From Nitrospirota bacterium (GTDB lineage Bacteria; Nitrospirota; Thermodesulfovibrionia; Thermodesulfovibrionales; UBA9159), in contig JAMCQB010000049.1 in the NCBI GenBank assembly GCA_023382175.1, positions 2,888-66,887 on the forward strand: a stretch of 64,000 nucleotides of DNA, written 5' to 3'. Of the stretch, positions 1 to 64,000 are shown piece by piece. Made by a program: the position numbers and the translations under genes. Numbering within the stretch: the stretch's first letter is position 1; every line of letters begins with the position of its first letter. The notes beneath the pieces were generated by a model, which was given only the letters and a program-made list of their open reading frames with translations, did no database searches and had not been told where the DNA came from.

Positions 1-2
1 AA

Positions 3-695
3 GACCTGCTTAAAGATGGATGCATCAACCTCCTTTCGTTCATGGATCACACGCCAGGACAGGGGCAGTTCAATGAGGTCACTTCCTTTAAAAACTATTT
101 CGGCACGGTCTACAAAAAAAGCGATGCAGAACTTATAAAAATTATAGACAGGAAGTTGGCTGCAAAGGAGTCTGTAAAATCGCACATAGATTATGTTGTA
201 GCCCTGTGCAAATCCATGAACATTCCCATGGCTTCCCATGACGATGACTCCGAAGAAAAAATCCAGTGGCTCACCGAAACGGGGATTAGGATATCCGAAT
301 TCCCTGTGAACATGGAAGCAGTGAGGTCTGCAAAAGTCAGTGAAATTTATGTATGCCTCGGCTCCCCCAATGTCTTAAGGGGGAATTCACAGGCGAAGAA
401 TCTCAGTGCAAGGGATGCCATATCATCAGGTTATGCGGATATACTCTGCTCGGACTATTCGCCAATGACCATCCTCCATGCGGTATTCACCCTTGAAAGA
501 CTCGGAATCCTGCCACTTCACGAGGCAGTACATATGGTGAGTCTTAATCCCGCAAAGGCAGCGGGGATTTCGGAGCAAACAGGTTCTATTGAAGAAGGCA
601 AGGACGCTGATCTGGTTGTGGTGAACACCGGTGATGAGATTCCAAGAATAGCAAAGACATTTGTTTCGGGCAGGGAGGTGTTTTCCGTATGTTGA
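3..695 (+). CDS. phnM: PhnM-like metal-dependent amidohydrolase, C-terminal part (5' end outside window)
   Basis: The frame is open from the window edge. Motifs MDHTPGQGQF, SHDDDS, CSDYSP and GKDADLVVV resemble PhnM-type amidohydrolases. The stop overlaps the next start (ATGTTGA). Confidence 0.6.
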   Translation, partial: DLLKDGCINLLSFMDHTPGQGQFNEVTSFKNYFGTVYKKSDAELIKIIDRKLAAKESVKSHIDYVVALCKSMNIPMASHDDDSEEKIQWLTETGIRISEFPVNMEAVRSAKVSEIYVCLGSPNVLRGNSQAKNLSARDAISSGYADILCSDYSPMTILHAVFTLERLGILPLHEAVHMVSLNPAKAAGISEQTGSIEEGKDADLVVVNTGDEIPRIAKTFVSGREVFSVC

Positions 696-1615
696 AAATA
701 GGCGTAAAGATTGACGAAGTGAGGATTGATGGGGATCTGAAAAAACTGGCAAGTGATTTAACACACTATAAAAAAATCAACATAAATGCCACCGAGATAC
801 CTGTTCACGGCCTTGATGCCATTCAATACGGAAGGCTTGATAAAGGACAGGTAAAAAGGATAAAAGAGATTCTTAAAGACTTCGATTTTCAATATAGTGT
901 CCACTGCCCTAACCCGCTGAATCTGATGGATAGAGAAAATCCAGAACTCCACATCTCGGTTTTAAGGGCAACCCTTGAATTTGCATCGGAGATAGGTTCA
1001 AATATTATTGTCTATCATCCCGGAAGATATATTCCTGAAGAGGCATTTCCTGTCAATGGTAAGGTGAATATTTGCGATGATGAAAAAATAAGTCTTCTTG
1101 ATTTTGAAGCATCAGCAATTGAAAAGCTATCTACTGAATATCTTGACATCATTGTCTGCATGGAAAATGCAAGGCCATATCTCTTTCATTCGCCGTACTG
1201 CTATGCAGAACAGCCTGAGTTATTGAAAGAACAGGTATTGAAAATCAATAGAGGTAATGTGAAGATAAACCTCGATTTCGGCCATCTCTACATGGCGTCA
1301 AAGTTTTATAATTTTGACCATGTATCGGCAGTTAGTGAAATTAAAGATTTAATTGCCCATACCCACATCCATGACAACTTCGGCAATGCCGTTTATTACC
1401 ATGAAAAACAACAGACCCACCAGATACCCTTCGGCAAAGGCGACTCGCACATGCCTGTGGGATGGGGAGAGATACCCATAAAAGAATTACTCTCATCATT
1501 TGTTGCCTCTTACGAGGGGATGTTTATGATGGAGTTAAGAAGCAGGTATTTTGAGCATATCAGAGAGTCAAAAGAGAATCTTGAAGGACTCCTTTGGGGT
1601 TTAACCAAAACTTAA
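689..1615 (+). CDS. sugar phosphate isomerase/epimerase (xylose isomerase-like TIM barrel) family protein
   Basis: 308-aa ORF with metal-ligand-like spacing (HCP..., YHPG, MEN, DFGH, HIHDN) typical of AP-endonuclease-2/xylose-isomerase-like TIM barrels. It is translationally coupled to the upstream gene. Confidence 0.55.
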   Translation: MLKIGVKIDEVRIDGDLKKLASDLTHYKKININATEIPVHGLDAIQYGRLDKGQVKRIKEILKDFDFQYSVHCPNPLNLMDRENPELHISVLRATLEFASEIGSNIIVYHPGRYIPEEAFPVNGKVNICDDEKISLLDFEASAIEKLSTEYLDIIVCMENARPYLFHSPYCYAEQPELLKEQVLKINRGNVKINLDFGHLYMASKFYNFDHVSAVSEIKDLIAHTHIHDNFGNAVYYHEKQQTHQIPFGKGDSHMPVGWGEIPIKELLSSFVASYEGMFMMELRSRYFEHIRESKENLEGLLWGLTKT

Positions 1616-1654
1616 CCCTCCTTTAATAATCCTGTAACTAAAAAGACTTATCAT
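1610..1654 (+). promoter_or_regulatory. Pho-box-like promoter (three 7-bp boxes at 11-bp phase plus -10)
   Basis: ACTTAAC cctc CTTTAAT aatc CTGTAAC, then 10 bp, then TATCAT (1649-1654). The architecture matches the sites upstream of pstS, phoA and psiE in this window. Confidence 0.55.
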
Positions 1655-1695
1655 GTTAGCAACATGTCAGCAAATATGTTGGTAAATGGTTGGTA

Positions 1696-2385
1696 ATGCT
1701 ACTGTGTGACTTCCATATTCACACAAAATACTCTGACGGTTCCGTAGAGTTAAGAAGAACCATTGACCTCTTCGGACAGGCCGGCTTCGATGTAATCACC
1801 ATAACGGATCATGTGGTTAATGGGGATAGCTCCATCGGTAAAATTGCCCACAGATTCGGATTATCCGTGAAGGCTGATAACTTTGATGGATATATTTCCA
1901 ATATAAGACATGAGGCTCAAAGGGCATGGGATAAGTATGGAATGCTGGTAATTCCCGGAGTCGAAATAACCAAAAACTACGTCTCATCTGATAAATCTGC
2001 ACATATTCTTATCATTGACATAAAAGAATTCATCCCTGCCTGCTGGAGCTATGAAAAGATATTCCTTGAGGCAAAACAGCAGGATGCCCTGATAATAGCC
2101 TGTCATCCCCATCACATGTCCGACATGAGCAGAAGCACCTTGTATCTCTGGAATAACAGGGACAAGTACGCCAGGTACATCGACGCATGGGAAGTGGCGA
2201 ACAGGGATGATGTCTTTAACGTGATAAGCCTGAAGAAATATCCCTACATAGCAAACAGCGATTTTCACAGGACAAGACATCTTTACTCATGGAAAACCCT
2301 GCTGAACTGCGAAAAAAATACTGGATCGGTAAAACAATGTATAAGGCACAACAAAGGCGTCGCAATAACACTCTTTAGAAGTTAG
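1696..2385 (+). CDS. PHP-domain phosphoesterase
   Basis: The N-terminal CDFHIHTKYSDGS motif and later HPH and DFH histidine motifs are typical of the PHP family. ATG 1696 is preferred over TTG 1690. Confidence 0.7.
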   Translation: MLLCDFHIHTKYSDGSVELRRTIDLFGQAGFDVITITDHVVNGDSSIGKIAHRFGLSVKADNFDGYISNIRHEAQRAWDKYGMLVIPGVEITKNYVSSDKSAHILIIDIKEFIPACWSYEKIFLEAKQQDALIIACHPHHMSDMSRSTLYLWNNRDKYARYIDAWEVANRDDVFNVISLKKYPYIANSDFHRTRHLYSWKTLLNCEKNTGSVKQCIRHNKGVAITLFRS

Positions 2386-2395
2386 GAGGAAGGAA

Positions 2396-3610
2396 ATGGA
2401 AATATTCTGGATATTTACAGGCATAACAATTCTCGGACTTGTCGGATATGGACTTCAGATATTCGCGGTCCGTTCCTATATTTCTCATCCCTCCCTCAAC
2501 TCCGGGGAAGGGGATTCCCTTCCCCGATCTTTTCCGCCGATCTCTATCCTCAAACCTCTCAAAGGGCTTGATGACAATCTATTTGATAATCTTGAAAGCT
2601 TCTGCATGCTGGATTATCCTGAGTATGAAATTATATTCTCACTTCAGGATTTCAATGACCCTGCATATAAAGTAGCACGAAAAATCAAGGATAAATATCC
2701 CGATAGAGATATTGCTATCGTTGTCGAACATTGCGAGGACGGATTGAACCCAAAGGTGAACAACCTGATCCCTGCTTACAGAGTTGCCAAGCACCAGCAC
2801 ATACTCATCAGCGACAGCAATGTCATGGTCGATAAATATTACCTCAGGGAGATATCAATGCCTATGAATGAGCAAGGAGTCGGACTCGTGAGTAACCTCA
2901 TCAAGGGAGTGGGAGGAAGGTCCATCGGCTCCATACTTGAAAACCTCCACATGAACTCCTTTGTCATGGGAAGCGTCTGCTTCCTTGACAAATTCCTTAA
3001 AATGCCCTGCGTTATCGGGAAATCCATGCTGATGAAGAAGAGAGACATCGAAGCCATCGGCGGACTGAAGGCATACAAGGATGTGCTTGCCGAAGACTAT
3101 ATGATAGGCAAGATGATGCAAGAAAGCGGCAAAAAGGTGGTCCTGTCAAGTTATGTGATAAACAACGTGAACCATTATTGGGGTATCATAAAATTCATAA
3201 ACAGACACACCAGATGGGGAAAGCTCAGATGGAAAATCGGGGGTATAAAATATCTTTCTGAATTGATTGGGAACACCGTATTCATGTCTGTGCTTCCGAT
3301 AATGCTCTGGGAACCGTCAAAAATCACCGTCTCTTTTGCGCTGCTTGTCGCCCTGCTAAAAGCTTCCGGCGATTTTTATATCGGCAGACGCGCTGCTTCG
3401 GACCTGAATCCCTTTTTCTATTTTCTTTCGCCGCTAAAAGACATCGTCATAGGACTCATCTGGTTTGTCCCTCTTGTAAGCAACACCGTCTTGTGGAGAG
3501 GCCATCGCTTTATCATAGAGAAAGATTCAGTCTTATTCCCCTGTCCGGAAAACGGCTTCTGGTCATGGAGATACCGCATAGCGAATGCCATAAGAGAACA
3601 CCTTGCTTGA
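2396..3610 (+). CDS. membrane glycosyltransferase, ceramide glucosyltransferase-like (GT2/GT21)
   Basis: 404 aa with an N-terminal TM segment. ISILKPLKG, DSN and EDY (D/ED motifs) plus the RHTRWGKLRW (QxxRW-like) motif and C-terminal TM segments match this family. An RBS (GGAGGAAGG) lies upstream. Confidence 0.65.
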   Translation: MEIFWIFTGITILGLVGYGLQIFAVRSYISHPSLNSGEGDSLPRSFPPISILKPLKGLDDNLFDNLESFCMLDYPEYEIIFSLQDFNDPAYKVARKIKDKYPDRDIAIVVEHCEDGLNPKVNNLIPAYRVAKHQHILISDSNVMVDKYYLREISMPMNEQGVGLVSNLIKGVGGRSIGSILENLHMNSFVMGSVCFLDKFLKMPCVIGKSMLMKKRDIEAIGGLKAYKDVLAEDYMIGKMMQESGKKVVLSSYVINNVNHYWGIIKFINRHTRWGKLRWKIGGIKYLSELIGNTVFMSVLPIMLWEPSKITVSFALLVALLKASGDFYIGRRAASDLNPFFYFLSPLKDIVIGLIWFVPLVSNTVLWRGHRFIIEKDSVLFPCPENGFWSWRYRIANAIREHLA

Positions 3611-4001
3611 TGGTGCGCTGCATGAGTTTGCCCAGCGCGCCATAGGTGAAGGACCCTGGAGAACGGCGAACGAAACTCAAGTGGATATTACCGGACCGAA
3701 GGCCGGATACTGGAACGATACATGGGTAAAGAAGGGGCAAAGGCGTTTCTTGAATGTCACGGACAAAAAGTTTATCGGAACATGATGAGAGACATCGCAT
3801 AACTTAATGTTGCACCATTGCCATATAAAGAGGGGAAAGTAAGCGGATTGGCCAGCTCTCTTCCCTGCCCTGCCAACAAAAAGATTCTCGAGCTTCGATC
3901 TCTTTTCTTCTCAATATTCCTTTCCCTGGATTCAAGAACAATCGACAAATGCACGATATCGGCAGTTCGCTGTTTAATGACCATACAAAGGAGAGAAGCC
4001 C

Positions 4002-5285
4002 ATGAAGAAAGTCTTTGTCCTGGACACAAATGTATTGATCCATGACCCGGCGTCGATTTTCAAGTTCGAAAATAACGACATCGTAATACCGTTTACCGTC
4101 ATCGGGGAACTGGACAGGCACAAGAAAGGGCGCGGGGAAATTGCGGCTTCAGCGAGACAAGCCCTGAGGTCAATAGATGAACTGAGGGAAGCAGGCTCGC
4201 TTTCTTCGGGTATAAGAATGGCCACCGGTGGGATGATCTCGGTAAGTCTGCCTGCAACGAATTCATCAGGAAAGCTTCCGAGCAAAGGAGCAGAGGACAG
4301 TCAGATCATAAAGACTGCTCTCAGCATAGCAGCAAAGGAAGCCGAGGACCATAAAGGCAATTCTGTCCCTGTCGTTCTTGTCACGAAGGATACCGCGGTG
4401 AGAATAAAGGCGGAGTCGCTGGGCATCAGGGTTGAGGACTACATGAACGACAAGACTTCCCTCTTTCAGCAATATGGCAAGGTCCTTACCGATGGCGACA
4501 ACACTAACGGTATAGCGTCTCTCAGATATGTGAGCTCTGAAACGAACATCTACAAATTGGCAGGAACCGAAAGTGTAAGAGCTATAAAGAGATCGAGAGA
4601 AAGAATGGGTATCTCACCCAGGAATGTCGAACAGGAATGCGCTCTGGACGCCCTTTCAGATCCCGGAATCGAAATTGTTGCATTGACGGGCAACGCCGGG
4701 ACAGGCAAGACGCTCCTTGCGTTGGCAGCAGGTCTGCACCAAACTGCACAGGTCGTAAAGAAGACTTCACAGTATGAACAGGTGATCGTTTCGCGCCCGA
4801 TTGTGCCCATGGGCAACGACATAGGATATCTCCCCGGCAACATGGAGGAAAAGCTGACACCCTGGATGCAGCCGATTTTCGACAATCTGGAGGTCATCCT
4901 GAATACGCCCAAAGGAATCATGAAGGACAATACCAATGTCTCGAAGATGAAAAGCTATCAATACCTAATGGATGCCGGCCTGCTGCAGGTGGAGCCTCTC
5001 ACCTATATAAGGGGGAGGAGCCTTCCAAAGCGGTACTTTGTCATTGATGAGGCACAGAACCTGAGGCCCCTTGATATAAAAACCATTGTAACAAGGTGCG
5101 GAGAGGGAACGAAAATTGTTTTTACCGGCGATCTTGATCAGATTGACACACCGTATCTGGATAAAATGAGCAATGGCCTTGCATACTTGATAAGCCGGTT
5201 CATCAATGAAGAGAATTTCTGTTTTCTCAATCTCAGGAAAAGCGTGAGGTCACGGTTGGCAGAACAGGGAGCCAGATTATTATAG
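4002..5285 (+). CDS. phoH: PhoH-like ATPase with N-terminal PIN domain (PhoH2/YlaK type)
   Basis: N-terminal VLDTNVLIHD PIN motif and Walker A GNAGTGKT. VIDEAQN and FTGDLDQID motifs are typical of PhoH. Confidence 0.85.
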   Translation: MKKVFVLDTNVLIHDPASIFKFENNDIVIPFTVIGELDRHKKGRGEIAASARQALRSIDELREAGSLSSGIRMATGGMISVSLPATNSSGKLPSKGAEDSQIIKTALSIAAKEAEDHKGNSVPVVLVTKDTAVRIKAESLGIRVEDYMNDKTSLFQQYGKVLTDGDNTNGIASLRYVSSETNIYKLAGTESVRAIKRSRERMGISPRNVEQECALDALSDPGIEIVALTGNAGTGKTLLALAAGLHQTAQVVKKTSQYEQVIVSRPIVPMGNDIGYLPGNMEEKLTPWMQPIFDNLEVILNTPKGIMKDNTNVSKMKSYQYLMDAGLLQVEPLTYIRGRSLPKRYFVIDEAQNLRPLDIKTIVTRCGEGTKIVFTGDLDQIDTPYLDKMSNGLAYLISRFINEENFCFLNLRKSVRSRLAEQGARLL

Positions 5286-5509
5286 AAGCACTTGAATAGA
5301 GAATTGAGAAGTCCTTCCTTTCTCCGGGCACGCTGACCTAGAGGCTCCCTGGCGTACTTTGGCTTCTTCAATAATACCTGTGGCAGAACGGTCTTTATAT
5401 TCATTAAAGAACTAGAGACTACTGGACGGTGATAATCTACTGAATAAGGAAGTTCACAGTATTACAGATGCACCGCATCGGCAGACGGGTCTATCATGTT
5501 TTAATGCAA

Positions 5510-5554
5510 AATTAACGTTTCTTTCATATCCTTGTAACAATTTAAAGATAAGAT
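5510..5554 (+). promoter_or_regulatory. Pho-box-like promoter
   Basis: AATTAAC gttt CTTTCAT atcc TTGTAAC, then 10 bp, then TAAGAT (5549-5554). It lies 50 bp upstream of the ferredoxin/AOR operon. Confidence 0.5.
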
Positions 5555-5604
5555 AGCCTCGAATTCATAAAGTATTTCTCACCGAAAAAATAGGAGGAAC
5601 GAAT

Positions 5605-6357
5605 ATGAACTGCAAGAAGGAAGAACATTGTGAAGAAATTACTGAAAATAATGAAGAAGGCAGCAAAAGAGTTGCCCTGATGTCATCACGGCGAGAGTTT
5701 CTCAGGAACACATCTATAGGTGCTTTTATTTTGGCCTCCGGACTTGTGCCAGTGGAAGAAGCTGCCGCTGGCAAAAAAAGTGCTGATGTTCCCAAGGCAA
5801 TGAAATTCCTTGTCTTTGATCCAGCCCTCTGTACCGGGTGCGGAACCTGCCAAATGGCCTGTTCAACCCTGTGGAACAATGGTAAAGCCAGTCCGGCCCT
5901 ATCAAGGGTTACCGTATCGAGGAACCCATTCGGCACCTCGGATAACAATTATTCACCCAATCCCTGCCTTCAATGTGTAGACGCCCCATGTCTTAAGGCA
6001 TGCCCCCTTGGTGCAATAAAGGTAGAGAAAAAATCAGGAGCCAATGCAAGGGTCATTGATGAAAAGCTCTGCAAGGGAGTAAGGAAATGTATTGAAGCAT
6101 GTCCTTACGAAGAAAAGCGCATTACGTACGATGCAGAGAGGAATAAGGCATTGAAGTGTCACTTATGCAATGGAGACCCCCAGTGTGTGAAGTGGTGTCC
6201 CAATGGCGCCTTGAGGTTTAGCGGCCCCCCTGATTTTTCTCCCGTGGTTGAATACCTGCCTCAAGTGACTAAAAAACCGATGGTGGATAAAAGCTTTATG
6301 ATCGTCCTTGAAGAAGAGCGGAAAAAAGAACTGGGTTATCCAAGGGAGGAGAAATAA
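5605..6357 (+). CDS. Tat-signal 4Fe-4S polyferredoxin-like subunit
   Basis: Twin-arginine motif SRREFLRNTSIGAFILASG and multiple CxxCxxCxxxCP-type clusters. A strong RBS (AGGAGGA) precedes ATG 5605. Confidence 0.75.
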   Translation: MNCKKEEHCEEITENNEEGSKRVALMSSRREFLRNTSIGAFILASGLVPVEEAAAGKKSADVPKAMKFLVFDPALCTGCGTCQMACSTLWNNGKASPALSRVTVSRNPFGTSDNNYSPNPCLQCVDAPCLKACPLGAIKVEKKSGANARVIDEKLCKGVRKCIEACPYEEKRITYDAERNKALKCHLCNGDPQCVKWCPNGALRFSGPPDFSPVVEYLPQVTKKPMVDKSFMIVLEEERKKELGYPREEK

Positions 6358-6358
6358 C

Positions 6359-8347
6359 ATGCCAACGAAAAAGATATATGGATGGACAGGCAAGATATTG
6401 AAGATCGACCTTACAACAGGTTTGACTTCCATAATACCCACAATGGACTACGCAGAAAGGTTTGTCGGTGGAAGGGGAATTAATGCAAAACTCCACTTCG
6501 ATGAAGTCCCAGCGAGTGTCGGTGCCTTTGACCCTGAGAACAGGCTGACCGTAATGACCGGCCCGCTCACAGGAACGATTGCTCCTACGTCCGGCAGAGT
6601 GGAAGTCGGCGGAAAATCTCCCCAAACCTATCCTAACGAGAGCTATACGGTATCGTCCTTCGGCGGTTGGTGGGGACCAGAGCTGAAATATGCAGGCTTT
6701 GACGGCCTGATCATCTACGGGAAAGCGCCCAAACCTGTGTACCTCTATATACGCGATGGTAAGATCCAACTGCGCGATGCCGCACATCTATGGGGCAAAG
6801 ATATATTTACAACCCAGGAGATGCTCTGGAAAGAACTTGGCGACGGAAGAAAGCCTCAGGTACTCGCTATCGGTCCGGCGGGTGAAAACATGATCCGCTT
6901 TGCCATCATGATGCATGGCAGTTCATCGGCATCAGGTCAGGGAGGGTTTGGAGGGGTGTGCGGCTCGAAGAACCTCAAGGCGATTGTGGTAAGGGGGACT
7001 GGATATGTTGAAGCGGCAAAACCAAAGGAGTTGATGGACGTTTCCTATGCCATGAACAGGTGGATATACAGAGCAGACCAGAGGCCTGAACAATGGACCA
7101 ACATTGCCAGCTTCCATAGAATCGGGTGGTCATTTTTCCAGGGACAGAAGGTAAAAGGATGGAAGTGGCTCAAGAACTACACGAGAAAGGCCGAGGCATG
7201 CCATGCGTGCCCCCTCGGCTGCAGGGTCTTTTCGAACATAACGGATTCCCAAGGCAGACAGGGATCGGCAAAATGTAACCAGTTCTGGTACGAAAAATAC
7301 GATGTGCAGAGGCACAAGGATATAACAGAGGTTTTTTACAAAGCTGCCAAAATGGCGGATGCCATGGGCGTAAACGGCTTTGAATTGATCGGTATGATAC
7401 CGTGGCTCCAGAAATGTTTTGAAGAAAAGATATTTACTAGGGAAGATACCGGAATAGCCATAGAGGATGTAGGGACATTGGAGTTTGCTGAGAAGCTTCT
7501 CAAGATGATCACCTACAAAGAGGGATTCGGGAAAATTCTGTCGGAGGGTTCACCGAGGGCAGCTGATATCATAGGGAGAGGGAGTCAGAAACATTTACCC
7601 CATATGAATCGGGGTTTTGCCCATCACTGGGACCCCCAACTCTGGTCTCCGCAGGCTCTCTTCTGGGCCATGGAGACGCGGCATCCCGTCAGCAGTATCC
7701 ATGCCATGTACTGGGTATTCAGAATGTATGTGCAGGAACTCTGGCCTGCTGCGGGATTTGCATCTTCCGCTGATGTGGTCGCCTGGAGCAGGGAACTGTT
7801 CGGAACAGACAAGGCAATCGATTATAGTGATGAGAACTTCTATGATCCCGTTCATGCCACAGTCGCAAAGTGGATGCGTGAGTATGATGTGGCGCGGCGG
7901 AGCATGATAGTCTGTTCCTATGGTCCGACACCGCTTTTCTTCAGTTCCTATTCATCGGCGCCGCACTACACCATCCCCCTTCGCTCACCCGACCTTGAGA
8001 GTCGTCTCTTCAGCCTCGTCACGGGCAGCGATCTGGTGCCTGACGGCGCCGCCCTGATTGCGGCAGGACAGCGAATCATCAACGTGGAGCGTGTCATTGC
8101 AGCCCGAGAAGGGAGAACCAGGGAGCACGACACCCTTGCAGACTACCTTTTCACGAAGAAGAAGAAAGGCAAGGTCACCGGCCCCGGCGGAAAAGCAATT
8201 GCTGTAGAGCGAGCGATCGACAGGACAAAATTCGAATCTCTCAGGAATGAATACTACAGGATAAACGGGTGGGACGCCGCAAAAGGGCATCCCAGGCGGG
8301 AGACACTCGATGCACTGAATCTAAAAGACATTTCCGTGGCGGTATAA
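6359..8347 (+). CDS. aor: aldehyde:ferredoxin oxidoreductase (AOR) family tungsto/molybdopterin enzyme
   Basis: N-terminal GWTGKILKIDL...GGRG...TGPLTGT...GENMIRFA...GSKNLKAIVVRG and the CHACPLGC cluster motif are typical of AOR. The start was moved to ATG 6359, behind GGAGGA and after the upstream stop. Confidence 0.85.
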   Translation: MPTKKIYGWTGKILKIDLTTGLTSIIPTMDYAERFVGGRGINAKLHFDEVPASVGAFDPENRLTVMTGPLTGTIAPTSGRVEVGGKSPQTYPNESYTVSSFGGWWGPELKYAGFDGLIIYGKAPKPVYLYIRDGKIQLRDAAHLWGKDIFTTQEMLWKELGDGRKPQVLAIGPAGENMIRFAIMMHGSSSASGQGGFGGVCGSKNLKAIVVRGTGYVEAAKPKELMDVSYAMNRWIYRADQRPEQWTNIASFHRIGWSFFQGQKVKGWKWLKNYTRKAEACHACPLGCRVFSNITDSQGRQGSAKCNQFWYEKYDVQRHKDITEVFYKAAKMADAMGVNGFELIGMIPWLQKCFEEKIFTREDTGIAIEDVGTLEFAEKLLKMITYKEGFGKILSEGSPRAADIIGRGSQKHLPHMNRGFAHHWDPQLWSPQALFWAMETRHPVSSIHAMYWVFRMYVQELWPAAGFASSADVVAWSRELFGTDKAIDYSDENFYDPVHATVAKWMREYDVARRSMIVCSYGPTPLFFSSYSSAPHYTIPLRSPDLESRLFSLVTGSDLVPDGAALIAAGQRIINVERVIAAREGRTREHDTLADYLFTKKKKGKVTGPGGKAIAVERAIDRTKFESLRNEYYRINGWDAAKGHPRRETLDALNLKDISVAV

Positions 8348-8350
8348 AGG

Positions 8351-8722
8351 GTGAGTACGTGTCCATTTTGTTCCCTTCCGGCAGAAGACATCCTTGATGA
8401 GAACGAGTGTGCTGTTGCCGTAAGGGATAGTTATCCTGTGAGCGAGGGGCATACTCTTATCATTACTAAGCGTCATGTAGATGATTATTTCAAATTATCA
8501 GAAGAGGAAAAAAAACGGGCCCTCGATCTACTGGAAAGAAGGAAGAAGGCGATAGATAGTGAATTTAATCCGGACGGATATAATATCGGCATTAATATTG
8601 GTGCATTAGCCGGTCAGACAATTTTTCATGTGCATATTCATCTCATTCCAAGGATAAAGGGAGATATCGAAAACGGAGGAGGCGAGTTGAAGGGAGTCAT
8701 ACGCCGCAAGATGAGCTATTGA
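8351..8722 (+). CDS. HIT family (histidine triad) nucleotide hydrolase/transferase
   Basis: HVHIHLIPR histidine-triad motif. GTG start lies 4 nt after the AOR stop. Confidence 0.8.
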   Translation: MSTCPFCSLPAEDILDENECAVAVRDSYPVSEGHTLIITKRHVDDYFKLSEEEKKRALDLLERRKKAIDSEFNPDGYNIGINIGALAGQTIFHVHIHLIPRIKGDIENGGGELKGVIRRKMSY

Positions 8723-8807
8723 AAACTATGACTGTCGAGAAAACCGTCCTTACTCCGCACCTTGGCTCTGCGCACTGTGCTGCGGTTTTCTCTTTAGCTA
8801 AAGAATA

Positions 8808-9218
8808 TTACTGCCTCTTCATCATTCTCTCATATTCCCTGTGCATGAGCTCCGATGACGCCATGAAATCCGCTGTTGCGCGGTTACAGGCCACGGGAAT
8901 GTTGTATACGACAGCAATTCTCAGCAGGGCCTTCACATCTACGTCATGCGGGTGCGGTTCGAGGGGATCCCAGAAGAAAATGAGCACATCGATTTCCCCT
9001 TCTGTTATTTTTGCCCCAATCTGCTGGTCTCCTCCAAGAGGACCGCTCTTGAAACGGTGAATTGGAAGTGATAGCGCCTCGGACAACAACCCTCCCGTTG
9101 TCCCTGTTGCATACAGCTCATGTTCCTTAAGCACTTCGCGGTTGAACTTTGCCCATTCCACCAGATCCTTCTTCAAATTGTCGTGCGCTACCAATGCAAT
9201 TCTTTTTTTGTTTTTCAT
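8808..9218 (-). CDS. mgsA: methylglyoxal synthase
   Basis: [29 protein letters not shown] and [11 protein letters not shown] motifs span the full-length MgsA (136 aa). Confidence 0.9.
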
Positions 9219-9290
9219 TTTTCTCCCCTATTATTCGAAAACGATTCTCGTTTTTATCTCCTCAGAATTATAACATCCATTGAAACTTAA

Positions 9291-9327
9291 TAAAATCCCT
9301 GCCCCATGGATACCACAGGACAGGGAT
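9291..9327 (-). terminator. putative intrinsic terminator downstream of the DUF2934-like ORF
   Basis: On the minus strand, ATCCCTG...CAGGGAT stem followed by TTTTATT. Confidence 0.4.
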
Positions 9328-9404
9328 CTAATGGCAAGACACTTTCGCAGCCTCCGGATGGTTGGCCCATGCCTTCCAGCTATCAAAACTTTCAGAATCG
9401 AAAA

Positions 9405-9563
9405 TCAGTGAACTGTTTCCGCTATGCGCCTTTCCTGCAGGCCGTGCCGAGCTGATATGATATGTTCAGCTTCAAGCCAATTGTCGAGATCACGACCCTC
9501 AACTCTGCCATTGTTTTCATAGATTTCGTATGCCAGTCTTTCTACTTCATCGTGCAGATTCAT
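9405..9563 (-). CDS. small DUF2934-like protein (52 aa, below the ORF-track cutoff)
   Basis: Hand translation gives MNLHDEVERLAYEIYENNGRVEGRDLDNWLEAEHIISARHGLQERRIAETVH. The A.EIYE..GR..GRDL.DWL.AE pattern resembles DUF2934. A GGAGGTGAGAA RBS precedes it. Confidence 0.5.
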   Translation of the reverse strand: MNLHDEVERLAYEIYENNGRVEGRDLDNWLEAEHIISARHGLQERRIAETVH

Positions 9564-9690
9564 TTTCTCACCTCCTTTCCCTAAGGAATATTTACCTTAA
9601 TCATACACCGATATGATTACATCATTATTAAACTTCAATGAAACTTCCCGGTCTCTGATGTCAGTGAGGCTGTCGGAATTCTTAATCGAA

Positions 9691-9735
9691 ATTTCACAAC
9701 TTTGTCATAACGGATTAACAATGGTTTGATATCTT
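9691..9735 (+). promoter_or_regulatory. Pho-box-like promoter of phoA
   Basis: ATTTCAC aact TTGTCAT aacg GATTAAC, then 10 bp, then TATCTT (9730-9735). It is followed by a leader of about 165 nt before phoA. Confidence 0.6.
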
Positions 9736-9908
9736 TACTATGTAAGCCTATGTTCATGAAAGGGGGTGATATAACCAAAACCGAACAGCCAAAATCCTAA
9801 ACATGAGGGGGTGATCACAACAGACCATAATTGAGGTTGACTATATGTATGGTGAACTCAATTCACTGATCCAGCAGTAAGAGGGCAGAAAATGAAAGGA
9901 GATTCTAT

Positions 9909-11090
9909 ATGAAAAAAAGTATTTGGCAGGCGATGAGCAGCATAGCTATTTCATTAATAATATCACTTGTATCTGTGTCCCCCTCCTTTTCTGGAGAACG
10001 GTTGCTCGATAACCATAAGGAAGTCAAGAATATCATCTTCATGGTTCCTGACGGTATGGGCTTGGCCGATGTAACAGCGGCCCGCATCTATAAGAACGGT
10101 ATCGACGGCGCTCCTCTCTACTTCGAGACCCTGGAAGAGATCGGATACCAGAGAACATATTCAGCCGACAACACGATTACCGATTCAGCGGCTGCGGGCT
10201 CGGCTTGGGCTTGCGGAGAGAAGTTCGACAATGGTGAAATCTGCTACCACAGCGACGGGCGCCCTTACAACCCCAGCATTCTCGAATTGGCGAAGAGTCG
10301 AGGCAGGTCAACAGGGCTTGTGGCTACTTCCACAATCACACACGCCACTCCTGCGGTCTTTGGCGCCCATGTGAAGTCTCGTGGCTGCGAAAACGAAATA
10401 GCCTGTCAGTATATTGAGATGACAAGACCTGATGTGGTGCTCGGTGGCGGCGTATCAAAGTTCAATTCCACAAAACCAGACAAATGCGGCACCGCCGGCG
10501 ACTTCATCTCGGAAGCTTTGAATGAAGGGTATAAAGTTGTGTACACGAAAGAGGAAATGGAAAGCGCAGTATCGAGCGACACAACAAAACTCCTCGGACT
10601 TTTCAATAGCGGCGGCATGACCCCGGAATATCTCAGAACTCCCGGCCTTACTGAACCGAGACTGCCGGAGATGGCAAAAGCCGCTCTTAACATCCTCGAA
10701 AGAAATAAGCAAGGTTTCTTTGTAATGATCGAAGGTTCGCAGATTGACTGGGGCAATCACGCCAATAATCTGCAGTATCAAATCGGGGAAACCCTTGCCT
10801 TTGACGAGGCTGTGAAGGTCGTTCTCGATTGGATTAACGCAAGGCAGGAGAGGAAAGAGCACACTCTTCTCATTGTTGTCCCGGATCATGAAACCGGCGG
10901 CTTTGCCATCAACGGAAATGAAGACGTTCCTGCATTGGGACAATTTGTGCCGGGCTGGACCACAAGTGGTCATACAGGCACAGATACTGTCATATGGAGC
11001 CAGGGACCCGGCAGTCATACACTGGGCAGAGCCCTTGATAATACTAACCTTTATTGGATAATGAGGGAATCTTTAAAGGACAAAGAATAG
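9909..11090 (+). CDS. phoA: alkaline phosphatase (PhoA family), secreted
   Basis: Signal peptide, an active-site region DSAAAG(S/T) (here TDSAAAGSAWA), and DWGNHAN and DHETGG motifs. Confidence 0.85.
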   Translation: MKKSIWQAMSSIAISLIISLVSVSPSFSGERLLDNHKEVKNIIFMVPDGMGLADVTAARIYKNGIDGAPLYFETLEEIGYQRTYSADNTITDSAAAGSAWACGEKFDNGEICYHSDGRPYNPSILELAKSRGRSTGLVATSTITHATPAVFGAHVKSRGCENEIACQYIEMTRPDVVLGGGVSKFNSTKPDKCGTAGDFISEALNEGYKVVYTKEEMESAVSSDTTKLLGLFNSGGMTPEYLRTPGLTEPRLPEMAKAALNILERNKQGFFVMIEGSQIDWGNHANNLQYQIGETLAFDEAVKVVLDWINARQERKEHTLLIVVPDHETGGFAINGNEDVPALGQFVPGWTTSGHTGTDTVIWSQGPGSHTLGRALDNTNLYWIMRESLKDKE

Positions 11091-11199
11091 GACCGATAAA
11101 AGCAGAACTTTGACTGAGCAGAAGGGAGAGGGTCAGAAGACACCTCTCCCTTACCTTCTTGCTCATCGTCATCGAAGGGGAGGTTATTTTTGCGCATAA

Positions 11200-11244
11200 A
11201 CTTAACCCCTTATTCATCATGCTGTAATATCGCCGGAGTAAACT
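11200..11244 (+). promoter_or_regulatory. Pho-box-like promoter
   Basis: ACTTAAC ccct TATTCAT catg CTGTAAT, then 10 bp, then TAAACT (11239-11244). Confidence 0.5.
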
Positions 11245-11265
11245 TTAACTTCATGGGTATAGGCA

Positions 11266-11481
11266 ATGTGTCCTTTTTGTACTATTAAACATGAACTTTG
11301 CAAAGCCGCCCTGTCATCGTTGATGATAGATAAAGAGCACTGTTCCAGCGAAGCTTATGACAGGTGCGCGATCTTTTTAGTCATCAAAGCAAGGGAGGGA
11401 GGTGATCGAAATGTGTCCAAGTTTCAAGGTGCGGATTTGCGAGGTGGCAGGTATCGAGCCGGAAAGAATACACTGCGCTGA
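11266..11481 (+). CDS. small four-cysteine protein, paralog A1
   Basis: CPFCTIKHELCKAALSSLMIDKEHCSSEAYDRCAIFL aligns with ORF 24561 (CPYF..DVCNASLSSL...FCNSEDYDNCPIFL). It sits directly behind a Pho-box promoter. The RBS is weak and the 3' end is uncertain. Confidence 0.5.
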   Translation: MCPFCTIKHELCKAALSSLMIDKEHCSSEAYDRCAIFLVIKAREGGDRNVSKFQGADLRGGRYRAGKNTLR

Positions 11482-11578
11482 TAAAAATTCCTGTTTAGAA
11501 GAGAGTGGGAGAAATGCGCACCCTGTTTATGGGGGAAGACACCAGCATACAGGTGAACAATTTCTTGTGGACATATAG
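11411..11578 (+). pseudogene. small cysteine protein paralog C1, apparently frameshifted relative to paralog C2 (15297)
   Basis: The first 28 codons are near-identical to 15297 (MCPSF..ICEVAGIEPERIHC.DKN.C). The conserved WEKC(P/A) segment is readable only after a +2 shift near 11500, and that alternative frame stops at 11554-11556. Confidence 0.4.
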
Positions 11579-11732
11579 TGTGGATACCAGGAAATTGTCG
11601 CGCATACCGGCTTTGGCGGCGGCCCTTTAAAAATCGAAAATGGGAAGGCCTGTGGTAAAATGTTAGCGAAGATATAGTAATGGTTTGTGGCGCAATGTCC
11701 GGAATTCGGTTTGCAATACAAGGATGGGTTAG

Positions 11733-12518
11733 ATGGATATAGCAAAGGCATTCATATTGGGTATAGTGGAAGGTGTTACAGAGTTTTTACCGATATCTTC
11801 AACAGGCCATCTTATACTTGCCGGTGATATGCTTGGTTTCACAGGTGAGAAGGCAAAGGTCTTTGAAATCTTCATACAGCTGGGTGCAATCCTTGCGGTT
11901 GTATGGCTGTATCGGGAAAGGGTAGTATCATCCATAAAAGGCATCGGCACAGAAAAGGCAAATCAATTTTTGATGAATCTTTTAGTAGCATTTTTGCCTG
12001 CAGCATTTTCTGGTCTTCTCATGCACTCTTTTATAAAACATTATCTCTTCAGCCCCATAACAGTTGCCTTTGCACTGGTGCTGGGCGGTATTGTTATGCT
12101 CATCATTGAAAGGGCTGCTGGTATCCCAGAGGTTATGGATATTGATAGCGTATCGCTTAAAAAGGCATTCGGCATTGGATTGGCACAGGTCTTATCACTT
12201 TTTCCTGGTGTTTCAAGGGCAGGCGCAACAATAATGGGCGGCATGGTTATCGGGCTTGAGAGAAAAGTCGCCACTGAGTTTTCATTCTTCCTTGCTCTAC
12301 CGACCATGTTCGCTGCAACATCCTATGACTTATTAAAAAACCTGCACAGTTTGAGCGCAAATGATGCCCCTGTTTTTGCAGTTGGTTTCATAACATCATT
12401 CTTTGCAGCGCTCCTTGTTATAAAGGCATTTATCGGTTTTGTCACAAGGCACAACTTCAACTCGTTTGGGATCTACCGCATTGTCTTCGGTATAGTTGTT
12501 CTGGCGTATTACCTTTAG
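11733..12518 (+). CDS. uppP: undecaprenyl-diphosphate phosphatase
   Basis: GIVEGVTEFLPISSTGHL and PGVSRAG motifs, in a polytopic 261-aa membrane protein. Confidence 0.9.
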   Translation: MDIAKAFILGIVEGVTEFLPISSTGHLILAGDMLGFTGEKAKVFEIFIQLGAILAVVWLYRERVVSSIKGIGTEKANQFLMNLLVAFLPAAFSGLLMHSFIKHYLFSPITVAFALVLGGIVMLIIERAAGIPEVMDIDSVSLKKAFGIGLAQVLSLFPGVSRAGATIMGGMVIGLERKVATEFSFFLALPTMFAATSYDLLKNLHSLSANDAPVFAVGFITSFFAALLVIKAFIGFVTRHNFNSFGIYRIVFGIVVLAYYL

Positions 12519-12586
12519 TTGTATCAGACCCTTGTGATTTAACCTATATTTTGCAGAGAAGCTGCGGCTTGGTAGATGATACTAAT

Positions 12587-12632
12587 ATTTAACCCACCTT
12601 TCATAACCCTGTAACATCTATCAATCTATAAT
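12587..12632 (+). promoter_or_regulatory. Pho-box-like promoter of psiE-like gene
   Basis: ATTTAAC ccac CTTTCAT aacc CTGTAAC, then 11 bp, then TATAAT (12627-12632). The ATG lies only 5 nt after the -10. Confidence 0.6.
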
Positions 12633-12637
12633 CACAA

Positions 12638-13078
12638 ATGCGCTTATTCAAGAAAGTCATAGATATAATCGTCAAGCTGATGATTCCCCTTGTAATCCTC
12701 GCTCTGATGATAGGGATTGCAAGGATATTCCTTGATTTGAGAGAGGTTTTCAAGAGTTCGACCATAGCCGGCGGTTTTGACATCATGGTGACGAATATCC
12801 TGTCGATGTTCGTCATCATAGAACTTCTTAAAGGGATCATAGAATATTTTGAGATACACAGGGTGAAGATTACCTTTATTACGGATGCAACATTGGTTTT
12901 TCTTCTCAGGGAAGTCATGATCGGCATATATCAACATAAAATGGGCTGGACTGAAATAATTTCAATTGCAGCGCTGCTCATCGTCATCGGCGGTATAAGG
13001 ACCATGGCTATTGTCTATTCGCCGGACAAGAGCAAGGAGGTGGCTGTCCATGAGCAAGGAACTGATCGAGAGAATTGA
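12638..13078 (+). CDS. psiE: phosphate-starvation-inducible PsiE-like membrane protein
   Basis: 146 aa with four TM segments. The central FVIIELLKGIIEYF...ATLVFLLREVMI pattern is similar to PsiE. Confidence 0.6.
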   Translation: MRLFKKVIDIIVKLMIPLVILALMIGIARIFLDLREVFKSSTIAGGFDIMVTNILSMFVIIELLKGIIEYFEIHRVKITFITDATLVFLLREVMIGIYQHKMGWTEIISIAALLIVIGGIRTMAIVYSPDKSKEVAVHEQGTDREN

Positions 13079-13230
13079 GACCATAATCATAACGGTGGCG
13101 CTAATGGCGGGCGTTTTATTGATCGCTCTCCACTGGAGGTAGTTGCGGGCATTTATGAGGAGCACAAATGTTCATAATTTTCAGTTGATGAAATCATGAA
13201 GGGAGAAAATGGGTAGAAAGAGTTTTCAAA

Positions 13231-13275
13231 ACTTAACCTCTTTTTCATAACCATGTAACATCTTCTCCGTAGACT
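13231..13275 (+). promoter_or_regulatory. Pho-box-like promoter
   Basis: ACTTAAC ctct TTTTCAT aacc ATGTAAC, then 10 bp, then TAGACT (13270-13275). Confidence 0.5.
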
Positions 13276-13324
13276 ATCCCTCAAAGAGAGGAAAGTTTCG
13301 TCAGATGGAAAGGGAGGTGAGCGT

Positions 13325-13507
13325 ATGAAGGCCATTATCGATGCAACTGACAGCGCCTGCATCATTCGCATGTATGGGACAGACGGCGCTCTTTGCGATA
13401 TACATGTCGTGGAAGAGGTTGAATTGAGAGGTGAATATAGGGACGGAGCTGCAGAAATGCAAAGCAATGGACATGAAGATTGTGCAGCGTGCCGGATGTC
13501 CAAATAG
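13325..13507 (+). CDS. small four-cysteine protein, paralog B
   Basis: Preceded by a strong RBS (GGGAGGTGAGCGT). ACIIRMYGTDGALCD aligns with ICQFLKGGSDGAQCS of ORF 15617. The C-terminal CAAC pair is divergent. Confidence 0.5.
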   Translation: MKAIIDATDSACIIRMYGTDGALCDIHVVEEVELRGEYRDGAAEMQSNGHEDCAACRMSK

Positions 13508-13602
13508 GAAAGAAGATGAAAACATGGCAGCGTAACTCAGGCTCCCGGATCAAGACACCGAACCGTTGGAAGGCCGAATGAGTTAGGAAAGGAGGTAAGA
13601 CA

Positions 13603-14829
13603 ATGGATCAGCTTTGTGGCGAATCGCCTCAGGTTGGAAAACTGATTACATCCCGTGAACACCTGCAACCGGATGTTGTTGTCAGAGATGTGGCAGATCG
13701 CTTTTTCAAGTCTTCTGAACTTGATGCGCTGGCCCTTGTTGAGGGGAGAAATCCTCTTGGGCTTGTTACTAGGCCGAAGTTCTTCTTCACGGTGTTCAGG
13801 AGATACGGATTCGAACTCTATGGAAGGAAGCCGATCATTACTATCGCCGATACGGCGCCGCTTCTGATGCATGAGGACGAAAGACTTGATGTCGCGATAG
13901 ACAAGGCGCTGGAGCGGCCCCCTCAGGACGTCTACGACGATATTGTTGTGGTGAATGAGTCCGGCTCATACGCAGGGCTGCTCTCCGTAAAACAGATGGT
14001 AATTCAACAAAGCACTGTGCTCGCAAATAATATCATCCAAAAAGAAATGGTGCAGGCAAAGGCAAAAGAGATAGAGAGGATGAGTGAGTTAAGGTCCCGG
14101 TTTATAGCCCATGTCACCCATGAACTCAGATCGCCGGTGAATGCGATCATAGGACTGGCAGAACTCATACAGGTATCATCCCGGAAGGGTTATATGGAGC
14201 AGATGAAGGACCGCCTCGCGCTTCTCATGTCCAGTGCAACCAACCTCCGGGCTATTGTGACAAACATTCTTGACCTTTCAAAGATTGAGGCCGGAAAGAT
14301 GGAAGTGATAACGGAACAATTCAACGTGGTGACCCTCCTCAACGAGGCGGCGGAAACAACCCGCGTCCTGGTCGGAAATAAGCCGGTTAATGTGGAAGTG
14401 ATTGCGCATGAAGACCCGTTGTTTATGGTTTCCGATCCCGTTAAGATACGGCAGATACTGACCAACCTCCTAAGTAATGCGGCAAAATTTACAGAAAAAG
14501 GCAAGATTCTCATATCGCTCGGCCTTGAAGGAAGCAGGGTGAGAATTGTTGTGAGCGATACGGGGATAGGGATAAGAGAAAATGAGATGGACAAATTGTT
14601 CGTGGCCTTCAGTCAACTGGAAGATACGATGACCAAGAGACACGAGGGAACGGGACTTGGATTGACTATCACCAAGAACTTACTAACCATCTTAGGGGGT
14701 AAGATCACCGTGGCGAGCAATTTTGGGGAAGGAACGTCGTTTACGGTTTTTTTCCCTTTAAATCATATGACAAAGGAGGATAGTTCAGATGGAAGGCAAG
14801 AGAGACAAAAAGATGGTACTGATCATTGA
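13603..14829 (+). CDS. cytoplasmic sensor histidine kinase (CBS-like N-terminal module, HisKA, HATPase_c)
   Basis: H-box FIAHVTHELRSP, N-box LLSNAAKFT, and G-boxes DTGIGI and GTGLGL. No TM segments are present. Confidence 0.85.
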   Translation: MDQLCGESPQVGKLITSREHLQPDVVVRDVADRFFKSSELDALALVEGRNPLGLVTRPKFFFTVFRRYGFELYGRKPIITIADTAPLLMHEDERLDVAIDKALERPPQDVYDDIVVVNESGSYAGLLSVKQMVIQQSTVLANNIIQKEMVQAKAKEIERMSELRSRFIAHVTHELRSPVNAIIGLAELIQVSSRKGYMEQMKDRLALLMSSATNLRAIVTNILDLSKIEAGKMEVITEQFNVVTLLNEAAETTRVLVGNKPVNVEVIAHEDPLFMVSDPVKIRQILTNLLSNAAKFTEKGKILISLGLEGSRVRIVVSDTGIGIRENEMDKLFVAFSQLEDTMTKRHEGTGLGLTITKNLLTILGGKITVASNFGEGTSFTVFFPLNHMTKEDSSDGRQERQKDGTDH

Positions 14830-15178
14830 TGATGACGTGAAACATCTCCTCACTGCGAAGGGTCTTTTGGAGAATATGGGATATGAGGTACGCATACATC
14901 ATTTTGCATTCGGAGCTACTAATGCGGTGAGAGAGACAAAACCGGATCTTGTTTTGCTTGATATGAATATGCCCGGCCTCTCAGGTGAAAGGCTTTCGAA
15001 ACTGCTCCTTTCGAATGGCAAAACGAAGGACATTCCTATTGTATTCTATTCCTCCAATGATGAAGACAACTTGAGGAAGGCCGTGGTCGAATACGGCGTA
15101 AAGGGTTACATCGCCAAAGGAGATATCTTTGAGTTGCGAAAAAAAGTCGCGAGCTATTTGGAGTCGCCGATTGGTTGA
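14789..15178 (+). CDS. single-domain response regulator (receiver only)
   Basis: VLIIDDD, DLVLLDMNMPG and a C-terminal K (KGYIAK) are receiver motifs. An RBS (AAGGAGG) precedes it. It overlaps the kinase 3' end. Confidence 0.85.
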   Translation: MEGKRDKKMVLIIDDDVKHLLTAKGLLENMGYEVRIHHFAFGATNAVRETKPDLVLLDMNMPGLSGERLSKLLLSNGKTKDIPIVFYSSNDEDNLRKAVVEYGVKGYIAKGDIFELRKKVASYLESPIG

Positions 15179-15296
15179 CGGGCACTGCCCTGACGGAAAT
15201 ACTGGAAGTCGTTGTCTCCAGGTCTTACCCCGTGCAACGGCGCCTGCGAAGAACGCCTGAGAAGGAGAAAGCACATACCGGAAGGAGGTGAGCGAA

Positions 15297-15461
15297 ATGT
15301 GTCCAAGTTTTAATAGGCCGATTTGTGAAGTGGCGGGTATCGAACCGGAAAGAATACACTGCACCGATAAAAACGCCTGCATGGGAGAATGGGAAAAGTG
15401 CCCGGTCTTCATAGCCCAATTTTTTGTGGAGGCAGGCATAGCATTTGACAGAGTTGCATAG
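15297..15461 (+). CDS. small cysteine protein, paralog C2 (54 aa, below the ORF-track cutoff)
   Basis: Hand translation gives MCPSFNRPICEVAGIEPERIHCTDKNACMGEWEKCPVFIAQFFVEAGIAFDRVA. A GGAGGTGAGCGAA RBS precedes it. The C-terminal C-x6-CPVF matches the family. Confidence 0.55.
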   Translation: MCPSFNRPICEVAGIEPERIHCTDKNACMGEWEKCPVFIAQFFVEAGIAFDRVA

Positions 15462-15500
15462 GTATTTGTGGAGGTGAAGAAGTTGTAGGGACCTTCTCTA

Positions 15501-15535
15501 AAGAGACCCGGGAAGATTTTCGGGTCTCTTTATTA
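15501..15535 (+). terminator. intrinsic terminator
   Basis: AGAGACCCG / CGGGTCTCT stem followed by TTATT. Confidence 0.55.
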
Positions 15536-15551
15536 CAATTCTGTTACAAAA

Positions 15552-15596
15552 AATTAACCTGGCTGTAATAATCCTGTAACAAAATAGTTGTATCCT
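15552..15596 (+). promoter_or_regulatory. Pho-box-like promoter
   Basis: AATTAAC ctgg CTGTAAT aatc CTGTAAC, then 10 bp, then TATCCT (15591-15596). The geometry and -10 hexamer are the same as at pstS. Confidence 0.6.
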
Positions 15597-15616
15597 TGAT
15601 ACTAAGGAGGATAAGA

Positions 15617-15832
15617 ATGCATCTAAAAAGTGGAGCGATCTGTCAATTTCTGAAAGGGGGTTCTGACGGAGCTCAGTGCAGCGTGGTCGGCAGGTTCATC
15701 AGGCTCATGGAAGACGCCGACATCCGGCTCTGTATGGGCAGACACCATGAGGCATGCTCATACTATGTGCTCTCATTACGGGGACTGGCTCTTAGGGCTG
15801 CGGATCCTGATACTGCATTAGGCACGCGGTAG
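15617..15832 (+). CDS. small four-cysteine protein, paralog D
   Basis: ATG 15617 follows AAGGAGG. The Cys pattern is C-x11-C-x17-C-x7-C (ICQF...AQCS...RLCMGRHHEACSYY). Confidence 0.5.
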   Translation: MHLKSGAICQFLKGGSDGAQCSVVGRFIRLMEDADIRLCMGRHHEACSYYVLSLRGLALRAADPDTALGTR

Positions 15833-15870
15833 AATGTTCCGTCTTTCCTATAAAAGGTGCCCCACCGTGT

Positions 15871-16197
15871 ATGCTTAACGAATTGACGACACAATCTGCA
15901 ACAGGAATTGAGGAGATGAGATGTCCCTCTTGCGATTCCGATGCTATCTATAAGTATGGAAGGGCATGGACAGGAAAACAGAGGTTTCTCTGCATGATGT
16001 GCGGGATGCAATTTACCGGCAATGCCGGGAAGGCAACGGTGAAAGGCAAACCGGCTTGTCCGGAATGCGGGAAGCCCATGAACCTCTATAAGATAGAGGG
16101 TATTGTTGTGCGGTTCAGATGTTCGGGCTATCCAAAATGTAGAACATTCAAAAAATATAGGATGAAGGAGGAGCCAGATGAGCCATTACATCCATAA
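15871..16197 (+). CDS. double zinc-ribbon protein (InsA-like CxxC ribbon plus topoisomerase-type C4 finger), putative DNA binding
   Basis: CPSCDS...GKQRFLCMMCGMQF resembles transposase/InsA-type ribbons. CPECGKPM...FRCSGYPKC resembles the Topo I C4 finger. ATG 15916 is an alternative start. Confidence 0.5.
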   Translation: MLNELTTQSATGIEEMRCPSCDSDAIYKYGRAWTGKQRFLCMMCGMQFTGNAGKATVKGKPACPECGKPMNLYKIEGIVVRFRCSGYPKCRTFKKYRMKEEPDEPLHP

Positions 16198-16549
16198 CGT
16201 CCCGGGAAGATTGAGAGTTAAAAGTCCGGCAGTTAAGAAGAACACGGATGCCGCGGTTGAAATCCGAAAGATTTTGAGCGCCATGAACGGTATTGCAACG
16301 GTCGACATTAACCTCATCACCGGCAGTGTTCTCATTAACTACAATCCGGCGACCGTACAATACAAAGACATTGTAGGCACGCTCCAAAGGAAGGGCTACT
16401 TTGATACGTCAAAGGCGATAACAAATGATCAATACATCCAGAGAGCCGCTTCGAAAGCAGGCAATATCGTCGGAAAGGCTATCTTCGGTACATTTGTGGA
16501 AAAGGCATTCGAAGGGTCGGCTTTGTCATTAATAACATTCTTGATCTAA
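16178..16549 (+). CDS. HMA2-type (cysteine-less heavy-metal-associated-like) domain protein with hydrophobic C-terminal tail
   Basis: H..PGRLRVK...N.ITGSVLINY is the motif shared by three other proteins in this window. It overlaps the upstream ORF. Confidence 0.6.
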   Translation: MSHYIHNVPGRLRVKSPAVKKNTDAAVEIRKILSAMNGIATVDINLITGSVLINYNPATVQYKDIVGTLQRKGYFDTSKAITNDQYIQRAASKAGNIVGKAIFGTFVEKAFEGSALSLITFLI

Positions 16550-16569
16550 TTCTAGATGTCTTCACTCGC

Positions 16570-16890
16570 TCACTTTTCTGCTTCAAGATTTTCTGCCTTG
16601 AGTTTTAGTTCGCTAATTTGACAAAGTATTTTTTCAGAAAACTCAGACTCGCCGAGATCTTTATACTCGGGCATTAATTTCCGCACATCCGGATAGTCTT
16701 TAAATAAAAGTTCCAACATGTTGGATTGTGACCTTGCCAGATCAATATAGGACTTCTTTAGCGCAATATATTTTCCTTTATACGTTGCTAAGTCATTCTG
16801 CGGTTTTTTTTGAAGAGCAATACTCACTATACTTACGATCACGATCAATAGAGCAAAGAATAAATGCGTCCAAACACTTTTGTTTATCAT
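16570..16890 (-). CDS. hypothetical N-terminally membrane-anchored coiled-coil protein
   Basis: One N-terminal TM segment followed by a charged helical region. No family was recognised. Confidence 0.4.
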   Translation of the reverse strand: MINKSVWTHLFFALLIVIVSIVSIALQKKPQNDLATYKGKYIALKKSYIDLARSQSNMLELLFKDYPDVRKLMPEYKDLGESEFSEKILCQISELKLKAENLEAEK

Positions 16891-17004
16891 GTTGCCCTTT
16901 CTTTATTGAAGGTCATATTATCCATGTTTTCAGAGAGTTCAAGCGATTCTTTCTTTTTCTTGTACAGCTCAAGGTATACATCAATCGATATGCCGTCTCG
17001 ATTG

Positions 17005-17721
17005 TCATTTTCCTTCACGAACTCTTTCTGCAAAATAGACGGGCAAACCGGATTCTCCAATGGCCGAAGCCACTCTTTCTAAGTCGTAGGGCGCCCTTAT
17101 AAAATCGGTTTTCACGCCTTCGGGCAGACATTCGACGAGGGTCAGGCATGCCCGTGTATCCCCATCCTTCGGCTTTCCGACGCTGCCGGCATTGATGAAT
17201 ACCTTGCCGTCCACATCCCTCCTGTATGGAATATGGGTATGCCCGTAAATCAAGATACCCGCCTTTGCCTTGTCCGCCATTTCGAGAAAAAATTTATCTT
17301 TCCGGTCCTGGTGCCAATAGAGGTTATTCTTCAGAGGCGTAGCATGGAATATCTTGACCGTTCTTCCATGACAGGAGAAAGCGATCTCGAACGGGAGGCT
17401 TCTCATATATTCCTTACTTTTCCCCGAGGCATGTTTTTTTGTCCACTCAAAGGCCAGCGCCGCCATCTCCTCCTGAAGGGGATTCTCATATCTGCACCCG
17501 CAATGCTCCTTATTATTGCCTACGGCTTCATCATAGTTGCCCTGTACTCCCTCGATTTTATGTTCCACAAGGAAATCGACTACCTCATTCACAAATGGCG
17601 CATAGCCTCCGACGTCGCCGAGGTGATACAGCTTATCCACTTTCTGCAAAACGGCTGTCTCACATACCGCCTTTAATGCCTCGATATTGCCGTGAATGTC
17701 TCCTAGTATTCCGAGTTTCAT
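17005..17721 (-). CDS. metallophosphoesterase (calcineurin-like, YfcE/MJ0936-like)
   Basis: GDIHGN, GDVGGY, GNYD and GHTH motifs. Confidence 0.85.
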   Translation of the reverse strand: MKLGILGDIHGNIEALKAVCETAVLQKVDKLYHLGDVGGYAPFVNEVVDFLVEHKIEGVQGNYDEAVGNNKEHCGCRYENPLQEEMAALAFEWTKKHASGKSKEYMRSLPFEIAFSCHGRTVKIFHATPLKNNLYWHQDRKDKFFLEMADKAKAGILIYGHTHIPYRRDVDGKVFINAGSVGKPKDGDTRACLTLVECLPEGVKTDFIRAPYDLERVASAIGESGLPVYFAERVREGK

Positions 17722-17790
17722 CCGCCGATCTCCTTATACCAACAAAGTAATTGCATCGCAGCTCGCGTTCTTTACTATGATTGCTCATCA

Positions 17791-18054
17791 TCAGGTGCGA
17801 GACTTGCCTCTTCTGACGCTCAACACGTATTCAACCTTTCTGCTTACCAATATAGGCAAGAAATCTTTGACCCTTGCATTTCTTTTGAAACCCTTCAGCA
17901 CTAACTCATAAAGCTTCCCCACTTCTTCGAGTGACGCGCCGATACGCCCTGCAACTGTCTGCATGGCGTTTAGATGGCGCAGTCTTTCGGGTTCATCTTC
18001 ATAAAGCGCATGAAGATGAACATTCTCATCCTGCGAGGTACCCTTTACAGCCAT
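17791..18054 (-). CDS. small hypothetical protein, possibly DUF3562-like
   Basis: 87 aa. The C-terminal LYE...ARVKDFLPILVSRKV pattern is reminiscent of DUF3562, recalled from memory only. Confidence 0.35.
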   Translation of the reverse strand: MAVKGTSQDENVHLHALYEDEPERLRHLNAMQTVAGRIGASLEEVGKLYELVLKGFKRNARVKDFLPILVSRKVEYVLSVRRGKSRT

Positions 18055-18115
18055 GGCAATTTCTTAAGAACGGTATTCATTAAGATCACGGTGACCAATT
18101 TCCATACTCGTGTCT

Positions 18116-19315
18116 TCAACCTTTCAACTCCCGTATTCTGTCTGTCAATTCCCAGGGCAGCCCTATATCCATTCTGCCCACATGTCCATATACTGCAAGC
18201 CTTCTGTAAAAACCGCCCTTAACAATGGAGGGCAGGTACCGCAGATTGAACTGTTTTATTATTCCCGCAAGTCGAAAGTCAAAATGCCTCTCAATGAGTT
18301 CTGCAATCTTCTCATCAGAGGTCTTCCCTGTGCCAAAGGTCTCTACCTGAACACTCACCGGCCTTGAAAGACCTATAGAATAGCTGAGATGTATCTCGCA
18401 TTCCTCTGCAAGCCCTGCTGCTACCACATTCTTTGCCGCATATCTGGCGGCATATGCGCCTATCCTGTCTATACGCATGGGGTCTTTTCCGCTCAGGGCA
18501 GAGCCGCTGTGCCGGGAATATTCTCCATAGGTGTCTATGGCATTCTTTCTCCCTGTTAAGCCTGAATGGACAGAAGGACCACCAACTATGAACGGCCCGT
18601 CGGGATTTATGAATATCCTCGTGTTTGTATCAGGTTTGATCTCCTCATCGGCGAATACAGGGTTTACAACAGCAGCCCTTATATCGTCATGCAGTTTCTT
18701 TAAATCAGGACCGCCTGATGCTAACGGTTTGTTCTGGCTCGCGATCACTGTAACACTGTGAATACTGTAAGGCCTGCCATCCCTGTATTCCACTCCTACC
18801 TGTGTTTTCCCGTCAGGTGCAAGATAGGGGAGTATCTTCTGGAGCCTGACAGAGGTCAGTTTTCTTGCAAGCCTGTGAGCGAGCCAGATGGGAAGGGGCA
18901 TAAAAGATGCGGTCTGGTTGCAGGCAAAGCCGAAGACAGTGACCTGATTCCTGACAGGGATATTATCCATCTCCTCCTCCGATAGCTCTCTCTCATCAAG
19001 GCAGCAATGCTCATCTGAAGGCAATTCCTTGAGGCTTGTTACAATGCTGCAGGTCTTGCCGTTAAAGGCATGCTGGTCATAGCCGATCTGGTTTATAACC
19101 TGTCTTGCTATATACGGGAAATCTACAATGGCATTGGATTCAAACCTTGCTGCTATAAAAACTATGGCTGTGGATACAGCACACTCAGCAATGACCCTTG
19201 AAAATGGGTCCTGCTGAAGGAAATGATCTACAAGGGCATCGCTTATCTGGTCACAGAGCTTGTCAGGGTGTCCTTCTGTTACAGATTCTGATATAAAAAT
19301 AAAGTCCTTTTTCAT
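18116..19315 (-). CDS. S-adenosylmethionine synthetase-like protein (divergent MetK paralog)
   Basis: The N-terminal SESVTEGHPDKLCDQISDA and GLTGRK..DTYG...SGKDP..DR.GAYAARY are clearly MetK-like. The GAGDQG signature region is replaced. Confidence 0.8.
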   Translation of the reverse strand: MKKDFIFISESVTEGHPDKLCDQISDALVDHFLQQDPFSRVIAECAVSTAIVFIAARFESNAIVDFPYIARQVINQIGYDQHAFNGKTCSIVTSLKELPSDEHCCLDERELSEEEMDNIPVRNQVTVFGFACNQTASFMPLPIWLAHRLARKLTSVRLQKILPYLAPDGKTQVGVEYRDGRPYSIHSVTVIASQNKPLASGGPDLKKLHDDIRAAVVNPVFADEEIKPDTNTRIFINPDGPFIVGGPSVHSGLTGRKNAIDTYGEYSRHSGSALSGKDPMRIDRIGAYAARYAAKNVVAAGLAEECEIHLSYSIGLSRPVSVQVETFGTGKTSDEKIAELIERHFDFRLAGIIKQFNLRYLPSIVKGGFYRRLAVYGHVGRMDIGLPWELTDRIRELKG

Positions 19316-19329
19316 TTAGCACCTCATTG

Positions 19330-19407
19330 CTTAAGGTTAAGGTTGAGGCTAAGGTTAAGAATTACAAATTTTTAATCTCTCTTAACCTAAACCTTAACCT
19401 CAACCTG
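19330..19407. repeat. hexamer-based palindrome (TTRAGG)n / (CCTYAA)n between the ATPase stop and the metK-like start
   Basis: ttaagg ttaagg ttgagg ctaagg ttaaga, then a loop, then tcttaacc taaacc ttaacc tcaacc. The right arm includes the ATPase stop codon. Confidence 0.6.
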
Positions 19408-22400
19408 TTCTTTTTGTGCCTTCATTCACTAACAATGGCATCACCGCACTGCCTCCAATCACAATACCATCGAGGATACCTATGGGAGCCAATCCCAAAA
19501 GATTTCGGAGCCCTGGTAGCGCCATGGCAAGAAGCTGTACGGCAAAGGAACCTCCGAGGGCGATATTGAGATATTTATTGGGCAGTAGTTTTTCCTTATC
19601 AAATATAGAATGCTTCTCGGAGCGGCAACTTATGGCGTGGAGAAGCTGACCTGCGGTAAGGCTCATAAAAGCCATGGCGCTTGCCTTCTGTCCCATACCG
19701 TATCTCATCACGCCATATCCATAGGCCCCCAGGGTCCCCGCGGAAATCACTGCGGATTCAAATGTGATTCTTTTGAAATCCGACGTCTTGACGATCAGTT
19801 CTTCAGGATCCCGTGGAGGCTGGCTCAGCACATCAGGTTCAGGGGGTTCGAGGGCAAGGGCAAGACCCGGCGCTATATCGGACATAAGGTTGATCCACAG
19901 CAGCTGTATCGCACTGAGAGGTTGACCGAGCCCCCCTGCAATAGCAGTGAACATAACCATGATCTCGCTCAGATTTGTCGACAGCAGGAAATGGACGGAT
20001 TTCCTGATGTTGTTATAGATGGTCCTTCCCTGGCTTATGGCGATGATCATCGTTGCGAGTTCATCGTCTTCGATGACAACGTCTGCGACTTCCCGGGCAA
20101 CATCGGTGCCCACATGTCCCATTGCGATGCCTATATCCGCTGCTTTGAGGGCAGGGCCGTCATTAATACCATCTCCCGTCATGGCCACAATCTTTCCCGC
20201 ACCCTGGAGCGCCTGAACTATCTGGAGCTTATGGGCAGGACTCACGCGCGAAAAAACATGCACCCTCTCGCAGAGCGCCTTCATCACTTCAGGGTCGATA
20301 CTGGCAAGGTGAGCGGAATCAAGGATCTCGAGTTGTTCGCCATTGCTGAGGTTCAATTCCTTTCCTATGGCATAGGCGGTCGGGCTCTGGTCGCCGGTTA
20401 TCATGACCGTCTCAATCCCTGCCCTGTGAAATTCCCCTATCAACCCCTTCACGCCTCCTCTGACCGGATCAGCCATTCCTACAAGACCCAGCCACACAAG
20501 ATTATCGCTGAAATCGACATCATTATTAAGAAACGCGCCCGGTTCACCATCACTGAGAGAGTACGCCACCCCAAGGACACGGAGAGCCTCCCCGGCCATA
20601 CGCTCATTTTCCGTCTCTATGGCGAGCCGGTCCTCATCGGTCAAGGGAATCTTCCTGCCATCCTTCATATGCCACCTGCACATCGACAGGACCTCGTTCG
20701 GGCTCCCCTTTACGGCAACAAGCGCGGAATGGTTGCCTGCGCGGTGAAGTGTATACATGTAGTTGCGGTTTTCAGAACGATGTTGAATGTTCACCAGGAG
20801 AAATTTTTCCCTGAGTCTTACCACATCGACCCCCGAACTCAATGCTATGTGGATCAGCGCATTCTCCGTAGGAGAACCGTTGACCGCATATTCACCATGC
20901 TGTCCGATCACTTCACTTTCATTGCAGAGAGCCGCTATGTGAATGAGTCTCAGGAGTTCATCGAAGAGATATACACTCGCCGGTTCACCGGACGCAAAAA
21001 ACTGCCCGTCGGATACAGTGAAGCGCCTCATCCCACTAAATGCCGTGACAACAGACATCCTGTTCAGGGTGATCGTTCCTGTTTTGTCGAGGCATATGGT
21101 GTGGATAGAGCCGAGGGTTTCGACCGCTTCGAGTCGCCGTATGAGGACGTTGTGCCTCCGCATATTTCTGATGCCCAGGGCTAAGGTTGTGGTCGCCACT
21201 GTCGGAAGTCCTTCGGGGACGGCGGCGATGGCAAGGGATATGGAGGTTTTGAGCATCTGTAAAAAACCGTATCCACGAAGAAGTCCCGTAACAAAGACCA
21301 GGCCGCAGACAGCGCCGCAGATCAATACCAGTTGGCTGCCCATCATGTCCAGTTGGCGCTCCATAGGGGTTTCAGGAGGTCTTGCTTCACCGACGAGGAT
21401 TTGTATCCTTCCGATCTCGGTAAACCTCCCTGTCGCAACGGCAACAGCAATCCCCTGTCCTCCGACAACAAGTGTCCCCATGTATACCATGTTCGTCCTG
21501 TCAGCGAGGGGGATGTTGTCCCTCTCACCCTCTCCCGCCAGGGGAGAGGGTTTATAAATTTGTTTCCCTCCCCCTTGATGGGGGAGGGTGAGGGAGGGGG
21601 TGGCTGTTGTTTTAACCACAGGCATACTCTCGCCGGTGAGTGCTGACTCATCGATGCTCAGGTGATTGGCTTCAATGAGCCTTGCGTCTGCCGCAACATA
21701 GCTGCCGGGCCTGAGCAGAAGGAGGTCTCCGGGCACTACGTTTTCTGCGCCTATCTCTTTCAGACGACCATCCCGCAGCACTATAGCAGAGGGTCTCACA
21801 AGATTCTTCAGCGAATGGATCGTTTTTTCGGTCTGGCTCTCGGTTGTGTAACCGATGGCGGCATTGATGAGGACTACGCCCATGATCACCACCGCATCTG
21901 CAAGACCGCCGGTGAGGAGCGAAATGCCCGCAGCAGCTCCCAGGAGGGCGACAGGAAGGGATTTGAACTGGTTGATGAACATACTCAGCCCTGAACGCGG
22001 AACAGATTCAGGAAGGACATTCGGACCGTATTTTTTGAGATGTGCCCCGGCGAGGTCGCCGGATAAGCCCGAATCTTTCGACGTGCCGAGAGATTGGAGA
22101 ACCTCGGTCGCCTCAGCAAGATGCCACGGCTCGACTCTCTGGTCCTCGGACCGGATAATGCTTTTCCTTAATTTTCTCCTGCTTCTGAGCTCTCCGCGTT
22201 CCGGGGTCAGGACTTCGCCTGGCCTTGCTTTTTCCGGAAGCGGGTTGTGGACCTTTGCATGTCGAACTTCTTTCCCGGAGCCTGCTGCCACCCCTGGAAC
22301 GGGTAATGAAAAACAAGATGACTGCCTTCCGGCATTTTTTTTGTGAGCTTCGACAACGTCCGCAATGAGCAGGGCTATTGAATGGTGGGGGTTGTCTGAA

Positions 22401-22570
22401 TTAAAGAAAACAAGCACACTCCCGGTCAAAGAGTTTACCGAGAATTTCAGTATCTCTTTATGAGACGACAGACCCCCCTCTATCTCTCTCTTGAGCCTCT
22501 CAGAGCGGTATAGCCCATCTACCTTAAATCGCGCCCTGCCTTTTACAGCAGCATGTATGGGCCGAACCAC
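19400..22570 (-). CDS. P2-type cation-translocating P-type ATPase with N-terminal HMA2-type domain
   Basis: TGES, PEGLP, DKTGTIT, MITGDQ and GDGINDGPALK motifs. The TM5/TM6 motifs STNLSEI and INLMSD resemble SERCA-like Ca-site residues. The N-terminal KGRARFKV...N.LTGSVLVFF is an HMA2-type domain. Confidence 0.9.
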   Translation of the reverse strand: MVRPIHAAVKGRARFKVDGLYRSERLKREIEGGLSSHKEILKFSVNSLTGSVLVFFNSDNPHHSIALLIADVVEAHKKNAGRQSSCFSLPVPGVAAGSGKEVRHAKVHNPLPEKARPGEVLTPERGELRSRRKLRKSIIRSEDQRVEPWHLAEATEVLQSLGTSKDSGLSGDLAGAHLKKYGPNVLPESVPRSGLSMFINQFKSLPVALLGAAAGISLLTGGLADAVVIMGVVLINAAIGYTTESQTEKTIHSLKNLVRPSAIVLRDGRLKEIGAENVVPGDLLLLRPGSYVAADARLIEANHLSIDESALTGESMPVVKTTATPSLTLPHQGGGKQIYKPSPLAGEGERDNIPLADRTNMVYMGTLVVGGQGIAVAVATGRFTEIGRIQILVGEARPPETPMERQLDMMGSQLVLICGAVCGLVFVTGLLRGYGFLQMLKTSISLAIAAVPEGLPTVATTTLALGIRNMRRHNVLIRRLEAVETLGSIHTICLDKTGTITLNRMSVVTAFSGMRRFTVSDGQFFASGEPASVYLFDELLRLIHIAALCNESEVIGQHGEYAVNGSPTENALIHIALSSGVDVVRLREKFLLVNIQHRSENRNYMYTLHRAGNHSALVAVKGSPNEVLSMCRWHMKDGRKIPLTDEDRLAIETENERMAGEALRVLGVAYSLSDGEPGAFLNNDVDFSDNLVWLGLVGMADPVRGGVKGLIGEFHRAGIETVMITGDQSPTAYAIGKELNLSNGEQLEILDSAHLASIDPEVMKALCERVHVFSRVSPAHKLQIVQALQGAGKIVAMTGDGINDGPALKAADIGIAMGHVGTDVAREVADVVIEDDELATMIIAISQGRTIYNNIRKSVHFLLSTNLSEIMVMFTAIAGGLGQPLSAIQLLWINLMSDIAPGLALALEPPEPDVLSQPPRDPEELIVKTSDFKRITFESAVISAGTLGAYGYGVMRYGMGQKASAMAFMSLTAGQLLHAISCRSEKHSIFDKEKLLPNKYLNIALGGSFAVQLLAMALPGLRNLLGLAPIGILDGIVIGGSAVMPLLVNEGTKRTG
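21519..21600. repeat. double-hairpin GC-rich palindromic element inserted in frame in the ATPase gene
   Basis: CCCTCTCCC-gccag-GGGAGAGGG (21528-21550) and CCCTCCCCC-ttgat-GGGGGAGGG (21566-21588). It is translated as ...LTLPHQGGGKQIYKPSPLAGEGERD... Confidence 0.65.
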
Positions 22571-22585
22571 ACCTTTTATCCCTTT

Positions 22586-23266
22586 TTACCCTTCGTTCTC
22601 GGGGTTTTTTTCTGATACGCCTGCTTTCGGAGCCGTTGCTTCTTTTCGAGCGCCTGTAACGGCTGGTCTCGGTTTCGGCAGGGCGGCGCCTGCAACCTCC
22701 TTCACTCCTTCAACAACCCCAACAAGCATATCCTTGACAGCCTTTACCGCGGTATTCCCTATAGTTCCGGCAGCCTCGATCGCCCCTCCCACAGCCACCT
22801 TTGCCACATCTTCCACATTCCCGCCGACTTCCTTGGTTGCTTCGATGACCCCGTCAACCGCCCTCCGCGCAACCATGGCAACATCAGCGCCTACCTCAGC
22901 AGCACCTTTGACTGCGCCCTTTACCGTCTGGCTGGCAACGGTCACGACATCTCCGCCGACATCGCTCACTCCCATGACGACACCCTTCGCAACGCTCTTT
23001 GTGCTTAAAATGAGGCCTGTGCCGACCTCTTCCGTCGCCTGAATCGCACCCTTTACCACGTCTCTTGTAATGGTAACTGCTTCATTGGCCACTGAACCAG
23101 TGGCTCTCAGAGTGTTGGAAACGGTATTCCTCACCAGGCTGACGATTTCAGCCTCGATCTCGTTGATGCCCTTGAGGCTGCTCACGACACCTTCTTTTAC
23201 TGCTGTTCCTGCCTTGCCGATTCCTTCGCCCATCGGGCTTTCCTCTATGACATGCTCATTAGACAT
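22586..23266 (-). CDS. tandem 22-residue repeat protein (about 7-8 repeats), unknown function
   Basis: The start is set at ATG 23266, behind GAGGAGG. The repeats are TRDVVKGAIQATEEVGTGLILS / TKSVAKGVVMGVSDVGGDVVTV / ASQTVKGAVKGAAEVGADVAMV / ARRAVDGVIEATKEVGGNVEDV / AKVAVGGAIEAAGTIGNTAVKA, and so on. Confidence 0.6.
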   Translation of the reverse strand: MSNEHVIEESPMGEGIGKAGTAVKEGVVSSLKGINEIEAEIVSLVRNTVSNTLRATGSVANEAVTITRDVVKGAIQATEEVGTGLILSTKSVAKGVVMGVSDVGGDVVTVASQTVKGAVKGAAEVGADVAMVARRAVDGVIEATKEVGGNVEDVAKVAVGGAIEAAGTIGNTAVKAVKDMLVGVVEGVKEVAGAALPKPRPAVTGARKEATAPKAGVSEKNPENEG

Positions 23267-23310
23267 GGGTAACCTCCTCTTTTTCACAAACGTGGGTAGC
23301 TGTTTATCAT

Positions 23311-23333
23311 AAAAACGGAAGGGAAATCCCTTC
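23311..23333 (-). terminator. possible weak terminator/attenuator between the HMA2-TM gene and the repeat-protein gene
   Basis: On the minus strand, GAAGGG-atTT-CCCTTC followed by CGTTTTTAT. Confidence 0.35.
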
Positions 23334-23346
23334 TTCCTCCAGACCG

Positions 23347-23829
23347 TTATGCTGCGACCCCGGCGCCTTGCCCTGACTTGAGGAATATGTTAAATGCGTA
23401 CCAGAAGGCGGCATACCATGGGAGCGCAGTAAGATTTCCTACGCTCATTTGGTATATTCCGGCGCCGAGGAGCAGGAGAAAAGCCAGCCCTCCGATGTCT
23501 ATCTCGCCCCCGGTAAGCGCCACAAGCTGAGTATTCATCCCTTTAAAGGTTTCCGATACCCGCTGCTGCAACCTTCTCGGAGAGGCGTTCAGTCCTTGAA
23601 GGCTGAAAAGATTACCGGCCATGGCGTATCCCGCAATTCTTTCACTATCCAGATCGTGCATCACGAGCAAACTGCCGGTTAAGGCATTGACTTCAACGGT
23701 CTTGATGCCTTCAAAACCGGAAAATCGTTCCTTCAAGCCTCCAAAAAATGCACGATCACCCTTTTTTGAAGGTATCCTGATCCTCAACCTTCCTCTGGTC
23801 CGATGGCTTATATAAGCGCGCGGGAGCAT
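23347..23829 (-). CDS. HMA2-type domain protein with C-terminal transmembrane segments
   Basis: The N-terminal H.TRGRLRIRIP...N.LTGSLLVMH motif and the C-terminal GGLAFLLLLGAGIY...ALPWYAAFWYAFNIFL. Its start overlaps the upstream stop (TAATG). Confidence 0.6.
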   Translation of the reverse strand: MLPRAYISHRTRGRLRIRIPSKKGDRAFFGGLKERFSGFEGIKTVEVNALTGSLLVMHDLDSERIAGYAMAGNLFSLQGLNASPRRLQQRVSETFKGMNTQLVALTGGEIDIGGLAFLLLLGAGIYQMSVGNLTALPWYAAFWYAFNIFLKSGQGAGVAA

Positions 23830-24119
23830 TAAGCGTTTGGTTCGCCTTCCGGCGCAACCGGGGCAGATGCGGCTTTTTCCGCCTCCGAGATCTCAGCTTT
23901 TACCTCGGCTACCAGGTCCTCAACCACCTCACCTACTTCAGCAAAAGTCTCCTTGCCTTTTTCAAAGAGGATAAGTCCTCCCTTTATCGCTGCCTTTGCC
24001 ACCGGTTTTGCCACACCTGCAATAACGGGGAGCACGGCAGGAGCAAGGACAGCCGCCCCTATGCCAATAGCAAGCCCTGTCACAACATTTCCCTTCAGGA
24101 CATCATCAAAAAGTCCCAT
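23829..24119 (-). CDS. DUF5132-like small membrane protein
   Basis: MGLFDDVLKGNVVTGLAIGIGAAVLAPAVLPVIAGVAKPVAKAAIKGGLILFEKG followed by an acidic tail. This matches my recollection of DUF5132 proteins, which are often adjacent to HMA2/P-type ATPase genes. Confidence 0.55.
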   Translation of the reverse strand: MGLFDDVLKGNVVTGLAIGIGAAVLAPAVLPVIAGVAKPVAKAAIKGGLILFEKGKETFAEVGEVVEDLVAEVKAEISEAEKAASAPVAPEGEPNA

Positions 24120-24211
24120 TCCGAGCCTCCTTTCTTTTGTATATCTTTACCATATCACTTTCATCATTTAGCGTCCATGAGTTCTTTCATTACTTGCCTA
24201 CAAGAAGACAA

Positions 24212-24267
24212 ATTTCATTGAAATTTAACGGTAGCTTCATAAGGACGTAACAGTACTGTGGTTTACT
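24212..24267 (+). promoter_or_regulatory. Pho-box-like promoter (four phased boxes)
   Basis: ATTTCAT tgaa ATTTAAC ggta GCTTCAT aagg ACGTAAC, then 10 bp, then TTTACT (24262-24267). Confidence 0.55.
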
Positions 24268-24300
24268 ATGCCCAGGATCAGACGAAAGAGGATGACTGCT

Positions 24301-24564
24301 ATGATGCAGTACAAGATTTTACATCATGTCCCAGGCCGTATCAGGATTGAGGTGCCCTCCATTAAGGGACGTTCCCTGAAGGCTCTAAAGCGATTATCAG
24401 ATATTCCCGTTCCGTGCGGTATAGAGGACATTCGCCCTAATCCCTTGACAGGAAGCCTCTTGATAAAGTATGACCCAGGCCGGATAAATATCGTTTCCTA
24501 TCTGAGGGACATGGCATCCAGGGACGTGATAAACAATGTACTCGACAAAGGAGGTTTGTTATGA
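24301..24564 (+). CDS. stand-alone HMA2-type domain protein
   Basis: HHVPGRIRIEVP...NPLTGSLLIKYDP. The start was moved to ATG 24301 because ATG 24268 abuts the predicted -10. The RBS is AAGAGGA. Confidence 0.6.
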   Translation: MMQYKILHHVPGRIRIEVPSIKGRSLKALKRLSDIPVPCGIEDIRPNPLTGSLLIKYDPGRINIVSYLRDMASRDVINNVLDKGGLL

Positions 24565-24770
24565 ACAGCACCCATAACATTGCATCTATGATACACCTCA
24601 CCAATGAATTGGAATTGCAGTGCCCCTACTTTGATGCATCCGACGTCTGCAATGCCTCGCTCTCCTCATTATTGCCATCGCCGACTATGAGGGTGAATTT
24701 CTGTAACAGCGAAGACTATGACAATTGCCCCATATTCCTGGCTAAGGTCTTAAGAAGGAGGCGGAAATGA
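24561..24770 (+). CDS. small four-cysteine protein, paralog E
   Basis: ATGA start/stop overlap with the upstream gene and an AAGGAGG RBS. The Cys pattern is C-x8-C-x17-C-x7-CPIF. Confidence 0.55.
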   Translation: MNSTHNIASMIHLTNELELQCPYFDASDVCNASLSSLLPSPTMRVNFCNSEDYDNCPIFLAKVLRRRRK

Positions 24771-24958
24771 CATGTCTCGACTATGTGTCCGAAGATTTGA
24801 GATGTCTCAGGGGTATCCCCGTTACTCCAAGGTTCAGCAGCTTCTTCTGTAAAGGAAAACATGAGAAATGTCCTTTGATCATATGGGAGAAATCTCAGAC
24901 AAAGAACCCGGAGATGTTACGGCCGAAATCATTTATCAATATATGGAGGGAACCATGA
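24767..24958 (+). CDS. small four-cysteine protein, paralog F
   Basis: ATGA overlap and an AAGGAGG RBS. The Cys pattern is C-x9-C-x14-C-x6-CPLI. Confidence 0.5.
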   Translation: MTCLDYVSEDLRCLRGIPVTPRFSSFFCKGKHEKCPLIIWEKSQTKNPEMLRPKSFINIWREP

Positions 24959-25134
24959 AATGTCCGCATCTGGCAAAATGGGTCGTGTCTGTCTGTAAGG
25001 CTGTGAGTAATACTTATGTCCCCAGTAACTTTGAGCTTCAAGAGTACTGTAAGACAAAAAGCCATAAGAAATGCCCTTTCTTTTTAAAGAATACAGCCGT
25101 GAAAAGAGAAGCGGATGGCCTGATCTCAGCATAG
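24955..25134 (+). CDS. small four-cysteine protein, paralog G
   Basis: ATGA overlap with F and a GGAGGG RBS. MKCPHLAKWVVSVCKAV...YCKTKSHKKCPFFL gives the pattern C-x10-C-x17-C-x7-CPFF. Confidence 0.55.
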   Translation: MKCPHLAKWVVSVCKAVSNTYVPSNFELQEYCKTKSHKKCPFFLKNTAVKREADGLISA

Positions 25135-25168
25135 GATAAACCCATGCTCATGGGATGCAGTCTTTATA

Positions 25169-25213
25169 ATTTAACATCTCCTTAATATTGCTGTAACATT
25201 ACCCTGTTATTCT
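25169..25213 (+). promoter_or_regulatory. Pho-box-like promoter
   Basis: ATTTAAC atct CCTTAAT attg CTGTAAC, then 10 bp, then TATTCT (25208-25213). Confidence 0.5.
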
Positions 25214-25218
25214 ATTTC

Positions 25219-25353
25219 ATGGTAATTATCTTTTTGAGTCTCATCGTTTGCGTAGTCGCCGTGATTATTTTGTTTAAAGCAAGCCCGAATCTTTTTATAT
25301 TCCAGCTTATGGAAAGGGTTTTTGGAGAAATACATTTCAACAAAAGGAAGTAG
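25219..25353 (+). CDS. possible 44-aa single-TM peptide, candidate leaderless ORF
   Basis: The ATG lies 5 nt after the predicted -10. The product MVIIFLSLIVCVVAVIILFKASPNLFIFQLMERVFGEIHFNKRK has a hydrophobic N-terminus. No homology was recognised. Confidence 0.3.
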   Translation: MVIIFLSLIVCVVAVIILFKASPNLFIFQLMERVFGEIHFNKRK

Positions 25354-25410
25354 CGTAAGCATTTTTTTGGCGTGACGAACTAAGAACCGGAAAGGAGGTG
25401 AGATTTCGGG

Positions 25411-25466
25411 ATGTAACAGAAAATTAATCTTCTTGTAACATAATTGTAACAATCAAAATGTATCCT
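25411..25466 (+). promoter_or_regulatory. Pho-box promoter of pstS (four phased boxes)
   Basis: ATGTAAC agaa AATTAAT cttc TTGTAAC ataa TTGTAAC, then 10 bp, then TATCCT (25461-25466). Confidence 0.7.
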
Positions 25467-25487
25467 AAAAAAAAGGAGGAGTAAAAT

Positions 25488-26498
25488 ATGAAAAATGTAA
25501 TAAGTTTAGTTCTCGCAATCGCCGTTATTCTCTCGTTCACGGTGGCAGGAGCAGAAGAAACATTGAACGGCGCAGGTGCAACATTCCCCTATCCTGTTTA
25601 TTCTGCATGGGCATATGACTATCATAAGACAACAGGTGTAAAACTTAATTACCAGTCAATAGGCTCAGGGGGAGGCATCAGACAGATCGTAAACAGAACA
25701 GTGGATTTTGGAGGCTCCGACAATGTTCTTACCCCGCAGGACCTCAATAAAGACAATCTGCTTCAATTCCCGGCAGTAATGGGCGGTGTTGTCCCTGTGG
25801 TCAATATACCAGGCGTTAAGGAGGGCGAGCTAAGGCTTGATTCCGAGGCTGTATGCAAAATATTCCTCGGAGATATCAAACAGTGGAATGACAAGAAAAT
25901 AAAAGACTTAAATCCGAAAATAAATCTCCCTGATAAAGAGATAACCGTTGTGCACAGGTCAGACGGCTCAGGAACAACAGCCATCTATACCCATTATCTC
26001 AGCGGCGCATGCGCTGCATGGAAAGATAAGGTCGGCTATGGAACATCAGTCAAGTGGCCGGTTGGCATAGGCGGCAAAGGGAATGAAGGTGTTGCCAACT
26101 ATGTTAAGCGGACACCGAATTCCATCGGATATGTGGAATTCGCCTATGCAAAGCAGAATAAGCTTGCACACACACTCCTGAAGAATCCGGCAGGAAACTT
26201 TGTTGAACCGTCCTTTGATACCTTTGAAGATGCTGCTGCCACAGCGGATTTTGATGCCAAAAACCATTTTGCCACATGGCTTACCAACGCACCGGGCAAG
26301 AATTCATGGCCTATAGCTGGCGCTACCTTTATACTCCTCGCAAAGGAAAAAAAGGACTCTAATGTAAAGACCGTAAAATTCTTTGACTGGGCGTTCAAAA
26401 ATGGTGATGCAAAGGCAAAGGAACTCATCTATATCCCGATGCCAAAGTCTCTAAAGGATAAAATCAGGGCATACTGGAAGGCAAACGGAATATATTAG
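25488..26498 (+). CDS. pstS: phosphate ABC transporter substrate-binding protein
   Basis: Signal peptide, GAGATFPYPVY, SIGSGGG and RSDGSGTT motifs. Confidence 0.95.
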   Translation: MKNVISLVLAIAVILSFTVAGAEETLNGAGATFPYPVYSAWAYDYHKTTGVKLNYQSIGSGGGIRQIVNRTVDFGGSDNVLTPQDLNKDNLLQFPAVMGGVVPVVNIPGVKEGELRLDSEAVCKIFLGDIKQWNDKKIKDLNPKINLPDKEITVVHRSDGSGTTAIYTHYLSGACAAWKDKVGYGTSVKWPVGIGGKGNEGVANYVKRTPNSIGYVEFAYAKQNKLAHTLLKNPAGNFVEPSFDTFEDAAATADFDAKNHFATWLTNAPGKNSWPIAGATFILLAKEKKDSNVKTVKFFDWAFKNGDAKAKELIYIPMPKSLKDKIRAYWKANGIY

Positions 26499-26520
26499 GT
26501 ACCACAGGCTAAAGGCGAAT

Positions 26521-26570
26521 AGGCTGAAGGCAAAAGGTTAAAACTGCCTTATTCCTTCAGCCTTTTTTTT
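26521..26570 (+). terminator. intrinsic terminator after pstS
   Basis: AGGCTGAAGG ... CCTTCAGCCT stem followed by T8. Confidence 0.7.
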
Positions 26571-26650
26571 GACCTTAAATTTAATCAAGAGAATTCAGGG
26601 AGGGGAGATATGAGATGCCTCGCGGCTCCGCTGCGGGGTAATTCATTAAA

Positions 26651-26679
26651 TTGCAATAGACAATTCCGATATGTATTAT
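26651..26679 (+). promoter_or_regulatory. possible sigma70-type internal promoter for pstCAB-phoU
   Basis: TTGCAA-N17-TATTAT. Confidence 0.35.
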
Positions 26680-26713
26680 ATATTGACCACTGACTGTAAG
26701 GAGCATTATCGCT

Positions 26714-27655
26714 GTGATTTTTTCAAAAAAGAAAAATCCTGTTGATTTAACTTTCTCATTTATTACCGGTATCGCATCCGTCTCTGTTATTTTAATTACC
26801 GCAGGCATTTTATATGTGCTTTTTAAGGAATCTTCCCTTTCTATAGAAAGGTTTGGTTTTTTTAAATTCCTTACACTGGTTGATTGGGATCCTGTGAAGG
26901 AATCTTTTGGAGCCGCCGCAGCCCTTTATGGAACATTAATCACCACAGTTTTGGCCCTTATTATTGCCATACCGGTTGCCGTTGGAATTGCCATATATGT
27001 TACAGAGGTCGCCCCCAATTTCCTGAAGGGTCCCGTCGGGATTGCCATAGAGCTTTTAGCGGCCATACCCAGCATCATTTACGGCATGTGGGGTCTCTTC
27101 ACCCTTTCCCCGATTATGGCCAAGTACATCGAACCCTTTTTGCAAAGGACTGTCGGGAAACTACCCCTCGTTGGAATTCTGTTTGAAGGCACTCCCCTGG
27201 GCATAGACTTCTTAACGGCGAGCATGATACTCGGCATAATGATAATTCCGTTTACAGCGAGCATATCGAGGGATGCCTTTAACCTTACGCCGGCAGTAGT
27301 CAAGGAGTCAGCCTATGCAGTGGGCGCTACAAAATGGGAAGTGGTAAAGGATATAGTGCTGCCCTATTCAAAACTGGGCGTCTTTGGAGGTGTTGCCATC
27401 TCCCTCGGAAGGGCGCTGGGTGAAACAATGGCCGTGGCCTTTGTCCTCGGAAACAACAACCAGATAACCACATCCCTCTTCGGCGCAGCAGCCACCGTTA
27501 CGGTAAAACTCGCAAACGAGTTTACAGAAGCGGACAAGGACATCTATCTTTCATCATTATATTATTTGGCGCTCTTGCTCTTTGTTATGAGCTTTATTGT
27601 CCTGGCTATCGCAAAGTTCCTTTTATTAAAGGCCGAAAGGAGATACAGCAGGTGA
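26714..27655 (+). CDS. pstC: phosphate ABC transporter permease PstC
   Basis: Polytopic permease with an EAA-like loop (ESAYAVGATKWEV). GTG start. Its position in the pst operon supports the call. Confidence 0.9.
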   Translation: MIFSKKKNPVDLTFSFITGIASVSVILITAGILYVLFKESSLSIERFGFFKFLTLVDWDPVKESFGAAAALYGTLITTVLALIIAIPVAVGIAIYVTEVAPNFLKGPVGIAIELLAAIPSIIYGMWGLFTLSPIMAKYIEPFLQRTVGKLPLVGILFEGTPLGIDFLTASMILGIMIIPFTASISRDAFNLTPAVVKESAYAVGATKWEVVKDIVLPYSKLGVFGGVAISLGRALGETMAVAFVLGNNNQITTSLFGAAATVTVKLANEFTEADKDIYLSSLYYLALLLFVMSFIVLAIAKFLLLKAERRYSR

Positions 27656-28494
27656 GGCGTGAAAGATTAAGGGTTATACAGAGCCATGCTGCTTTTGTCG
27701 TAAGCACCCTTACCGCCCTGTTCGGTATTTTCTGGCTCGTATTCATTATCGGTGACATCCTTATTCACGGCATAGGTGCGCTGAACATAGACCTGTTCAT
27801 AAAGGACCCGGCCCCGGCAGGTGTGGAGGGAGGCGGCTTGAGGAACGCATTTGTAGGGCATCTGATGATAACCCTGTTTGCAACATTGATAGGCGTCCCT
27901 GTGGGCGTGCTCGGCGGCACATTCCTCGCAGAATACGCAAGGGGCAAAAAAATCGCCCGTTTTATAAGCATCCTCTCGGACATAATGGTAAGTGTTCCAG
28001 CCATTGTGGTCGGCACGTTCGTATATGCCATAATCGTAAAACCCCTCGGTCATTTCAGCGGCTGGGCAGGGGCGGTTGCCCTGGCAATAATAATGATCCC
28101 CGTTGTCCTGAGGACAACAGAGGACATGCTTTCCCTTGTATCATGGACGGTCAGAGAAGCTGCCTTTGCCCTCGGCGCTCCCTATTATAAAGTCATTCTA
28201 CAGGTGGTTTACAGGGGAGCGGCCACCGGCATCTTAACGGGGATCCTCCTTTCCATTGCAAGGGTTACAGGGGAAGCAGCGCCCCTTTTATTTACATCAT
28301 TTAACAACTCCTTCTTCTCCACAAACATGAATGAACCGATAGCTTCCCTTACGGTATCCATATTCCAGTATGCCATGGGGCCTTATGACAGCTGGCATGC
28401 GCAGGCATGGGCTGCAGCGCTGATGATTACGGTATTCATTCTCATTATTACAGTACTCGGAAGGCTCATCATAAAATGGAGGTACAAGAAGTGA
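27652..28494 (+). CDS. pstA: phosphate ABC transporter permease PstA
   Basis: Permease with [10 protein letters not shown] motif. Its start overlaps the pstC stop. Confidence 0.9.
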
Positions 28495-29255
28495 CAGGAC
28501 AAATAGAGCTCGAGGCCAAAAATCTTAACTTTTATTACTCAGGCAACATACATGCCCTGAAGCAGGTAAGCTTCTTCGCCTATAAGCACAATGTTACGGC
28601 GTTGATAGGACCCTCCGGCTGCGGCAAAACCACGCTCCTCAGGTGTTTCAACAGAATGCATGACCTGTATCCTAAAAATAGGTACGAAGGCGAGATAGTC
28701 TTTCAGGGTAAAAATATTCTTTCTAAGGACGTAGATGTCATTAACCTCAGGAGCCGTATCGGCATGGTATTTCAGAAACCGACCCCATTCCCCATGACCA
28801 TATTCGACAATGTCGCATACGGTCTGAAGTTAAAGGGAATCAACAAAAGGACAGAACTCTCGGAAAGGGTTGAAAAGGCCCTTAAAAATTCAGCCATCTG
28901 GGATGAGGTTAAAGATAAGCTCAATGTCAGCGCTTACGAGCTTTCCGGAGGACAGCAGCAGAGGCTCGTTATCGCAAGGGCATTGGCCGTCGAGCCGGAG
29001 GTCTTGCTTTTTGACGAGCCCACATCCGCTCTCGACCCCATATCCACAAGCAAGATAGAGGAGCTTCTTGTCCAGTTAAAAAGCAAGATCACCATAATTA
29101 TCGTTACCCACAATATGCAGCAGGCAGCGAGGATCTCTGACTTTACCGGGTTTGTAATGCTCGGGGAGTTGATTGAGTTCGATAAAACTGATAAAATGTT
29201 CACCGCTCCCTCTGAAAAACTCACAGAGGAATATATAACAGGGAGGTTCGGCTGA
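28476..29255 (+). CDS. pstB: phosphate ABC transporter ATP-binding protein PstB
   Basis: Walker [10 protein letters not shown], signature LSGGQQQR and Walker [12 protein letters not shown]. The start is ATG 28476 or GTG 28491 (GTGA overlap with the pstA stop). Confidence 0.95.
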
Positions 29256-29923
29256 TGACTGTCTTTGATGAAGAGTTGCAGCATTTAAAAGAAAAGCTTC
29301 TCAAGATGGGATCCCTGGTGGAAGATGCGATTAAGAATTCCATACATGCCCTTGTGGACAGGGACAATGCCCTTGCAGCAAAGGTCATTGAAAATGACCG
29401 GATAATAAACACGTTCGATGTTGAGATTGATGAAGAATCCATCCGGCTCATCGCATTGAAACAGCCGAGGGCAGGTGATCTGCGATTGATAACAACTGCG
29501 ATGAAGATAACCACTGACCTCGAAAGGATGGGAGATATGGCTGTCAATATAGCCGAAAGGGCGTTGGAGCTGAATGAAGAGCCTATTCTCAAGCCATATA
29601 TTGACATACCGAAGATGAGCCAAATTGCACAAGGCATGACGAGGGATGCCCTCGACGCCTTTGTGAGAAAAGACAAAAAGCTCGCAACAGACGTGATTAT
29701 GAGAGATGATGAAGTTGATGACCTCAAGCATGACGTATTGCAGGAACTTGCCTTTTTTATGGCCCAGGATCCCACAACAGTTTTCCGTGCCATGAAGATA
29801 AGCTTTGTGGCAACGTATCTCGAACGCATTGCAGACCATGCTACCAATATCGCTGAGATGGTGATCTATCTGGTTGAAGGAAAAATAATCAGACATATGC
29901 TGCCTCCGGCTGAAGACAAATAA
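29255..29923 (+). CDS. phoU: phosphate signalling complex protein PhoU
   Basis: Duplicated PhoU repeats with E..D..ID and DLERIGD-like motifs (DLERMGDMAVNIAE, YLERIADHATNIAE). Confidence 0.9.
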   Translation: MTVFDEELQHLKEKLLKMGSLVEDAIKNSIHALVDRDNALAAKVIENDRIINTFDVEIDEESIRLIALKQPRAGDLRLITTAMKITTDLERMGDMAVNIAERALELNEEPILKPYIDIPKMSQIAQGMTRDALDAFVRKDKKLATDVIMRDDEVDDLKHDVLQELAFFMAQDPTTVFRAMKISFVATYLERIADHATNIAEMVIYLVEGKIIRHMLPPAEDK

Positions 29924-29955
29924 TAACGTCTCAGGGAATGGAGCGGTAATGGTCG

Positions 29956-30420
29956 TTATTCTTTTATCTCAAAAATGAAATCGATCTCGAGGGGAGCGTT
30001 TAAAGGAAGAACGGGCACCCCCGCAGCGACCCTTGCGTGTCTTCCGTGGTCGCCGAAGATATCCCGCAGGAGTTCTGATGCGGCGTTCAGGACTTTTGGC
30101 TGGTCAATAAAATCCGGTGCCGATGCCACATAGCCGCTCAGTTTGACGCACCGGGTGACTTTATCCAGGCTCCCGAGATGCGCCCTTACGATGCTCAGGG
30201 CGTTCTTCACCACCTGTTTTGCATCCTCCTGGGCATCGCTGACTGAGACCGATTCACCGAGCCTCCCTGTACGGATGAGTTTTCCTTCCCTTAACGGGAG
30301 CATGCCGCTGAGAAAGAGAAGGTTGCCGGTCTGCACGCAGGGAACGTAAGAGCCCAGGGCAGCCGGAGCCTCGGGAAGGGTGATGCCGAGCTCTCTTAAT
30401 CTTTCTTCAGGTGGAACCAT
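29956..30420 (-). CDS. RidA/YjgF-like family protein
   Basis: The C-terminal 155 aa of the ORF match the RidA-like fold pattern (GNLLFLSGMLP...ARVAAGV..LPLNAPLEID). The start is set at ATG 30420. Confidence 0.65.
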   Translation of the reverse strand: MVPPEERLRELGITLPEAPAALGSYVPCVQTGNLLFLSGMLPLREGKLIRTGRLGESVSVSDAQEDAKQVVKNALSIVRAHLGSLDKVTRCVKLSGYVASAPDFIDQPKVLNAASELLRDIFGDHGRHARVAAGVPVLPLNAPLEIDFIFEIKE

Positions 30421-30509
30421 AGGATTGTTTCTATTATAGCGGTCTTCATCGACACCCGCAACTGCTGTTTCTCGTACTGAAGGACCTGGAATGACAGAAA
30501 ATGAGGCGG

Positions 30510-30689
30510 TTAAAGTATTTTCCCTCTCCGTGAGAAAAACTCGCTCAGCGCAACCCGTATCACCGCTCCCCTGGACCACTTCTGGCCGGTCTCTTTTGAA
30601 TACTCCCGGGCAAGTTCTTCCAGGGCCTCCATCACCTCTTCTTCGAGATACACAGAGGTTTTTACCAACTTCTCATGTTCTTCTGCCAT
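30510..30689 (-). CDS. ribbon-helix-helix (CopG-like) small DNA-binding protein (59 aa, below the ORF-track cutoff)
   Basis: Hand translation gives MAEEHEKLVKTSVYLEEEVMEALEELAREYSKETGQKWSRGAVIRVALSEFFSRRGKIL, which has the beta-strand/helix/helix RHH pattern. The RBS is weak. Confidence 0.45.
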   Translation of the reverse strand: MAEEHEKLVKTSVYLEEEVMEALEELAREYSKETGQKWSRGAVIRVALSEFFSRRGKIL

Positions 30690-30847
30690 GGATTTCAGGA
30701 AATGCGATGATACTGAGATCTATAGGGATTCTATCAGAAAGTGACGGTCATGGGAAGCGGAAGAAGGGGGTCTGATGATCGCACAGTTGATATCTTTCAA
30801 AACCCCTCCACTGCTCTCAGGGGGTAAACGTCTGTTATTATAGAGAG

Positions 30848-32884
30848 ATGGAATTTAAACTCTCGACGAATTTCATCCCCCGGGGTGACCAACCGAAGGC
30901 TATTGAAGGGCTGACCGGGGGAATCGGGAAAGGACTGAAACATCAGGTCCTCCTCGGGGTCACCGGCTCCGGCAAAACGTTTACTGTCGCCAATGTGATC
31001 GCACATATGCAAAAGCCTGCCCTTGTCATAGCCCATAATAAAACCCTTGCCGCGCAATTGTACGGTGAGTTCAAAGAATTGTTTCCTGAAAATGCCGTGG
31101 AGTTCTTTGTGAGTTACTATGACTATTACCAGCCCGAGGCATACATCCCCACCACCGACACGTATATCGAAAAAGATGCCATGATCAATGACGACATTGA
31201 CAGGCTGCGCCATTCTGCCACAAGGGCTGTTCTGGAGCGGAGGGATGCCATTGTCGTCGCATCGGTTTCCTGCATCTACGGCATCGGCTCACCCCGGGAT
31301 TATATGGATATGCACCTCTTTCTCGAAGAGGGGATGCATACCGAACGGGATGAGATACTCAAAAGACTTGTGGAGATGCAGTATAACCGTTCTGATGCCG
31401 AGTTCAGGAGGGGAGCCTTCAGGGTGAGGGGAGACAGTGTGGAGGTGTACCCGTCCTTTTCGCTGAATAAAGCGGTACGCCTGGAATTTTTCGGGGATGA
31501 CATTGATGCGCTCTTTGAATTTGATCCCCTGACCGGCGAGAAACTCAGGAGGTTCCAAAGGTTTGCCCTTTTCCCCAACAGCCATTGGATCACCCCGAGG
31601 GAACGCATGGAGCCGGCGCTGAAGCGGATAGAGGAGGAGATGAAGGAGAGGGTTGACTCTTTCCTGAAGGAGGGGAAGGTGGTGGAGGCGCAGAGGATCG
31701 AGCAGAGGACGAGGTTCGATCTCGAGATGCTCAAGGAGTTCGGCTACTGCCATGGCATCGAGAACTACTCGAGACATCTGAGCGGCAGGGCGCCCGGAGA
31801 GCCGCCGTACACACTCATCGATTACTTCCCTGAGGATTTTCTCATCGTGGTGGACGAATCTCACGCAACCGTACCCCAGATCGGCGGCATGTATGAAGGC
31901 GACAGGTCAAGAAAGCAGACCCTCGTGGATTTCGGCTTCAGACTCCCCTCTGCCCTGGACAACAGGCCTTTAACCTTCAAAGAGTTTGAACACAGGGTGA
32001 ATCAGGCCATCTATGTCTCGGCAACTCCAGGCCCCTATGAAATCGAAAAGGGAAAGGGGAGGGTCGTGGAACAGATCATCAGGCCTACGGGATTGATTGA
32101 CCCTGAAATGAAGGTAAAATCTGCCTCGGGTCAGGTGGATGACCTTCTCCGCGAGATCAGAGAGAGAGCAGAAAAGGGGGAGCGGGTTCTCGTCACTACG
32201 CTGACAAAGAAGATGGCGGAGGACCTCGCCGACTATTACATAGAACTGGGGGTGAGAGCCCGGTATCTCCATTCAGACATCGACACCCTGGAAAGGGTGG
32301 AGTTGTTGCGGGACTTGAGGCAAGGCAAGTTTGATGTCCTCATCGGCGTGAACCTTTTGCGGGAGGGGCTCGACCTTCCCGAGGTTTCCCTGGTGGCGAT
32401 ACTGGACGCGGACAAGGAAGGGTTTCTCCGGTCCGAGCGCTCCCTGATCCAGACCGCGGGAAGGGCGGCGCGGAATGTGAACGGAGAGGTGATCCTCTAT
32501 GCGGATACCATTACAGGTTCCATGAAAAGGGCCCTGGACGAGACCGAGAGAAGAAGAAGAATCCAGAAACGGTATAACGAAGAGATGGGGATTACGCCGG
32601 AAACGGTGAAATCCAGCATTAAGGACATCCTGAGTTCCATCTACGAATCGGATTACTGGACAGTCCCGGTTGCAGAAGAAACCCCTGCCTATGGCTATGA
32701 CGAGGAGACCTTGAAGAGGCTTGAAGAGGAGATGAGGGAAGCGGCGAAGAAGCTGGACTTTGAGCGGGCCATCGAGTTCAGGGACAAGATTAAAGAAGTG
32801 AGGAAGAAGCTTATTGAGGTCGGAATAGGGGCAGCCGGTGAACCCGTTGCGCAGAAGGGGAAGAAAAGGGGCAGGAGGAGGTAA
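30848..32884 (+). CDS. uvrB: excinuclease ABC subunit B
   Basis: [19 protein letters not shown] and YADTIT motifs, plus the C-terminal UVR domain [11 protein letters not shown]. Confidence 0.97.
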
Positions 32885-33063
32885 AGGGTCCGGTGTTTTT
32901 TGGGAAACGTTTCTATGCGATTTCTGTGGACGACGGCGAGTATGAGCACGTTAGATGAACATATCCTGCGGGATAAGAACTTGCACCGCAAAATGAGCAC
33001 GCCGAAAAGAGGGAGAATTAGCGTATCCACCGCTCAGCGGTGGTCTTGAGGGCTGGTGGAGTG

Positions 33064-33143
33064 GTCATTGCGAGCCCGGCCTTATGGGGCGCGGCAATCC
33101 CCAGGCTTGAACAATGAGATTGCTTCACTTCGTTCGCAATGAC
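33064..33143. repeat. nested palindromic repeat, GTCATTGCGAGC...G(C/T)TCGCAATGAC family, copy 1
   Basis: The outer arms are GTCATTGCGAGC / GTTCGCAATGAC and the inner arms GCAATC / GATTGC. The same element occurs at 39853. Confidence 0.7.
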
Positions 33144-33434
33144 GGGAGAAGGGGCGTACAATGCCTTATCGTCGTGATTGCCACTTCTACTCCTTATCGT
33201 TTATGAGGATATCACTCTTGCGGACTTCAGTCATGCATACGCCGAATGGGCCAATTTCCAATGTGACCTCGGGCCGGTTTTCAGCGATCATTAATCCGCT
33301 TTTTGTTCTAAGAAGATCGGGTCTATTCCCAGGGACGTTTTGCAATGGCCGAAAGACCTTCTTATGCTATACTTTGTCTGACACTGGTATTGGTGCCTGC
33401 AGCTCTGCCGGCAGGTGAAAAGGAGGTAAAAGCG

Positions 33435-34049
33435 ATGATAAAAGACATCCATTGGCTCGGACATGACACGTTCAAAATTATTGGAGAAAAGGTGATCTAC
33501 ACCGATCCCTTCAAGATCAAGAAGAATGACAAGGCTGACATCATCCTCATTACCCATGAACACTATGACCACTGCTCTCCTGAAGACGTGAAGAAGATCC
33601 AGGGGCCTGAAACGGTCATTGTTGCCCCGGCTGACTGCGCAAAGAAATTAAGGGGGAATATCAAGGTTATCAAAGTGGGAGAAAAGATAAATGTGGGCGG
33701 AATAGAGGTCGAAGCGGTACCCTCTTACAACACCAACAAGCAGTTTCACACAAAGGACAAGGGATGGGTCGGGTATATCTTCACGGTGAAAGGCCAGAGG
33801 ATATACATTGCGGGGGATACGGACCATATCCCCGAGATGAAGACCTTCCGGACGGATATCGCACTCCTGCCTGTTTCCGGCACCTATGTCATGACTGCGG
33901 AAGAGGCGATCCGGGCAGCGCTGGACATCAAACCGAAGATAGCGATTCCCATGCATTATGGTTCAATCGTGGGATCAGTAAGTGATGCCCGGAAATTTGC
34001 CGATGGCCTGAAGGGGAAGATCGAAGTGGTGATTCTCCCTGAGGAATAG
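33435..34049 (+). CDS. MBL-fold metallo-hydrolase
   Basis: The THEHYDHC (HxHxDH) motif. The start is set at ATG 33435, behind AAGGAGG. Confidence 0.75.
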   Translation: MIKDIHWLGHDTFKIIGEKVIYTDPFKIKKNDKADIILITHEHYDHCSPEDVKKIQGPETVIVAPADCAKKLRGNIKVIKVGEKINVGGIEVEAVPSYNTNKQFHTKDKGWVGYIFTVKGQRIYIAGDTDHIPEMKTFRTDIALLPVSGTYVMTAEEAIRAALDIKPKIAIPMHYGSIVGSVSDARKFADGLKGKIEVVILPEE

Positions 34050-34097
34050 TCCCGCATCCAGGTGGAACGGCATTTCCCACGGGAATAAGGAGATTAC

Positions 34098-34868
34098 ATG
34101 GGTCGGATAAAGACACCTGGGGACGTACCTGCCGGTTGGAGTGTGATCTCCATGGACACGGTGGATTCCACAAATACCGTTGCCATGGAACTGGGAGAAA
34201 AGGACGCACCCCACGGGACCGTTGTGTTGGCAGACCGTCAGACGAAGGGGCGGGGGAGGCTCGGACGGGAGTGGGTATCTCCGACCGGAAATATTTACAT
34301 GAGCATTCTGCTCAGACCGACTGTCACGCCGGCAGATGCAGCGCTGCTGACCATTACAGCAGCCGTTGCCTGCGTGCGGGCGCTGAGGGAGGCGACCGGT
34401 CTTCAGGTAGAGATCAAGTGGCCCAATGACCTTATGGTGTCGGGCAAGAAACTGGGTGGTATCCTTACCGAAATGAAGTCCAGGGGACCGAGAGTATTCT
34501 TTGCGGTGGTGGGTATCGGGATTAACCTGAATTCCAGGGCCGCTGACTTTTCCCCCGAACTGAGCGCTACTGCAACTTCTCTGCGGGTTGAGACCGGGGA
34601 AAAAATCCCGAAAACCGCTCTTATCTCCCGTATCCTTAGTGAAATAAGGTTCTGGTATGACGAACTGACTCAGGGGGACAGGGATCGGATTCTTGATGAA
34701 TGGAGACGTCTTTCTTCCACTCTGGGGAGAGATGTCAGGATTACCTCAGTCAATGAGACGTTTGAAGGTGTTGCAGAGACCCTTGATAAAGAGGGAAGAT
34801 TGATCGTGAGACTGTCCTCGGGCATTCGGAAGGTGGTCAGCGCCGGGGATGTGGCGATGGTCCGGTAG
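34098..34868 (+). CDS. birA: biotin--[acetyl-CoA-carboxylase] ligase
   Basis: The GRGRLGREW motif and the KWPND motif. Confidence 0.85.
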   Translation: MGRIKTPGDVPAGWSVISMDTVDSTNTVAMELGEKDAPHGTVVLADRQTKGRGRLGREWVSPTGNIYMSILLRPTVTPADAALLTITAAVACVRALREATGLQVEIKWPNDLMVSGKKLGGILTEMKSRGPRVFFAVVGIGINLNSRAADFSPELSATATSLRVETGEKIPKTALISRILSEIRFWYDELTQGDRDRILDEWRRLSSTLGRDVRITSVNETFEGVAETLDKEGRLIVRLSSGIRKVVSAGDVAMVR

Positions 34869-34873
34869 AACAT

Positions 34874-35656
34874 ATGGGGATGCTTCTTGTCATAGATATT
34901 GGGAATTCTTCAATAACTACAGGCATTTTTACCGATGACCGTCTTTTGGGCCGGTTTGAAATTCCGACCCGTTCCCCGCGTGATGTCGGCTACTACAGGG
35001 GCAAAATGGAGGCGTTCCTGGCGAAAAAAAGCGGAGAAAAACCCCTTGACGGAGTTATAATATCCTCGGTTGTGCCGGAGCTTACAGATACCCTTGCTCG
35101 CTCTGTGAGGGGTGTGAGCACCGGGGAACCCGTGACTGTGGATTCTTTGAACTCAGGGCTTATCTTTGATTTGGAAAGGCCCGAAGAGATCGGCTCCGAC
35201 AGGGTCGCCAATGCTGTGGCTGCTCTGGATGCTATGGGATCTCCGGTGGCAGTGGTTGACTTTGGCACTGCAACAACCATCAGCGTTGTCAGAGACGGCT
35301 GTTTCCTCGGAGGAGCCATATTACCGGGAGTAAGGCTTATGGGTGAAGCCCTTCACAGGGGCACAGCGAAGCTTCCTGCCGTGGACCTGGTGGGGGAAAC
35401 AGAGGGTCTGGTTTCTCCTGTGGCAGCCCTGGGGAAAAGCACGACGATGTGCATTATTTCTGGTATGATATATGGGACCGCGGGGGCGGTGGAGAGGATT
35501 ATGAGAGGGATTGAAAGAGAGGAAGGGTGTGTTTTCAAGGTTGCGGCCACAGGGGGATATTCATCCATGGCAGTGCGTTATATGGAAAGGGAGTATTTCC
35601 TGGATCCTGACCTGACCCTCAAGGGATTGCGATTAATTTACGAGAGGAATGCCTGA
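34874..35656 (+). CDS. coaX: type III pantothenate kinase
   Basis: LLVIDIGNS, GSDR and DFGTATT motifs. Confidence 0.85.
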   Translation: MGMLLVIDIGNSSITTGIFTDDRLLGRFEIPTRSPRDVGYYRGKMEAFLAKKSGEKPLDGVIISSVVPELTDTLARSVRGVSTGEPVTVDSLNSGLIFDLERPEEIGSDRVANAVAALDAMGSPVAVVDFGTATTISVVRDGCFLGGAILPGVRLMGEALHRGTAKLPAVDLVGETEGLVSPVAALGKSTTMCIISGMIYGTAGAVERIMRGIEREEGCVFKVAATGGYSSMAVRYMEREYFLDPDLTLKGLRLIYERNA

Positions 35657-36648
35657 TGCATGAGTTGAGGAAAGACCCTTTATTAGGCAGGTGGGTTGCG
35701 GTGGTGAGCGATTCAAAGTCACCTGATGACTACCGCTTTCCCACTGAGGAGACAAAAGAGACTTCATGCGTCCTCTGTCCCGGAAGGGAAGAGGAGACGC
35801 CTCCCGAGATCGTTGCCGTAAGGGAGGGGGACAAGTGGTGGACGAGGGTCATTCCCAATTTCAGGCCGATCTTGCACGTGGAGGGCGATCTCGGCAGAAA
35901 AGGCCTGGGAATGTATGACAAGATGAACAGCGTCGGCGCCAATGAGATAATCATCGACAGCCCTGAGCACAATAGGCAGCCGGAAGATATGGGGGTTGAA
36001 CAGGTGCTGCGTATCATAAGGTTATACAGGGACAGGGTTGCGGATCTCGAAAAGGACCAGAGGTTGCGCTATATCCTCATATTCAAGAATTCGGGGAAGG
36101 GCGCAGGCGCGGCATACAGCCATCCCCATTCAGAGGTCATGGCTACGCCCATAATCCCCAAGCTCATCAAAGAAGAACTGGACGGCGCAAAACAGTATTA
36201 CGCATACAAAGAACGGTGTATCTTCTGCGATATCATGAGGGAGGAGTTAAGGGTGGGCGAGAGGGTGATATTCGAGACCAGGGATTTCTTTATCTTCAGT
36301 CCCTTTGCCCCAAAGTTTCCCTTTGAGTCCTGGATAGTGCCGAAGAGACACGGGTGCGCCTTCCAGGACATCACTGACAGCGAGATGGAGGACCTCAGTC
36401 TCATGCTTTTCACTGTTCTGAAGAAGATGAGGCGCGTTCTTGGAGATTCTCCGTACAATTATGTCATCCACACGGCGCCCAACAGGATCCCGAGACGTAA
36501 CCACTGGCATACTCTGGGAGACGATTTCCACTGGCATATAGAGATAATGCCCCGGCTTGTTATGATGAGCGGGTTTGAATGGGGTTCGGATTTTTATGTC
36601 TTGACAACATCCCCTGAGGATGCAGCAAAATATTTAAGGGAGGCTTAA
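35656..36648 (+). CDS. galT: galactose-1-phosphate uridylyltransferase (HIT superfamily)
   Basis: CVLCPG zinc motif and the HPHSE(V) active-site histidine pair. Confidence 0.8.
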   Translation: MHELRKDPLLGRWVAVVSDSKSPDDYRFPTEETKETSCVLCPGREEETPPEIVAVREGDKWWTRVIPNFRPILHVEGDLGRKGLGMYDKMNSVGANEIIIDSPEHNRQPEDMGVEQVLRIIRLYRDRVADLEKDQRLRYILIFKNSGKGAGAAYSHPHSEVMATPIIPKLIKEELDGAKQYYAYKERCIFCDIMREELRVGERVIFETRDFFIFSPFAPKFPFESWIVPKRHGCAFQDITDSEMEDLSLMLFTVLKKMRRVLGDSPYNYVIHTAPNRIPRRNHWHTLGDDFHWHIEIMPRLVMMSGFEWGSDFYVLTTSPEDAAKYLREA

Positions 36649-36649
36649 T

Positions 36650-37114
36650 ATGGAGATCAAAAGGATTCTTTTCCCCACGGACATTTCTGAAGGTTCTGCG
36701 CATGCAGTTCCCTTTGTGGCGGACCTGACAAAGCACTATGGAGCAAAACTGTACATTGTCCATGTCATGTACGATGTGGCCCGTGCTACGGGATGGTATG
36801 TTCCCCACATAAGCATGGACGAACTTTACAGGGATATCGCTTCCAATGCCATGAAAGAAATAGAGAAATGTTGCGTCGAGGAACTCAGAGGATACAAGGA
36901 TATAGAGTATACGATCTTAAAGGGAGTGCCTCACGAAGAGATATTGAAGTTTGCCGAGGAAAACAAGATCGACATGATCATCATGGGAACCCACAGCAGG
37001 AAGGGACTGGACAGGGTGATATTCGGCAGCACAGCAGAAAGGGTGGTAAGACACGCCCCCTGCGCCGTTCTCACCGTGGGGTTTCCTGTGCAGAAGAAGG
37101 AGAAGGGGCAATAG
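36650..37114 (+). CDS. universal stress protein (UspA family)
   Basis: ILFPTD...IVHV...MGTHSRKGLDRVIFGSTAERVVRHAPCAVLTV. Confidence 0.85.
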   Translation: MEIKRILFPTDISEGSAHAVPFVADLTKHYGAKLYIVHVMYDVARATGWYVPHISMDELYRDIASNAMKEIEKCCVEELRGYKDIEYTILKGVPHEEILKFAEENKIDMIIMGTHSRKGLDRVIFGSTAERVVRHAPCAVLTVGFPVQKKEKGQ

Positions 37115-37143
37115 AGAACAATGGACGTTTGCCGTAGAATACG

Positions 37144-37656
37144 ATGAGGGTCTATCTGTCTGAAAATGCATTTATCGATATCCTCCTCAGCTCCGCCGAA
37201 GTCTACCGGAGGGAATGCCTTGGATATTTGCTTGGTTACCGGCTGGAGGACAGGTTCATTGTGGAGCACGCCTTCAGTTTCCAGACCGCAAACAGGCGGC
37301 ATAAAGGTGTTGTGGTCCACGAAAAGAACCACAAGAAGATAGAGCCTATCCTTGGCAAGTTCGAAAAGCTGCAGATCATCGGCGACTTTCATTCCCACAC
37401 CCAGTTTGGCCCCACCAAGGGACTCCCGTTCCCCAGTGAGGAGGACATCGCAGGGATGAAACAGGGTCTCATTTATCTGATTATCGCCATTAATAATAAT
37501 GAAAAGACCGTAGGGTGGGGCGAGAACAGAGACGGCACCATTTCCGGATCAGCGGGAGATTTCTTCTTTAAGATCTCAGCTTATTTCATCAATAAGAATA
37601 CCTCAAAGCGAGCAAGAATTCACTGTCCCTTTCCCCCGGGTTTCCTCAACTCGTGA
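37144..37656 (+). CDS. JAB/MPN (JAMM) domain metalloprotease-like protein
   Basis: The JAMM-like pattern E...HSH-x(n)-SEED (GDFHSHTQFG...PSEEDI). Confidence 0.6.
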   Translation: MRVYLSENAFIDILLSSAEVYRRECLGYLLGYRLEDRFIVEHAFSFQTANRRHKGVVVHEKNHKKIEPILGKFEKLQIIGDFHSHTQFGPTKGLPFPSEEDIAGMKQGLIYLIIAINNNEKTVGWGENRDGTISGSAGDFFFKISAYFINKNTSKRARIHCPFPPGFLNS

Positions 37657-37760
37657 TGAGTAATGTGTAAAGCGTAATGAGTAAATCTCCAGAATATCAG
37701 ACGGTTCGGCTTACATATTATTGTCCTTTAACTCATTACGTATTACGCATAACTCGTTAC
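37655..37760. repeat. inverted repeat of the CGTAATG-type family (variant)
   Basis: The arms gtgatgagtaatgtgtaaagcgtaatgagtaaa and tttaactcattacgtattacgcataactcgttac are about 80 percent complementary and separated by about 40 bp. Confidence 0.55.
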
Positions 37761-37768
37761 GGCCTTTA

Positions 37769-38869
37769 ATGATACTCAGGACGCAGGTATTGGTTGTGGG
37801 AGGCGGGCCCGCGGGTTCTACTGCGGCACGGCTTCTTGCCGCACACGGCATGGATACCCTCCTGGTAGAGAGAGATTTCTCCTTCGTAAAGCCGTGTGGG
37901 GGAGGAATCCCGTCAACCGTCTTCCCAGAGGTGGGAATACCTGAAAAGCCGGTGAGGAAACATGTTCACGCGTTGAGGGTTGTCTCTCCCAAGGGAGATA
38001 CCCTGAATGTAAAACTCGATGGAGGCTCCATCGCCATTGTAGAGAGGGGCGATTTTGACCATGTCCTCAGGACGGAGGCGGAAAGATCAGGAGCGCGTCT
38101 TCTTGAAGCGGAATTCAGCCGCTTTAATGATGTCGGAAGGACGGTGACGGCACAATTGGCGCTGAATCAGCCTCCCCATCTCATGACGGTGCAGGCAGAT
38201 TATGTGATCGCCGCGGACGGGGTCAACTCAAGGGTGAAGACTGCACTGAACATCAGGCCTTCTCCCTCGGTCCTTACCGTTTCTGAAAAGATAAAGGACG
38301 AGGAAAGCGATGCCTGTGAATTCTGGTTTGGTTCATCCCACGCCCCTCGGTGTTATTCGTGGGTATTTCCGCAAAAGGAAGGCGTCTCGGCGGGTACAGG
38401 GGCCTTTGGATATGCCGAAATAAAGAGCCTGTGGCAGAGGTTTCTTGTGAGGAGAGGGCTGAAATCAGGGGGGCTCTTAAGGGGATACAGAATACCGTTA
38501 TGGCAGGGAGATCTGTATCATTCAGGGAGGATTCTCTTTGTGGGGGATGCAGCAGGCCAGGTAATGCCCTTCACGTGTGAGGGCATCTATTATGCCATGA
38601 AGTCAGGGGAGTTTGCGGCAATGGCGGTGCTCGCGGGCAAGGCAGAAGACTATAAAAGGCTGTGGGAAAAGAGGTTTCAGAAACGATTCTCGCTCATGAA
38701 AAAACTCTGGGCGTATTTTCTGAAGGGCGACCGCCGGGCAGAAAAAATCGTCCAGGTGCATAAGAGGCCGGAAGTACGGGAAATGTCCCTGGCCCTCTGG
38801 TTAAGAAAGGATTTAAGTAAGGAAAGCCTTCTTCCCTATATCAGCATCTTCAGGAGATTCCTGGGCTAA
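37769..38869 (+). CDS. geranylgeranyl reductase family FAD-dependent oxidoreductase
   Basis: The VVGGGPAGSTAA dinucleotide-binding motif and the GDAAG motif. The start is set at ATG 37769. Confidence 0.75.
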   Translation: MILRTQVLVVGGGPAGSTAARLLAAHGMDTLLVERDFSFVKPCGGGIPSTVFPEVGIPEKPVRKHVHALRVVSPKGDTLNVKLDGGSIAIVERGDFDHVLRTEAERSGARLLEAEFSRFNDVGRTVTAQLALNQPPHLMTVQADYVIAADGVNSRVKTALNIRPSPSVLTVSEKIKDEESDACEFWFGSSHAPRCYSWVFPQKEGVSAGTGAFGYAEIKSLWQRFLVRRGLKSGGLLRGYRIPLWQGDLYHSGRILFVGDAAGQVMPFTCEGIYYAMKSGEFAAMAVLAGKAEDYKRLWEKRFQKRFSLMKKLWAYFLKGDRRAEKIVQVHKRPEVREMSLALWLRKDLSKESLLPYISIFRRFLG

Positions 38870-38898
38870 GCGCTCTCACCAATAAGCCAGTTCCGAAA

Positions 38899-39801
38899 AT
38901 GAAACTCTTCTTTTTAGAGAAGGAAAGTTACAAAGCCCCCCAATGGAAACTGTCGCTGACATTTTCCCTGATGATACACGTCCTGGCGGTGGTATTGATC
39001 TTTTATGTTCCCCACGCCAGGAAGGAAACCGGGGCTCCTTTTGTGACCAGGCTTGTCAGCCCGGAGGAACTGAGCAGAGTGTTCCCGCCTGAGCCTTCCG
39101 TAAGGAGGCTTCCGGAAGAGGGATTGAGATCACGGCCGTCTCAGCCTGTGCCTGTGGTCCCTCGCGCAGCGAAGCCTGTCATGCCCCGGAGAGAGGTCCC
39201 TGCCATTCCTTCCCCTTCCGTGAAACCGCGGCAGAGGGAAGCCGAAAAGGGATTGGCCTCGGAGAGCGGCGCCAGGGGGATGAGGGATAAGGAAGTGCCG
39301 GGGCAGGAAGCTTCCCCAGGCGCACCTGGAGCGAGCGTACCGAGGGGGAGCGGTACATCCAATGCACAGAGGGGTCCCGCAACAGCGCCTTCTCCGTCCC
39401 TTAGGGAGAAGTTGTTCGACAGGGAGATCGTGGAGAAATATGCAAAGAGGGAGGAGAGCAGGCAGGACAACAGTATCACATTCGACACGGGGGAGTTCAA
39501 ATATGAAACCTATATGATGCGACTAAAGGATCGGATCGAAGGGATATGGCATTACCCCTCAGAGGCGGCAATGAGGGGGATATACGGCGATCTCTATATA
39601 CGGTTTACCATAAAGAAGAATGGCAGGCTGAGTGATGTGGAACTGGTACGGACCTCAGGCCATAGAAGTCTTGATCAGGCAGCAATGCAGGCGCTTAAGG
39701 ATGGTGAACCCTACTGGCCATTACCCGGTGAGTGGGGCAAGGATGCCCTGACCATCACAGGACATTTTGTTTATTCCATTTACGGGACATACATAAGATA
39801 G
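38899..39801 (+). CDS. TonB-family energy transducer (N-terminal TM, Pro-rich linker, TonB C-terminal domain)
   Basis: A TM anchor, a proline-rich region, and a C-terminal YP..A...G..G.V.V.F.I...G pattern. Confidence 0.7.
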   Translation: MKLFFLEKESYKAPQWKLSLTFSLMIHVLAVVLIFYVPHARKETGAPFVTRLVSPEELSRVFPPEPSVRRLPEEGLRSRPSQPVPVVPRAAKPVMPRREVPAIPSPSVKPRQREAEKGLASESGARGMRDKEVPGQEASPGAPGASVPRGSGTSNAQRGPATAPSPSLREKLFDREIVEKYAKREESRQDNSITFDTGEFKYETYMMRLKDRIEGIWHYPSEAAMRGIYGDLYIRFTIKKNGRLSDVELVRTSGHRSLDQAAMQALKDGEPYWPLPGEWGKDALTITGHFVYSIYGTYIR

Positions 39802-39852
39802 AGACCACAGTCCCTATGCATCCGTTCCGCCGGAAAATAGACATAGAAAGTT

Positions 39853-39928
39853 GTCATTGCGAGCAAAGCGAAGCAATCTCGTCTTTTGTGATAAGATTGC
39901 CACGCACCCTGCGGGTGCTCGCAATGAC
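39853..39928. repeat. nested palindromic repeat, GTCATTGCGAGC...GCTCGCAATGAC family, copy 2
   Basis: The outer arms are a perfect 12-bp complement. The inner arms are GCAATCT / AGATTGC. Confidence 0.7.
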
Positions 39929-40038
39929 GGTTATTCAGGGCTTTTAGTATTCTATGTCTATTGCTCTTTTCTTGTAAAGGGCTTGTGCTTTATGGTATTT
40001 TTCAGATATTTTCTGTCCGCGAATCGTAGAGAAGGAGA

Positions 40039-42636
40039 GTGACCTTGGAAGAGAGATACAACCCGCAGAGTGTTGAACTGAAGTGGCAGAAATACTGGGC
40101 TGAGAAGGGACTTTACCGGACCGATATGGATGCTGCCAGGGAAAAATTCTATTGTCTCGAGATGTTTCCCTATCCCTCCGGAAAGATCCATATGGGACAT
40201 GTGCGCAATTATGCCATCGGGGATGTCATCGCGAGGTGGAAGAGCATGCGCGGATACAACGTGCTCCATCCCATGGGGTGGGATGCCTTCGGCCTTCCTG
40301 CGGAAAACGCGGCCATAAAACAGGGAGTGCACCCCGCCCAATGGACGTACGAGAATATCGGCTACATGAAACAGCAGTTACAGCGTATGGGGCTCAGCTA
40401 TGACTGGGACAGGGAGGTAGCCACCTGCAGCCCTGAGTATTACCGGTGGAACCAGTGGTTTTTCCTGAAGATGCTCGAAAGGAACCTGGCGTACAAAAGA
40501 TCGTCATTTGTGAACTGGTGCCAATCGTGCACAACGGTCCTGGCCAATGAACAGGTAATTAACGGAAAATGCTGGAGGTGTGACAGCGAGGTGATCCAGA
40601 AGGAGCTGGAACAGTGGTTCTTCAGGATCACCCATTATGCCGAGGAACTCCTTGAAGGATGTGAAAAGCTCACCGGATGGCCTGAGAATGTGGTGGCAAT
40701 GCAGAAAAACTGGATCGGCAAGAGTGAGGGGGTGGAGATGGATTTCTCCGTTGACGGACAGGAGGAAAAGATACGGATCTTCACCACACGGCCTGATACC
40801 CTCTGGGGCGCAACCTTTGTCTGCATTGCGCCGGGACATTTCCTTTCAGAAAAGCTCGTCGCCGACAAGGAAAAACTGAATGCAGTGAAGGCGAAATATG
40901 GGGAAATGGAAGAGAAAGAGGGTTTGTTTACCGGTCATTATGCCGTTAACCCCATGAATAACGAAAAGATTCCGATCTATGTGGCGAATTTTGTCCTGAT
41001 GGAATACGGTACCGGCGCCATCATGTCCGTCCCTGCCCATGACCAGCGGGACTTCGAGTTTGCAAAAAAATATAACCTTCCTATTCGGGTTGTGATCGCG
41101 CCGGAGAATGACGCTGGGAATGGGAGAAGCGGTGAAACGGTGAAGTCTCCGGGTCTCCGGGTCTCCGGGTCTCCGGGTCATTCTCTCACCGAGGCATATG
41201 AAGGAGAGGGCATTCTCGTGAATTCCGGGAAATTCAACGGCATGAGGAGCGAAGTGGCGAAGAAAGAGATCGGAATATTCATTGAAGAGAAGGGGCTCGG
41301 CAGGAGGGTGATCAATTACAAGCTTCGGGACTGGGGCATCTCTCGCCAGAGGTACTGGGGAACGCCGATTCCCGTAGTTTATTGCAGGAAATGCGGCATC
41401 GTCCCTGTGGATGATAAAGACCTTCCCGTGGTACTTCCTGAAGATGTGAAGTTCACCGGCAAGGGAGGTTCCCCCCTCCTTGATTCAGAAGACTTTCTGA
41501 GAACCGGATGTCCCCGGTGCGGCGGAGAAGCGAGGCGTGAGACCGATACCATGGACACCTTTGTGGATTCCTCCTGGTATTTTTTGCGGTACTGTTCGAA
41601 AAAAGACGAAGATGCCCTGGACAAAGACAATATCGCATACTGGATGCCGGTGGATCAGTACATAGGGGGCGTTGAACACGCAGTTCTCCACCTCCTCTAC
41701 TCCCGGTTCTTCACCCGGGTGATACGGGATATCGGCATTCTTGATTTCGATGAGCCCTTCACGAATCTTCTCACCCAGGGGATGGTATGCATGGAGACCC
41801 TCAAATGCCCCGAGCACGGATGGCTTTTCCCGGAGGAGGCGAAGGATGAAAAGTGTGTGCAGTGTGGCAGGGAGATAGCCAGGGGCAGGGTCGAAAAGAT
41901 GTCGAAATCGAAAAAAAATGTGGTGGACCCGGACCATCTCATCGACCGATACGGAGCTGACACATCCCGGCTGTTTTCCCTTTTTGCGGCGCCCCCTGAA
42001 AAGGACCTGGAATGGGCGGATAAGGGAGTTGAGGGGGCTTACAGGTTCCTGAACAGGATGTGGGGTATTGTGTATAAAAACCGTGACGTGTTACGCGTAA
42101 TGCGTGACAGGTTGGAATACACGGACTCATCACGTGTCACGGATCACGCATTACGGTTGTTACGGAAGACCCATCAAACCATAAAGCGGGTGAGCACGGA
42201 TATCGAAAGGGAGTATCATTTCAATACCGCCATTGCTGGCCTCATGGAGCTGGTGAATGAACTCTCGGCCTTTCAACCCCAGAGTGATGAGGATCGTGCA
42301 GTCTTGAAGCATTCCATCGAGACGGCCCTTTTGCTCCTCTCTCCTTTTTCCCCTCACATCGCAGAAGAGTTATGGGAGGCTATGGGCAATGAACCGAGCA
42401 TATTCGGTCAGAAGTGGCCGCAATGGGATGAAGAGACCGCGAGGGAAGAGGAGATAGAGCTTGTTATTCAGGTAAACGGAAAGGTGAGGTCAAAGGTGAT
42501 GGTCCCTCATGGCCTCGCGGATGAGGAGATAAAGCAGAGGACCATGAACGAGCCGAGGATTAAAGAGATCCTCGGGGACAAAACCATCAGGAAGATTTTT
42601 GTCGTCAAAGGCAAACTCGTAAATATCGTAATGTAG
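40039..42636 (+). CDS. leuS: leucine--tRNA ligase
   Basis: The HMGH (HIGH-class) and KMSKS motifs in a full-length 865-aa protein. GTG start lies behind GAAGGAG. Confidence 0.97.
41145..41179. repeat. 8-bp tandem repeat (GTCTCCGG x 4.4) inside the leuS coding sequence
   Basis: Four perfect tandem units at 41145-41176 plus a partial unit. They are translated as [13 protein letters not shown]. Confidence 0.8.
42081..42165. repeat. CGTAATGCGTGA-type palindromic element inside the leuS coding sequence
   Basis: The arms ccgtgacgtgttacgcgtaatgcgtgaca and tgtcacggatcacgcattacggttgttacgg share cgtaatgcgtga. It is related to the intergenic copy at 61103-61195. Confidence 0.6.
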
Positions 42637-42669
42637 CTTAGGTAATATTTGTGGCAATGACAGGAATAT

Positions 42670-43209
42670 ATGATTTTAAAATATTATAAACGATGGTTAT
42701 TCGTTTCCCTCTGTTGCCTCCTGTTGACCGGTTGCGGTTATACCTTCTACGGTAAATCCAACCTCCCTTTTCAATCCATAGCAGTGAGCAAAATCGTGAA
42801 TAAGACCTTTGAACCCAGCCTGGAAGACAGGATGCAGATAGCCCTCACCGATGAGTTAATGCGGAGCGGTTTTCTCATCGACAGCGGTGCGGGCTACAGG
42901 ATAACCGGGAACCTCACTACCTTTGAATTGAAAACCCTTTCGGAAAAGGGAGGGGGCGCAGTGGAATATGAGGTAACCATCAAGGGAGATTTCAGGCTTG
43001 TTGACCCGTTCGGCAGGGCCAGGGGACTGAGGAATCAAGGGGTCTTTATCGTCTCCTTCCCCAGTACCGATAGTCTCCAGACTGTTATTGCCCTGAAAGA
43101 AAGGGCTACGGAGAAAGCGTTGAAGGATTTTTCCTCGGAAATTGTGGCTTCCATCATTTACGACAGACCCGAGGTACAGAGTGGGGTTCCTCCCAGGGGC
43201 ACTCAATGA
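42670..43209 (+). CDS. lptE: LPS-assembly lipoprotein LptE
   Basis: The lipobox LLLTGC, the size, and the conserved leuS-lptE-holA synteny. Confidence 0.7.
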   Translation: MILKYYKRWLFVSLCCLLLTGCGYTFYGKSNLPFQSIAVSKIVNKTFEPSLEDRMQIALTDELMRSGFLIDSGAGYRITGNLTTFELKTLSEKGGGAVEYEVTIKGDFRLVDPFGRARGLRNQGVFIVSFPSTDSLQTVIALKERATEKALKDFSSEIVASIIYDRPEVQSGVPPRGTQ

Positions 43210-44090
43210 GCATTAAGCATTTTATCCAGGAGATTGAGAAAGGGTTAAAGGCACGCGTATATTTTCTCTATGCCGAGGACCCGTATCTCCTCAAGGAAGC
43301 CTCCATAATGGCCGAAGGGATAGTACCTGAAGGGGAACGGGACTTTTCGGTCAATCTCTTTGACCTTGATGGCATTGATGATGTGCCGCCCTTTGAACAG
43401 ATTATGGACGCGGTGAACACGATCCCTTTTATGGGGCAGCAGAAGGTTGTCATCATCGAAAACATCCAGGAACTTGCAAAAAAGGATATGGAACATCTTG
43501 AACGCTATACCGCGAACCCTTCCCCTTATTCCATTCTCATACTTCTGCACAGGGGCAGCCCGAAAGCCCAGTTTAAAGAACTGATGAAAAAAGCCAAAGC
43601 CACACCCCTGGACGTCAGGCCCCAGGAACTTCCCCTGTGGATTAAGGAAAAGGCCCTGCGCAAAGGGTTTGAAATAACCAATGAAGCGGTTGAATATCTC
43701 CTGGGCATTATCGGTCCGGATATCGGGCTGCTCTCATCTGAACTGGAAAAGGTCACCCTTATGGGGAAGAGCCGCATAGATACTGTGGACATCATGGACA
43801 TTGTCAGGGGAAGCAATGATTACGATGTCTTTGACCTTGTGAACGCCCTGAGGGACAGGGATACCCAGAAGGTTTTCAAGGTGGCAAAGACACTTCAGGA
43901 AACTCAGGAGTCATACGGCCTTCTGGGCGCCATCAACTGGCATTACAGCCGCATGTCTTTCAGAGACAAGGGGAGAACGGCTTACTACGACAAAGTATTT
44001 GAACTGCTCAATGAGGCAGATGTCCGGATAAAGACTTCAGGGGGAACTTTCCCCCTGGAATATTTGCTTGTTAGGCTGCTTCGGATCTGA
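43206..44090 (+). CDS. holA: DNA polymerase III subunit delta
   Basis: Synteny after lptE. The N-terminal YFLYAEDPYL pattern and the clamp-loader delta-like length (294 aa). Confidence 0.7.
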   Translation: MSIKHFIQEIEKGLKARVYFLYAEDPYLLKEASIMAEGIVPEGERDFSVNLFDLDGIDDVPPFEQIMDAVNTIPFMGQQKVVIIENIQELAKKDMEHLERYTANPSPYSILILLHRGSPKAQFKELMKKAKATPLDVRPQELPLWIKEKALRKGFEITNEAVEYLLGIIGPDIGLLSSELEKVTLMGKSRIDTVDIMDIVRGSNDYDVFDLVNALRDRDTQKVFKVAKTLQETQESYGLLGAINWHYSRMSFRDKGRTAYYDKVFELLNEADVRIKTSGGTFPLEYLLVRLLRI

Positions 44091-44367
44091 GAACGGTATT
44101 GGCCAGTTTCGCGAGACGGGATATCTTTCGGGAAGCAGTGTTTCTGTGTATCACGCCCTTTGATGCGGCCTTGCTGATGACCACAGCGGCTTCCATAAAC
44201 GCCTTATGGGCTTCTTCCTCGTTCTTCTCGCTCACCGCGGCCTCAACTTTCTTCGTGACCGTCTTAATCGCCGTTCTTACCGCTCTGTTATGAAGCCTGT
44301 GTTTTTCTGCCTGACGGGTTCTTTTGATGGCTGAAGGATTCTTCTTCGGTGCTGACTTACCTGCCAA
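44071..44367 (-). CDS. rpsT: 30S ribosomal protein S20
   Basis: SAIKRTRQAEKHRLHN... is the typical S20 N-terminus. Confidence 0.9.
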   Translation of the reverse strand: MAGKSAPKKNPSAIKRTRQAEKHRLHNRAVRTAIKTVTKKVEAAVSEKNEEEAHKAFMEAAVVISKAASKGVIHRNTASRKISRLAKLANTVLRSEAA

Positions 44368-44531
44368 TTTTCCCTCCTGTATTCGTGTTTTGAATAATGA
44401 CTTCTCGTTCTTTGAGGTAACTAAAATAGCATAACCTCTTAGGGAAAATCAATCACTGCCTCTGATTATGAGCACCTGCAGACATTCTAAAGCACCACCA
44501 TTTTCAGCGGCGGTATGGTAAAATCACGGGT

Positions 44532-45476
44532 ATGAAGCGATACAAACCAGTCTCCCTGAAAAAGATCAGGACGTATCCCCTCGGCACGAGAAAAAGCAAA
44601 GTCGAGATTGGGCGCGCGGCTCTGCCCCACGAGCGGGGTGCATCATTCAGAAAATTTCTCAGCAATCTTCCGTCCTTTCTTGCTGCTTCTGACTTCAAGG
44701 CAGTAGTGGAGGCAGTGGTTAGGGCACGGAAAAATGACAGGCCTGTTGTCCTTGGCATGGGAGCTCATCCCATTAAAGTGGGGCTCTCCCCCGTTATCAT
44801 TGATCTCATGAAGAGGGGAATGATCACTGCTGTTGCTACTAACGGCGCCTGCATAATTCACGACTTCGAGATCTTCCTCTCGGGCAGGACATCAGAAGAT
44901 GTGGCCGCTGAACTTTGCACTGGCAAGTTCGGCATGGCGAGGGAGACGGGAAATGAAGTGAATAAGGCAATCAACGCGGGTGTCAGAAAAGGATACGGCA
45001 TCGGCCGGTCAGTGGGCGAATACATATTCAAGGGCAAGAACCGGCTCAGGGACAAGAGCATATTTTCCGAAGGTTTCAGGCTGGGGATCCCTGTGACCGC
45101 TCATATCGCATTAGGTACGGACATAATCCATATGCATCCCCAGGCAGACGGGGCAATGATAGGCCGGGGGAGCCTCAGGGATTTCAGGCTGCTGGCATCG
45201 GTCATCGCTGACCTTGAAGGAGGCGTTTATATCAATCTCGGTTCCGCAGTTATTATGCCTGAGGTATTCCTCAAGGCATTGACCGTAGCAAGGAATCTGG
45301 GCAACAAGGTGGAAGATATTACCACGGTGAACATGGATTTCATTCAGCATTACCGGCCAAGGGAGAACGTGCTTTGCAGACCCACCATGATGAAGGGCAG
45401 GTCGTATGCCCTCACGGGACATCACGAGATAATGTTCCCCCTTCTTGCAGCAGCGATTATTGAGGAGACAGGATGA
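44532..45476 (+). CDS. deoxyhypusine synthase-like family protein
   Basis: GMGAHPIKVGL.PVIIDLMKRGMITAVATNGACIIHD resembles the DHS-like G.AGA..P.G...II..LI..G.ID.LVTTGAN..HD pattern, recalled from memory only. Confidence 0.45.
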   Translation: MKRYKPVSLKKIRTYPLGTRKSKVEIGRAALPHERGASFRKFLSNLPSFLAASDFKAVVEAVVRARKNDRPVVLGMGAHPIKVGLSPVIIDLMKRGMITAVATNGACIIHDFEIFLSGRTSEDVAAELCTGKFGMARETGNEVNKAINAGVRKGYGIGRSVGEYIFKGKNRLRDKSIFSEGFRLGIPVTAHIALGTDIIHMHPQADGAMIGRGSLRDFRLLASVIADLEGGVYINLGSAVIMPEVFLKALTVARNLGNKVEDITTVNMDFIQHYRPRENVLCRPTMMKGRSYALTGHHEIMFPLLAAAIIEETG

Positions 45477-45667
45477 AGGTCATCGTGGATGTGGACAAGT
45501 GTATCGGCTGTGGCACCTGTCAGGAGATATGCCCGGCAGTATTTCACCTCAATGAGGTGATCGGCAAGGCAGAGGTGATCGACGCGGACGCGTGTGAATA
45601 TGTGGGCTGTTGCGAGGCTGCGGAAGAGAACTGCCCTGTCGAGGCGATCACTGCTGAAGAGGAGTAA
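45473..45667 (+). CDS. small 4Fe-4S ferredoxin
   Basis: CIGCGTCQEICP plus a distal C...CP. 64 aa. Confidence 0.8.
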   Translation: MKVIVDVDKCIGCGTCQEICPAVFHLNEVIGKAEVIDADACEYVGCCEAAEENCPVEAITAEEE

Positions 45668-45785
45668 TAGTAGCGTTTCCCCAGGTTTTCTGGCGGCTGT
45701 AGGGATAGGGAATCCGAAGAAATACCTGCACAGTCAGTGACTTGAGTCAGGTCAAAAAACTCTTTATTTTCCAGCGGGATTGTCC

Positions 45786-45815
45786 TTGACATGCCCTATT
45801 GGTAATTGCTAAAGT
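45786..45815 (+). promoter_or_regulatory. putative sigma70 promoter of rpsU
   Basis: TTGACA-N18-TAAAGT. Confidence 0.4.
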
Positions 45816-45882
45816 ATCTTACCTCCTGCGTTTGCAGGCAGAAAGAAGACAAAATCAAAAAGAGAGAGGAGGGGGTATATGG

Positions 45883-46080
45883 ATGCCCTCTATCAGGGTA
45901 CGGGAGAGTGACTCCTTCGAAAACGCGCTCAGGAAGTTTAAAAAGCAGTGTGAACGGGAAGGAATTCTCTCTGAGATAAAAAAGAGGGAGCATTACGAAA
46001 AGCCGAGCGTGAAGAAGAAAAAGAAGGCGCTTGCGGCGCGTAAGAAGGCTCTGAAAAAAGTCCGAACGATTGCGAGATAG
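45883..46080 (+). CDS. rpsU: 30S ribosomal protein S21
   Basis: [28 protein letters not shown]... is canonical S21. The start is set at ATG 45883. Confidence 0.9.
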
Positions 46081-46081
46081 G

Positions 46082-46546
46082 ATGTCCCTGCTCAAGAGAT
46101 TCGACGATGATCTCAAGGAAGCGTTGAAGGCTTCTGAAAGCGCGAAGGTCTCTGTCCTGAGAATGGTGAAAGCTGCGGCGAAAAACAAGCAGATCGAAAA
46201 GGGCAGGGAACTGACGGATGATGAAATCGTTTCAGTCCTCTCCTCCATGGTGAAACAGGGGAGGGAATCCATAGAGCAATTCACAAAGGCCGGCAGAATG
46301 GACCTGGCCCGGAATGAAGAGCGGGAAGTCGCTATTCTTCAATCCTACATGCCTCAGCAGCTCAGCCATGAAGATCTTGACAGGATTATTTCCGATGCGA
46401 TACAAGAGGCGTCTGCAAGAACCCCTCAGGATATGGGGAAGGTGATGCGTATCCTGATGCCCAGGGTAAAGGGTGTGGCGGACGGGAAATATGTCAATCA
46501 GCGCGTAAAGGAGTTGCTGGAGTCCGGGGGCTCAACCCAGTCATAA
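46082..46546 (+). CDS. GatB/YqeY domain protein
   Basis: LKEALKA......LR......K........L.D.E....L....KQR..S pattern. The rpsU-yqeY linkage is conserved. Confidence 0.8.
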   Translation: MSLLKRFDDDLKEALKASESAKVSVLRMVKAAAKNKQIEKGRELTDDEIVSVLSSMVKQGRESIEQFTKAGRMDLARNEEREVAILQSYMPQQLSHEDLDRIISDAIQEASARTPQDMGKVMRILMPRVKGVADGKYVNQRVKELLESGGSTQS

Positions 46547-47511
46547 TGAAGCTGAGAGATTTCTTCGATACAGCCATCGCAATCGGCACAGAAAACGATC
46601 CGAGGGGAAAAGAGATTGTTGTCAAGGACCTTGAGGCGAGGAAAAAGGAGTTCAATGCCCTCAAGGAGGGCGAGGGGGAATTCTTTGACCAGGAGTCCCT
46701 GAAAAACCCTTACTCCGACTCGAGGATCCTGTACGGGACCGGTGAAGAGGAGGTCGGGAGTATCCTTGTGGGCATCGATGTCGAGGTGGGCGAGGTCCTC
46801 CTCTGCGAGAAGCTCAGAGAGAGGGGACTGAAGATCGACCTGCTTGTCTCTCATCATCCTGGGGGAAGGGCATACGCAAACCTGTACGACGTTATGAGGA
46901 TACAGTCAGATATCCTCCACAGATTCGGGGTGCCCATCAGCGTTGCCGAAGACCTCATGGACGGCAGGATAAGGGAAGTGGAGAGGAAGCTCATGCCGGT
47001 CAACCATACGAGGGCGGTGGATGCCGCGAAACTCCTCGGCATGCCCTTCATCTGTCTCCATACACCCTCCGACAATATGGTTGCTACCTACCTCCAGGGG
47101 ACCTTTGATGGAAAAGGCCCTTACACCGTGGCTGACGTGATGGATATCCTTAAGGCGATTCCGGAATACAGGGAAGCCTCCCGCATCGGCGCAGGACCGA
47201 AGGTCCTTCTGGGCTCCGGCACAAGGAAGGCGGGCAAGATATTTGTGGATATGACGGGCGGCACGGAGGGCTCGAAGGAGATATTCCAGAGCATGGCGTC
47301 CGGTGGGGTAAATACCATCGTGGCGATGCACCTGAGCGAAGAGCATCGCAAGGAAGCCGAAAAGAACCATCTCAACGTGGTGATCGCGGGACATATCTCC
47401 AGCGACAACCTTGGGATGAATCTCCTCCTGGATGAGCTCGGTAAGGCGGCCGGATCACCCCTTACCGTTTATGAGTGTTCTGGATTCAGACGCATCAGCA
47501 GAGCAGCGTAG
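46546..47511 (+). CDS. NIF3 (DUF34)-like metal-binding protein
   Basis: The HHPG motif, later conserved His and Asp residues, and the size. The assignment is tentative. Confidence 0.45.
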   Translation: MKLRDFFDTAIAIGTENDPRGKEIVVKDLEARKKEFNALKEGEGEFFDQESLKNPYSDSRILYGTGEEEVGSILVGIDVEVGEVLLCEKLRERGLKIDLLVSHHPGGRAYANLYDVMRIQSDILHRFGVPISVAEDLMDGRIREVERKLMPVNHTRAVDAAKLLGMPFICLHTPSDNMVATYLQGTFDGKGPYTVADVMDILKAIPEYREASRIGAGPKVLLGSGTRKAGKIFVDMTGGTEGSKEIFQSMASGGVNTIVAMHLSEEHRKEAEKNHLNVVIAGHISSDNLGMNLLLDELGKAAGSPLTVYECSGFRRISRAA

Positions 47512-47546
47512 TTACTACATATTCCGGTAGAGTCCCCTTTTTTTTT

Positions 47547-49256
47547 ATGAAGGATGAAAGGCTTCTTGAAGAGTTAAAGACAAGGCTCGATATAGTGGAT
47601 GTGATATCCGACTATGTTGAACTCAAGCGAGCAGGCCAGAACTACAAAGGCCTCTGTCCCTTCCATTCAGAGAAAACGCCTTCCTTTATGGTGAGCCCGG
47701 ACAAGCAGATTTTCCATTGTTTCGGTTGCGGTGTCGGCGGCAACGTTATCCATTTTGTGATAAAATACGAGAACCTGTCCTTCCCGGAGTCCCTGCGGTT
47801 TCTCGCCAAGAAGGCCGGTATCGACCTGAAGGAGTACCGCGTTCAGTCCGGAGATGACGGGCTGAGGGAAAAGCTCCTGGAGATACACGCGGTGGCTGCG
47901 CAGGTGTTTGCGGAAAACCTCAAGAAGTCAAAGACCGCATCTTCCTATCTCAAAAAAAGAGGATTGACGGAAGAAACGATTCATTCATTTTCCCTTGGAT
48001 ATGCATTAAAGGAGTGGCATCATCTTTCGAACTATCTGAAGGAGAAGGGGTTTCCCAGGGCCGCCCTTTCCCAGTCAGGCATTGTTTCCTCCGGCGAGAA
48101 AGGGATATACGATACCTTCAGAGACAGGATAATGTTCCCCATCGTTGACCTGCAGGGCGGTATTATTGCATTCGGAGGAAGGGTGATGGATGAGTCCCAG
48201 CCCAAGTATCTGAATTCGCCGGATACTCCGCTCTTTAAGAAAGGAGAAACCCTTTATGGTCTTGCCCACGCAAAGGACGGGGTGAGAAAGAAAGGGTACG
48301 CTGTTATTGTGGAGGGATATTTTGATGTCATTGTCTGCCATCACTATGGGTTTACAAATGCCATAGCTCCTCTCGGTACGGCGCTGACACCCGGACATCT
48401 TCAGCGGCTGAAGAGGTTCACCAAGAAGGCGGTCCTGGTCTTTGACGGAGATGAGGCGGGAAAGGCTGCGGCGAAGAGGTCCGTCCCCATTCTCCTTGAA
48501 CAGGGATTCACATCGAAGATACTCCTTCTGCCCACGGACGATGATCCTGATAGTTTTCTCAGGAAAAATGGCGAAAAACGGTTTGCCGACCTGGTCTCCG
48601 GAGCAGTGTCTCCCATAGATTTTGTGATGGCTGTTTCAAAGGGAGACCGAACCGAGATGGTTCATGAAGCCCTTCGGATAATCTCGTCCGCCGGGGATGT
48701 GATCATGAAGGAGGAGCTCGTCAGGGAACTCTCCGAAAAGACCGGCCTGAGGGAAACGATATTAAGGGAAGAGATGGAAGGGAGGGGGAAAAGGCCAAAA
48801 GGAAAAGCAGCGATCACCTCATCTCCCACTCCTTCTCCCCGCGGGTTCTGTTACGATGACGAACTCCTGTTATTAAGCGCCGTTATCGCATTTCCCGAAA
48901 AACTGGACCATATTTTGCAGACGGTAGCCATGGAGGAATTCAGTAATCCGACGGTCAGGCGTATATTGGAAAAACTCGGCACGGGAGGTCACGGGGAGAG
49001 CTTTGAATCCATACTTTCATCCCTTGGCGACGAAGAAAAGGCCCTGGTGACAAAGCTGACCTTCCATCCGGGATTCGATCATGAAGTGGTGGAAAGGAAT
49101 ATAGAGGACTGTGTGCGAAGTATGGCGGAGAGGAGATCTGCTGAACAGCGTAAGCAGCTCCATGAGCGGATCAGACAGGCCGAAAAAAAGGGGGATCAGG
49201 ATCTGCTTTACGCGCTGTTGAAGGAAAGACAGAGGTTGATAAAGGAGGCGCGGTGA
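47547..49256 (+). CDS. dnaG: DNA primase
   Basis: The zinc finger [11 protein letters not shown]...CFGCG and a TOPRIM domain (VEGYFD, FDGDEAG). The start is set at ATG 47547. Confidence 0.9.
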
Positions 49257-50869
49257 GGGAAGGGTTTGATTATTTTGAAGAACGGAACGACAAAGATGAT
49301 CTGGAATTCTTGAGAGAAGAGCCGCCGGAAGATGAGAAGATATTCCTGGATGGTGATGACGTCTATGAAGAGGTGGTGAAAGAGGAGCAGAAGGTTTCCC
49401 TTGCTGAGGGGGAATATGAACCGGTGAAGATGTACCTCAAGGAGATGGGCACGATTCCCCTCTTGACCAAGGAGGGAGAGATTGAGCTTGCCAAACGGAT
49501 AGAAAGGGGGAGAGAGAAGATGACCCGGGCGATCTTTTCTCCCCCCTTTGCGATAAAGAAGCTCATAGACCTCGGTGATCTGGTAAAAAAAGGAGAGGCT
49601 CCCATTGCAGAGATCGTGCAGGACGAAGGGGACTCTGACGAATCCCTTACAGATGAAGGGGCAAGGATTTGTGCAATCACTGATGAGATAAGGGCGCTCT
49701 ACGAGAAGTGGATCAGGAATAAGAACAAATTATCGAAAGCGATGGAAGAAGAAATTCGCCCTGGCAAGCTGGGAAAAACGAAGGGGGCGAGAACAAAGGC
49801 AAAGAATAAGAAAGATGGCAGGGCAGGCAAACGTCAGGCCACAGAGAAATCAGGAAAAAGCGAAGCAGAGGAATCCGAGAAGGCGCGATATATGAAATTG
49901 ATTGAAAATTATAGGGAGAAGATCCTGGAGAAGGTCAGGGACCTGAGGCTGAGAGATGATGTAATGTATGCCTTTTCTGAGCAATGGGAAAGAGCGATAC
50001 AGAAGGGGGAAGAGATTAAGAGGAAGACAACGAAGGACGCTGATTCCTTAACAAAGAGAAAGGAATGTGAACGCTCCATCGGCACGTACGCCGAGATGAA
50101 AAAACGCCTGAAAATTTTTACTGAAGGCAGGGCGGAAATATCGGAGGCGAAGCGCGGGATGATCGAGGCCAATCTCAGGCTTGTGATCAGCATCGCAAAG
50201 CGGTATATCGGGAAGGGTCTCAGTTTCCCTGACCTCATTCAGGAGGGGAACATCGGGTTGATGAAGGCGGTGGACAAGTTCGAGTACCGGAGAGGATACA
50301 AGTTCAGCACCTATGCCACGTGGTGGATCAGGCAGTCCATTACCAGGGCCCTTGCCGATCAGTCGCGGACCATCCGGATTCCGGTGCACATGGTGGAAAT
50401 CATCAGCCGCATCTCAAAGGCCACAAGAGAACTTGTCCAGGAGCTGGGGGATGAACCGTCAGCAGAGGATATCGCTTCCCGGGTGAGCATGCCCGTGGAT
50501 AAGGTGAAGGCGATTCTGAAGATCACCAAGGAGCCCATATCCCTCGAGACCCCCATAGGAGAGGAGGAGGACAGTCATCTCCAGGATTTCATTGAAGACA
50601 AGGCCACTCTGTCCCCCCTTGATATCGCCATCAACGATGACCTCAAGATGCAGATCGAAAAGGTACTCTGCACCCTGAACCCCAAGGAAGCGAAGATCAT
50701 CAAGAGGAGGTTCGGCATCGGTGAAGATGCCCCCCACACCCTTGAGGAGCTGGGCCAGGAATTTGATGTCACACGGGAGAGAATCAGGCAGATAGAGGTC
50801 AAGGCGATCAGGAAACTGAAACACCCTGCCCGCAGTAAGTGGCTGAGGACGTTTATCGAAAGTCCTTGA
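49253..50869 (+). CDS. rpoD: RNA polymerase sigma factor RpoD
   Basis: Region 2 is [12 protein letters not shown]...[33 protein letters not shown]. Region 4 is [17 protein letters not shown]. Confidence 0.95.
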
Positions 50870-50987
50870 CCGAGAGAGCGTAACAAGTTTATAGTAACAG
50901 GCTACGAGAGAGAAACATGAGGGAGTAACAAGGCCCATTCTCCGCGCTTCGCGCAATACGCGTCGCTTGTTCTTGTTACTGCATGAA

Positions 50988-51060
50988 GGGCCCATAGCTC
51001 AGCTGGTAGAGCTACCGGCTCATAACCGGTTGGTCCCAGGTTCGAGTCCTGGTGGGCCCA
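50988..51060 (+). tRNA. tRNA-Met (anticodon CAT; elongator Met versus Ile2-lysidine not distinguishable here), no encoded CCA
   Basis: A cloverleaf is readable by eye: acceptor GGGCCCA/TGGGCCC, D arm GCTC-AGCTGGTA-GAGC, anticodon arm ACCGG-CTCATAA-CCGGT, and T arm CCAGG-TTCGAGT-CCTGG. Confidence 0.9.
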
Positions 51061-51079
51061 CTCACAAAGGGGAGGGTAT

Positions 51080-51793
51080 GTGATAGAAGACCTGAAACTT
51101 CTCATAGAACTGCAAGGAACAGATACGGTCATCATCGAGAAATCCGACATTATCGAAACCATTCCGGGCAGGGTCACCTCTGTTGAGCAGCCGCTGAAAG
51201 ATGCCCGGGGAGTGTATGACAGGGCGAAACAGAAGCTTGACGGCCTTGTAAGGAAGAAGAAGGACAGGGAACAGCACCTGGAAGATATCAACGAAAAAAT
51301 AAAGAAGCTCAAGGCGCGTATATCGGATATAAAGACCAACAAGGAATACCAGGCACATCTGAAAGAGATCGAGTCGGCGGAAAAGGACCAGCGTGCGGTG
51401 GAGGATGAGGTTCTCGCGGTGATGGAGGCGCTCGATACCACACAAAAAGAGGTGAAAGCCCTTGAGGTGAAGGTGAAGGCTGAAGAGGAGAAGATCAATG
51501 CCTTCAAGAAGAAACTCCAGGAAGACGTTGCGGCCATAGAGAAGGAGATCGATGATCTCAGACTTCGGAGAGAGGGCTATGTAAGAGCCCTGGACAGGGA
51601 AGTTTACAGTATGTATACCAAGCTCTTTGAAGCAAGAAGGGGTCTCGCCGTAGTGGAAACCAGGGGCGAGGTGTGTCGGGGATGCAATATGAACATCCCT
51701 CCGCAGCTCTTTGTGGAGATAAAGAAGAACGAAAAGATTATTCAGTGCCCTCAGTGTAACAGGATTCTCTACTGGAAAGCGGAGACAGTCTAA
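51080..51793 (+). CDS. coiled-coil protein with C-terminal C4 zinc ribbon (zf-RING_7/DUF164-like)
   Basis: A long coiled coil followed by CRGC...CPQC at the C-terminus. Confidence 0.6.
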   Translation: MIEDLKLLIELQGTDTVIIEKSDIIETIPGRVTSVEQPLKDARGVYDRAKQKLDGLVRKKKDREQHLEDINEKIKKLKARISDIKTNKEYQAHLKEIESAEKDQRAVEDEVLAVMEALDTTQKEVKALEVKVKAEEEKINAFKKKLQEDVAAIEKEIDDLRLRREGYVRALDREVYSMYTKLFEARRGLAVVETRGEVCRGCNMNIPPQLFVEIKKNEKIIQCPQCNRILYWKAETV

Positions 51794-51912
51794 GGGGGCG
51801 GTAAGCCTTCTGCACGCCCAACAATAAGAGGGGAGGAAAGCACATCCACGCTGTGGGGACACTGCGGGTAGTTGACTTATTAAAATTATAATTATTAAAA
51901 TAAGAAAAACTA

Positions 51913-52827
51913 ATGGTTATGGAAGATCACAAACTTAAAGTCTTCTGCACAGTCGCTGATACAAAGAGCTTCTCAAAAGCATCGGAGATCATTCATCTCA
52001 CTCAGCCTGCAGTCAGTTTGCAGATACAGGCCCTTGAGGAGTTGTACGAGACGAAACTCTTCGACAGGTCGTCAAGCACGGTAGCCCTTACCCCCGCGGG
52101 TGAAATCCTCTACAAATATGCAAAGGAGATACTTGCCCTCTATTCGGCCGCAGAGAAGAATATCGGAGAGCTGACGGGTCTCGTGAAGGGAAGCATCAGC
52201 GTGGGCGCCAGCACCACCATCGGGAATCATCTCATACCCACGGTCATTGCCGACTTTCGGAAAACCCATCCCAAGATAAAAATCCATCTGTCGGTAGGGA
52301 ATACGAAACGGATTGTGGAGCTCCTGAATTCCGGAAATATCGACATCGGTCTAGTGGAGGGTGACGTGGCGCGTCAGAAACTCATTGTGGAAAAACTCAT
52401 CTCTGATGAGCTTGTGGTCATTGTTCCGCCCCTCCACCCCTGGGCAAAGAAAAAAGAGATTTCCATTTATGACGTAACAAAGGAACCGTTTGTCCTGAGG
52501 GAAGAGGGTTCAGGGACTCGCCAGATCCTGGAGAAGTATCTCAACAAGCACGGCATAAGCACCCATGACATGAAGGCCTCCATGATGCTGGGAAGCACAG
52601 AGGCGATCAAAGAGGCCGTGGAGAGCGGCATCGGCATCTCCATTGTATCACGATGGGCAGCGAGGAAGGAGAACAAGTACGGAAGTCTCAAGCTCGTGAG
52701 CCTCAAAGAGGAAAAATTCGTTCGGGACTTCTCCCTGATATTCCATAAAAACGCCATCGCTTCCCATGCGGTGGATGAGTTCCTTACCTATCTTAAGAGT
52801 TACCCCTTCGAGAAGCTCATCTCATAA
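51913..52827 (+). CDS. LysR family transcriptional regulator
   Basis: N-terminal wHTH (FSKASEIIHLTQPAVSLQIQALE) and a LysR substrate-binding domain. Confidence 0.85.
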   Translation: MVMEDHKLKVFCTVADTKSFSKASEIIHLTQPAVSLQIQALEELYETKLFDRSSSTVALTPAGEILYKYAKEILALYSAAEKNIGELTGLVKGSISVGASTTIGNHLIPTVIADFRKTHPKIKIHLSVGNTKRIVELLNSGNIDIGLVEGDVARQKLIVEKLISDELVVIVPPLHPWAKKKEISIYDVTKEPFVLREEGSGTRQILEKYLNKHGISTHDMKASMMLGSTEAIKEAVESGIGISIVSRWAARKENKYGSLKLVSLKEEKFVRDFSLIFHKNAIASHAVDEFLTYLKSYPFEKLIS

Positions 52828-52842
52828 CGAACTGATTCTGCG

Positions 52843-53838
52843 CTAGCCTGCAACCAGATAGAGCAGTTTGCATATTGCCCATGCGAGGAGAGCGCATGCA
52901 GGCAAGGTGAGAATCCATGCCATGATGATATTTCCCCCGATCCCCCACCGGACTGCTGAAAGCCTCTTGGAAGCGCCTACCCCCATGATGGTGGATGAAA
53001 TGATATGGGTGGTGGAAAGGGGGAGGCCGATCCTGGACGCGATCTCTATAATGGTGGCCGCGGAGGTCTCGGCCGCGAATCCGTTAATAGGCCTGAGGTG
53101 GACGAGACGCACCCCAAGGGTCTTTATGATCCTCCATCCTCCTGCTGCTGTGCCGAAGGCCATTGCTGTGGCGCAGAGGACGATTACCCATGTGGGGACA
53201 TGGAAGTCGGGCAGTGCGCCATAACTCACGAGCGCCATGGTGATAATGCCCATGGTTTTCTGGGCGTCGTTGTTGCCGTGGCTGAAGGCCATATAGGCTG
53301 CAGAGACGATCTGGAGTCTTCCAAATAAATTACTCACCAGGGAAGGCGCTGCCCTCCTGAACAACCAGATGAGAAAGAGCATGAGGAGAAATCCGAGGAT
53401 TATCCCGAGAACAGGGGAAACGATCAGTCCGATGAGCACCTTGTAAACCCCTTTCTGGAGAATGACGCCGGTGCCGGCGGTGGCGATCGCAGCGCCCACA
53501 ATGCTTGAGAGAATTGCATGACTTGAAGAGGTGGGAAGACCGAAGTACCACGTAATGATATCCCATGTAATGGCAGAGATGAGGGCGGCAACCACGGTTA
53601 CCTGCGTGACGGAGGCAGCATCTACAAGGCCAACCCCCACTGTTTTGGCAACTGCAGTCCCCGAGAGGGCTCCCACCATGTTCAGTATCGCCGCCATAAG
53701 CACCGCTATCTTTGGAGTCAGTACCCGGGTGGATACGGACGTGGCAATGGCGTTGGCGGTATCGTGAAAACCGTTGATAAAATCGAAAAGCGTTGCCAGG
53801 ATTATAACGCAGACGAGCAAAAAAAAGGTGTCATGCAT
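52843..53838 (-). CDS. pit: inorganic phosphate transporter, PiT family
   Basis: Duplicated GFHDTANAIATSV / GNNDAQKTMG motifs in a polytopic protein. Confidence 0.9.
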   Translation of the reverse strand: MHDTFFLLVCVIILATLFDFINGFHDTANAIATSVSTRVLTPKIAVLMAAILNMVGALSGTAVAKTVGVGLVDAASVTQVTVVAALISAITWDIITWYFGLPTSSSHAILSSIVGAAIATAGTGVILQKGVYKVLIGLIVSPVLGIILGFLLMLFLIWLFRRAAPSLVSNLFGRLQIVSAAYMAFSHGNNDAQKTMGIITMALVSYGALPDFHVPTWVIVLCATAMAFGTAAGGWRIIKTLGVRLVHLRPINGFAAETSAATIIEIASRIGLPLSTTHIISSTIMGVGASKRLSAVRWGIGGNIIMAWILTLPACALLAWAICKLLYLVAG

Positions 53839-54448
53839 TTTTGAGGACTATGCCTTCTAGGACATTTGCGACATCCTCGCATCTGTCCGATGCATCTTCG
53901 AGGTGCTCGTAGATTTCTTTCCACTTGATGATCAGCAGGGGGTCTTTTATATCATCGAAGAGCTTTCCCAGGGCATCCCTGAAGGTCCTGTCAATCCTGT
54001 TTTCGAGGCGGTTTATCTCGATGCAGTGTTCCTGGACATGGGAGTAATTTTTTGCCCGCAGCTCCTTAATGGTCTTCTGGAGGACTTCGGTTGTCCGGTG
54101 AAGGTCCTTTGCCAGTTCCACCGCCTCCTGCGTGGGCTCAGCTATCCTAAAGACGATCATCCTGTCCACACCGCCCCAGACAAGGTCAAGGATATCGTCC
54201 ATCCGCGATGCAAGGGCATGGATATCCTCCCTGTCAATGGGAGTGATAAAGGTCCTGTTCAGCTTTTTCATGATGTCGTGGGTGAGCATGTCACCGTCCT
54301 GTTCAACTTCATAGATCTCCTTTGCCCGTGCTTCAAGGTTGTCAAAGTTTTCCATGAGGGAAACGAGAAGGGAGGTGGCCTTTGTAAGATTGGAAGCCGC
54401 CTTGTCGAATATTTCGAAAAAATCGATCTCTTTGGGAAAGATTCTCAT
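53831..54448 (-). CDS. DUF47 (PhoU-like) Pit accessory protein
   Basis: FF..F...A.N pattern, the E..GD.....I..L...FITPIDRED motif, and its overlap with the pit gene. Confidence 0.8.
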   Translation of the reverse strand: MRIFPKEIDFFEIFDKAASNLTKATSLLVSLMENFDNLEARAKEIYEVEQDGDMLTHDIMKKLNRTFITPIDREDIHALASRMDDILDLVWGGVDRMIVFRIAEPTQEAVELAKDLHRTTEVLQKTIKELRAKNYSHVQEHCIEINRLENRIDRTFRDALGKLFDDIKDPLLIIKWKEIYEHLEDASDRCEDVANVLEGIVLKNA

Positions 54449-54518
54449 TCCGAATGTCTAAGATATACGAAACTCGGGATAAAGTCAATTGAACTCTTTT
54501 CATGGTATAATTTCTCCC

Positions 54519-55409
54519 ATGCAGGTATATCTGAACAATAAACTCGTCCCGCGGGCCGAGGCGCTGGTCTCCGTTTTCGATCACGGCTTCTTATATGGCG
54601 ATGGCGTCTATGAAACCATGAGGGCATACGACGGCGTGGTCTTCATGCTGGACGAGCACCTTATGAGACTTTATCGCTCTGCTTCTCTTATAGGCCTCAC
54701 GGTCCCGCCGGATATGAACCAGCTTAAGAATGCGGTGTATGAAACCATGGGCGCAAATTCCCTGAAGAACGCCTATGTGAGACTGACTGTCTCCCGGGGG
54801 TACGGACCCATCGGGCTCGACCCGGATCTCTGCGAGGTTCCGACCTTTGTTATTATCGTTGAGGAGATGAAGGATTATCCGAAAACTTATTATGAGCAGG
54901 GGATATCTGCGATCATATCCGGGACGAAGCGGAACCTGAGAGATGCCATAAACCCACAGATCAAATCCCTGAATTTTCTGAACAATATCCTCGCGAAGAT
55001 CGAGGCGAAGAAAGCGGGCGCCTATGAGGCTATCATGATGAATGCTGCCGGTCACGTCACTGAAGGTACCATCAGCAATGTATTCTTCTGCACTGACGAC
55101 GTTCTCTGCACACCATCTGTCGGATGCGGGATCCTTGACGGCATCACGAGGAATATCGTTCTTGGCCTTGCGGTGAGGGAGGGGTTGACGGTGCGGGAGG
55201 GCGAGTTCACGAAGGATGACCTCTATGGAGCGAAGGAGGTTTTTATCACCAACACCACCATGGAGGTGATGCCGGTGAGGCAGGTTGACGCGGTCCGGTA
55301 CGGTGTGGGAGAGGTGGCAAAAATCCTGCATAAGGTCTACCGGGGGGAAGTCAGGGCGTATGTAACGAATGTGAAAGGCAGTGGCCCCTCGCTCTGGGGA
55401 TACGAATGA
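54519..55409 (+). CDS. ilvE: class IV aminotransferase (branched-chain amino acid aminotransferase / ADC lyase family)
   Basis: DHGFLYGDGVYE, a K-containing IKSLNFLNN and EGT.SNVF motifs. The start is ATG 54519 (7 nt after a TATAAT) or TTG 54489. Confidence 0.75.
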   Translation: MQVYLNNKLVPRAEALVSVFDHGFLYGDGVYETMRAYDGVVFMLDEHLMRLYRSASLIGLTVPPDMNQLKNAVYETMGANSLKNAYVRLTVSRGYGPIGLDPDLCEVPTFVIIVEEMKDYPKTYYEQGISAIISGTKRNLRDAINPQIKSLNFLNNILAKIEAKKAGAYEAIMMNAAGHVTEGTISNVFFCTDDVLCTPSVGCGILDGITRNIVLGLAVREGLTVREGEFTKDDLYGAKEVFITNTTMEVMPVRQVDAVRYGVGEVAKILHKVYRGEVRAYVTNVKGSGPSLWGYE

Positions 55410-55480
55410 GAATTCAGAGTGACTGGGAAGGATTCAAGGGGTCAAGAATTCAAGTGAACCTGCTTGAATCCCGGGACTCG

Positions 55481-56572
55481 TTACTCCGGTATATTCCTAA
55501 ACAGATAAACTGCTATGCCTCCAAAAATGGCCGGCATGAGCCACGCTGCGACAAAGGGTGGCAAGATGCCTGCATATCCCATGGACAGGGTTCCTGTATA
55601 CCCCACCCAATAGAGAAGACTGACAAATATCCCGATGGCTGCGGTGATAAGGCCGCTCCCCATGTGTCCTTTCGACGCCAACGCAATGCCGAGGACAAGC
55701 ATAATGAGATTGATAAGGGGATATGAGATTCTCGAATGGATGTCCACAGTGAGCTTGGTGTTTCTGAAGCCCGCCTTTTTTAATCGTTTCGTATATGCCG
55801 TGAGCTCCCTCACATTCATCTCTTCAGGCTTCTGCATATCCTCCCTGAAGACGTCGGGGGAATCGATGACATCGGATTGAAGCTCCTTGTACGTTGCCAC
55901 CGTGCCGTCCTTAATCTTATATTCAGTCACCCCCCTGAGATACCAGATTCCTTTTTTCGGATTTTCCGCTGCTTCCCGCGCAGGCTTCCACTGGGCGGAA
56001 TCCGCTTCGATCCGTTCTGTCAGCATGTAATCGTCCATTTTCATGATGCTCACCCCCTGGACGACACCCTTGTCCGGGAGGAACAGGTCGATCTTGACGA
56101 TGGCGCCCTTTGCCCTCAGCCAGACGGTTCCCTCCTTAAAGGTGAGGACATTCTCTCTCTTGGAGAGGGAATCCCTCAACTGATGAGCCTTTCTCGAAAA
56201 ATCAGGGACAACAAACTCACCTATTAAGAAACCGGCTATGCTCAGCAATACCCCTGAATAAACAAAGGGCATGAGGAGGGCCTTAATGCTGCCGCCGGAT
56301 GCCTTAACCGCCGTGGTCTCCTTCTTCCTCCCTGCCTGGCCAAAGACGAACAGACCGCTTATAAGCGCTGCCATGGGCATGAGGTAGAGCAGGTATTGCG
56401 GCAGATTCAGACCGGAATACAGGAGGAGGTCACCCATGGACGGCCTGTTGGGAATGAAGTCATTGATCTTGTTGATGAGCTCCATCAGACTGAAGGTGAG
56501 GCCGAGACCGCAGGCGATAATGGCGAACAGTTTCAGAAATTCCTTGAGATAGTACCGCTGGATTATTTTCAT
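55481..56572 (-). CDS. lptG: LPS export ABC permease LptG
   Basis: MKIIQRYYLKEFLK is an LptF/G-type N-terminus, with 6 TM segments. Its start overlaps the lptF stop (TAATG). Confidence 0.8.
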   Translation of the reverse strand: MKIIQRYYLKEFLKLFAIIACGLGLTFSLMELINKINDFIPNRPSMGDLLLYSGLNLPQYLLYLMPMAALISGLFVFGQAGRKKETTAVKASGGSIKALLMPFVYSGVLLSIAGFLIGEFVVPDFSRKAHQLRDSLSKRENVLTFKEGTVWLRAKGAIVKIDLFLPDKGVVQGVSIMKMDDYMLTERIEADSAQWKPAREAAENPKKGIWYLRGVTEYKIKDGTVATYKELQSDVIDSPDVFREDMQKPEEMNVRELTAYTKRLKKAGFRNTKLTVDIHSRISYPLINLIMLVLGIALASKGHMGSGLITAAIGIFVSLLYWVGYTGTLSMGYAGILPPFVAAWLMPAIFGGIAVYLFRNIPE

Positions 56573-57651
56573 TACCGGGCGCCCGCCTTCCTGAATGCCA
56601 GGAGGGAAGAGATGCCGATGATGAGCGTGGGGAGCCATGCACCCACGTAATGGGGAATCTTTCCGGTTCGGGCCATATTCTCACCGTACACCAGCATTAT
56701 GTAAAAAACAGTAAAAACCCCGAGGCCGATGGTGAGCCCCCCGAGCCTTCCCGACTTGCCGGAGAGCAGGGAGAGGGGCGGCCCGAGGAACATGAGGAGC
56801 AGACAGAGTGACGGCAGCGACAATCTCCTGTGCAGCTCCAAAAGGAAGGGTATCTTCCCCTTCGGCTCTTTCCCTTGGGCCTCTTTGAGGAGTTCCCGGG
56901 GCGTCATCTCGCTGTTCTTCCTTGTGGGTCCTTCCGTGGAGAGGTTCAGTGAAAGGTTATAGCCGCTGAAGAATATCTCGGTTGAGCCCCCGGGCCTTAC
57001 GATATGGATAAAGCCGTCCTTCATGTACAGGGAAAGATTGTATTCCCTGTCAGCGTAAACCCTCCCTTCCTTTGCCGAAAGAACCTTCGGCTCTTTCGGG
57101 TTCCTGCTGTCATAGATGAAGATTCCCCGCATCTCATCAGGCGCCGGTTTATTTCGAACGAGGATGACGATGTCCCTGAACGACGTATTGAATATACCGG
57201 CCTCAATAGCCATGGGCGCCTTCTGCGTAACAATGCGCGCTATGGTATCTCTCACCTTGCCCGCGCCGAACGGTCCGAGAGAGAAACTCACGAGGAGTCC
57301 CATAACAAAACAGAGAGACCCGAACAAAAGCACGGGCAAAGAAATTCCCCCGAAGGACATCCCCGCGGTCTTAAGGATGGTCAATTCATTGTCAGCGTTC
57401 AACCTGCCGTAGGTCAGCAGCGTTGCCAGGAGAAGTGACATGGGTATGGTGAGAATCATGATCTGCGGCTGCAGATAAAAAATGATTCTTGCCATGTCGG
57501 ACACGGACGCTCCGACTCCTGAAAGTATACGGCTCAACCGCAACACTTTTTCCATCATCAGAATGAAGTTGAGAAATATGAGGCTCAAGGAAAAAGTGAC
57601 CGCCAGTTCTTTCAGGATGGCCCTGTGGACGATTTTCAGAGGGGAGCGCAT
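56572..57651 (-). CDS. lptF: LPS export ABC permease LptF
   Basis: LptF/G (YjgP/YjgQ) family topology. The start is set at ATG 57651, overlapping the TPR gene stop (TAATG). Confidence 0.75.
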   Translation of the reverse strand: MRSPLKIVHRAILKELAVTFSLSLIFLNFILMMEKVLRLSRILSGVGASVSDMARIIFYLQPQIMILTIPMSLLLATLLTYGRLNADNELTILKTAGMSFGGISLPVLLFGSLCFVMGLLVSFSLGPFGAGKVRDTIARIVTQKAPMAIEAGIFNTSFRDIVILVRNKPAPDEMRGIFIYDSRNPKEPKVLSAKEGRVYADREYNLSLYMKDGFIHIVRPGGSTEIFFSGYNLSLNLSTEGPTRKNSEMTPRELLKEAQGKEPKGKIPFLLELHRRLSLPSLCLLLMFLGPPLSLLSGKSGRLGGLTIGLGVFTVFYIMLVYGENMARTGKIPHYVGAWLPTLIIGISSLLAFRKAGAR

Positions 57652-58211
57652 TACTTTCCGTATATCAATTTCTTGAAGCACGGAGAATTACGGATATTGT
57701 CATAGGTCTTCGAGGTCTTTATATACGACCAGTTATTGTACCCTTTTTCCATGGCTAAATGGAGCCATTTGCACGCCTCAAGAGCGTTGTTCCTTGCAGC
57801 ATGGAGTTCGGCCATGCTGTTCAATGCATAAATATTGTTCGGACTGATTTCGAGGGACTTGCGGATATCCCTCTCAGCCTCCTCATATTTTCCCATGAGG
57901 ATAAAGGTGAACCCTCGGTTGTTATACGCCATGCTGTTCCCCAAGTCCAACTCTATCGCCTTGTTAAGGTCGGAGATGGAATGTTCATACTGCCCCATTT
58001 CCTGATACGCATTTCCCCTGTTGATGTAAGCCTGAACAAAGAAGGGATTTAACTCGATCGCCCTGTTGAAGTCGTCAATGGAGAGATGATAGAGACCTTT
58101 TCTTTGATAGGCGATGCCCCTGTTGTTATAGGCGCGGTGATTATCAGGGCGCTCTTCTATTGCCCTGCTGTATTTGGCAATGTCAAAATCATATTTCCAT
58201 GTCTTTCCCAT
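57651..58211 (-). CDS. tetratricopeptide repeat protein
   Basis: At least four TPR units (AYNNRG.AY...G.Y..AI.D..KAIEL.P). Confidence 0.8.
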   Translation of the reverse strand: MGKTWKYDFDIAKYSRAIEERPDNHRAYNNRGIAYQRKGLYHLSIDDFNRAIELNPFFVQAYINRGNAYQEMGQYEHSISDLNKAIELDLGNSMAYNNRGFTFILMGKYEEAERDIRKSLEISPNNIYALNSMAELHAARNNALEACKWLHLAMEKGYNNWSYIKTSKTYDNIRNSPCFKKLIYGK

Positions 58212-58429
58212 AATGAAAAGATGAATTCATTTTACCTTGTTACAATACTATATTACAACATTACACCATGACGCACCACGAAGGTGCAGCGAACTGTCTT
58301 TTTATTCCACACCGTGTTGTAAAATAAACACAGGTTATATGCTCTCTTTCCTCTGAAATTCCTGCTTTTTCACTTGGTTTGTGATGGCATGTTTATTGCT
58401 CAAGAATGAGAGCGTGCAGCGCTTTTTGC

Positions 58430-58458
58430 TTGACAAAGGGTATATGAAATGCTATATA
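58430..58458 (+). promoter_or_regulatory. near-consensus sigma70 promoter upstream of the porin gene
   Basis: TTGACA-N17-TATATA, implying a purine-rich leader of about 180 nt. Confidence 0.45.
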
Positions 58459-58645
58459 GTTATAAGCTTTATTGGGCGCAGCTTTCTCATGAAGAGAGCT
58501 GCAGGCAATTAAAACAGCAGAGACTGTTGCAGAAGGGGGGGTGATAGCGAGAGAAAAAAGACGAGAAAGCAGAAAAACAGTGAGTGTGAAGATCACAGTC
58601 CGTCCTTGACGGAAAAATACTGAACTAACCAAGGAGGGTTAGGAA

Positions 58646-60004
58646 GTGAAAAAATATTTGGCATTGATTTTAGGCGCGGTTTTTGTACTCGGCTTTGCAG
58701 CCAGCGCCTTTGCCATCCACGCTGAGATTCCGGCAGAGACTCAGGCGATCGTGGCAAAGGGCCAGACCCAGATAACAATAGGTGGGGATCTCAGGGTGAG
58801 GGGTGAGTTCCAGCAGAACACATCCGATCTCAGTGATGATAAGGCAGATCATAATTCATACTATGATCAGAGGATAAGGCTCTCGATAACAGCAGATGTG
58901 ACCAAGAATACACAGGGATATATCCTGATCGAGGGAGGCGGAGGAAAGACATCCGCCAATTGGAACTGGGGTACAGATAGTGGTTCTAAGGGTATCTATC
59001 CCTTTGGTGATGCCAAAAGGGGTGACCTGAATCTATTAGAGGCATGGATTCTGCACAAAGGCTCAGGACTCCTTGGAATCCCTGCGGGTATTAAGATCGG
59101 CCATATGCCACTTGCCCTCGGCAACAAGCTCTTCTTTGATCACACCCTTTATGGTGATGATGCCATCGTCCTCTTTGCAGACCCCACAAAGGAGCTTCAT
59201 ATCGGTCTTCTCACTGCAAAGTTTGTAGAGGGTGTTGTAACGAAGAACGACGATTCGAATGGATATGTCGGCCTGTTTGCTTACAAAACAAAAGACTGGG
59301 GCATCAGCGGTGATGTGACCTTCGTTGATCACCAGAATACCTTCTTGGTTCCCCCAGCTCCAGCTGGACAGGATGCCCATCTCTGGAACTTCGGTCTCAG
59401 GGGCAATGCAAACATCTCAGGCCTCGGCATAATGCTTGATGGGGAAATGCAGACGGGAAAGATTACCGACACAGGTGCTTCAGATAAAAAATTCCGTGGC
59501 TATGCATTTGTGGGAGGACTTAACTATACCTTAAGCGGTGTAAAACTCGCCGCAGCATACGGCTATGGAAGCGGTGACAATGACTCAGACAACAAATTCG
59601 AGACCTTTGTCACATCCCTCTCGAATTACCAGACCGGAACTCCGGATACCTATGTCTACGACTATCGGGTAACGAGTGCTGCAGGCGCATTTAAGACCGG
59701 TATCGCAAACACCCAGTATATAAAGGTAGATGCCTCAGCATCTCTGGCAAAGGACCTCAGCGGCTATCTCGCCTATTTCTGGCTCAGGGCCAACAAGATA
59801 ACGACAGCACAAGAAGCTCTGGGTGCAAACAAGAGCGTCGGCTCTGAAATAGACGCCAAGGTGACCTATAAGATCGACAGGAACCTGACCTACTTTGTTG
59901 AAGGTGGCTACCTCTTTGCAGGGGATTTCTATAAGACAAAGACTGGTGGTGCAGAGCCTGACAATGCCTATGCAATTAGGCACGGAATCCAGCTCACGTT
60001 CTAA
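58646..60004 (+). CDS. outer-membrane beta-barrel porin (family not assigned)
   Basis: The signal peptide ends AFA. The sequence has an alternating beta-strand pattern and a C-terminal ...GIQLTF. GTG start lies behind AAGGAGGG. Confidence 0.6.
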   Translation: MKKYLALILGAVFVLGFAASAFAIHAEIPAETQAIVAKGQTQITIGGDLRVRGEFQQNTSDLSDDKADHNSYYDQRIRLSITADVTKNTQGYILIEGGGGKTSANWNWGTDSGSKGIYPFGDAKRGDLNLLEAWILHKGSGLLGIPAGIKIGHMPLALGNKLFFDHTLYGDDAIVLFADPTKELHIGLLTAKFVEGVVTKNDDSNGYVGLFAYKTKDWGISGDVTFVDHQNTFLVPPAPAGQDAHLWNFGLRGNANISGLGIMLDGEMQTGKITDTGASDKKFRGYAFVGGLNYTLSGVKLAAAYGYGSGDNDSDNKFETFVTSLSNYQTGTPDTYVYDYRVTSAAGAFKTGIANTQYIKVDASASLAKDLSGYLAYFWLRANKITTAQEALGANKSVGSEIDAKVTYKIDRNLTYFVEGGYLFAGDFYKTKTGGAEPDNAYAIRHGIQLTF

Positions 60005-60030
60005 GGATCAACACGCAAAAGCGTGATATG

Positions 60031-60059
60031 AAGGCGGGTCGCATGACCCGCCTTTTTTT
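60031..60059 (+). terminator. intrinsic terminator after the porin gene
   Basis: AAGGCGGGTC-gcat-GACCCGCCTT followed by T-run. Confidence 0.75.
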
Positions 60060-60138
60060 CGCTCCGGGGATGGCCGTTCACTGAAGGATCCGCTTGCGAG
60101 TCATCGTGAGTCGTTCTGTTCCCGGGGACTCCCATCCG

Positions 60139-60167
60139 TTGAATTTCTTTCCCGTCCACACTATAAT
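60139..60167 (+). promoter_or_regulatory. putative sigma70 promoter of znuA
   Basis: TTGAAT-N17-TATAAT. Confidence 0.45.
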
Positions 60168-60183
60168 GGAGTACCGAAAAAGC

Positions 60184-61101
60184 ATGAAAAAGCTTATTCC
60201 TCTCATCACATGCATCTTTTTTTCCCTTTCTCTCGGGATCTCTTTTGCTCATGGAAAACCGGCTGATACGGAAAAGATCCCCGTTGTGGTGAGCATTTAT
60301 CCTTTAAAGGACATGGTTCAGCAAGTGGGCGGCGACAGGGTTCAGGTGGACTTTATGGTACCGCCGGGGGCATCGCCTCATACCTTTGAGCCAAAGCCGT
60401 CGGATATGATGAGAGTGCACAATGCGAGGATGTTTGTGATTGTCGGCGCCGGCCTTGAGTTCTGGGCTGAGAAGGCCATCAGGTCGGCCGGGGGAAAGGA
60501 TTTGAAGGTCCTCATCCTCTCCGACGGTCTTCCCCTTATCTATGGCGCAGACTCTCACGATGAGCACAGAGGGCTTCAGGGACAGAAGAGAGCGGACCCT
60601 CACGTGTGGCTCGATCCCGTGTTAGCGAAGGAAATGGTGAATGCGATCGCAACAGCGCTCGTTGCTGTGGATTCATCACACGGACGATATTTCAGGGAGA
60701 ACGCAGAAAGATTCAAGAAAGAAATCGACAGCCTGGATGCTTTCATCGCGGAAAAAGTAAAGACCTTCAGAACAAAGGAGTATGTCACCTTTCACCCCGC
60801 GTGGAACTACTTTTCGCGGAGATATGGGTTGAGAGTTGTGGGAGTTATCGAAGAGTCGCCGGGAAAAGAGCCGAGTCCGAAACATATTGCGCGGCTCGTA
60901 AATGAGGTGAAACGTATCAGGGCCAGGGTGGTCTTTGCAGAGCCGCAGTTCAGTCCGAAGGTTGCCGGGGTTATTGCGAAAGAGGCGGGCGCGAAGGTTC
61001 TGTTTCTTGATCCCAATGGAGGACCCGGGCTGCAAGGCAGGGACACGTATATCGGCCTCATGCGGTATAATCTCTCTGTGCTGGAAGGAGCGATGAGGTG
61101 A
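60184..61101 (+). CDS. znuA: metal (zinc/manganese) ABC transporter substrate-binding protein
   Basis: Signal peptide, the SPHTFEP and DPHVWLDP motifs, and a His-rich loop (HDEH). The start is set at ATG 60184. Confidence 0.85.
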   Translation: MKKLIPLITCIFFSLSLGISFAHGKPADTEKIPVVVSIYPLKDMVQQVGGDRVQVDFMVPPGASPHTFEPKPSDMMRVHNARMFVIVGAGLEFWAEKAIRSAGGKDLKVLILSDGLPLIYGADSHDEHRGLQGQKRADPHVWLDPVLAKEMVNAIATALVAVDSSHGRYFRENAERFKKEIDSLDAFIAEKVKTFRTKEYVTFHPAWNYFSRRYGLRVVGVIEESPGKEPSPKHIARLVNEVKRIRARVVFAEPQFSPKVAGVIAKEAGAKVLFLDPNGGPGLQGRDTYIGLMRYNLSVLEGAMR

Positions 61102-61102
61102 T

Positions 61103-61195
61103 CCGTTACTCGTAATGCGTGACACGTGACACGTCCGGAGTTTAAGGCGCAGTCCAAAACATATGCCCGTCACGCGTAACGCGTTACGTGTTACG
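61103..61195. repeat. CGTAATGCGTGACACGTGAC-type palindromic element, intergenic copy
   Basis: The arms ccgttactcgtaatgcgtgacacgtgacacg and ccgtcacgcgtaacgcgttacgtgttacg are separated by about 33 bp. Confidence 0.65.
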
Positions 61196-61203
61196 ATATT
61201 GGT

Positions 61204-61995
61204 ATGTCAAAGGCTATCGAACTCAAGAACTTATCTGTCATCTTGAACGGCAGGGAGATACTCTCGGAGATCAATCTCGATCTCGATGAAGGGAAGTTTC
61301 TTGGAATCGTTGGTCCCAACGGCGGAGGGAAAACCACCTTCCTGAGGGTGATCCTCGGGCTTGTCAAACCTTCTGCAGGCGAGGTTCTTGTCATAGGGGA
61401 AGAGCCGAAGGAGATGGTGAAGAGAGGGGCCTTTGGTTACCTCCCCCAGCATCTGAACGTGGATCCTGATTTTCCTGCCACGGCAAGAGACGTGGCGCTG
61501 ATGGGGTTGGCAGGAAGGGGTGGCCTGTTCAGAAGGCCCTCAGAAAAGGATATACAAAAGGCGGAGGAGATGCTGGTGACCATGGGGATGTCGGGATATG
61601 AAAACCATACCTTCGGCTCTCTTTCAGGCGGTCAGCAGCAGAGGGTCTCTATCGCGCGGGCGCTCATCAGCGACCCGAAGGTGCTCATCCTGGATGAACC
61701 GAGCACCGGTATTGATGTTGTGGGACAGGAGGACTTTTATCATCTCCTGAAAGGAATACAGAAGAGACTTCATCTCTCCATCATCATGGCATCCCATGAC
61801 ATCGGGGTCATCTCAACCTATGTGGACGAGATCGCATGTCTGAACAGGACCCTTCACTATCACGGCAACCCCCTGGGCGCGTTCAACGACGAAGTGCTCA
61901 GGGAACTCTACGGAAAGAGCATGGAGATACTCATGCACAGCACTCTCTGCGACCGGTGTGAACGCCTGAAACCCGGATCGTCAAACCCTGCCTGA
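61204..61995 (+). CDS. znuC: metal ABC transporter ATP-binding protein
   Basis: Walker A GPNGGGKTT, signature LSGGQQQR and Walker B LILDEPS. Confidence 0.9.
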   Translation: MSKAIELKNLSVILNGREILSEINLDLDEGKFLGIVGPNGGGKTTFLRVILGLVKPSAGEVLVIGEEPKEMVKRGAFGYLPQHLNVDPDFPATARDVALMGLAGRGGLFRRPSEKDIQKAEEMLVTMGMSGYENHTFGSLSGGQQQRVSIARALISDPKVLILDEPSTGIDVVGQEDFYHLLKGIQKRLHLSIIMASHDIGVISTYVDEIACLNRTLHYHGNPLGAFNDEVLRELYGKSMEILMHSTLCDRCERLKPGSSNPA

Positions 61996-62019
61996 CCGCT
62001 CATTGGAGGAAGAACAGGA

Positions 62020-62820
62020 ATGCTCGAAATCTTGTCATACGGCTTCATGCAGAGGGCTTTTGTTGCAGGGATCGCCATGGCGCTCTTTGCAGGAATCATC
62101 TCTGTCTTTGTGGTCCTGCGTCGGGTTTCCTTTCTCGGTTCCGGTATCTCCCACGCTGCCTTCGGCGGAGTCGCCATAGGCTTCTTCGCAGGGATCAATC
62201 CGCTCCTCACCGCTTTTCTCTATTGTATCGCTGTCTCCTTTGCCATCGAGATCATCAGCACCAGGGGGAGGCTGGCGGAAGACACCGCCATCGGGATATT
62301 CTTTTCAGCTTCCATGGCAATGGGCGTGATGCTCATCAGCCTTTCGAAGAGTTATACGGTCGATCTGTTCGGCTACCTCTTCGGAAGCATTCTCGCCATT
62401 AGCAGCGAGGAGGCATACATGGCGGTTGTCCTGGCAGCGGTGGTCGTGGGGATCTTTCTCATCATCATGAGAGATCTGCTGTTCATCACCTTTAACGAGG
62501 AACTGGCCGTTGTGAACGGCCTCCCTGTTCGGCTGATAAAGTCTGTGTTCCTTGTATCCATTGCCATCGCCATAGTCATAGGAATAAAAATTGTCGGTAT
62601 CATACTCATTTCCGCTCTTTTTGTGATCCCGGGGGCTGCGGCAAAACTGCTCACGCAGCGCTTCTACAGCATGATTGCCATATCGTCCGTCATTGCGGTC
62701 GCCGCCACCGCATCGGGTCTCATTCTCTCCTATATTTACGACCTCACACCGGGGGGGACCATCGTGATGCTTCTGGCGGGGTTTTTTGCGGTTGCATTTC
62801 TTATGCGCAAGGTTCGATAA
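62020..62820 (+). CDS. znuB: metal ABC transporter permease
   Basis: Topology and motifs of the ZnuB/ABC-3 family, and its operon position. Confidence 0.9.
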   Translation: MLEILSYGFMQRAFVAGIAMALFAGIISVFVVLRRVSFLGSGISHAAFGGVAIGFFAGINPLLTAFLYCIAVSFAIEIISTRGRLAEDTAIGIFFSASMAMGVMLISLSKSYTVDLFGYLFGSILAISSEEAYMAVVLAAVVVGIFLIIMRDLLFITFNEELAVVNGLPVRLIKSVFLVSIAIAIVIGIKIVGIILISALFVIPGAAAKLLTQRFYSMIAISSVIAVAATASGLILSYIYDLTPGGTIVMLLAGFFAVAFLMRKVR

Positions 62821-62873
62821 GTTTCCCGCATCTGTAGTTGGAGAAGATTCCCGGGAATCAGGTATAATAACAA

Positions 62874-63281
62874 ATGGCTGAAAAGATACGACCGAACCTG
62901 AACTTCACCCTCCTCTGCGATGACGTGAGGCAGGAAACCGGAGGAAAAATAAGTCTGATGGGCATCTTCGAGAATGTCTACGCTACCCAGTTCCCTGCGG
63001 TGCACCCGAGGCTTGCGACAGTGAATGAATGGGCTGAGGGAAGGGGGGAGTTCGACACAACGCTCAGGATCCTTTCCCCTGACAGAAAGAGCATCCTGAG
63101 GGAGACGATGGCAAGGCTGAAGCTCGGTGATGCACGGTACAAGCACAGGGATATCTCCATTCATCTCAATGTGGAATTCAGGGAGCCGGGGGTATACTGG
63201 ATCGAGAATTACCTCGATGGTGTTCTGGTGAACTCGGTTCCGTTACAGGTGATCCTGGTTAAGGAAAAATCCTTTCACTAA
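62874..63281 (+). CDS. hypothetical protein
   Basis: 135-aa ORF with coding-like composition. No family was confidently recognised. Confidence 0.45.
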   Translation: MAEKIRPNLNFTLLCDDVRQETGGKISLMGIFENVYATQFPAVHPRLATVNEWAEGRGEFDTTLRILSPDRKSILRETMARLKLGDARYKHRDISIHLNVEFREPGVYWIENYLDGVLVNSVPLQVILVKEKSFH

Positions 63282-63287
63282 AGTTCT

Positions 63288-63833
63288 ATGATGCAGGAAA
63301 GCGTGGACCGTAAGAAACTCGTCGAAGAAAAGATCAGGAACGCTGAGGCTGAAGCCCTCACGAGTCTTACCCTTATCAGACGGGTGGTGAAGGACTATCT
63401 GATTCACGAAAAGGGTTACGGTGACGAGGACATTGAGGTTGATGCGGAATTCGGGATTATCGTGGACAACAGGGAAACGCCGGTATCGGTTGACTATATT
63501 CTCAAGATCCGGGGCAGGAGATTCATGGTCATAAAGTGCTCTCCCGGGGCGGTGGAATCCAGGGAGAGGCATCTTGTCTCTTTTGCGCGGGTGGTGGATG
63601 CATACCAGATCCCCTTTGCCGTGGTGACGGACGGCGTCCATGCACGGATACTGGATACCCTGAAAGGGAAGGTTATGGCAGAAGGGTTGGATTCCCTCCC
63701 TGAGAGGCGGCAGGCTGTAGAAATGCTGAACTCGACGGAGTTCAGCCCTTATCCTGCAGAAAGGATGGAAAAGGAAAAGAGGATCCTCCTGGCCTTTGAG
63801 GCGATTAAGTGCACGGAAGAATCCTGCGAATAG
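63288..63833 (+). CDS. hypothetical protein, possibly HsdR-N/PD-(D/E)xK-like nuclease fold
   Basis: The pattern D(Y)...V(I)KC with preceding acidic residues is reminiscent of type I restriction HsdR N-terminal domain proteins. The assignment is weak. Confidence 0.35.
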   Translation: MMQESVDRKKLVEEKIRNAEAEALTSLTLIRRVVKDYLIHEKGYGDEDIEVDAEFGIIVDNRETPVSVDYILKIRGRRFMVIKCSPGAVESRERHLVSFARVVDAYQIPFAVVTDGVHARILDTLKGKVMAEGLDSLPERRQAVEMLNSTEFSPYPAERMEKEKRILLAFEAIKCTEESCE

Positions 63834-63871
63834 CTACGGATATTCATTTCCTTCGAGGTGAGGCGTAAGGA

Positions 63872-64000
63872 TATGAGAATGCTCCTGGTTGAAGATGAGA
63901 AGAATGTTGCAGCCTTTATCAAGAAGGGGCTGGAAGAGGAATTTTACGCGGTGGATGTTGCGGAGGACGGCGGGGAGGGGCTCCTGATGGCGACTTCAAA
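63872..64000 (+). CDS. response regulator, N-terminal receiver fragment (3' end outside window)
   Basis: MRMLLVEDEKNVAAFIKKGLEEEFYAVDVAEDGGEGL is a typical OmpR-family receiver N-terminus. Confidence 0.75.

Follow-up and report, generated by a model that had tools for sequence, protein, structure and literature searches.

Eleven predicted PhoB-dependent (Pho-box) promoters within 25 kb of an uncultured Thermodesulfovibrionales genome

Eleven predicted promoters located within 25 kb of a Thermodesulfovibrionales (Nitrospirota) MAG carry phased 11-bp direct repeats, and they are very probably (at a probability of roughly 0.87) PhoB-dependent, i.e., Pho-box promoters of this uncultured bacterium. 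The assignment comes from the architecture of the arrays, their statistics, their placement before genes and their conservation within the clade, including upstream of phoB. The term regulon is used here in a sense defined by sequence only, and the window refers to the whole stretch of 64,000 nucleotides that was analyzed.

Architecture of the arrays

A previous sequence-only reading of this DNA had described ten promoters on the plus strand, and the coordinates and -10 hexamers that it gave for them were all correct (Table 1). The ten are present, but the minus strand has an eleventh, which had been overlooked; it was also recovered by the degenerate pattern described below. As claimed, every site is made up of three or four 7-bp repeats in exact 11-bp phase, and the -10 follows the array after 10 bp (10 of 11 sites) or, at psiE, 11 bp. 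When the 11 sites were aligned by the 3' ends of their last heptamers, the near-invariant columns read CTGTAAC in unit 1 (promoter proximal), (C/T)TTT(C/A)AT in unit 2, and A(T/C)TTAAC in unit 3. These motif positions are conserved, while the spacer positions vary from site to site. A fourth in-phase unit, T(T/G)TAAC, lies upstream at 6 of 10 sites (arrays ending at 1638, 5538, 9719, 15580, 24251 and 25450) and is clearly kept in relatives, although it falls outside the position weight matrix (PWM). Several sites have three units, an odd number that is hard to reconcile with a simple model in which each dimer takes two units. The hexamer is of the TAnnnT type at ten sites, the remaining one being a weak -10 (TTTACT at 24262), and the letters T, A and T were found at positions +11, +12 and +16 in nine, eight and nine of 10 sites. 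A generic sigma-70 -35/-10 scan gave only two matches at the sites (9693-9722 and 25171-25199), both within the repeat arrays, and no -35 partner for the proposed -10 at any of them.

Table 1. Predicted promoters and neighboring genes in the window
Feature	Position	Strand	Details
Predicted Pho-box promoter of PHP-GT21	1599..1654	+	4 units GTTTAAC/ACTTAAC/CTTTAAT/CTGTAAC; -10 TATCAT 1649-1654; 41.7 bits
PHP-domain phosphoesterase 1696-2385, GT21 glycosyltransferase 2396-3610	1696..3610	+	Pfam PHP, Glyco_transf_21
Predicted Pho-box promoter of Fd-AOR-HIT	5499..5554	+	4 units; -10 TAAGAT; 39.8 bits
Polyferredoxin 5605-6357, AOR-family oxidoreductase 6308-8347, HIT protein 8351-8722	5605..8722	+	Pfam, NCBIfam
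52-aa ORF	9405..9563	-	Strong Shine-Dalgarno GGAGGTGA; then 17-bp-stem terminator 9329-9293
Eleventh Pho-box-like site	9600..9646	-	3 units (9616-9646); -10 TATGAT 9600-9605, 10 bp downstream; 17.7 bits
Predicted Pho-box promoter of phoA	9680..9735	+	4 units; -10 TATCTT; 28.8 bits
Alkaline phosphatase PhoA	9909..11090	+	Pfam Alk_phosphatase 1.3e-81
Predicted Pho-box array ahead of A1/C1/UppP	11200..11244	+	3 units; -10 TAAACT; 34.6 bits
4-Cys mini-protein A1 11266-11481, degenerate paralog C1 from 11411, UppP/BacA 11733-12518	11266..12518	+	
Predicted Pho-box promoter of psiE	12587..12632	+	3 units; -10 TATAAT, 11-bp spacing; 38.5 bits
PsiE family protein	12638..13078	+	Pfam PsiE 1.2e-8
Predicted Pho-box array ahead of B-HK-RR-C2	13231..13275	+	3 units; -10 TAGACT; 42.0 bits
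Small ORF B, cytoplasmic histidine kinase 13603-14829, receiver-only response regulator 14789-15178, 4-Cys C2 15297-15461	13325..15461	+	
Predicted Pho-box array ahead of D-zinc-ribbon-HMA_2	15541..15596	+	4 units; -10 TATCCT; 37.8 bits
4-Cys mini-protein D 15617-15832, zinc-ribbon protein 15871-16197, CoBaHMA/HMA_2 16178-16549	15617..16549	+	
Predicted Pho-box array ahead of HMA_2-E-F-G	24212..24267	+	4 units; -10 TTTACT; 28.9 bits
CoBaHMA/HMA_2 (probable start near 24301), 4-Cys E 24561-24770, F 24767-24958, G 24955-25134	24268..25134	+	
Predicted Pho-box array ahead of 44-aa TM peptide	25169..25213	+	3 units; -10 TATTCT; 36.2 bits
Predicted Pho-box promoter of pstS	25411..25466	+	4 units ATGTAAC/AATTAAT/TTGTAAC/TTGTAAC; -10 TATCCT
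pstS-pstC-pstA-pstB-phoU	25488..29923	+	Pfam; PstS 100% identical to 'Nitrospirae bacterium' MAG protein

The PWM, 31 bp long and without the fourth unit, was built on the sites, which score 29 to 42 bits (18.5 to 39 bits in leave-one-out scoring). When the window was shuffled with a first-order Markov model, the best score of the same PWM averaged 12 bits and never exceeded 21 bits. The degenerate pattern TTAAY-N7-TMAY-N6-GTAAY-N10-TNNNNT, with one mismatch allowed, had 9 matches versus 0.00 expected from 100 dinucleotide-preserving shuffles. The PWM scan detected no further sites in the other 38.5 kb; one GTAAC-N10-TAnnnT at 44417 was discarded as a chance match, with no repeats upstream. 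Of 49 sites, 47 are intergenic (outside long ORFs), although ORFs make up 85% of the DNA. No boxes were found ahead of pit, phoH2, metK or uvrB. Among the non-Nitrospirota pstS loci, 56 of 58 had no match of >16 bits, including those of the AT-rich Thermodesulfobacteriota (L021-L023). The Thermodesulfovibrio loci, at 32 to 33% GC, had four to five matches each.

Genes behind the boxes

Our annotation bore out the genes that had been assigned to the boxes, namely, pstSCAB-phoU, phoA, psiE, PHP-GT21, Fd-AOR-HIT, HK-RR, and the small-protein/HMA_2 operons. Genes of Pi acquisition downstream of boxes in the window are pstS, phoA, psiE and uppP. The ORF of the 44-aa TM peptide (25219-25353) has its ATG 5 nt past the -10, and its transcript is probably leaderless; the same site may double as an upstream promoter for pstS. 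By position, the predicted promoters would also drive two CoBaHMA proteins and the ferredoxin-AOR-HIT operon. The 4-Cys mini-proteins form an unannotated family (C-x8-11-C-x14-17-C-x6-7-C), of which the window encodes at least seven paralogs. This family appears to be clade restricted, with one subtype predicted to be cotranscribed with phoB in relatives. Incidentally, a DUF5132/CoBaHMA/Ca-type ATPase cluster adjoins one of the boxes; the calcyanin gene of carbonate-forming cyanobacteria is flanked by the same families.

Conservation in relatives

Arrays were present upstream of pstS in 15 related genomes (L001-L014 and L026), the PstS proteins of which are 69 to 96% identical, and in L026 and most of the others the motif lies 30 to 60 bp ahead of the gene. 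The motif precedes pstS, and no other single gene, in the majority of the Thermodesulfovibrionia loci fetched. The orthologs of the PHP gene also have it upstream (L011, L012, L017, L020, L026, L084 and L087); here, the PHP-GT21 operon is conserved together with its box, and the Thermodesulfovibrio version adds a metallophosphoesterase (L017 and L020) and PhoA (L020 only). An AOR locus that is 94% identical (L081) has a 21.6-bit site at the equivalent place. Boxed orthologs of the CoBaHMA-E-F-G operon were found in L001, L005, L009, L011, L012 and L089, and in two of these (L001 and L089) there is an equivalent of the site at 24212..24267. The 44-aa TM peptide is kept in L001 and L011 and absent from L007, L008 and L012. 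In the relatives, TAnnnT is located at +10 in 27 of 38 sites and at +11 in 6 of 38. In genomes where PstS identity is down to 69 to 78%, the orthologous promoters still have the motif at an unchanged distance from the -10, with diverged surrounding sequence. Still, three Nitrospirota pstS loci (L015, L016 and L018) gave no match above 16 bits, so the motif does not extend to the whole phylum; L015 had one minus-strand match of 15.6 bits, 5 kb downstream of pstS.

PhoB as the candidate regulator

The window contains no PhoB/PhoR pair, as had been noted. Therefore, the cognate regulator is inferred from relatives to be a PhoB encoded elsewhere in the source genome. In four relatives (L004, L010, L012 and L014), phoB-phoR adjoins pst. 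The recognition helix RTVDVHIRRLR, as in E. coli, is unchanged in 7 of 8 PhoB orthologs from relatives, and the eighth has two substitutions. Boxes of 23.6 to 28.6 bits are found directly upstream of a 4-Cys-phoB operon in at least L084, L085 and L087, and in L011 as well, indicating that in these relatives phoB is, as far as can be predicted, autoregulated through its own box. This helix and the motif ahead of pstS, PHP orthologs and phoB all speak strongly for the Pho-box assignment of the sequence-only reading, and the repeat is almost certainly a PhoB binding site.

Comparison with known Pho boxes

In E. coli, the array stands in for the -35, with its end about 10 bp ahead of the -10 (as known from Makino and Wanner), and the same replacement and distance are seen here. 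The E. coli box CTGTCATA(A/T)A(A/T)CTGTCA(C/T), of the pstS, phoA, phoB and psiE promoters, has the same 11-bp direct-repeat units as ours, and the E. coli geometry ascribed to the sites (7+4 bp units, array abutting the -10 at 10 bp) was reproduced. Such units, with 7 conserved and 4 variable bp, characterize the E. coli-type PHO box (PMC4415409; PMC2648988), for which the definition and the sigma-70 contact have been described, along with a consensus that differs among species (PMC4415409). Other common traits are the several boxes at pstS and the autoregulation of phoB (here predicted in relatives). Promoter-proximal 18-mers match the E. coli consensus CTGTCATAWAWCTGTCAY at 10 to 14 of 18 positions (random mean, 5.2; 0.085% of random 18-mers reach ≥12); the two are clearly related, but the consensus here is clade specific. 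In place of the E. coli TGTCA, half-sites read T(G/T)TAA(C) or TTT(C/A)AT, and the preferred version differs among the three proximal units; three-unit arrays are common, and the regulon members differ.

The cyanobacterial SphR box, PyTTAAPyPy(T/A) repeats with 3-nt spacers (unit CTTAACC/ATTTAAC), is found in Synechocystis 61 to 182 nt upstream of start sites (PMC4195498). It shares with our arrays the 11-bp period and the three or four tandem repeats, and its unit is near our unit 3. However, units 1 and 2 (CTGTAAC and CTTTCAT) are nearer to the E. coli type and the arrays abut the -10, and we rejected an SphR-type box. In Bacillus subtilis, the PhoP core region has four TT(A/T/C)ACA-like repeats in about 11-bp phase, bound by two dimers, with a sigma-A-type -10, and PhoP also uses secondary sites inside genes. 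Four phased direct repeats bound by two dimers and this type of -10 would be features in common; the half-site and regulator lineage differ, and no secondary intragenic sites were seen here. We found no paper describing this element, which represents a known kind of regulatory site in a form specific to the clade and not a new mechanism.

Discussion

The binding protein, the start sites, the induction upon Pi limitation and what the noncanonical members do biochemically are read by us from sequence features, and the proposed scheme is as follows. Under Pi limitation, dimers of phosphorylated PhoB would bind three or four 11-bp units head to tail, each with a T(G/T)T(A/C)A(C/T) half-site in its 7 conserved bp followed by 4 variable ones. 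The array would take the place of the -35, ending 10 bp upstream of the TAnnnT -10, and the promoter-proximal PhoB would touch region 4 of sigma-70 and recruit RNA polymerase. The eleven promoters within 25 kb would thus activate genes for the uptake of Pi with high affinity (pstSCAB-phoU) and for its scavenging (phoA and uppP), as well as psiE, a probable lipid-remodeling pair (PHP phosphoesterase and GT21 glycosyltransferase), the ferredoxin-AOR-HIT operon, an auxiliary HK/receiver pair, and the unannotated 4-Cys mini-proteins and CoBaHMA proteins.

It seems unlikely that the arrays are instead operators of another OmpR/PhoB-family regulator that responds to a different signal (Mg2+/Ca2+ or metal stress, PhoP/PhoQ-like), with pst, phoA and psiE merely coregulated. 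Direct repeats in 11-bp phase occur throughout the OmpR family, the window lacks PhoB, and the island does hold a Ca-type P-type ATPase, HMA-like CoBaHMA proteins, Cys-rich mini-proteins and a separate HK/receiver pair. However, the local response regulator lacks a DNA-binding domain, the ATPase operon has no box in its own orientation, pstS is the gene boxed in most of the fetched Thermodesulfovibrionia loci, and the motif precedes a regulator gene with the PhoB signature helix that adjoins phoR and pst.

Much less room is left for the GTAAC and the downstream hexamer being the -35 and -10 of an alternative (ECF-type) sigma factor and not an activator site. ECF -35 elements are often GGAAC or GAAAC, with a spacer of 16 to 18 bp, and GTAAC is the best-conserved pentamer here, but it is separated from the hexamer by 10 bp, the hexamer is of the sigma-70 type (TAnnnT), and two or three more in-phase upstream repeats are conserved that have no part in sigma recognition. 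Equally disfavored is the view that the sites resemble each other because a cassette of promoter plus small gene was recently duplicated as a repeated element, with no shared regulation. The strong Shine-Dalgarno GGAGGTGA recurs in the island, and at least seven paralogous 4-Cys genes stand behind four boxes, so the likeness of some sites could partly stem from duplication of promoter and gene together. Against this, unrelated genes are boxed too (pstS, phoA, psiE, PHP and ferredoxin), conservation between sites is confined to motif positions and does not extend to the spacers, and in the orthologous promoters it is the flanks that diverge. PhoB-dependent promoters are the reading that we prefer.

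The switch is a familiar one, yet its boxes also assign several unknown genes to the response to starvation, and the content of the regulon (the 4-Cys family, CoBaHMA and ferredoxin-AOR-HIT) is more interesting than the element itself. Tentatively, the Pi starvation program of the Thermodesulfovibrionia might include the 4-Cys and CoBaHMA genes as a new module, which could modulate PhoB signaling or manage cations and the mineral/polyphosphate stores released at P exhaustion.

A phased repeat array with a proposed -10 element

Ten arrays on the forward strand, between positions 1610 and 25466, had been picked out as Pho-box-like, and their coordinates and -10 hexamers proved exact. With the last heptamer's 3' end as the alignment anchor, the ten sites showed nearly invariant motif columns and variable 4-bp spacers, with the T, A, and T of the downstream TAnnnT at +11, +12, and +16 in 9/10, 8/10, and 9/10 sites, respectively. 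An eleventh site, absent from the original list, was found on the minus strand. The consensus per unit (n = 11 sites) runs A(T/C)TTAAC, (C/T)TTT(C/A)AT, and CTGTAAC toward the -10, and six of the ten sites have a recognizable fourth in-phase unit farther upstream. A 31-bp position weight matrix (PWM), built from the window sites only, scored them at 29 to 42 bits (18.5 to 39 bits when each was withheld in turn from the model); the maximum in Markov shuffles of the window averaged 12 bits and was 21 at most. A degenerate pattern including the -10 had 9 matches versus 0.00 expected from 100 dinucleotide-preserving shuffles. The PWM scan detected no comparable site in the remaining 38.5 kb of the window, and a GTAAC-N10-TAnnnT match at 44417, which lacks the repeats, was dismissed as chance. 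A generic -35/-10 scan paired the proposed -10 with no -35 at any site, as expected for activator-dependent promoters without a -35. The architecture of the arrays and their nonrandom distribution are shown here.

Genes behind the sites

Family searches upheld the gene labels of the sequence-only reading (see the table). The predicted target of the eleventh site is a 52-aa ORF whose Shine-Dalgarno sequence is strong; a strong terminator with a 17-bp stem comes after it. Beyond this small ORF and terminator lies a bona fide methylglyoxal synthase gene, mgsA (NCBIfam, 5.7e-65), which in three relatives' loci (L011, L084, and L087) is found directly upstream of pstS, within the Pho island. DHAP loses its Pi in the MgsA reaction; that the AOR-family oxidoreductase (AOR) encoded beside mgsA oxidizes the aldehyde product is speculation. 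A 113-aa ORF antisense to mgsA, with no family match, is probably spurious, so that operon 2 ends at the HIT gene. The low-affinity transporter gene pit, metK, and uvrB are without a box, and none of its own was found for phoH2. Two genes run up to the first Pho box from a promoter outside the window: one encodes an amidohydrolase, the other a xylose-isomerase-like TIM-barrel protein with weak similarity to the CbiR phosphodiesterase.

Features of the window and of relatives' loci (window coordinates unless a locus is named)
Feature	Position	Strand	Genes or remarks
Site 1		+	PHP phosphoesterase, GT21 glycosyltransferase
Site 2		+	polyferredoxin, AOR-family oxidoreductase (YdhV-like), HIT
Site 3		+	phoA
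Site 4		+	small protein, UppP
Site 5		+	psiE
Site 6		+	small ORF, cytoplasmic histidine kinase, receiver-only response regulator
Site 7		+	small protein, zinc ribbon, HMA_2
Site 8		+	HMA_2, three small proteins
Site 9		+	44-aa membrane peptide
Site 10		+	pstSCAB-phoU
Eleventh site	9616-9646	-	TATGAT 10 bp downstream
52-aa ORF	9405-9563	-	predicted target of eleventh site
Amidohydrolase and TIM-barrel genes	42-1615
phoH2	4002-5285
Spurious ORF	8719-9060	+
mgsA	8808-9218	-
phoA predicted 5' leader	9736-9908
4-Cys paralogs (at least seven)	11266-11481, 11411-11578, 15297-15461, 15617-15832, 24561-24770, 24767-24958, 24955-25134		all in Pho-box operons
CoBaHMA genes	16178-16549, 24268-24564		box-driven by position
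DUF5132 operon	17005-24119	-	DUF5132, CoBaHMA, repeat protein, Ca-type ATPase, MetK, YfcE-type phosphodiesterase; divergent from site 8
44-aa peptide gene	25219-25353		single TM
GGAGGTGA region	25394-25420		upstream of pstS box; also L001, L005, L007, L008, L009, L011, L012
pit	52843-53838
Protein with glycoside hydrolase family 1 matches	L011 4612-5904; L084 6962-8236; L087 1978-3252		behind phoB

The predicted phoA leader is unusually long (ca. 170 nt), and GGGGGTGAT is repeated in it, at 9762 and 9807; a tRNA was the sole Rfam match, with no known leader or riboswitch in this region. The 44-aa peptide is probably leaderless, because its ATG is located 5 nt past the -10 of site 9. It is kept in the relatives' loci L001 and L011 (motif PNLFIFQL) and absent from L007, L008, and L012, where the promoter matching site 9 may be a second pstS promoter. 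In the window and most relatives, the pstS Pho box is preceded, at a distance of 10 to 25 nt, by a perfect Shine-Dalgarno-like sequence, GGAGGTGA. Behind this sequence comes a start-stop or a mini-ORF only a few codons long (nine at most), which ends inside unit 4 in several cases (the window, L005, L008, and L011); in the window, the ATG-TAA of the start-stop falls within the unit 4 sequence ATGTAAC. Within the window, GGAGGTGA is almost confined to the Pho island.

Conservation in relatives

The window PstS has a 100% identical counterpart in a "Nitrospirae bacterium" MAG, and Thermodesulfovibrionales supply its nearest relatives. We scanned pstS loci, one genome per species, comprising 22 from Nitrospirota and 58 from other phyla. 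With the window PWM, an array was found 30 to 60 bp upstream of pstS in most of L001 to L014 and L026 (PstS 69 to 96% identical), and in two Thermodesulfovibrio genomes with 32 to 33% GC it precedes a second PstS-like gene and the PHP operon. No match above 16 bits was present in 56 of the 58 non-Nitrospirota loci, including the AT-rich Thermodesulfobacteriota loci that served as composition control; the Nitrospirota loci L015, L016, and L018 likewise had no such match and no site upstream of pstS. The motif is conserved in front of pstS, phoB, and other orthologs: relatives' sites precede orthologs of the window genes for PstS, PHP (75 to 80% identical in five fetched genomes), the HMA_2 protein, and the small proteins. 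Of 38 such sites, 27 have TAnnnT at +10 and 6 have it at +11, and a fourth unit, T(T/G)TAAC, outside the model, emerges in phase. Conservation of the AOR box was seen at one locus only, the sole close relative from the metagenome scan with the window AOR as query. Overall, only 2/49 sites fall inside long ORFs, though 85% of the sequence is ORF.

The regulator

No OmpR/PhoB-type regulator is encoded in the window, from whose sequence the lack of a PhoB/PhoR pair had already been noted. The local kinase and response regulator were rejected as PhoBR, the latter being a receiver domain only, with ca. 30% identity to PhoB receivers. Eight relatives have a PhoB-like protein near pst, 42 to 47% identical to E. 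coli PhoB. The recognition helix RTVDVHIRRLR is unchanged from E. coli in seven of these eight orthologs, which would account for the similarity of the half-site T(G/T)T(A/C)A to TGTCA and, with the same motif before relatives' pstS and phoB, supports the original Pho-box reading. Promoter-proximal 18-mers match CTGTCATAWAWCTGTCAY at 10 to 14 of 18 positions versus an average of 5.2 for random 18-mers, 0.085% of which reach 12/18.

Loci fetched through small-protein homologs revealed a conserved island with the order box, 4-Cys gene, phoB, GH1-like gene, box, PHP, GT21, ..., mgsA, two boxes, and pstSCAB-phoU. In them, a four-unit box (23.6 to 28.6 bits) is located directly before the phoB operon; phoB autoregulation via the same motif is a classic Pho-box signature. 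In L004, L010, L012, and L014, a PhoR-sized ORF (577 to 580 aa) follows phoB. In several relatives, the gene after phoB encodes a 424- to 430-aa protein with glycoside hydrolase family 1 matches, not phoR, and the PHP-GT21 operon comes next; phoR must be elsewhere in these genomes (L011, L084, and L087).

Gene families behind the probable Pho boxes

What follows on the 4-Cys proteins, the CoBaHMA cluster, and PHP-GT21 are leads rather than findings. The small proteins behind sites 4, 6, 7, and 8 (A1, C1, C2, D, E, F, and G) can be aligned, together with their orthologs, as a single family in which four cysteines are invariant (C-x8-11-C-x14-17-C-x6-7-C). A profile search retrieved 211 homologs, all hypothetical and none with a Pfam domain, whose given organism names are Nitrospirae or Thermodesulfovibrionales, save one Planctomycetota-labeled bin. 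Pfam and NCBIfam gave no match for the window small proteins, and the AlphaFold2 model from a 66-sequence alignment was unusable (pLDDT, 54; pTM, 0.26). A box precedes every fetched example, and in relatives the phoB operon begins with one of the subtypes.

HMA_2 and CoBaHMA are the same domain. The DUF5132 operon, whose layout is conserved in L001 and L089, encodes a 233-aa Ala/Val/Gly-rich repeat protein and a Ca-type P2A ATPase that carries a CoBaHMA domain at its N terminus. A search for a Pho box reading in the same direction as the operon detected none; CTTTCAT copies at 24158 and 24184 were discarded, being out of phase and in the wrong orientation. In Microcystis forming intracellular carbonate, the calcyanin gene is flanked by CoBaHMA and DUF5132 proteins (bioRxiv 10.1101/2024.07.07.602159), families that recur in this operon.

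PHP-GT21 is accompanied by a metallophosphoesterase in Thermodesulfovibrio. The pair presumably resembles the PlcP/glycosyltransferase lipid-remodeling pairs of other bacteria.

Mechanism and alternatives

The arrays are probably PhoB-dependent Pho-box promoters (roughly 0.87), with binding, start sites, and Pi dependence proposed by analogy with E. coli, whose Pho box is the model (PMC4415409). Phosphorylated PhoB dimers would bind the 11-bp units head-to-tail, and recruitment of sigma-70, via region 4, would fall to the proximal protomer, located 10 bp from the -10. It seems unlikely that the arrays are operators of another OmpR-family regulator, one responding to cations, since the conserved targets are pstS and phoB and none of the boxes is oriented toward the Ca-ATPase operon. 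The 10-bp spacer, the TAnnnT hexamer, and the additional phased repeats upstream make an ECF-sigma promoter very improbable, and duplication of a promoter-gene cassette is just as hard to credit, given that spacers vary between sites and the downstream genes are unrelated.

By geometry as well as placement, the arrays count as Pho boxes of the E. coli type. A likeness to the cyanobacterial SphR repeat PyTTAAPyPy(T/A) is also seen in unit 3, but SphR repeats are located 61 to 182 nt upstream of start sites (PMC4195498), so the arrangement is a different one. The array is a clade-specific instance of a well-known element, with a textbook mechanism; full-text literature searches returned no description of a Pho box for Thermodesulfovibrio, Thermodesulfovibrionia, or Nitrospirota.

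Significance

The mechanism is ordinary and the regulon less so than the switch; the value lies in a key to several uncharacterized gene families. The Thermodesulfovibrionia, anaerobic sulfate reducers and relatives that are widespread and mostly uncultured, now have a Pho-box model fit for use. It opens regulon reconstruction from MAGs, and its predictions are testable in cultured strains because the motif is conserved in Thermodesulfovibrio. Phosphate starvation becomes the condition attached to these families, namely the 4-Cys mini-proteins, the CoBaHMA/HMA_2 proteins, the conserved PHP-GT21 pair, and the YdhV-like AOR with its ferredoxin and HIT protein.

Follow-up and report, generated by a model that had tools for sequence, protein, structure and literature searches.

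A candidate Pho regulon operon for a putatively exported W/Mo ferredoxin-AOR complex in an uncultured Nitrospirae bacterium

A 64-kb stretch of DNA from an uncultured Nitrospirae bacterium (hereafter, the window) carries three consecutive genes for a ferredoxin, an AOR-family catalytic subunit and a HIT-family hydrolase. On the evidence set out below, we consider it likely that they form an operon of the phosphate-starvation (Pho) regulon that encodes an exported W/Mo ferredoxin-AOR complex. By gene organization the enzyme can be classed, provisionally, as a Class V WOR minus the cytochrome b anchor that is kept by its nearest relatives outside its own subclade. The new element would be the conserved Pho control of a WOR subclade that lacks a membrane anchor.

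Results

Organization of the operon

The features of the operon and its reference sites are listed in Table 1. A preliminary description of this DNA had grouped a three-box promoter, a Tat-signal ferredoxin, an AOR without a signal and a HIT protein into one operon, and every one of these elements was found. The AOR gene had been placed 2 nt after the ferredoxin stop codon, and this reading of the sequence holds: the start is the second base after the stop, with one spacer base between them. The GTG start of the HIT gene lies three spacer bases past the AOR stop. Because a GGAGG Shine-Dalgarno sequence precedes the first ATG of the ferredoxin gene, its start is taken to be M1 rather than Met26. 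Terminator-like sites are not more numerous in the scanned region than expected by chance, and so the hairpin that ends the operon is assigned by its position only.

Table 1. Features of the ferredoxin-AOR-HIT operon and reference sites in the window
Feature	Position	Strand	Details
Pho box	5512-5539	+	TTAACG 5512-5517, TTCATA 5523-5528, GTAACA 5534-5539; 11-bp period, at -35 position; read from sequence
-10-like hexamer TAAGAT	5549-5554	+	9 nt past last repeat
Shine-Dalgarno GGAGG	5593-5597	+	7 nt ahead of ferredoxin ATG; read from sequence
Ferredoxin gene, WorS/YdhY-like	5605-6357	+	ATG 5605, 250 aa; Pfam Fer4_11/Fer4_7
Predicted Tat signal peptide, aa 1-55	5605-5769	+	SRREFLR at 28-34, hydrophobic stretch IGAFILASGLVPV, AAA/G cleavage motif; read from sequence
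Shine-Dalgarno GGGAGG of AOR gene	6344-6349	+	Within 3' end of ferredoxin gene; read from sequence
AOR/WOR-family catalytic subunit	6359-8347	+	ATG 6359, 662 aa; Pfam AFOR_N and AFOR_C
HIT-family hydrolase	8351-8722	+	GTG 8351, 123 aa; CPFC and HVHIHLI motifs; Pfam HIT 77 bits
Terminator-like hairpin and T-run	8768-8795	+	Operon end, ahead of convergent mgsA
mgsA	8808-9218	-	Convergent neighbor of operon
psiE Pho box	12589-12616	+	Top-scoring copy; also kept upstream of psiE in L008
pstSCAB-phoU reference Pho box	25413-25451	+	GTAACA / TTAATC / GTAACA / GTAACA; anchors motif identity as Pho box

The HIT gene is part of the operon in the window but is not a conserved member across orthologs: only the window genome and ortholog L090 have it in third place, and other orthologs have FdhD or an ArsC-like gene there. 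Its HxHxHxx triad is intact, with a Hint-like branch weakly suggested. The HIT hydrolase is cytoplasmic and is simply co-regulated with the other two genes. FdhD adjoins the AOR gene in L005, L006, L007, L008 and L093 and is absent from the 64-kb window itself. The third gene of L001 encodes a homolog of the ArsC-like thioredoxin-type arsenate reductases (121 bits versus a family cutoff of 174).

A Pho box precedes the operon

The 28-bp composite motif upstream of the ferredoxin gene has nine matches in the 64-kb window, versus 0.06 expected. All nine lie on the + strand ahead of + strand genes, between 1.6 and 25.4 kb, in a 25-kb phosphate island. Among the genes that follow them are pstSCAB-phoU, psiE and a pair encoding a PHP protein and a glycosyltransferase; an alkaline phosphatase gene has a four-hexamer variant of the motif. 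With the ferredoxin site withheld from training, a leave-one-out PWM scored that site at 31.7 bits, and shuffled sequences reached at most 19.1. The last repeat is followed after 7-11 nt by a TAnnnT hexamer, an arrangement common to the other window sites and to the ortholog sites. The site thus has the features of a Pho box, with 11-bp direct repeats replacing the -35 element some 10 bp ahead of the -10 hexamer and shared with the pst genes. Direct repeats spaced in this way are characteristic of OmpR/PhoB-family regulators in general, and it is the make-up of the regulon that justifies the label "Pho". The window yielded no gene for a PhoB with a DNA-binding domain, and the response regulator encoded nearby is a receiver-only protein.

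The PWM trained on the window was applied to orthologous loci, all of which come from uncultured MAGs or metagenome contigs. In five of them the best match in the entire locus was directly upstream of the ferredoxin gene (L001, 27.2 bits; L005, 21.8 bits, with the box ~270 bp upstream of the gene; L006, 23.9 bits; L008, 30.0 bits; L093, 24.0 bits). The two closest orthologs have weak boxes only (L090, 14.5 bits; L091, 9.9 bits). The PWM scan found nothing comparable upstream in the cytochrome b-linked relatives L002, L004, L011 and L012. Phosphate genes accompany the operon as well: psiE comes after it in L008 and GT21 before it in L006, L001 has purple acid phosphatase genes flanking it, and in the window genome phnGHIJKLM (C-P lyase) lies a few kb upstream. 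Loci of distant relatives, ~80 in number and 1.19 Mb in total, contained no phosphate genes. The earlier identification of the promoter as Pho-like is thus upheld by a recurrent site that pstS and psiE share with other phosphate genes and that is kept upstream of orthologs elsewhere.

A conserved twin-arginine signal in the ferredoxin

The ferredoxin has four Fe-S cluster motifs with 15 Cys residues in the mature part, the third motif being one Cys short. Its best NCBIfam match was to the YdhX-type family PRK09898, at 81 bits and under the family cutoff, and it is 31% identical to E. coli YdhY. The RR motif, the h-region and an AxA-like site are kept in all of the orthologous partner ferredoxins compared; the n-region ahead of them is free to vary. 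The AORs that go with these ferredoxins share 37-94% identity with the window enzyme. With TIGR01409, the Tat-signal HMM of NCBIfam, the window ferredoxin received no score and ortholog ferredoxins received borderline scores (16.8 and 15.6 bits versus a cutoff of 16.7). An internal start at Met26 had been put forward as a way in which the Tat motif might be lost, but Met26 lies upstream of R29R30 and the motif would be kept.

Residue 7 of the AOR aligns to residue 2 of the solved AORs, and the AOR is therefore without a signal peptide. The pair fits the pattern of a Tat hitch-hiker as judged from sequence, with a putative signal on the ferredoxin only and none on its partner. Given the conserved twin-arginine motif on the one subunit and its absence from the other, hitch-hiking export is the natural reading, and the export to the periplasm that was suggested earlier is accordingly retained as a prediction. 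The accompanying premise that AOR enzymes are normally cytoplasmic is outdated, since pairs of a Tat-signal WorS and a WorL form a described class (PMC13328260).

It is conceivable, but in our view improbable, that the motif is the site of an OmpR-family regulator serving another signal, or that the Tat motif does not work and leaves the enzyme in the cytoplasm. The lack of a PhoB gene in the window and of a Tat HMM score for the window ferredoxin would agree with one or the other. However, the motif stands ahead of pstSCAB-phoU, psiE and the alkaline phosphatase gene, and the partner ferredoxins all retain the RR motif, h-region and AxA site, while their n-region varies.

The catalytic subunit belongs with the cysteine-ligated enzymes

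The AOR matches Pfam AFOR_N and AFOR_C at 235 and 151 bits, respectively. An AF2 model (pLDDT 84) gave TM scores of 0.76-0.77 to the AOR and BamB structures 1AOR, 9G7J and 4Z3W. The [4Fe-4S] ligands C281, C284, C288 and C519 (CxxCxxxC ... C) are invariant in 17 clade members and are conserved family-wide. Cys306, which is also invariant, is the predicted metal ligand: it aligns with the W ligand Cys322 of BamB and falls in the same column as Cys336 of YdhV, a column common only to BamB, YdhV and related sequences, the classical AOR-like sequences being gapped there. Both YdhV and BamB use Cys as a metal ligand, and their branch is without the aldehyde-oxidizing second-shell residues (PMC12096430). 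The position of Cys306 places the enzyme outside the aldehyde-oxidizing clades. We therefore assign it, from sequence comparison, to the cysteine-ligated BamB/YdhV branch, and it is unlikely to be an aldehyde oxidoreductase of the classical kind. When the second-shell positions Thr243, Glu313, Tyr427 and His448 (PfAOR numbering) were sought, the MAFFT and HMM alignments disagreed around residues 306-313, and Tyr427 and His448 are unmapped.

In a neighbor-joining tree the close clade of five enzymes (window, L090, L008, L005 and L001) had 100% bootstrap support, as did the successive additions of L007 and of L002/P0011; the addition of L004/P0015 had 97%. The Cys superclade that includes BamB and YdhV received 73%, which is moderate support in a distance-based tree. 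By profile and fold scores, AOR, BamB and YdhV are equally far from the window enzyme, which scored 279.9 bits against the YdhV equivalog model NF007354 (cutoff 868). BamB is the only protein of solved structure that aligns full-length in one piece (330 bits), and it too has a ferredoxin-like partner (BamC). It differs from the window enzyme, to which it is about 24% identical, in being cytoplasmic and part of the large BamBCDEFGHI complex, whereas the partner in the window bears a Tat signal and no bam genes are found near the operon.

Methylglyoxal or general aldehyde detoxification, tied to the adjacent mgsA, is a highly improbable role for the enzyme. Methylglyoxal synthase becomes active at low phosphate, and mgsA is the convergent neighbor both in the window and in L090. 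Nevertheless, motif and PWM scans found no Pho box at mgsA, the loci of the other orthologs lack the gene, and the predicted periplasmic location and Cys-ligated active site also argue against such a role. We give equally little credence to the organophosphorus aldehyde, for example phosphonoacetaldehyde, that the preliminary description had speculatively offered as the substrate of an anaerobic oxidase. Membership of the AOR family and the C-P lyase genes upstream are in keeping with it; a search of the neighborhood for phn or ptx genes, as had been advised, is answered by these phn genes a few kb away but by no ptx nearby. Phosphonoacetaldehyde is made in the cytoplasm, however, and the enzyme is predicted to be periplasmic; no phnW, phnX, phnY or phnA was found when the ORFs of the window and of the adjoining 3.6 kb upstream were annotated, the C-P lyase genes being the only phosphonate genes there. 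The enzyme falls, moreover, in the Cys-ligated BamB/YdhV branch, which is without the second-shell residues for aldehyde oxidation (PMC12096430), and CsWOR41L, the one Class V enzyme to have been assayed, showed no activity on 46 aldehydes (PMC13328260).

Discussion

We propose that a PhoB-type response regulator would bind the three 11-bp-phased hexamers that stand in for a -35 element, and that phosphate shortage would switch on transcription of the ferredoxin, AOR and HIT genes. The four-cluster ferredoxin would carry a cleavable twin-arginine signal, and the cofactor-loaded AOR would be taken across the membrane bound to it. The product would be a periplasmic oxidoreductase of two subunits, soluble and with a W- or Mo-bis-pyranopterin cofactor, in which electrons may pass from the pterin site to the large-subunit [4Fe-4S] cluster, on to the ferredoxin clusters and then to a soluble periplasmic acceptor.

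Pairs of a Tat-signal ferredoxin and an AOR have already been described as "Class V WORs" (E. coli YdhV type), which account for >10% of the AOR/WOR family and have no assigned function (PMC13328260). Members of WOR clade 41 (E. coli YdhV with YdhY/YdhX/YdhU; Cetobacterium somerae CsWOR41; PMC13328260) are like the window pair in combining a large AOR-family subunit with a Tat-signal four-cluster ferredoxin in periplasmic orientation, often with FdhD encoded nearby. YdhV also shares the Cys metal ligand, but the window enzyme is only 27% identical to it. The Tat signal of the class is predicted in the window ferredoxin (SRREFLR, an h-region and AAA/G, conserved in orthologs). In contrast, the window pair has neither a third subunit nor a membrane anchor, and neither the operon nor the 64-kb window yielded a gene for cytochrome b or another membrane subunit; a cytochrome b subunit is present in the relatives L002, L004 and L012. 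The window operon also differs in lying behind a Pho box. The E. coli ydh operon is under the control of FNR, NarL and NarP.

An enzyme that is Pho-regulated and exported might still serve redox or energy metabolism, with a periplasmic organic or inorganic donor feeding the carrier pool during re-wiring in phosphate starvation. We regard this as possible, though not as the favored reading. The cytochrome b wiring of L002, L004 and L012 and their non-phosphorus contexts (organic-acid or cupredoxin genes) suggest a respiratory ancestry, and a respiratory role has been proposed for Class V WORs (PMC13328260). On the other hand, the quinone-linked anchor is lost in the Pho-linked subclade, which would be odd for an energy-conserving enzyme, and the neighbors of the subclade are consistently phosphate-scavenging genes.

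A precedent for Pho control of an enzyme of this kind is the arsenite oxidase AioBA of Halomonas sp. HAL1, a Tat-exported periplasmic Mo enzyme that is directly controlled by PhoB (PMC4563254). AioBA resembles the proposed complex as a periplasmic pterin enzyme that hitch-hikes through Tat on a small Fe-S subunit and is expressed from a Pho-box promoter, which PhoB binds at low phosphate (PMC4563254). It differs in belonging to the unrelated DMSO reductase family, with a bis-MGD cofactor, a Rieske small subunit and a known substrate. AioBA and the ArsC-like third gene of L001 would be consistent with an arsenite oxidase analogue or other arsenic oxyanion oxidoreductase, induced because arsenate enters via Pst in phosphate starvation. 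We consider this very unlikely, as the ArsC-like gene occurs in one of nine loci with a score under the family cutoff, the window contains no ars, aio or arx genes, and a periplasmic arsenite oxidase combined with a cytoplasmic arsenate reductase would form a futile cycle.

White and Metcalf reportedly described, in 2004 (cited in PMC4046663), the Pho-regulated oxidation of reduced phosphorus compounds by the products of ptxD and htxA in Pseudomonas stutzeri. These Pho-regulon redox enzymes turn reduced phosphorus into phosphate, the role that we raise here speculatively. PtxD is cytoplasmic and NAD-dependent, however, HtxA is O2-dependent, and both act after substrate uptake; neither is homologous to the window enzyme, which would be periplasmic, O2-independent and pterin-based. 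The substrate that we would favor for the window enzyme is a reduced phosphorus oxyanion, phosphite or hypophosphite, which would be oxidized to phosphate in the periplasm for capture by PstS, but this is a speculative and rather unlikely reading. Slightly more doubtful still is its specific form, an O2-independent periplasmic W/Mo-pterin phosphite/hypophosphite oxidase in which hydrogen would be abstracted from the P-H bond at a formate dehydrogenase-like Cys/sulfido site, with phosphate released to PstS and electrons passed to periplasmic carriers. In chemical terms the H-P bond is a counterpart of the H-C bond in formate, and FdhD is the maturase that sulfurates the formate dehydrogenase cofactor. 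The presence of FdhD in most orthologs, together with the Cys ligand, points to a first coordination sphere like that of formate dehydrogenase. As an analogue of formate, hypophosphite interacts with pterin enzymes (PMC13374091). Neither ptx nor htx genes were found near the operon.

No substrate or role has been assigned to any Class V WOR, E. coli YdhV included (PMC13328260). An apparently Pho-switched, exported W/Mo enzyme in an uncultured Nitrospirae bacterium is the first physiological clue for these enzymes. The occurrence of a Pho-wired subclade in several independent genomes considerably narrows the search for a substrate, the candidates being periplasmic compounds that are relevant at phosphate scarcity: phosphite, hypophosphite, arsenic oxyanions and some organophosphorus species. 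Should the substrate be reduced phosphorus, an anaerobic, pterin-dependent branch would be added to the phosphorus redox cycle. A phosphite/hypophosphite oxidase, if that is what the enzyme proves to be, would represent a new route of reduced-phosphorus assimilation in anaerobes and the first assigned function of a Class V-type WOR.

Gene organization of the operon

The Tat-signal ferredoxin, AOR and HIT genes lie head to tail, with spacers of 1 nt (ferredoxin/AOR) and 3 nt (AOR/HIT). Re-reading of the sequence and matching of domains showed that the gene calls and coordinates of the preliminary description were correct. The sequence derives from a MAG annotated "Nitrospirae bacterium," with the protein P0001 as a 100% identical match; the locus L095 is 100% identical to the window across 18.3 kb and places phnGHIJKLM directly upstream of the phosphate island. 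A search of the 64-kb window for partner genes found no FdhD, tat, mod/tup or moa/moe gene, and no cytochrome b.

Features of the ferredoxin-AOR operon and the surrounding phosphate island (window coordinates unless stated)
Feature	Position	Strand	Description
Pho-box hexamers TTAACG, TTCATA, GTAACA	5512-5539	+	Starts 11 bp apart
-10-like TAAGAT	5549-5554	+	9 nt past last hexamer
Shine-Dalgarno GGAGG	5593-5597	+	5' of ferredoxin gene
Ferredoxin gene	5605-6357	+	250 aa, Fer4 dicluster domains
Shine-Dalgarno GGGAGG	6344-6349	+	5' of AOR gene
AOR gene	6359-8347	+	662 aa, AFOR_N and AFOR_C domains
HIT gene	8351-8722	+	123 aa, GTG start, intact HVHIHLI motif
Hairpin and T-run	8768-8795		Between HIT gene and convergent mgsA
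mgsA	8808-9218		Methylglyoxal synthase, convergent to operon
Ten Pho-box promoters (1612-25451)	1612, 5512, 9682, 11202, 12589, 13233, 15554, 24225, 25171, 25413	+
PHP phosphoesterase and family-21 glycosyltransferase	1690-3610		L090, 5624-7504
Small four-Cys ORFs	11266-11481, 15596-15832, 24561-25134		63-88 aa, directly behind Pho boxes
psiE promoter	12589-12640		TATAAT ends 5 nt before annotated ATG
Histidine kinase	13603-14829		Preceded by 60-aa ORF behind Pho box at 13233
Response regulator	14789-15178		Receiver-only, overlaps kinase gene
HMA_2/DUF5132/P-type ATPase set	16178-16549 (+), 24268-24564 (+), 23347-23829 (-), 23829-24119 (-), 19400-22570 (-)
pstSCAB-phoU	25488-29923		Behind motif copy
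Pit-type transporter and PhoU_div (DUF47) protein	52843-54448	-	No Pho box

Probable Pho control of the operon

In E. coli the Pho box consists of 7-bp direct repeats that recur every 11 bp and lie some 10 bp 5' of the -10 element. The site upstream of the ferredoxin gene has this layout of PhoB-activated promoters. With one mismatch allowed, the pattern TTAAYN6TNNWTN6GTAAYA has nine matches in the window, against a mean of 0.06 in dinucleotide-preserving shuffles. All nine are on the + strand, 5' of + strand genes and between 1.6 and 25.4 kb, and the genes behind them include pstSCAB-phoU, a psiE homolog (12638), several small ORFs and the pair encoding a PHP phosphoesterase and a family-21 glycosyltransferase. 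Four such hexamers, in another order, lie at the alkaline phosphatase gene (9909; hexamers at 9682-9720), and a TAnnnT hexamer lies 7-11 nt past every site. A PWM derived from the eight other window sites scored the ferredoxin site at 31.7 bits, the maximum in 20 mononucleotide shuffles of the 64 kb being 19.1. The PWM found no site in the half of the window that encodes housekeeping functions (30-64 kb), among them a low-affinity Pit transporter. The 64 kb encode no PhoB that has a DNA-binding domain. Pho control of the ferredoxin-AOR operon appears well supported in silico.

The AOR has few close orthologs (62-94% identity). Among 185,579 species-representative genomes there was a single one, the remaining matches being at most 38% identical; JGI metagenome contigs supplied two further loci and other assemblies a handful more. 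In five orthologous loci with upstream sequence, the best match of the window-trained PWM in the whole locus lies just 5' of the ferredoxin gene, with scores of 30.0 (L008), 27.2 (L001), 24.0 (L093), 23.9 (L006) and 21.8 bits (L005, about 270 bp 5' of the gene). In the two nearest relatives the repeats are recognizable yet degenerate (L090, 14.5 bits; L091, 9.9 bits). The motif is also kept at other genes, at psiE in L008 and at the PHP gene of L090. Phosphate-related neighbors also recur in the close clade, namely psiE 3' of the operon in L008, a GT21 gene 5' of it in L006, and purple acid phosphatase and metallophosphatase genes on its flanks in L001. The PWM detected no site in the cytochrome-b-linked relatives L002, L004, L011 and L012 (37-54% identity), and no pst, phoU, psiE, phoA or phn genes occurred in 1.19 Mb of sequence from more distant relatives (about 80 loci).

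The third gene of the operon is HIT in the window and the syntenic L090, and FdhD in L005, L006, L007, L008 and L093. Because this position varies, we take HIT to be a lineage-specific, co-regulated cytoplasmic passenger rather than a partner of the enzyme. Small ORFs 3' of the AOR gene in L007 and L002 are mutually unrelated and match no family. In L006 (1465-3077) the AOR gene is cut short at ~365 aa, where it meets a truncated FdhD gene, owing either to a deletion or to faulty assembly. The L001 locus is flanked by transposases as well as by the purple acid phosphatase genes. There the third gene, next after the AOR, encodes an ArsC-like homolog of thioredoxin-type arsenate reductases of the LMW phosphatase family (9855-10304; 121 bits, below the cutoff of 174). 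This gene, and the precedent of the PhoB-controlled AioBA (PMC4563254), would be in keeping with arsenic oxyanion chemistry as an alternative role for the enzyme.

Predicted export of the ferredoxin and its partner

The ferredoxin has the sequence SRREFLR at residues 28-34, followed by a 13-residue hydrophobic stretch and AAA|G. The [ST]RRxF[LV][KR] motif, h-region and AxA-like site are kept in all orthologous partner ferredoxins, and the K/E-rich n-region before the RR motif varies freely in length and sequence. The preliminary description had considered the case of an internal start at Met26 that lacks export. Met26 precedes the RR pair, however, so the Tat motif is retained from either start codon; the strong Shine-Dalgarno sequence favors M1 as the probable start. 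The curated NCBIfam Tat HMM gave borderline scores of 16.8 and 15.6 bits for the N termini of orthologs (cutoff 16.7) and no score for the window protein, so that evidence for a Tat signal is good at the level of the motif and weak at the level of the model. The AOR itself has no signal, its residue 7 aligning with residue 2 of solved AORs. The organism is evidently diderm, since LptE, LptF and LptG are encoded in the window. We infer, straightforwardly, that the cofactor-loaded AOR hitch-hikes on the ferredoxin.

The mature ferredoxin contains 15 rather than 16 Cys residues. The third motif is CX5CX3CP, with one Cys missing, and this is kept across the clade. The protein may hold a [3Fe-4S] cluster besides three of the [4Fe-4S] type, or one of its clusters may have a non-Cys ligand. 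Most orthologous ferredoxins likewise have 15 Cys, with an extra N-terminal Cys in a few.

Placement within the AOR family

The only NCBIfam match of the AOR is the model for E. coli YdhV (280 against a cutoff of 868), to which it is 27% identical over the full length; the ferredoxin shares 31% identity with YdhY and 27% with YdhX. Scores of a clade profile are 340 bits for YdhV, 337 for the 9MQX AOR, 332 for PfAOR and 330 for BamB, and only YdhV and BamB align to it over the full length in one piece. An AlphaFold model of the AOR (pLDDT 84) gave Foldseek TM values of 0.76-0.77 to AOR and BamB structures alike. Placement by solved structures was dropped because the profile scores are nearly equal and the TM values do not discriminate.

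More informative is Cys306, which is invariant in the clade and lies opposite Cys322 of BamB in the alignment. In an alignment of 94 sequences, YdhV and a subset of the relatives are the only ones to share its column, where classical AOR-like sequences have a gap; when the AOR and YdhV are aligned pairwise by BLAST, their cysteines are one residue out of register. In BamB and YdhV this cysteine binds the metal directly, and both enzymes lack the second-shell residues of aldehyde oxidation (PMC12096430). For these residues in the window AOR the alignments disagree with each other. In a distance-based, neighbor-joining tree the window AOR forms a five-member close clade with L090, L008, L005 and L001 (bootstrap 100%), to which L007 (100%), the cytochrome-b-linked L002/P0011 (100%) and L004/P0015 (97%) are added in turn, all within a superclade with BamB and YdhV (73%).

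Class V WORs, as classified in 2026, consist of a catalytic WorL with a Tat- or TM-bearing ferredoxin subunit WorS and further, usually membrane, subunits; the class makes up more than 10% of the family, includes YdhV and has no known activity or role (PMC13328260). The one purified member preferred W, was inactive on 46 aldehydes and has FdhD encoded nearby (PMC13328260). The Tat-bearing AOR partner of the preliminary description is present but is not unusual, as such partners are already described for this class (PMC13328260), and we find them in the window clade, L002, L004, L011, L012, L015, L038, L082 and E. coli. The window operon resembles Class V in its Tat-bearing WorS but differs in having no third or membrane subunit, whereas a cytochrome b subunit is present in L002, L004 and L012. 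The Pho-linked subclade appears to descend from a quinone-linked periplasmic enzyme and to have lost its anchor. What appears to be new is a Pho-regulated, anchor-less version of a known WOR class.

Other features of the phosphate island

Several small ORFs directly behind Pho boxes share a four-Cys pattern ending C-P-[ILF]-[FI]-[LI], as in FCNSEDYDNCPIFL and YCKTKSHKKCPFFL. Neither Pfam nor NCBIfam has a match for them, and they may be a previously undescribed family of small phosphate-starvation-induced proteins. Three HMA_2-domain proteins have the N terminus VPGR[LI]R[VI], two of them behind Pho boxes, and are encoded near a DUF5132 protein and a P-type ATPase of the Ca type. The PHP phosphoesterase and family-21 (HpnI-like) glycosyltransferase form a Pho-box operon that suggests synthesis of phosphorus-free glycolipids; in L090 an extra 626-aa gene is inserted after the pair, provisionally read from its translation as an acyltransferase/GNAT fusion, perhaps OlsF-like. 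The position of the psiE promoter implies either a leaderless mRNA or a true start codon further downstream. A Pho box also precedes the histidine kinase and response regulator genes. The lack of a Pho box at the Pit/PhoU_div pair fits constitutive expression or different regulation. The ~25-kb island and the upstream phnGHIJKLM provide a compact, nearly complete map of the Pho regulon of an uncultured Nitrospirae lineage.

Possible function

Computational evidence, all of it from sequences of uncultured organisms, reasonably establishes the ferredoxin-AOR pair as a soluble periplasmic heterodimer of the Cys-ligated branch that is under Pho control and exported by Tat. The observation behind the preliminary description is confirmed, and its interpretation is supported in part. 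The oxidation of phosphonoacetaldehyde, which it raised speculatively, is disfavored by the predicted periplasmic location, the Cys-ligated branch and the lack of phnW/X/Y/A genes among the ORFs annotated in the window and the 3.6 kb upstream. Detoxification of methylglyoxal, suggested by the neighboring mgsA, is disfavored by the same location and branch, and mgsA has neither a Pho box nor a conserved linkage to the operon. A further alternative is a general periplasmic electron-input enzyme.

The substrate that we favor, as a long shot and by chemical reasoning rather than evidence, is a reduced phosphorus oxyanion (phosphite or hypophosphite). The regulon contains no redox enzyme besides the AOR and otherwise serves phosphate capture, phosphate produced in the periplasm would feed PstS directly with no dedicated transporter, and an enzyme that has lost its quinone anchor would suit assimilation better than energy conservation. 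The Cys ligand and the adjacent FdhD sulfurtransferase suggest a metal site like that of formate dehydrogenase, and formate has H-X analogues in phosphite and hypophosphite. The latter is described as an inorganic analogue of formate with genetic interactions with pterin enzymes (PMC13374091). The exported pair would convert phosphite or hypophosphite to phosphate in the periplasm, where PstS would capture the product. Our literature search found no pterin-dependent phosphite oxidase, and the D. phosphitoxidans genome paper mentions no link to an AOR or molybdoenzyme. Tn-seq of D. alaskensis G20 under phosphate limitation gives no support: for Dde_2943/2944 (aor-2/ferredoxin, at most putative orthologs) and the Moco genes, fitness defects were confined to stationary phase with replete phosphate (PMC5193443).

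The Pho-linked subclade turns the question of Class V WOR function into a small, testable panel of substrates.

Follow-up and report, generated by a model that had tools for sequence, protein, structure and literature searches.

Small four-cysteine genes and their neighbours

The window analysed here (the whole 64,000-nt stretch of DNA from a Nitrospirota bacterium) carries eight short ORFs between positions 11266 and 25134, all present on the + strand and embedded among pstSCAB-phoU, phoA, psiE and phoH; phoBR regulator genes are absent from the window. The original prediction took these ORFs for a family of eight paralogues. Its core stands, as the genes are genuine, coding and paralogous with four invariant cysteines, but the count becomes six intact members (A1, C2, D, E, F and G) and one decayed copy (C1), with B falling outside.

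A1 (11266..11481, +; A-subfamily HMM E=1e-35) encodes an A-type four-Cys protein whose core is conserved over residues 1-38 (C2, C12, C26, C34) and whose tail overlaps the start of C1. Its cysteines are kept in the orthologues P0008, P0011, P0035 and others, and the A-C gene pair is conserved and intact in the relatives L041 and L043. C1 (11411..11578, +), by contrast with these intact copies, is a decayed C-type gene matching only model positions 1-29 of the C HMM: its first 29 codons are intact, and then indels or a frameshift follow, with the last Cys out of frame and the EWEKC motif, as read from the sequence and DNA alignments, in another frame. C1 is probably a pseudogene. Alignment bears out the proposed near-identity of C1 and C2 over ~28 codons, beyond which C1 is degenerate. 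C2 itself (15297..15461, +; C HMM E=7e-37, with orthologues) is an undamaged C-type gene: its five Cys are conserved and dN/dS is 0.11 against L005; an NCBI MAG lists its product as a hypothetical protein (P0005).

C2 is the final gene of a unit that opens with B and includes a soluble histidine kinase (HK; 13603-14829, +; Pfam HisKA, HATPase_c) and a receiver-only response regulator (RR; 14789-15178, +; Response_reg annotation). The HK and RR genes (13603..15178) are co-transcribed between B and C2, with synteny in L006, L015 and L026, and the unit is closed by an intrinsic terminator (15499..15532, +) with a 15-bp stem and a U-rich tail (fold -28.1 kcal/mol, z = -2.9). B (13325..13507, +) lies behind the Pho box at 13243 and is a separate conserved small ORF with the pattern MKAxIE..Y.I.IYG..G.L.D..VVD.VE and a dN/dS of 0.20 over 33 codons against L005, where it is fused in frame with a C-type gene; in L006 another Cys-rich ORF comes after it. 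We rejected B as a family member on two counts: it has no family HMM match, and its Cys are not conserved among orthologues. The alignment of B with D that had been proposed is spurious, the two N-terminal Cys positions of B being Y/L and C/Y in its orthologues in L005 and L006.

D (15617..15832, +; D HMM E=1e-44, with orthologues) has the spacing C-x11-C-x17-C-x7-C with a CSYY end and opens a unit in which it is followed by genes for a double zinc-ribbon protein (ZnRib; 15871-16197, +) and the CoBaHMA/HMA_2 protein HMA2a (16178-16549, +), both assigned by Pfam. Further downstream, HMA2c (24301..24564, +; Pfam HMA_2), a small CoBaHMA protein gene, opens the HMA2c-E-F-G operon. E (24561..24770, +; E HMM E=3e-39) shows the pattern CPY..C.AS.SS..C..EDYDNCPIFLAK.LRRR and a basic C-terminal tail, and is represented by 17 close orthologues and 29 genome loci, with pN of 0.24-0.38 against pS of 0.71-0.88. 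It is followed by the F-type four-Cys gene F (24767..24958, +; F HMM E=1.5e-45; dN/dS 0.13-0.20) and by the G-type G (24955..25134, +; G HMM E=2e-47; dN/dS 0.07 against L006), whose pattern is MKCPHL.KW..C.A..Y.PS.F.L.EYC..K.H.KCPF and whose start at 24955 we prefer over the ATG at 24868 because MKCPHL opens most orthologues. The ATGA stop/start overlaps noticed earlier at E/F and F/G are present and occur at HMA2c/E too. Likewise, most copies do have strong Shine-Dalgarno sites: judged by eye from the sequence, the site is weak at A1 and strong at the other seven ORFs. Automated annotation, which was expected to overlook some copies, does miss F and the short G in some assemblies and calls them in others, but C2 (54 aa), D and E have been called publicly.

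Family definition, subfamilies and distribution

By sequence comparison, the genes belong to an undescribed family of stand-alone, predicted cytoplasmic proteins of ~55-70 residues with four Cys, and they are genuine genes. The exact Cys pattern first proposed is found in five ORFs of the window (A1, C2, E, F and G) as opposed to none in 100 shuffles; D has the right spacing with its CSYY ending, C1 has lost the last Cys and B does not fit. Across the family, the spacing is C-x7-11-C-x11-17-C-x6-7-C, and the four Cys are invariant in each subfamily alignment as well as in an alignment of 136 sequences, except that Ser replaces Cys4 in one F orthologue (L011). The Pro that follows Cys1 and Cys4 varies (CQ and CS in D; CR, CK and CN in certain C-type members). 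An HMM trained on the window copies together with their homologues matches seven of the eight ORFs, B being the exception. A1, C2, D, E and G each combine a significant profile match with the four invariant Cys in register and 55-90 aa in length; C1 does so in part and B does not.

Profile comparison with hhalign gave 98% for E-A, 95% for E-G and 86% for A-G, and E/G intermediates were found (for example P0193 and P0239); on these alignments, homology among E, A and G is clear. Values for C/D relationships range from 48 to 76% (C-D 76%, A-C 75%, G-D 68%), and C and D are probably related. F scores 0.1-14% against the other subfamilies, so the homology of F to the rest that the original prediction assumed is not demonstrable by sequence, and F is tied to the family by its Cys pattern and synteny only. 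The division into subfamilies E, A, G, D, C and perhaps F is ancient, and they differ in their predicted C-terminal helices: E has a basic one, C a hydrophobic one and D an aromatic one, while that of F is marked by RPKSFxNIWR.

Two of the checks proposed with the original prediction, the profile search and dN/dS, were run. The profile search returned 648 clusters (50% identity), nearly all of 55-90 aa and stand-alone, with no fusion to other domains among them, and the orthologues keep the Cys spacing. Among family members, pN lies well below pS and dN/dS is 0.07-0.45 at unsaturated dS, pointing to coding selection. Named matches come from Nitrospirota, with some from Thermodesulfobacteriota, and include MAGs of Thermodesulfovibrionales and of Thermodesulfobacteriota; several paralogues occur per genome. 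In many uncultured anaerobic bacteria, family genes lie behind Pho-box promoters and beside phosphate transporter genes. Pfam, NCBIfam and PDB sequences gave no consistent or significant match, and we found no literature on this four-Cys family.

Pho boxes and conserved gene order

That the four-Cys genes belong to a PhoB-controlled phosphate-starvation regulon is well supported by promoter sequence. Most units carry, in place of a -35 element and ~35-65 nt ahead of the start codon, a PhoB-type Pho box, that is, an 18-bp site in which 7-bp direct repeats like TGTAACA/TTTCATA stand 11 bp apart. A PWM site precedes every unit of the window, in which 11 Pho-box matches were observed against 0.6 expected. 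The strong sites include TTTCATAACCATGTAACA before B-HK-RR-C2 (13243..13260, +; 26.4 bits; conserved in L005) and a cluster of TGTAACA-type repeats before D (15531..15581, +), whose best site, 15564-15581, reaches 27.1 bits with 0 mismatches. Another strong box just 3' of G (25181..25198, +; 23.7 bits) precedes a conserved gene for a 44-aa membrane peptide and then pstS; it is identical in L007, and L010, L014 and L020 have a near-identical box in the corresponding place. Upstream of A1 lies the Pho-box-like site ATTCATCATGCTGTAATA (11212..11229, +), which ends 36 nt before the gene and is conserved in sequence in L041, and upstream of HMA2c-E-F-G, in a divergent promoter region, lies the moderate Pho-box-like site CTTCATAAGGACGTAACA (24235..24252, +). 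These two are weak (PWM 11.6 and 13.1 bits, respectively, versus 24-28 bits for the strong boxes), and a chance background of ~8 PWM hits at ≥9 bits bears on both. The claim that every copy sits in a Pho-box unit is well founded as an association, which is conserved in ~30 other genomes (21 of 30 further related loci have a Pho box no more than 75 nt ahead of a four-Cys gene), but is less secure for A1 and the HMA2c-E-F-G operon.

A scan of 29 species-level genomes/loci recovered the genes in arrays of the forms E-F-G, E-D and C-D-E-F-G, located directly upstream of pstSCAB-phoU or ahead of the zinc-ribbon and CoBaHMA gene pair. The array is immediately 5' of pstSCAB-phoU in L006, L007, L010, L011, L013, L014, L018, L028, L030 and L031, while other array neighbours are PsiE, PhoH and phoBR-like pairs. 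Ten of the 29 scan loci have D followed by ZnRib-HMA2a (L009, L016, L019, L022-L025, L032 and L033, and at a distance L026), and L041 and the window share this order. E-F-G order is conserved in L006, L007 and L011, in the last two with HMA2c in front. Linkage to core Pho genes is kept both in Nitrospirota and in more distant lineages, where members adjoin phoB-phoR-pstS (L040), the phosphate porin gene Porin_O_P with a 26.8-bit box (L039), PsiE/DUF3562/GT21 (L037 and L044) or a lipid-remodelling operon (L038); Pho context is absent at one distant member (Desulfuromonas, L035).

Possible functions and known systems

Several known protein classes were considered and rejected, in agreement with the original prediction, which did not recognise the family as WhiB, rubredoxin, metallothionein or ZAS. 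Zinc ribbons and rubredoxin-type Cys4 sites would show two CxxC (CPxCG) knuckles, whereas the family alignments conserve neither the CxxC nor the CxxCG knuckle that marks Zn ribbons, and Pfam matches to such domains turn up singly (1 of 52 members apiece, E 0.005 or weaker). The WhiB-like C-xn-C-x2-C-x5-C is missing from the alignments, as is the HxxxCxxC of ZAS anti-sigma factors, with no Pfam match to WhiB or zf-HC2, and the 4-5 widely spaced, unclustered Cys in 55-70 residues do not suit a metallothionein. Two AlphaFold2 models were of low confidence (pLDDT 60 and 57) and mostly helical, and a Foldseek search of the PDB gave no match.

The explanation we favour, and hold to be moderately probable, is that these are PhoB-controlled cytoplasmic proteins with a tetrathiolate metal centre (Zn or Fe-S) that serve as partner-specific adaptors. 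The core of ~45 residues would fold round a single metal site, Zn(II) or an Fe-S cluster, bound by the four invariant Cys; we consider Fe-S at least as likely as Zn given that the Cys are widely spaced, that CxxC knuckles are missing, that Cys-Pro motifs occur and that the hosts are anaerobes. Judging from gene order, the subfamily-specific C-terminal helices may dock each paralogue, or a hetero-oligomer, onto different partners, for which the co-transcribed CoBaHMA and zinc-ribbon proteins and the adjacent orphan kinase/receiver pair are candidates. If this is true, phosphate starvation would be coupled to a metal- or redox-dependent step.

The cysteines could instead be thiol switches or Cys-Pro heme sites that sense redox, sulfide or heme in phosphate starvation, which we consider unlikely. 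The consensus of heme regulatory motifs is Cys-Pro-hydrophobic, and the contexts of Cys1 and Cys4, usually [KNQM]-C-P-[FYHILV], resemble it; moreover, C-x8-10-C and the later C-x6-7-C recall twin-CxnC helical hairpins, and the models, low in confidence as they are, are mostly helical. E, A and G carry Cys-Pro at both Cys1 and Cys4; the C-type has it at Cys1 and most Cys4 positions, and F at Cys4 only (Cys1 = CL). However, all four Cys are invariant, the two without Pro as strictly as the others, and both CP motifs are missing in most D-type members, a few others having CP at Cys1. Thermodesulfovibrionales and Thermodesulfobacteriota are known as anaerobes, and cytoplasmic disulfides are unlikely because of such hosts; nor are heme biosynthesis or uptake genes among the neighbours.

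We also regard it as improbable that the proteins are metallothionein- or ArsD-like buffers or chaperones for metals or metalloids, be it As(III) from arsenate imported by Pst, or Zn, Ca-associated metals or Fe from mobilized polyphosphate, passed to the neighbouring P-type ATPase/CoBaHMA system. The several paralogues per genome would fit, as would the predicted co-induction with the adjoining pstSCAB and the proximity of a P-type cation ATPase with an N-terminal HMA_2 domain and of three other HMA_2 proteins, although the CxxC metal site known from classical HMA domains is missing in CoBaHMA domains. Yet with one four-Cys site per protein and Cys making up only about 6-8% of the residues, buffering capacity would be small. 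Residues outside the Cys are strongly conserved in a subfamily-specific way, which points to defined protein contacts and not to bulk binding, and the neighbourhood lacks ars genes.

We give very little credence to the reading that the ORFs, short, rich in Cys, present in several copies and lined up in tandem as they are, encode precursors of Cys-rich peptides that are ribosomally made and then modified or secreted: inspection of the sequences reveals no signal or leader/core architecture, the whole core is conserved while the N-termini vary, and genes for maturation enzymes, proteases or exporters are not conserved beside them across 40 loci, radical SAM genes being sporadic. Chance ORFs or non-coding leaders of Pho operons, which the very short lengths, the weak Shine-Dalgarno site of A1 and the degenerate C1 and B tail might suggest, can practically be dismissed, as the conservation data (pN well below pS, invariant Cys, hundreds of same-length homologues, 0 shuffle matches) already contradict them.

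Returning to the favoured metal-centre adaptors, the setting resembles the E. coli Pho regulon (pstSCAB-phoU, phoA, psiE, phoH) in its 18-bp repeat sites and in genes interleaved with the same set. To our knowledge, small four-Cys proteins belong to no Pho regulon so far described, and our literature search for Pho-regulon small four-Cys proteins found none. Like Cys4 zinc ribbons, rubredoxin and ZAS, the family places four Cys within ~45 residues, and a single tetrahedral site is therefore possible, but the CxxC/CPxCG knuckles and HxxxCxxC of those proteins are lacking. Twin Cx9C (CHCH) proteins such as Cox17 share two Cys pairs, a 6-11 spacing and predicted helicity; they are, however, eukaryotic, disulfide-stabilized proteins of the intermembrane space, whereas the proteins here are predicted to be cytoplasmic in anaerobic hosts, their spacing is not x9/x9 and homology is not detectable. 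E. coli IraP is induced by Pi starvation and binds the response regulator RssB. IraP-type connectors or anti-adaptors are comparable in small size and in phosphate-starvation control (predicted here), with an orphan kinase and a receiver-only regulator beside the genes of the window, although IraP shows no sequence similarity and has no Cys4 site. As in the CoBaHMA (HMA_2)/DUF5132 neighbourhoods of ccyA in Microcystis, the four-Cys genes are adjoined by HMA_2, DUF5132 and a cation transporter; the cyanobacterial ccyA cluster is tied to intracellular CaCO3, its description reports neither four-Cys small proteins nor Pho boxes, and CoBaHMA domains are characterized there as devoid of the classical CxxC metal site (bioRxiv 10.1101/2024.07.07.602159). 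The Wbl Fe-S proteins of Actinobacteria differ in phylum and in having a motif and a G[VI]WGG turn that are missing here, but they too are small and stand-alone, with four invariant Cys, several paralogues per genome and a place in stress regulons, and by analogy the four-Cys proteins may work as metal-cluster adaptors in a similar way.

Coding status and membership of the four-cysteine family

All eight small ORFs predicted on the + strand between 11266 and 25134 (A1, C1, B, C2, D, E, F and G) are present. The proposed cysteine pattern is matched exactly by five of them (A1, C2, E, F and G), compared with none in 100 shuffles of the window; D fits the spacing but ends in CSYY, and C1 and B do not match. 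Inspection of the sequence revealed strong GGAGG-type Shine-Dalgarno sites, as expected for most copies, before C1, B, C2, D, E, F and G, whereas that of A1 is weak. The suggested translational coupling of E, F and G is visible as ATGA stop/start overlaps at E/F and F/G, and the same overlap joins E to the preceding gene for the small CoBaHMA (HMA_2) protein HMA2c. The expectation that automated annotation would miss two copies holds in part: public gene callers report C2, D and E, but F and G only sometimes. An 88-aa long form of G was rejected, since it overlaps the conserved C-terminus of F and MKCPHL is where most orthologues begin.

Searching 5.8 billion proteins with a profile gave 59 matches, all named "hypothetical" and all without Pfam domains; they form six groups of orthologues (A, C, D, E, F and G). 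In the subfamily alignments the four Cys are invariant within each group and the N- and C-termini are variable. Comparison with orthologues in other genomes gave pN of 0.07-0.44 and pS of 0.44-0.91, and the proposed check for coding selection yielded dN/dS of 0.07-0.45 where dS was not saturated. The four-Cys ORFs are therefore protein-coding and under purifying selection, and the reading of them as chance or non-coding ORFs, to which we assign a practically negligible probability, is effectively excluded.

Profile-profile comparison (hhalign type) of enriched subfamily alignments gave probabilities of 98% for E-A, 95% for E-G and 86% for A-G, so that E, A and G firmly form one family. Judging from the same comparisons, C and D probably belong with them (C-D 76%, A-C 75%, G-D 68%, E-C 63%, E-D 48%), and F, at ≤14% to any other subfamily, is tied to the family by its Cys pattern and conserved position only. 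Searched exhaustively with an HMM, 1.84 billion cluster representatives yielded 648 clusters at E ≤ 1e-3, nearly all of 55-90 aa, the long matches being only low-complexity repeats. Sequences intermediate between E and G were found, and a 136-sequence alignment contains exactly four invariant columns, all Cys. We conclude that the four-Cys family is real, ancient and multi-paralogue.

B was rejected as a member: its Cys positions are occupied by Y/L and C/Y in the orthologues at loci L005 and L006, so its similarity to D is coincidental and the B/D alignment of the original prediction did not hold. In L005 the B orthologue continues in frame into a C-type gene, and in L006 it lies upstream of another Cys-rich ORF. 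B itself is a conserved small ORF (13325-13423, +; motif MKAxIE..Y.I.IYG..G.L.D..VVD.VE; counterparts at L005 414-512 and L006 663-830) that is always located immediately behind psiE and a strong Pho box. C1 was rejected as an intact gene. Its match to the C profile ends at position 29 (positions 1-29), past which indels occur, EWEKC lies in another frame and the last Cys, out of frame, is missing; because L041 and L043 have an intact A-C pair, C1 is read as a decayed copy or, less likely, as an assembly error. Elsewhere, the stretch at 25380-25415 (CCGGAAAGGAGGTGAGATTTCGGGATGTAA) resembles the SD/start region of C-type genes (ACCGGAAGGAGGTGAGCGAAATGTG), codes for a start and stop only (ATG TAA) and overlaps the Pho boxes of pstS; on this resemblance, it may be the remnant of a lost C-type copy.

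Pho boxes and conserved gene order

The window is near-identical to a Nitrospirae/Thermodesulfovibrionales MAG (GCA_023485285.1; 99-100% protein identity over shared genes). It carries a phosphate-starvation island at ~1.6-30 kb, with genes for PHP, GT21, PhoH, ferredoxin and AOR, HIT, alkaline phosphatase, BacA, PsiE and pstSCAB-phoU, and housekeeping genes in the remainder. TGTAACA-type direct repeats number 11 against 0.6 expected, an 18-fold enrichment. Every copy had been placed in a Pho-box transcription unit, and PWM-scored sites do precede all units. Those before B and C2, which flank a soluble histidine kinase and a receiver-only response regulator (13243, 26.4 bits), and before D, the zinc-ribbon gene ZnRib and the HMA_2 gene HMA2a (15564, 27.1 bits) are strong, but those before A1-C1 (11212, 11.6 bits) and HMA2c-E-F-G (24235, 13.1 bits) are weak and unconvincing alone, with ~8 chance matches expected at ≥9 bits. 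Further boxes lie before pstS (25181 and 25423/25434). Among other genomes, a box of at least 12 bits was found within 75 nt upstream of a four-Cys gene at 21 of 30 loci, often separately before E and D. With Pho-box promoters kept across species, Pho-regulon membership of the four-Cys genes is well supported by sequence comparison. Folding revealed a terminator with a 15-bp stem (15499-15532) closing the B-to-C2 unit; a consensus promoter/terminator scan gave no excess over shuffles.

Scanning one genome per GTDB species with an E-only alignment (A6; the broad alignment A5 has no conserved stretch), we found 29 loci, 28 in Nitrospirota MAGs and one in a MAG binned as a Desulfurococcales archaeon. 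The latter, the only match outside Bacteria, is a 156-aa ORF (L034, 5728-6198) with an E-like C-terminal module (..RYDNCPIFLAF..); a binning error or a fused form that has diverged could account for it. The genes form E-F-G arrays in L007, L011 and the window, C-D-E-F-G in L006, E-D in many loci, and E-G, E-C or E-C-D elsewhere. At 10 loci (L006, L007, L010, L011, L013, L014, L018, L028, L030 and L031) the array lies directly upstream of pstSCAB-phoU, and at ~10 loci a double zinc-ribbon gene and a CoBaHMA (HMA_2) gene come after D. PsiE, PhoH, phoBR-like pairs and an operon for MetK, a P-type ATPase, a 233-aa repeat protein, HMA_2 and DUF5132 also occur as neighbours. Distant members lie divergent from phoB-phoR-pstS (L040), 49 nt behind a 26.8-bit box and upstream of a phosphate porin in a Thermodesulfobacteriota genome (L039), with DUF3562, PsiE and GT21 (L037 and L044, the latter a D-G-E array behind a double box) and within a lipid-remodelling operon (L038); at the locus of a Desulfuromonas member, Pho context was not found.

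Neighbouring genes of the island

Between the four-Cys units, a conserved cluster on the - strand (16570-24119) encodes DUF5132, a CoBaHMA (HMA_2) membrane protein, a 233-aa repeat-rich protein without a Pfam match, a P2-type cation ATPase (1056 aa, N-terminal HMA_2 domain), MetK, DUF3562, a Metallophos phosphoesterase and a 106-aa orphan. Two further small HMA_2 genes, HMA2a (16178-16549) and HMA2c (24301-24564), lie near it on the + strand, and the DUF5132/HMA_2/ATPase cluster recurs in other Nitrospirota. ZnRib (15871-16197; 108 aa), translationally coupled to HMA2a, has two InsA/IS1595-like zinc ribbons and nearly always follows a D-type gene; within the module it might serve to bind DNA or RNA.

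Between G and pstS, behind the Pho box at 25181-25198, lies a gene for a 44-aa single-helix membrane peptide (25219-25353, +; motif PNLFxFQLxExxFG), conserved in L007, L010, L014, L020 and L028. Public gene callers place an antisense 81-aa ORF there (25207-25452, -), a call that is probably wrong. Upstream of 5605-8347, a strong Pho box (5522-5539; 27.1 bits) stands before genes for a 4Fe-4S ferredoxin and an aldehyde:ferredoxin oxidoreductase (AOR), with a HIT-family gene next in order, an unusual candidate for the Pho regulon. Genes for a PHP-domain protein and a GT21 glycosyltransferase (1690-3610) lie behind a 26.2-bit box (1622-1639); GT21 also adjoins four-Cys genes in L037, L044 and L045, which suggests a link to synthesis of phosphorus-free glycolipids under Pi starvation.

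Identity and possible role

The four-Cys proteins constitute a new protein family. None of the eight ORFs matched a model in Pfam or NCBIfam scans, and a Pfam scan of 52 diverse members gave only isolated weak matches (best DUF7838, 2 members, E=0.001). The alignments lack the motifs that characterise zinc ribbons, rubredoxin, WhiB, ZAS and metallothionein, which bears out the initial failure to recognise the last four. A profile search found no sequence relatives in the PDB, its best match, Nanos, being rejected at E=0.24. AlphaFold2 predicted three short helices around the Cys of E at pLDDT 60 (56-sequence alignment) or 57 (52-sequence alignment), too low to interpret, and Foldseek returned 0 PDB matches for the AlphaFold model. 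Further word-indexed protein searches contributed few additional names; the sole one other than "hypothetical", an automatic JGI label of "predicted sulfurtransferase" (P0229), is distrusted as unsupported elsewhere. The family was not found in literature on DUF3562, small Cys-rich Pho proteins or Pho boxes in sulfate reducers.

On the favoured reading, each four-Cys protein would hold one metal centre of tetrathiolate type, with Zn or Fe-S; the wide Cys spacing, Cys-Pro contexts and anaerobic hosts are decisive for neither. Subfamily-specific C-terminal helices would be docking surfaces, with the co-transcribed CoBaHMA and zinc-ribbon proteins and the neighbouring soluble kinase and receiver as candidate partners. 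Thiol or heme sensing we consider unlikely, and metal or arsenite buffering equally so; RiPP precursors are a very improbable reading, effectively excluded. We propose, as a quite unlikely but specific possibility, that E, D, G, C and F are soluble Fe-S/Zn sensor or adaptor subunits of a phosphate-starvation module with CoBaHMA proteins, DUF5132, the 233-aa repeat-rich protein and the P2-type cation ATPase, which would control mobilisation of an intracellular Ca/Mg-polyphosphate or mineral store.

Few stress responses of bacteria have been studied as thoroughly as the Pho regulon, but chiefly in aerobes and model organisms. Among uncultured Nitrospirota and part of the Thermodesulfobacteriota, this conserved, multi-paralogue and wholly unannotated family is linked to pstSCAB-phoU as tightly as psiE or phoH. 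Its four invariant Cys suggest that the response to phosphate starvation involves a step dependent on a metal or on redox state; we know of no current model that includes one. The clear signature warrants a Pfam or NCBIfam model, or else the genes will stay "hypothetical" or overlooked. The linkage also gives CoBaHMA, DUF5132 and the P-type ATPase, as orphan domains, a testable physiological context, and a functional link to the CoBaHMA/ATPase module would raise the importance of the finding. In Microcystis, HMA_2 and DUF5132 adjoin ccyA, the CaCO3 biomineralisation gene. If the sensor/adaptor proposal is true, the CoBaHMA systems, to which no function has yet been assigned and which are known from CaCO3 inclusions of cyanobacteria, would be tied to phosphorus economy in anaerobes.
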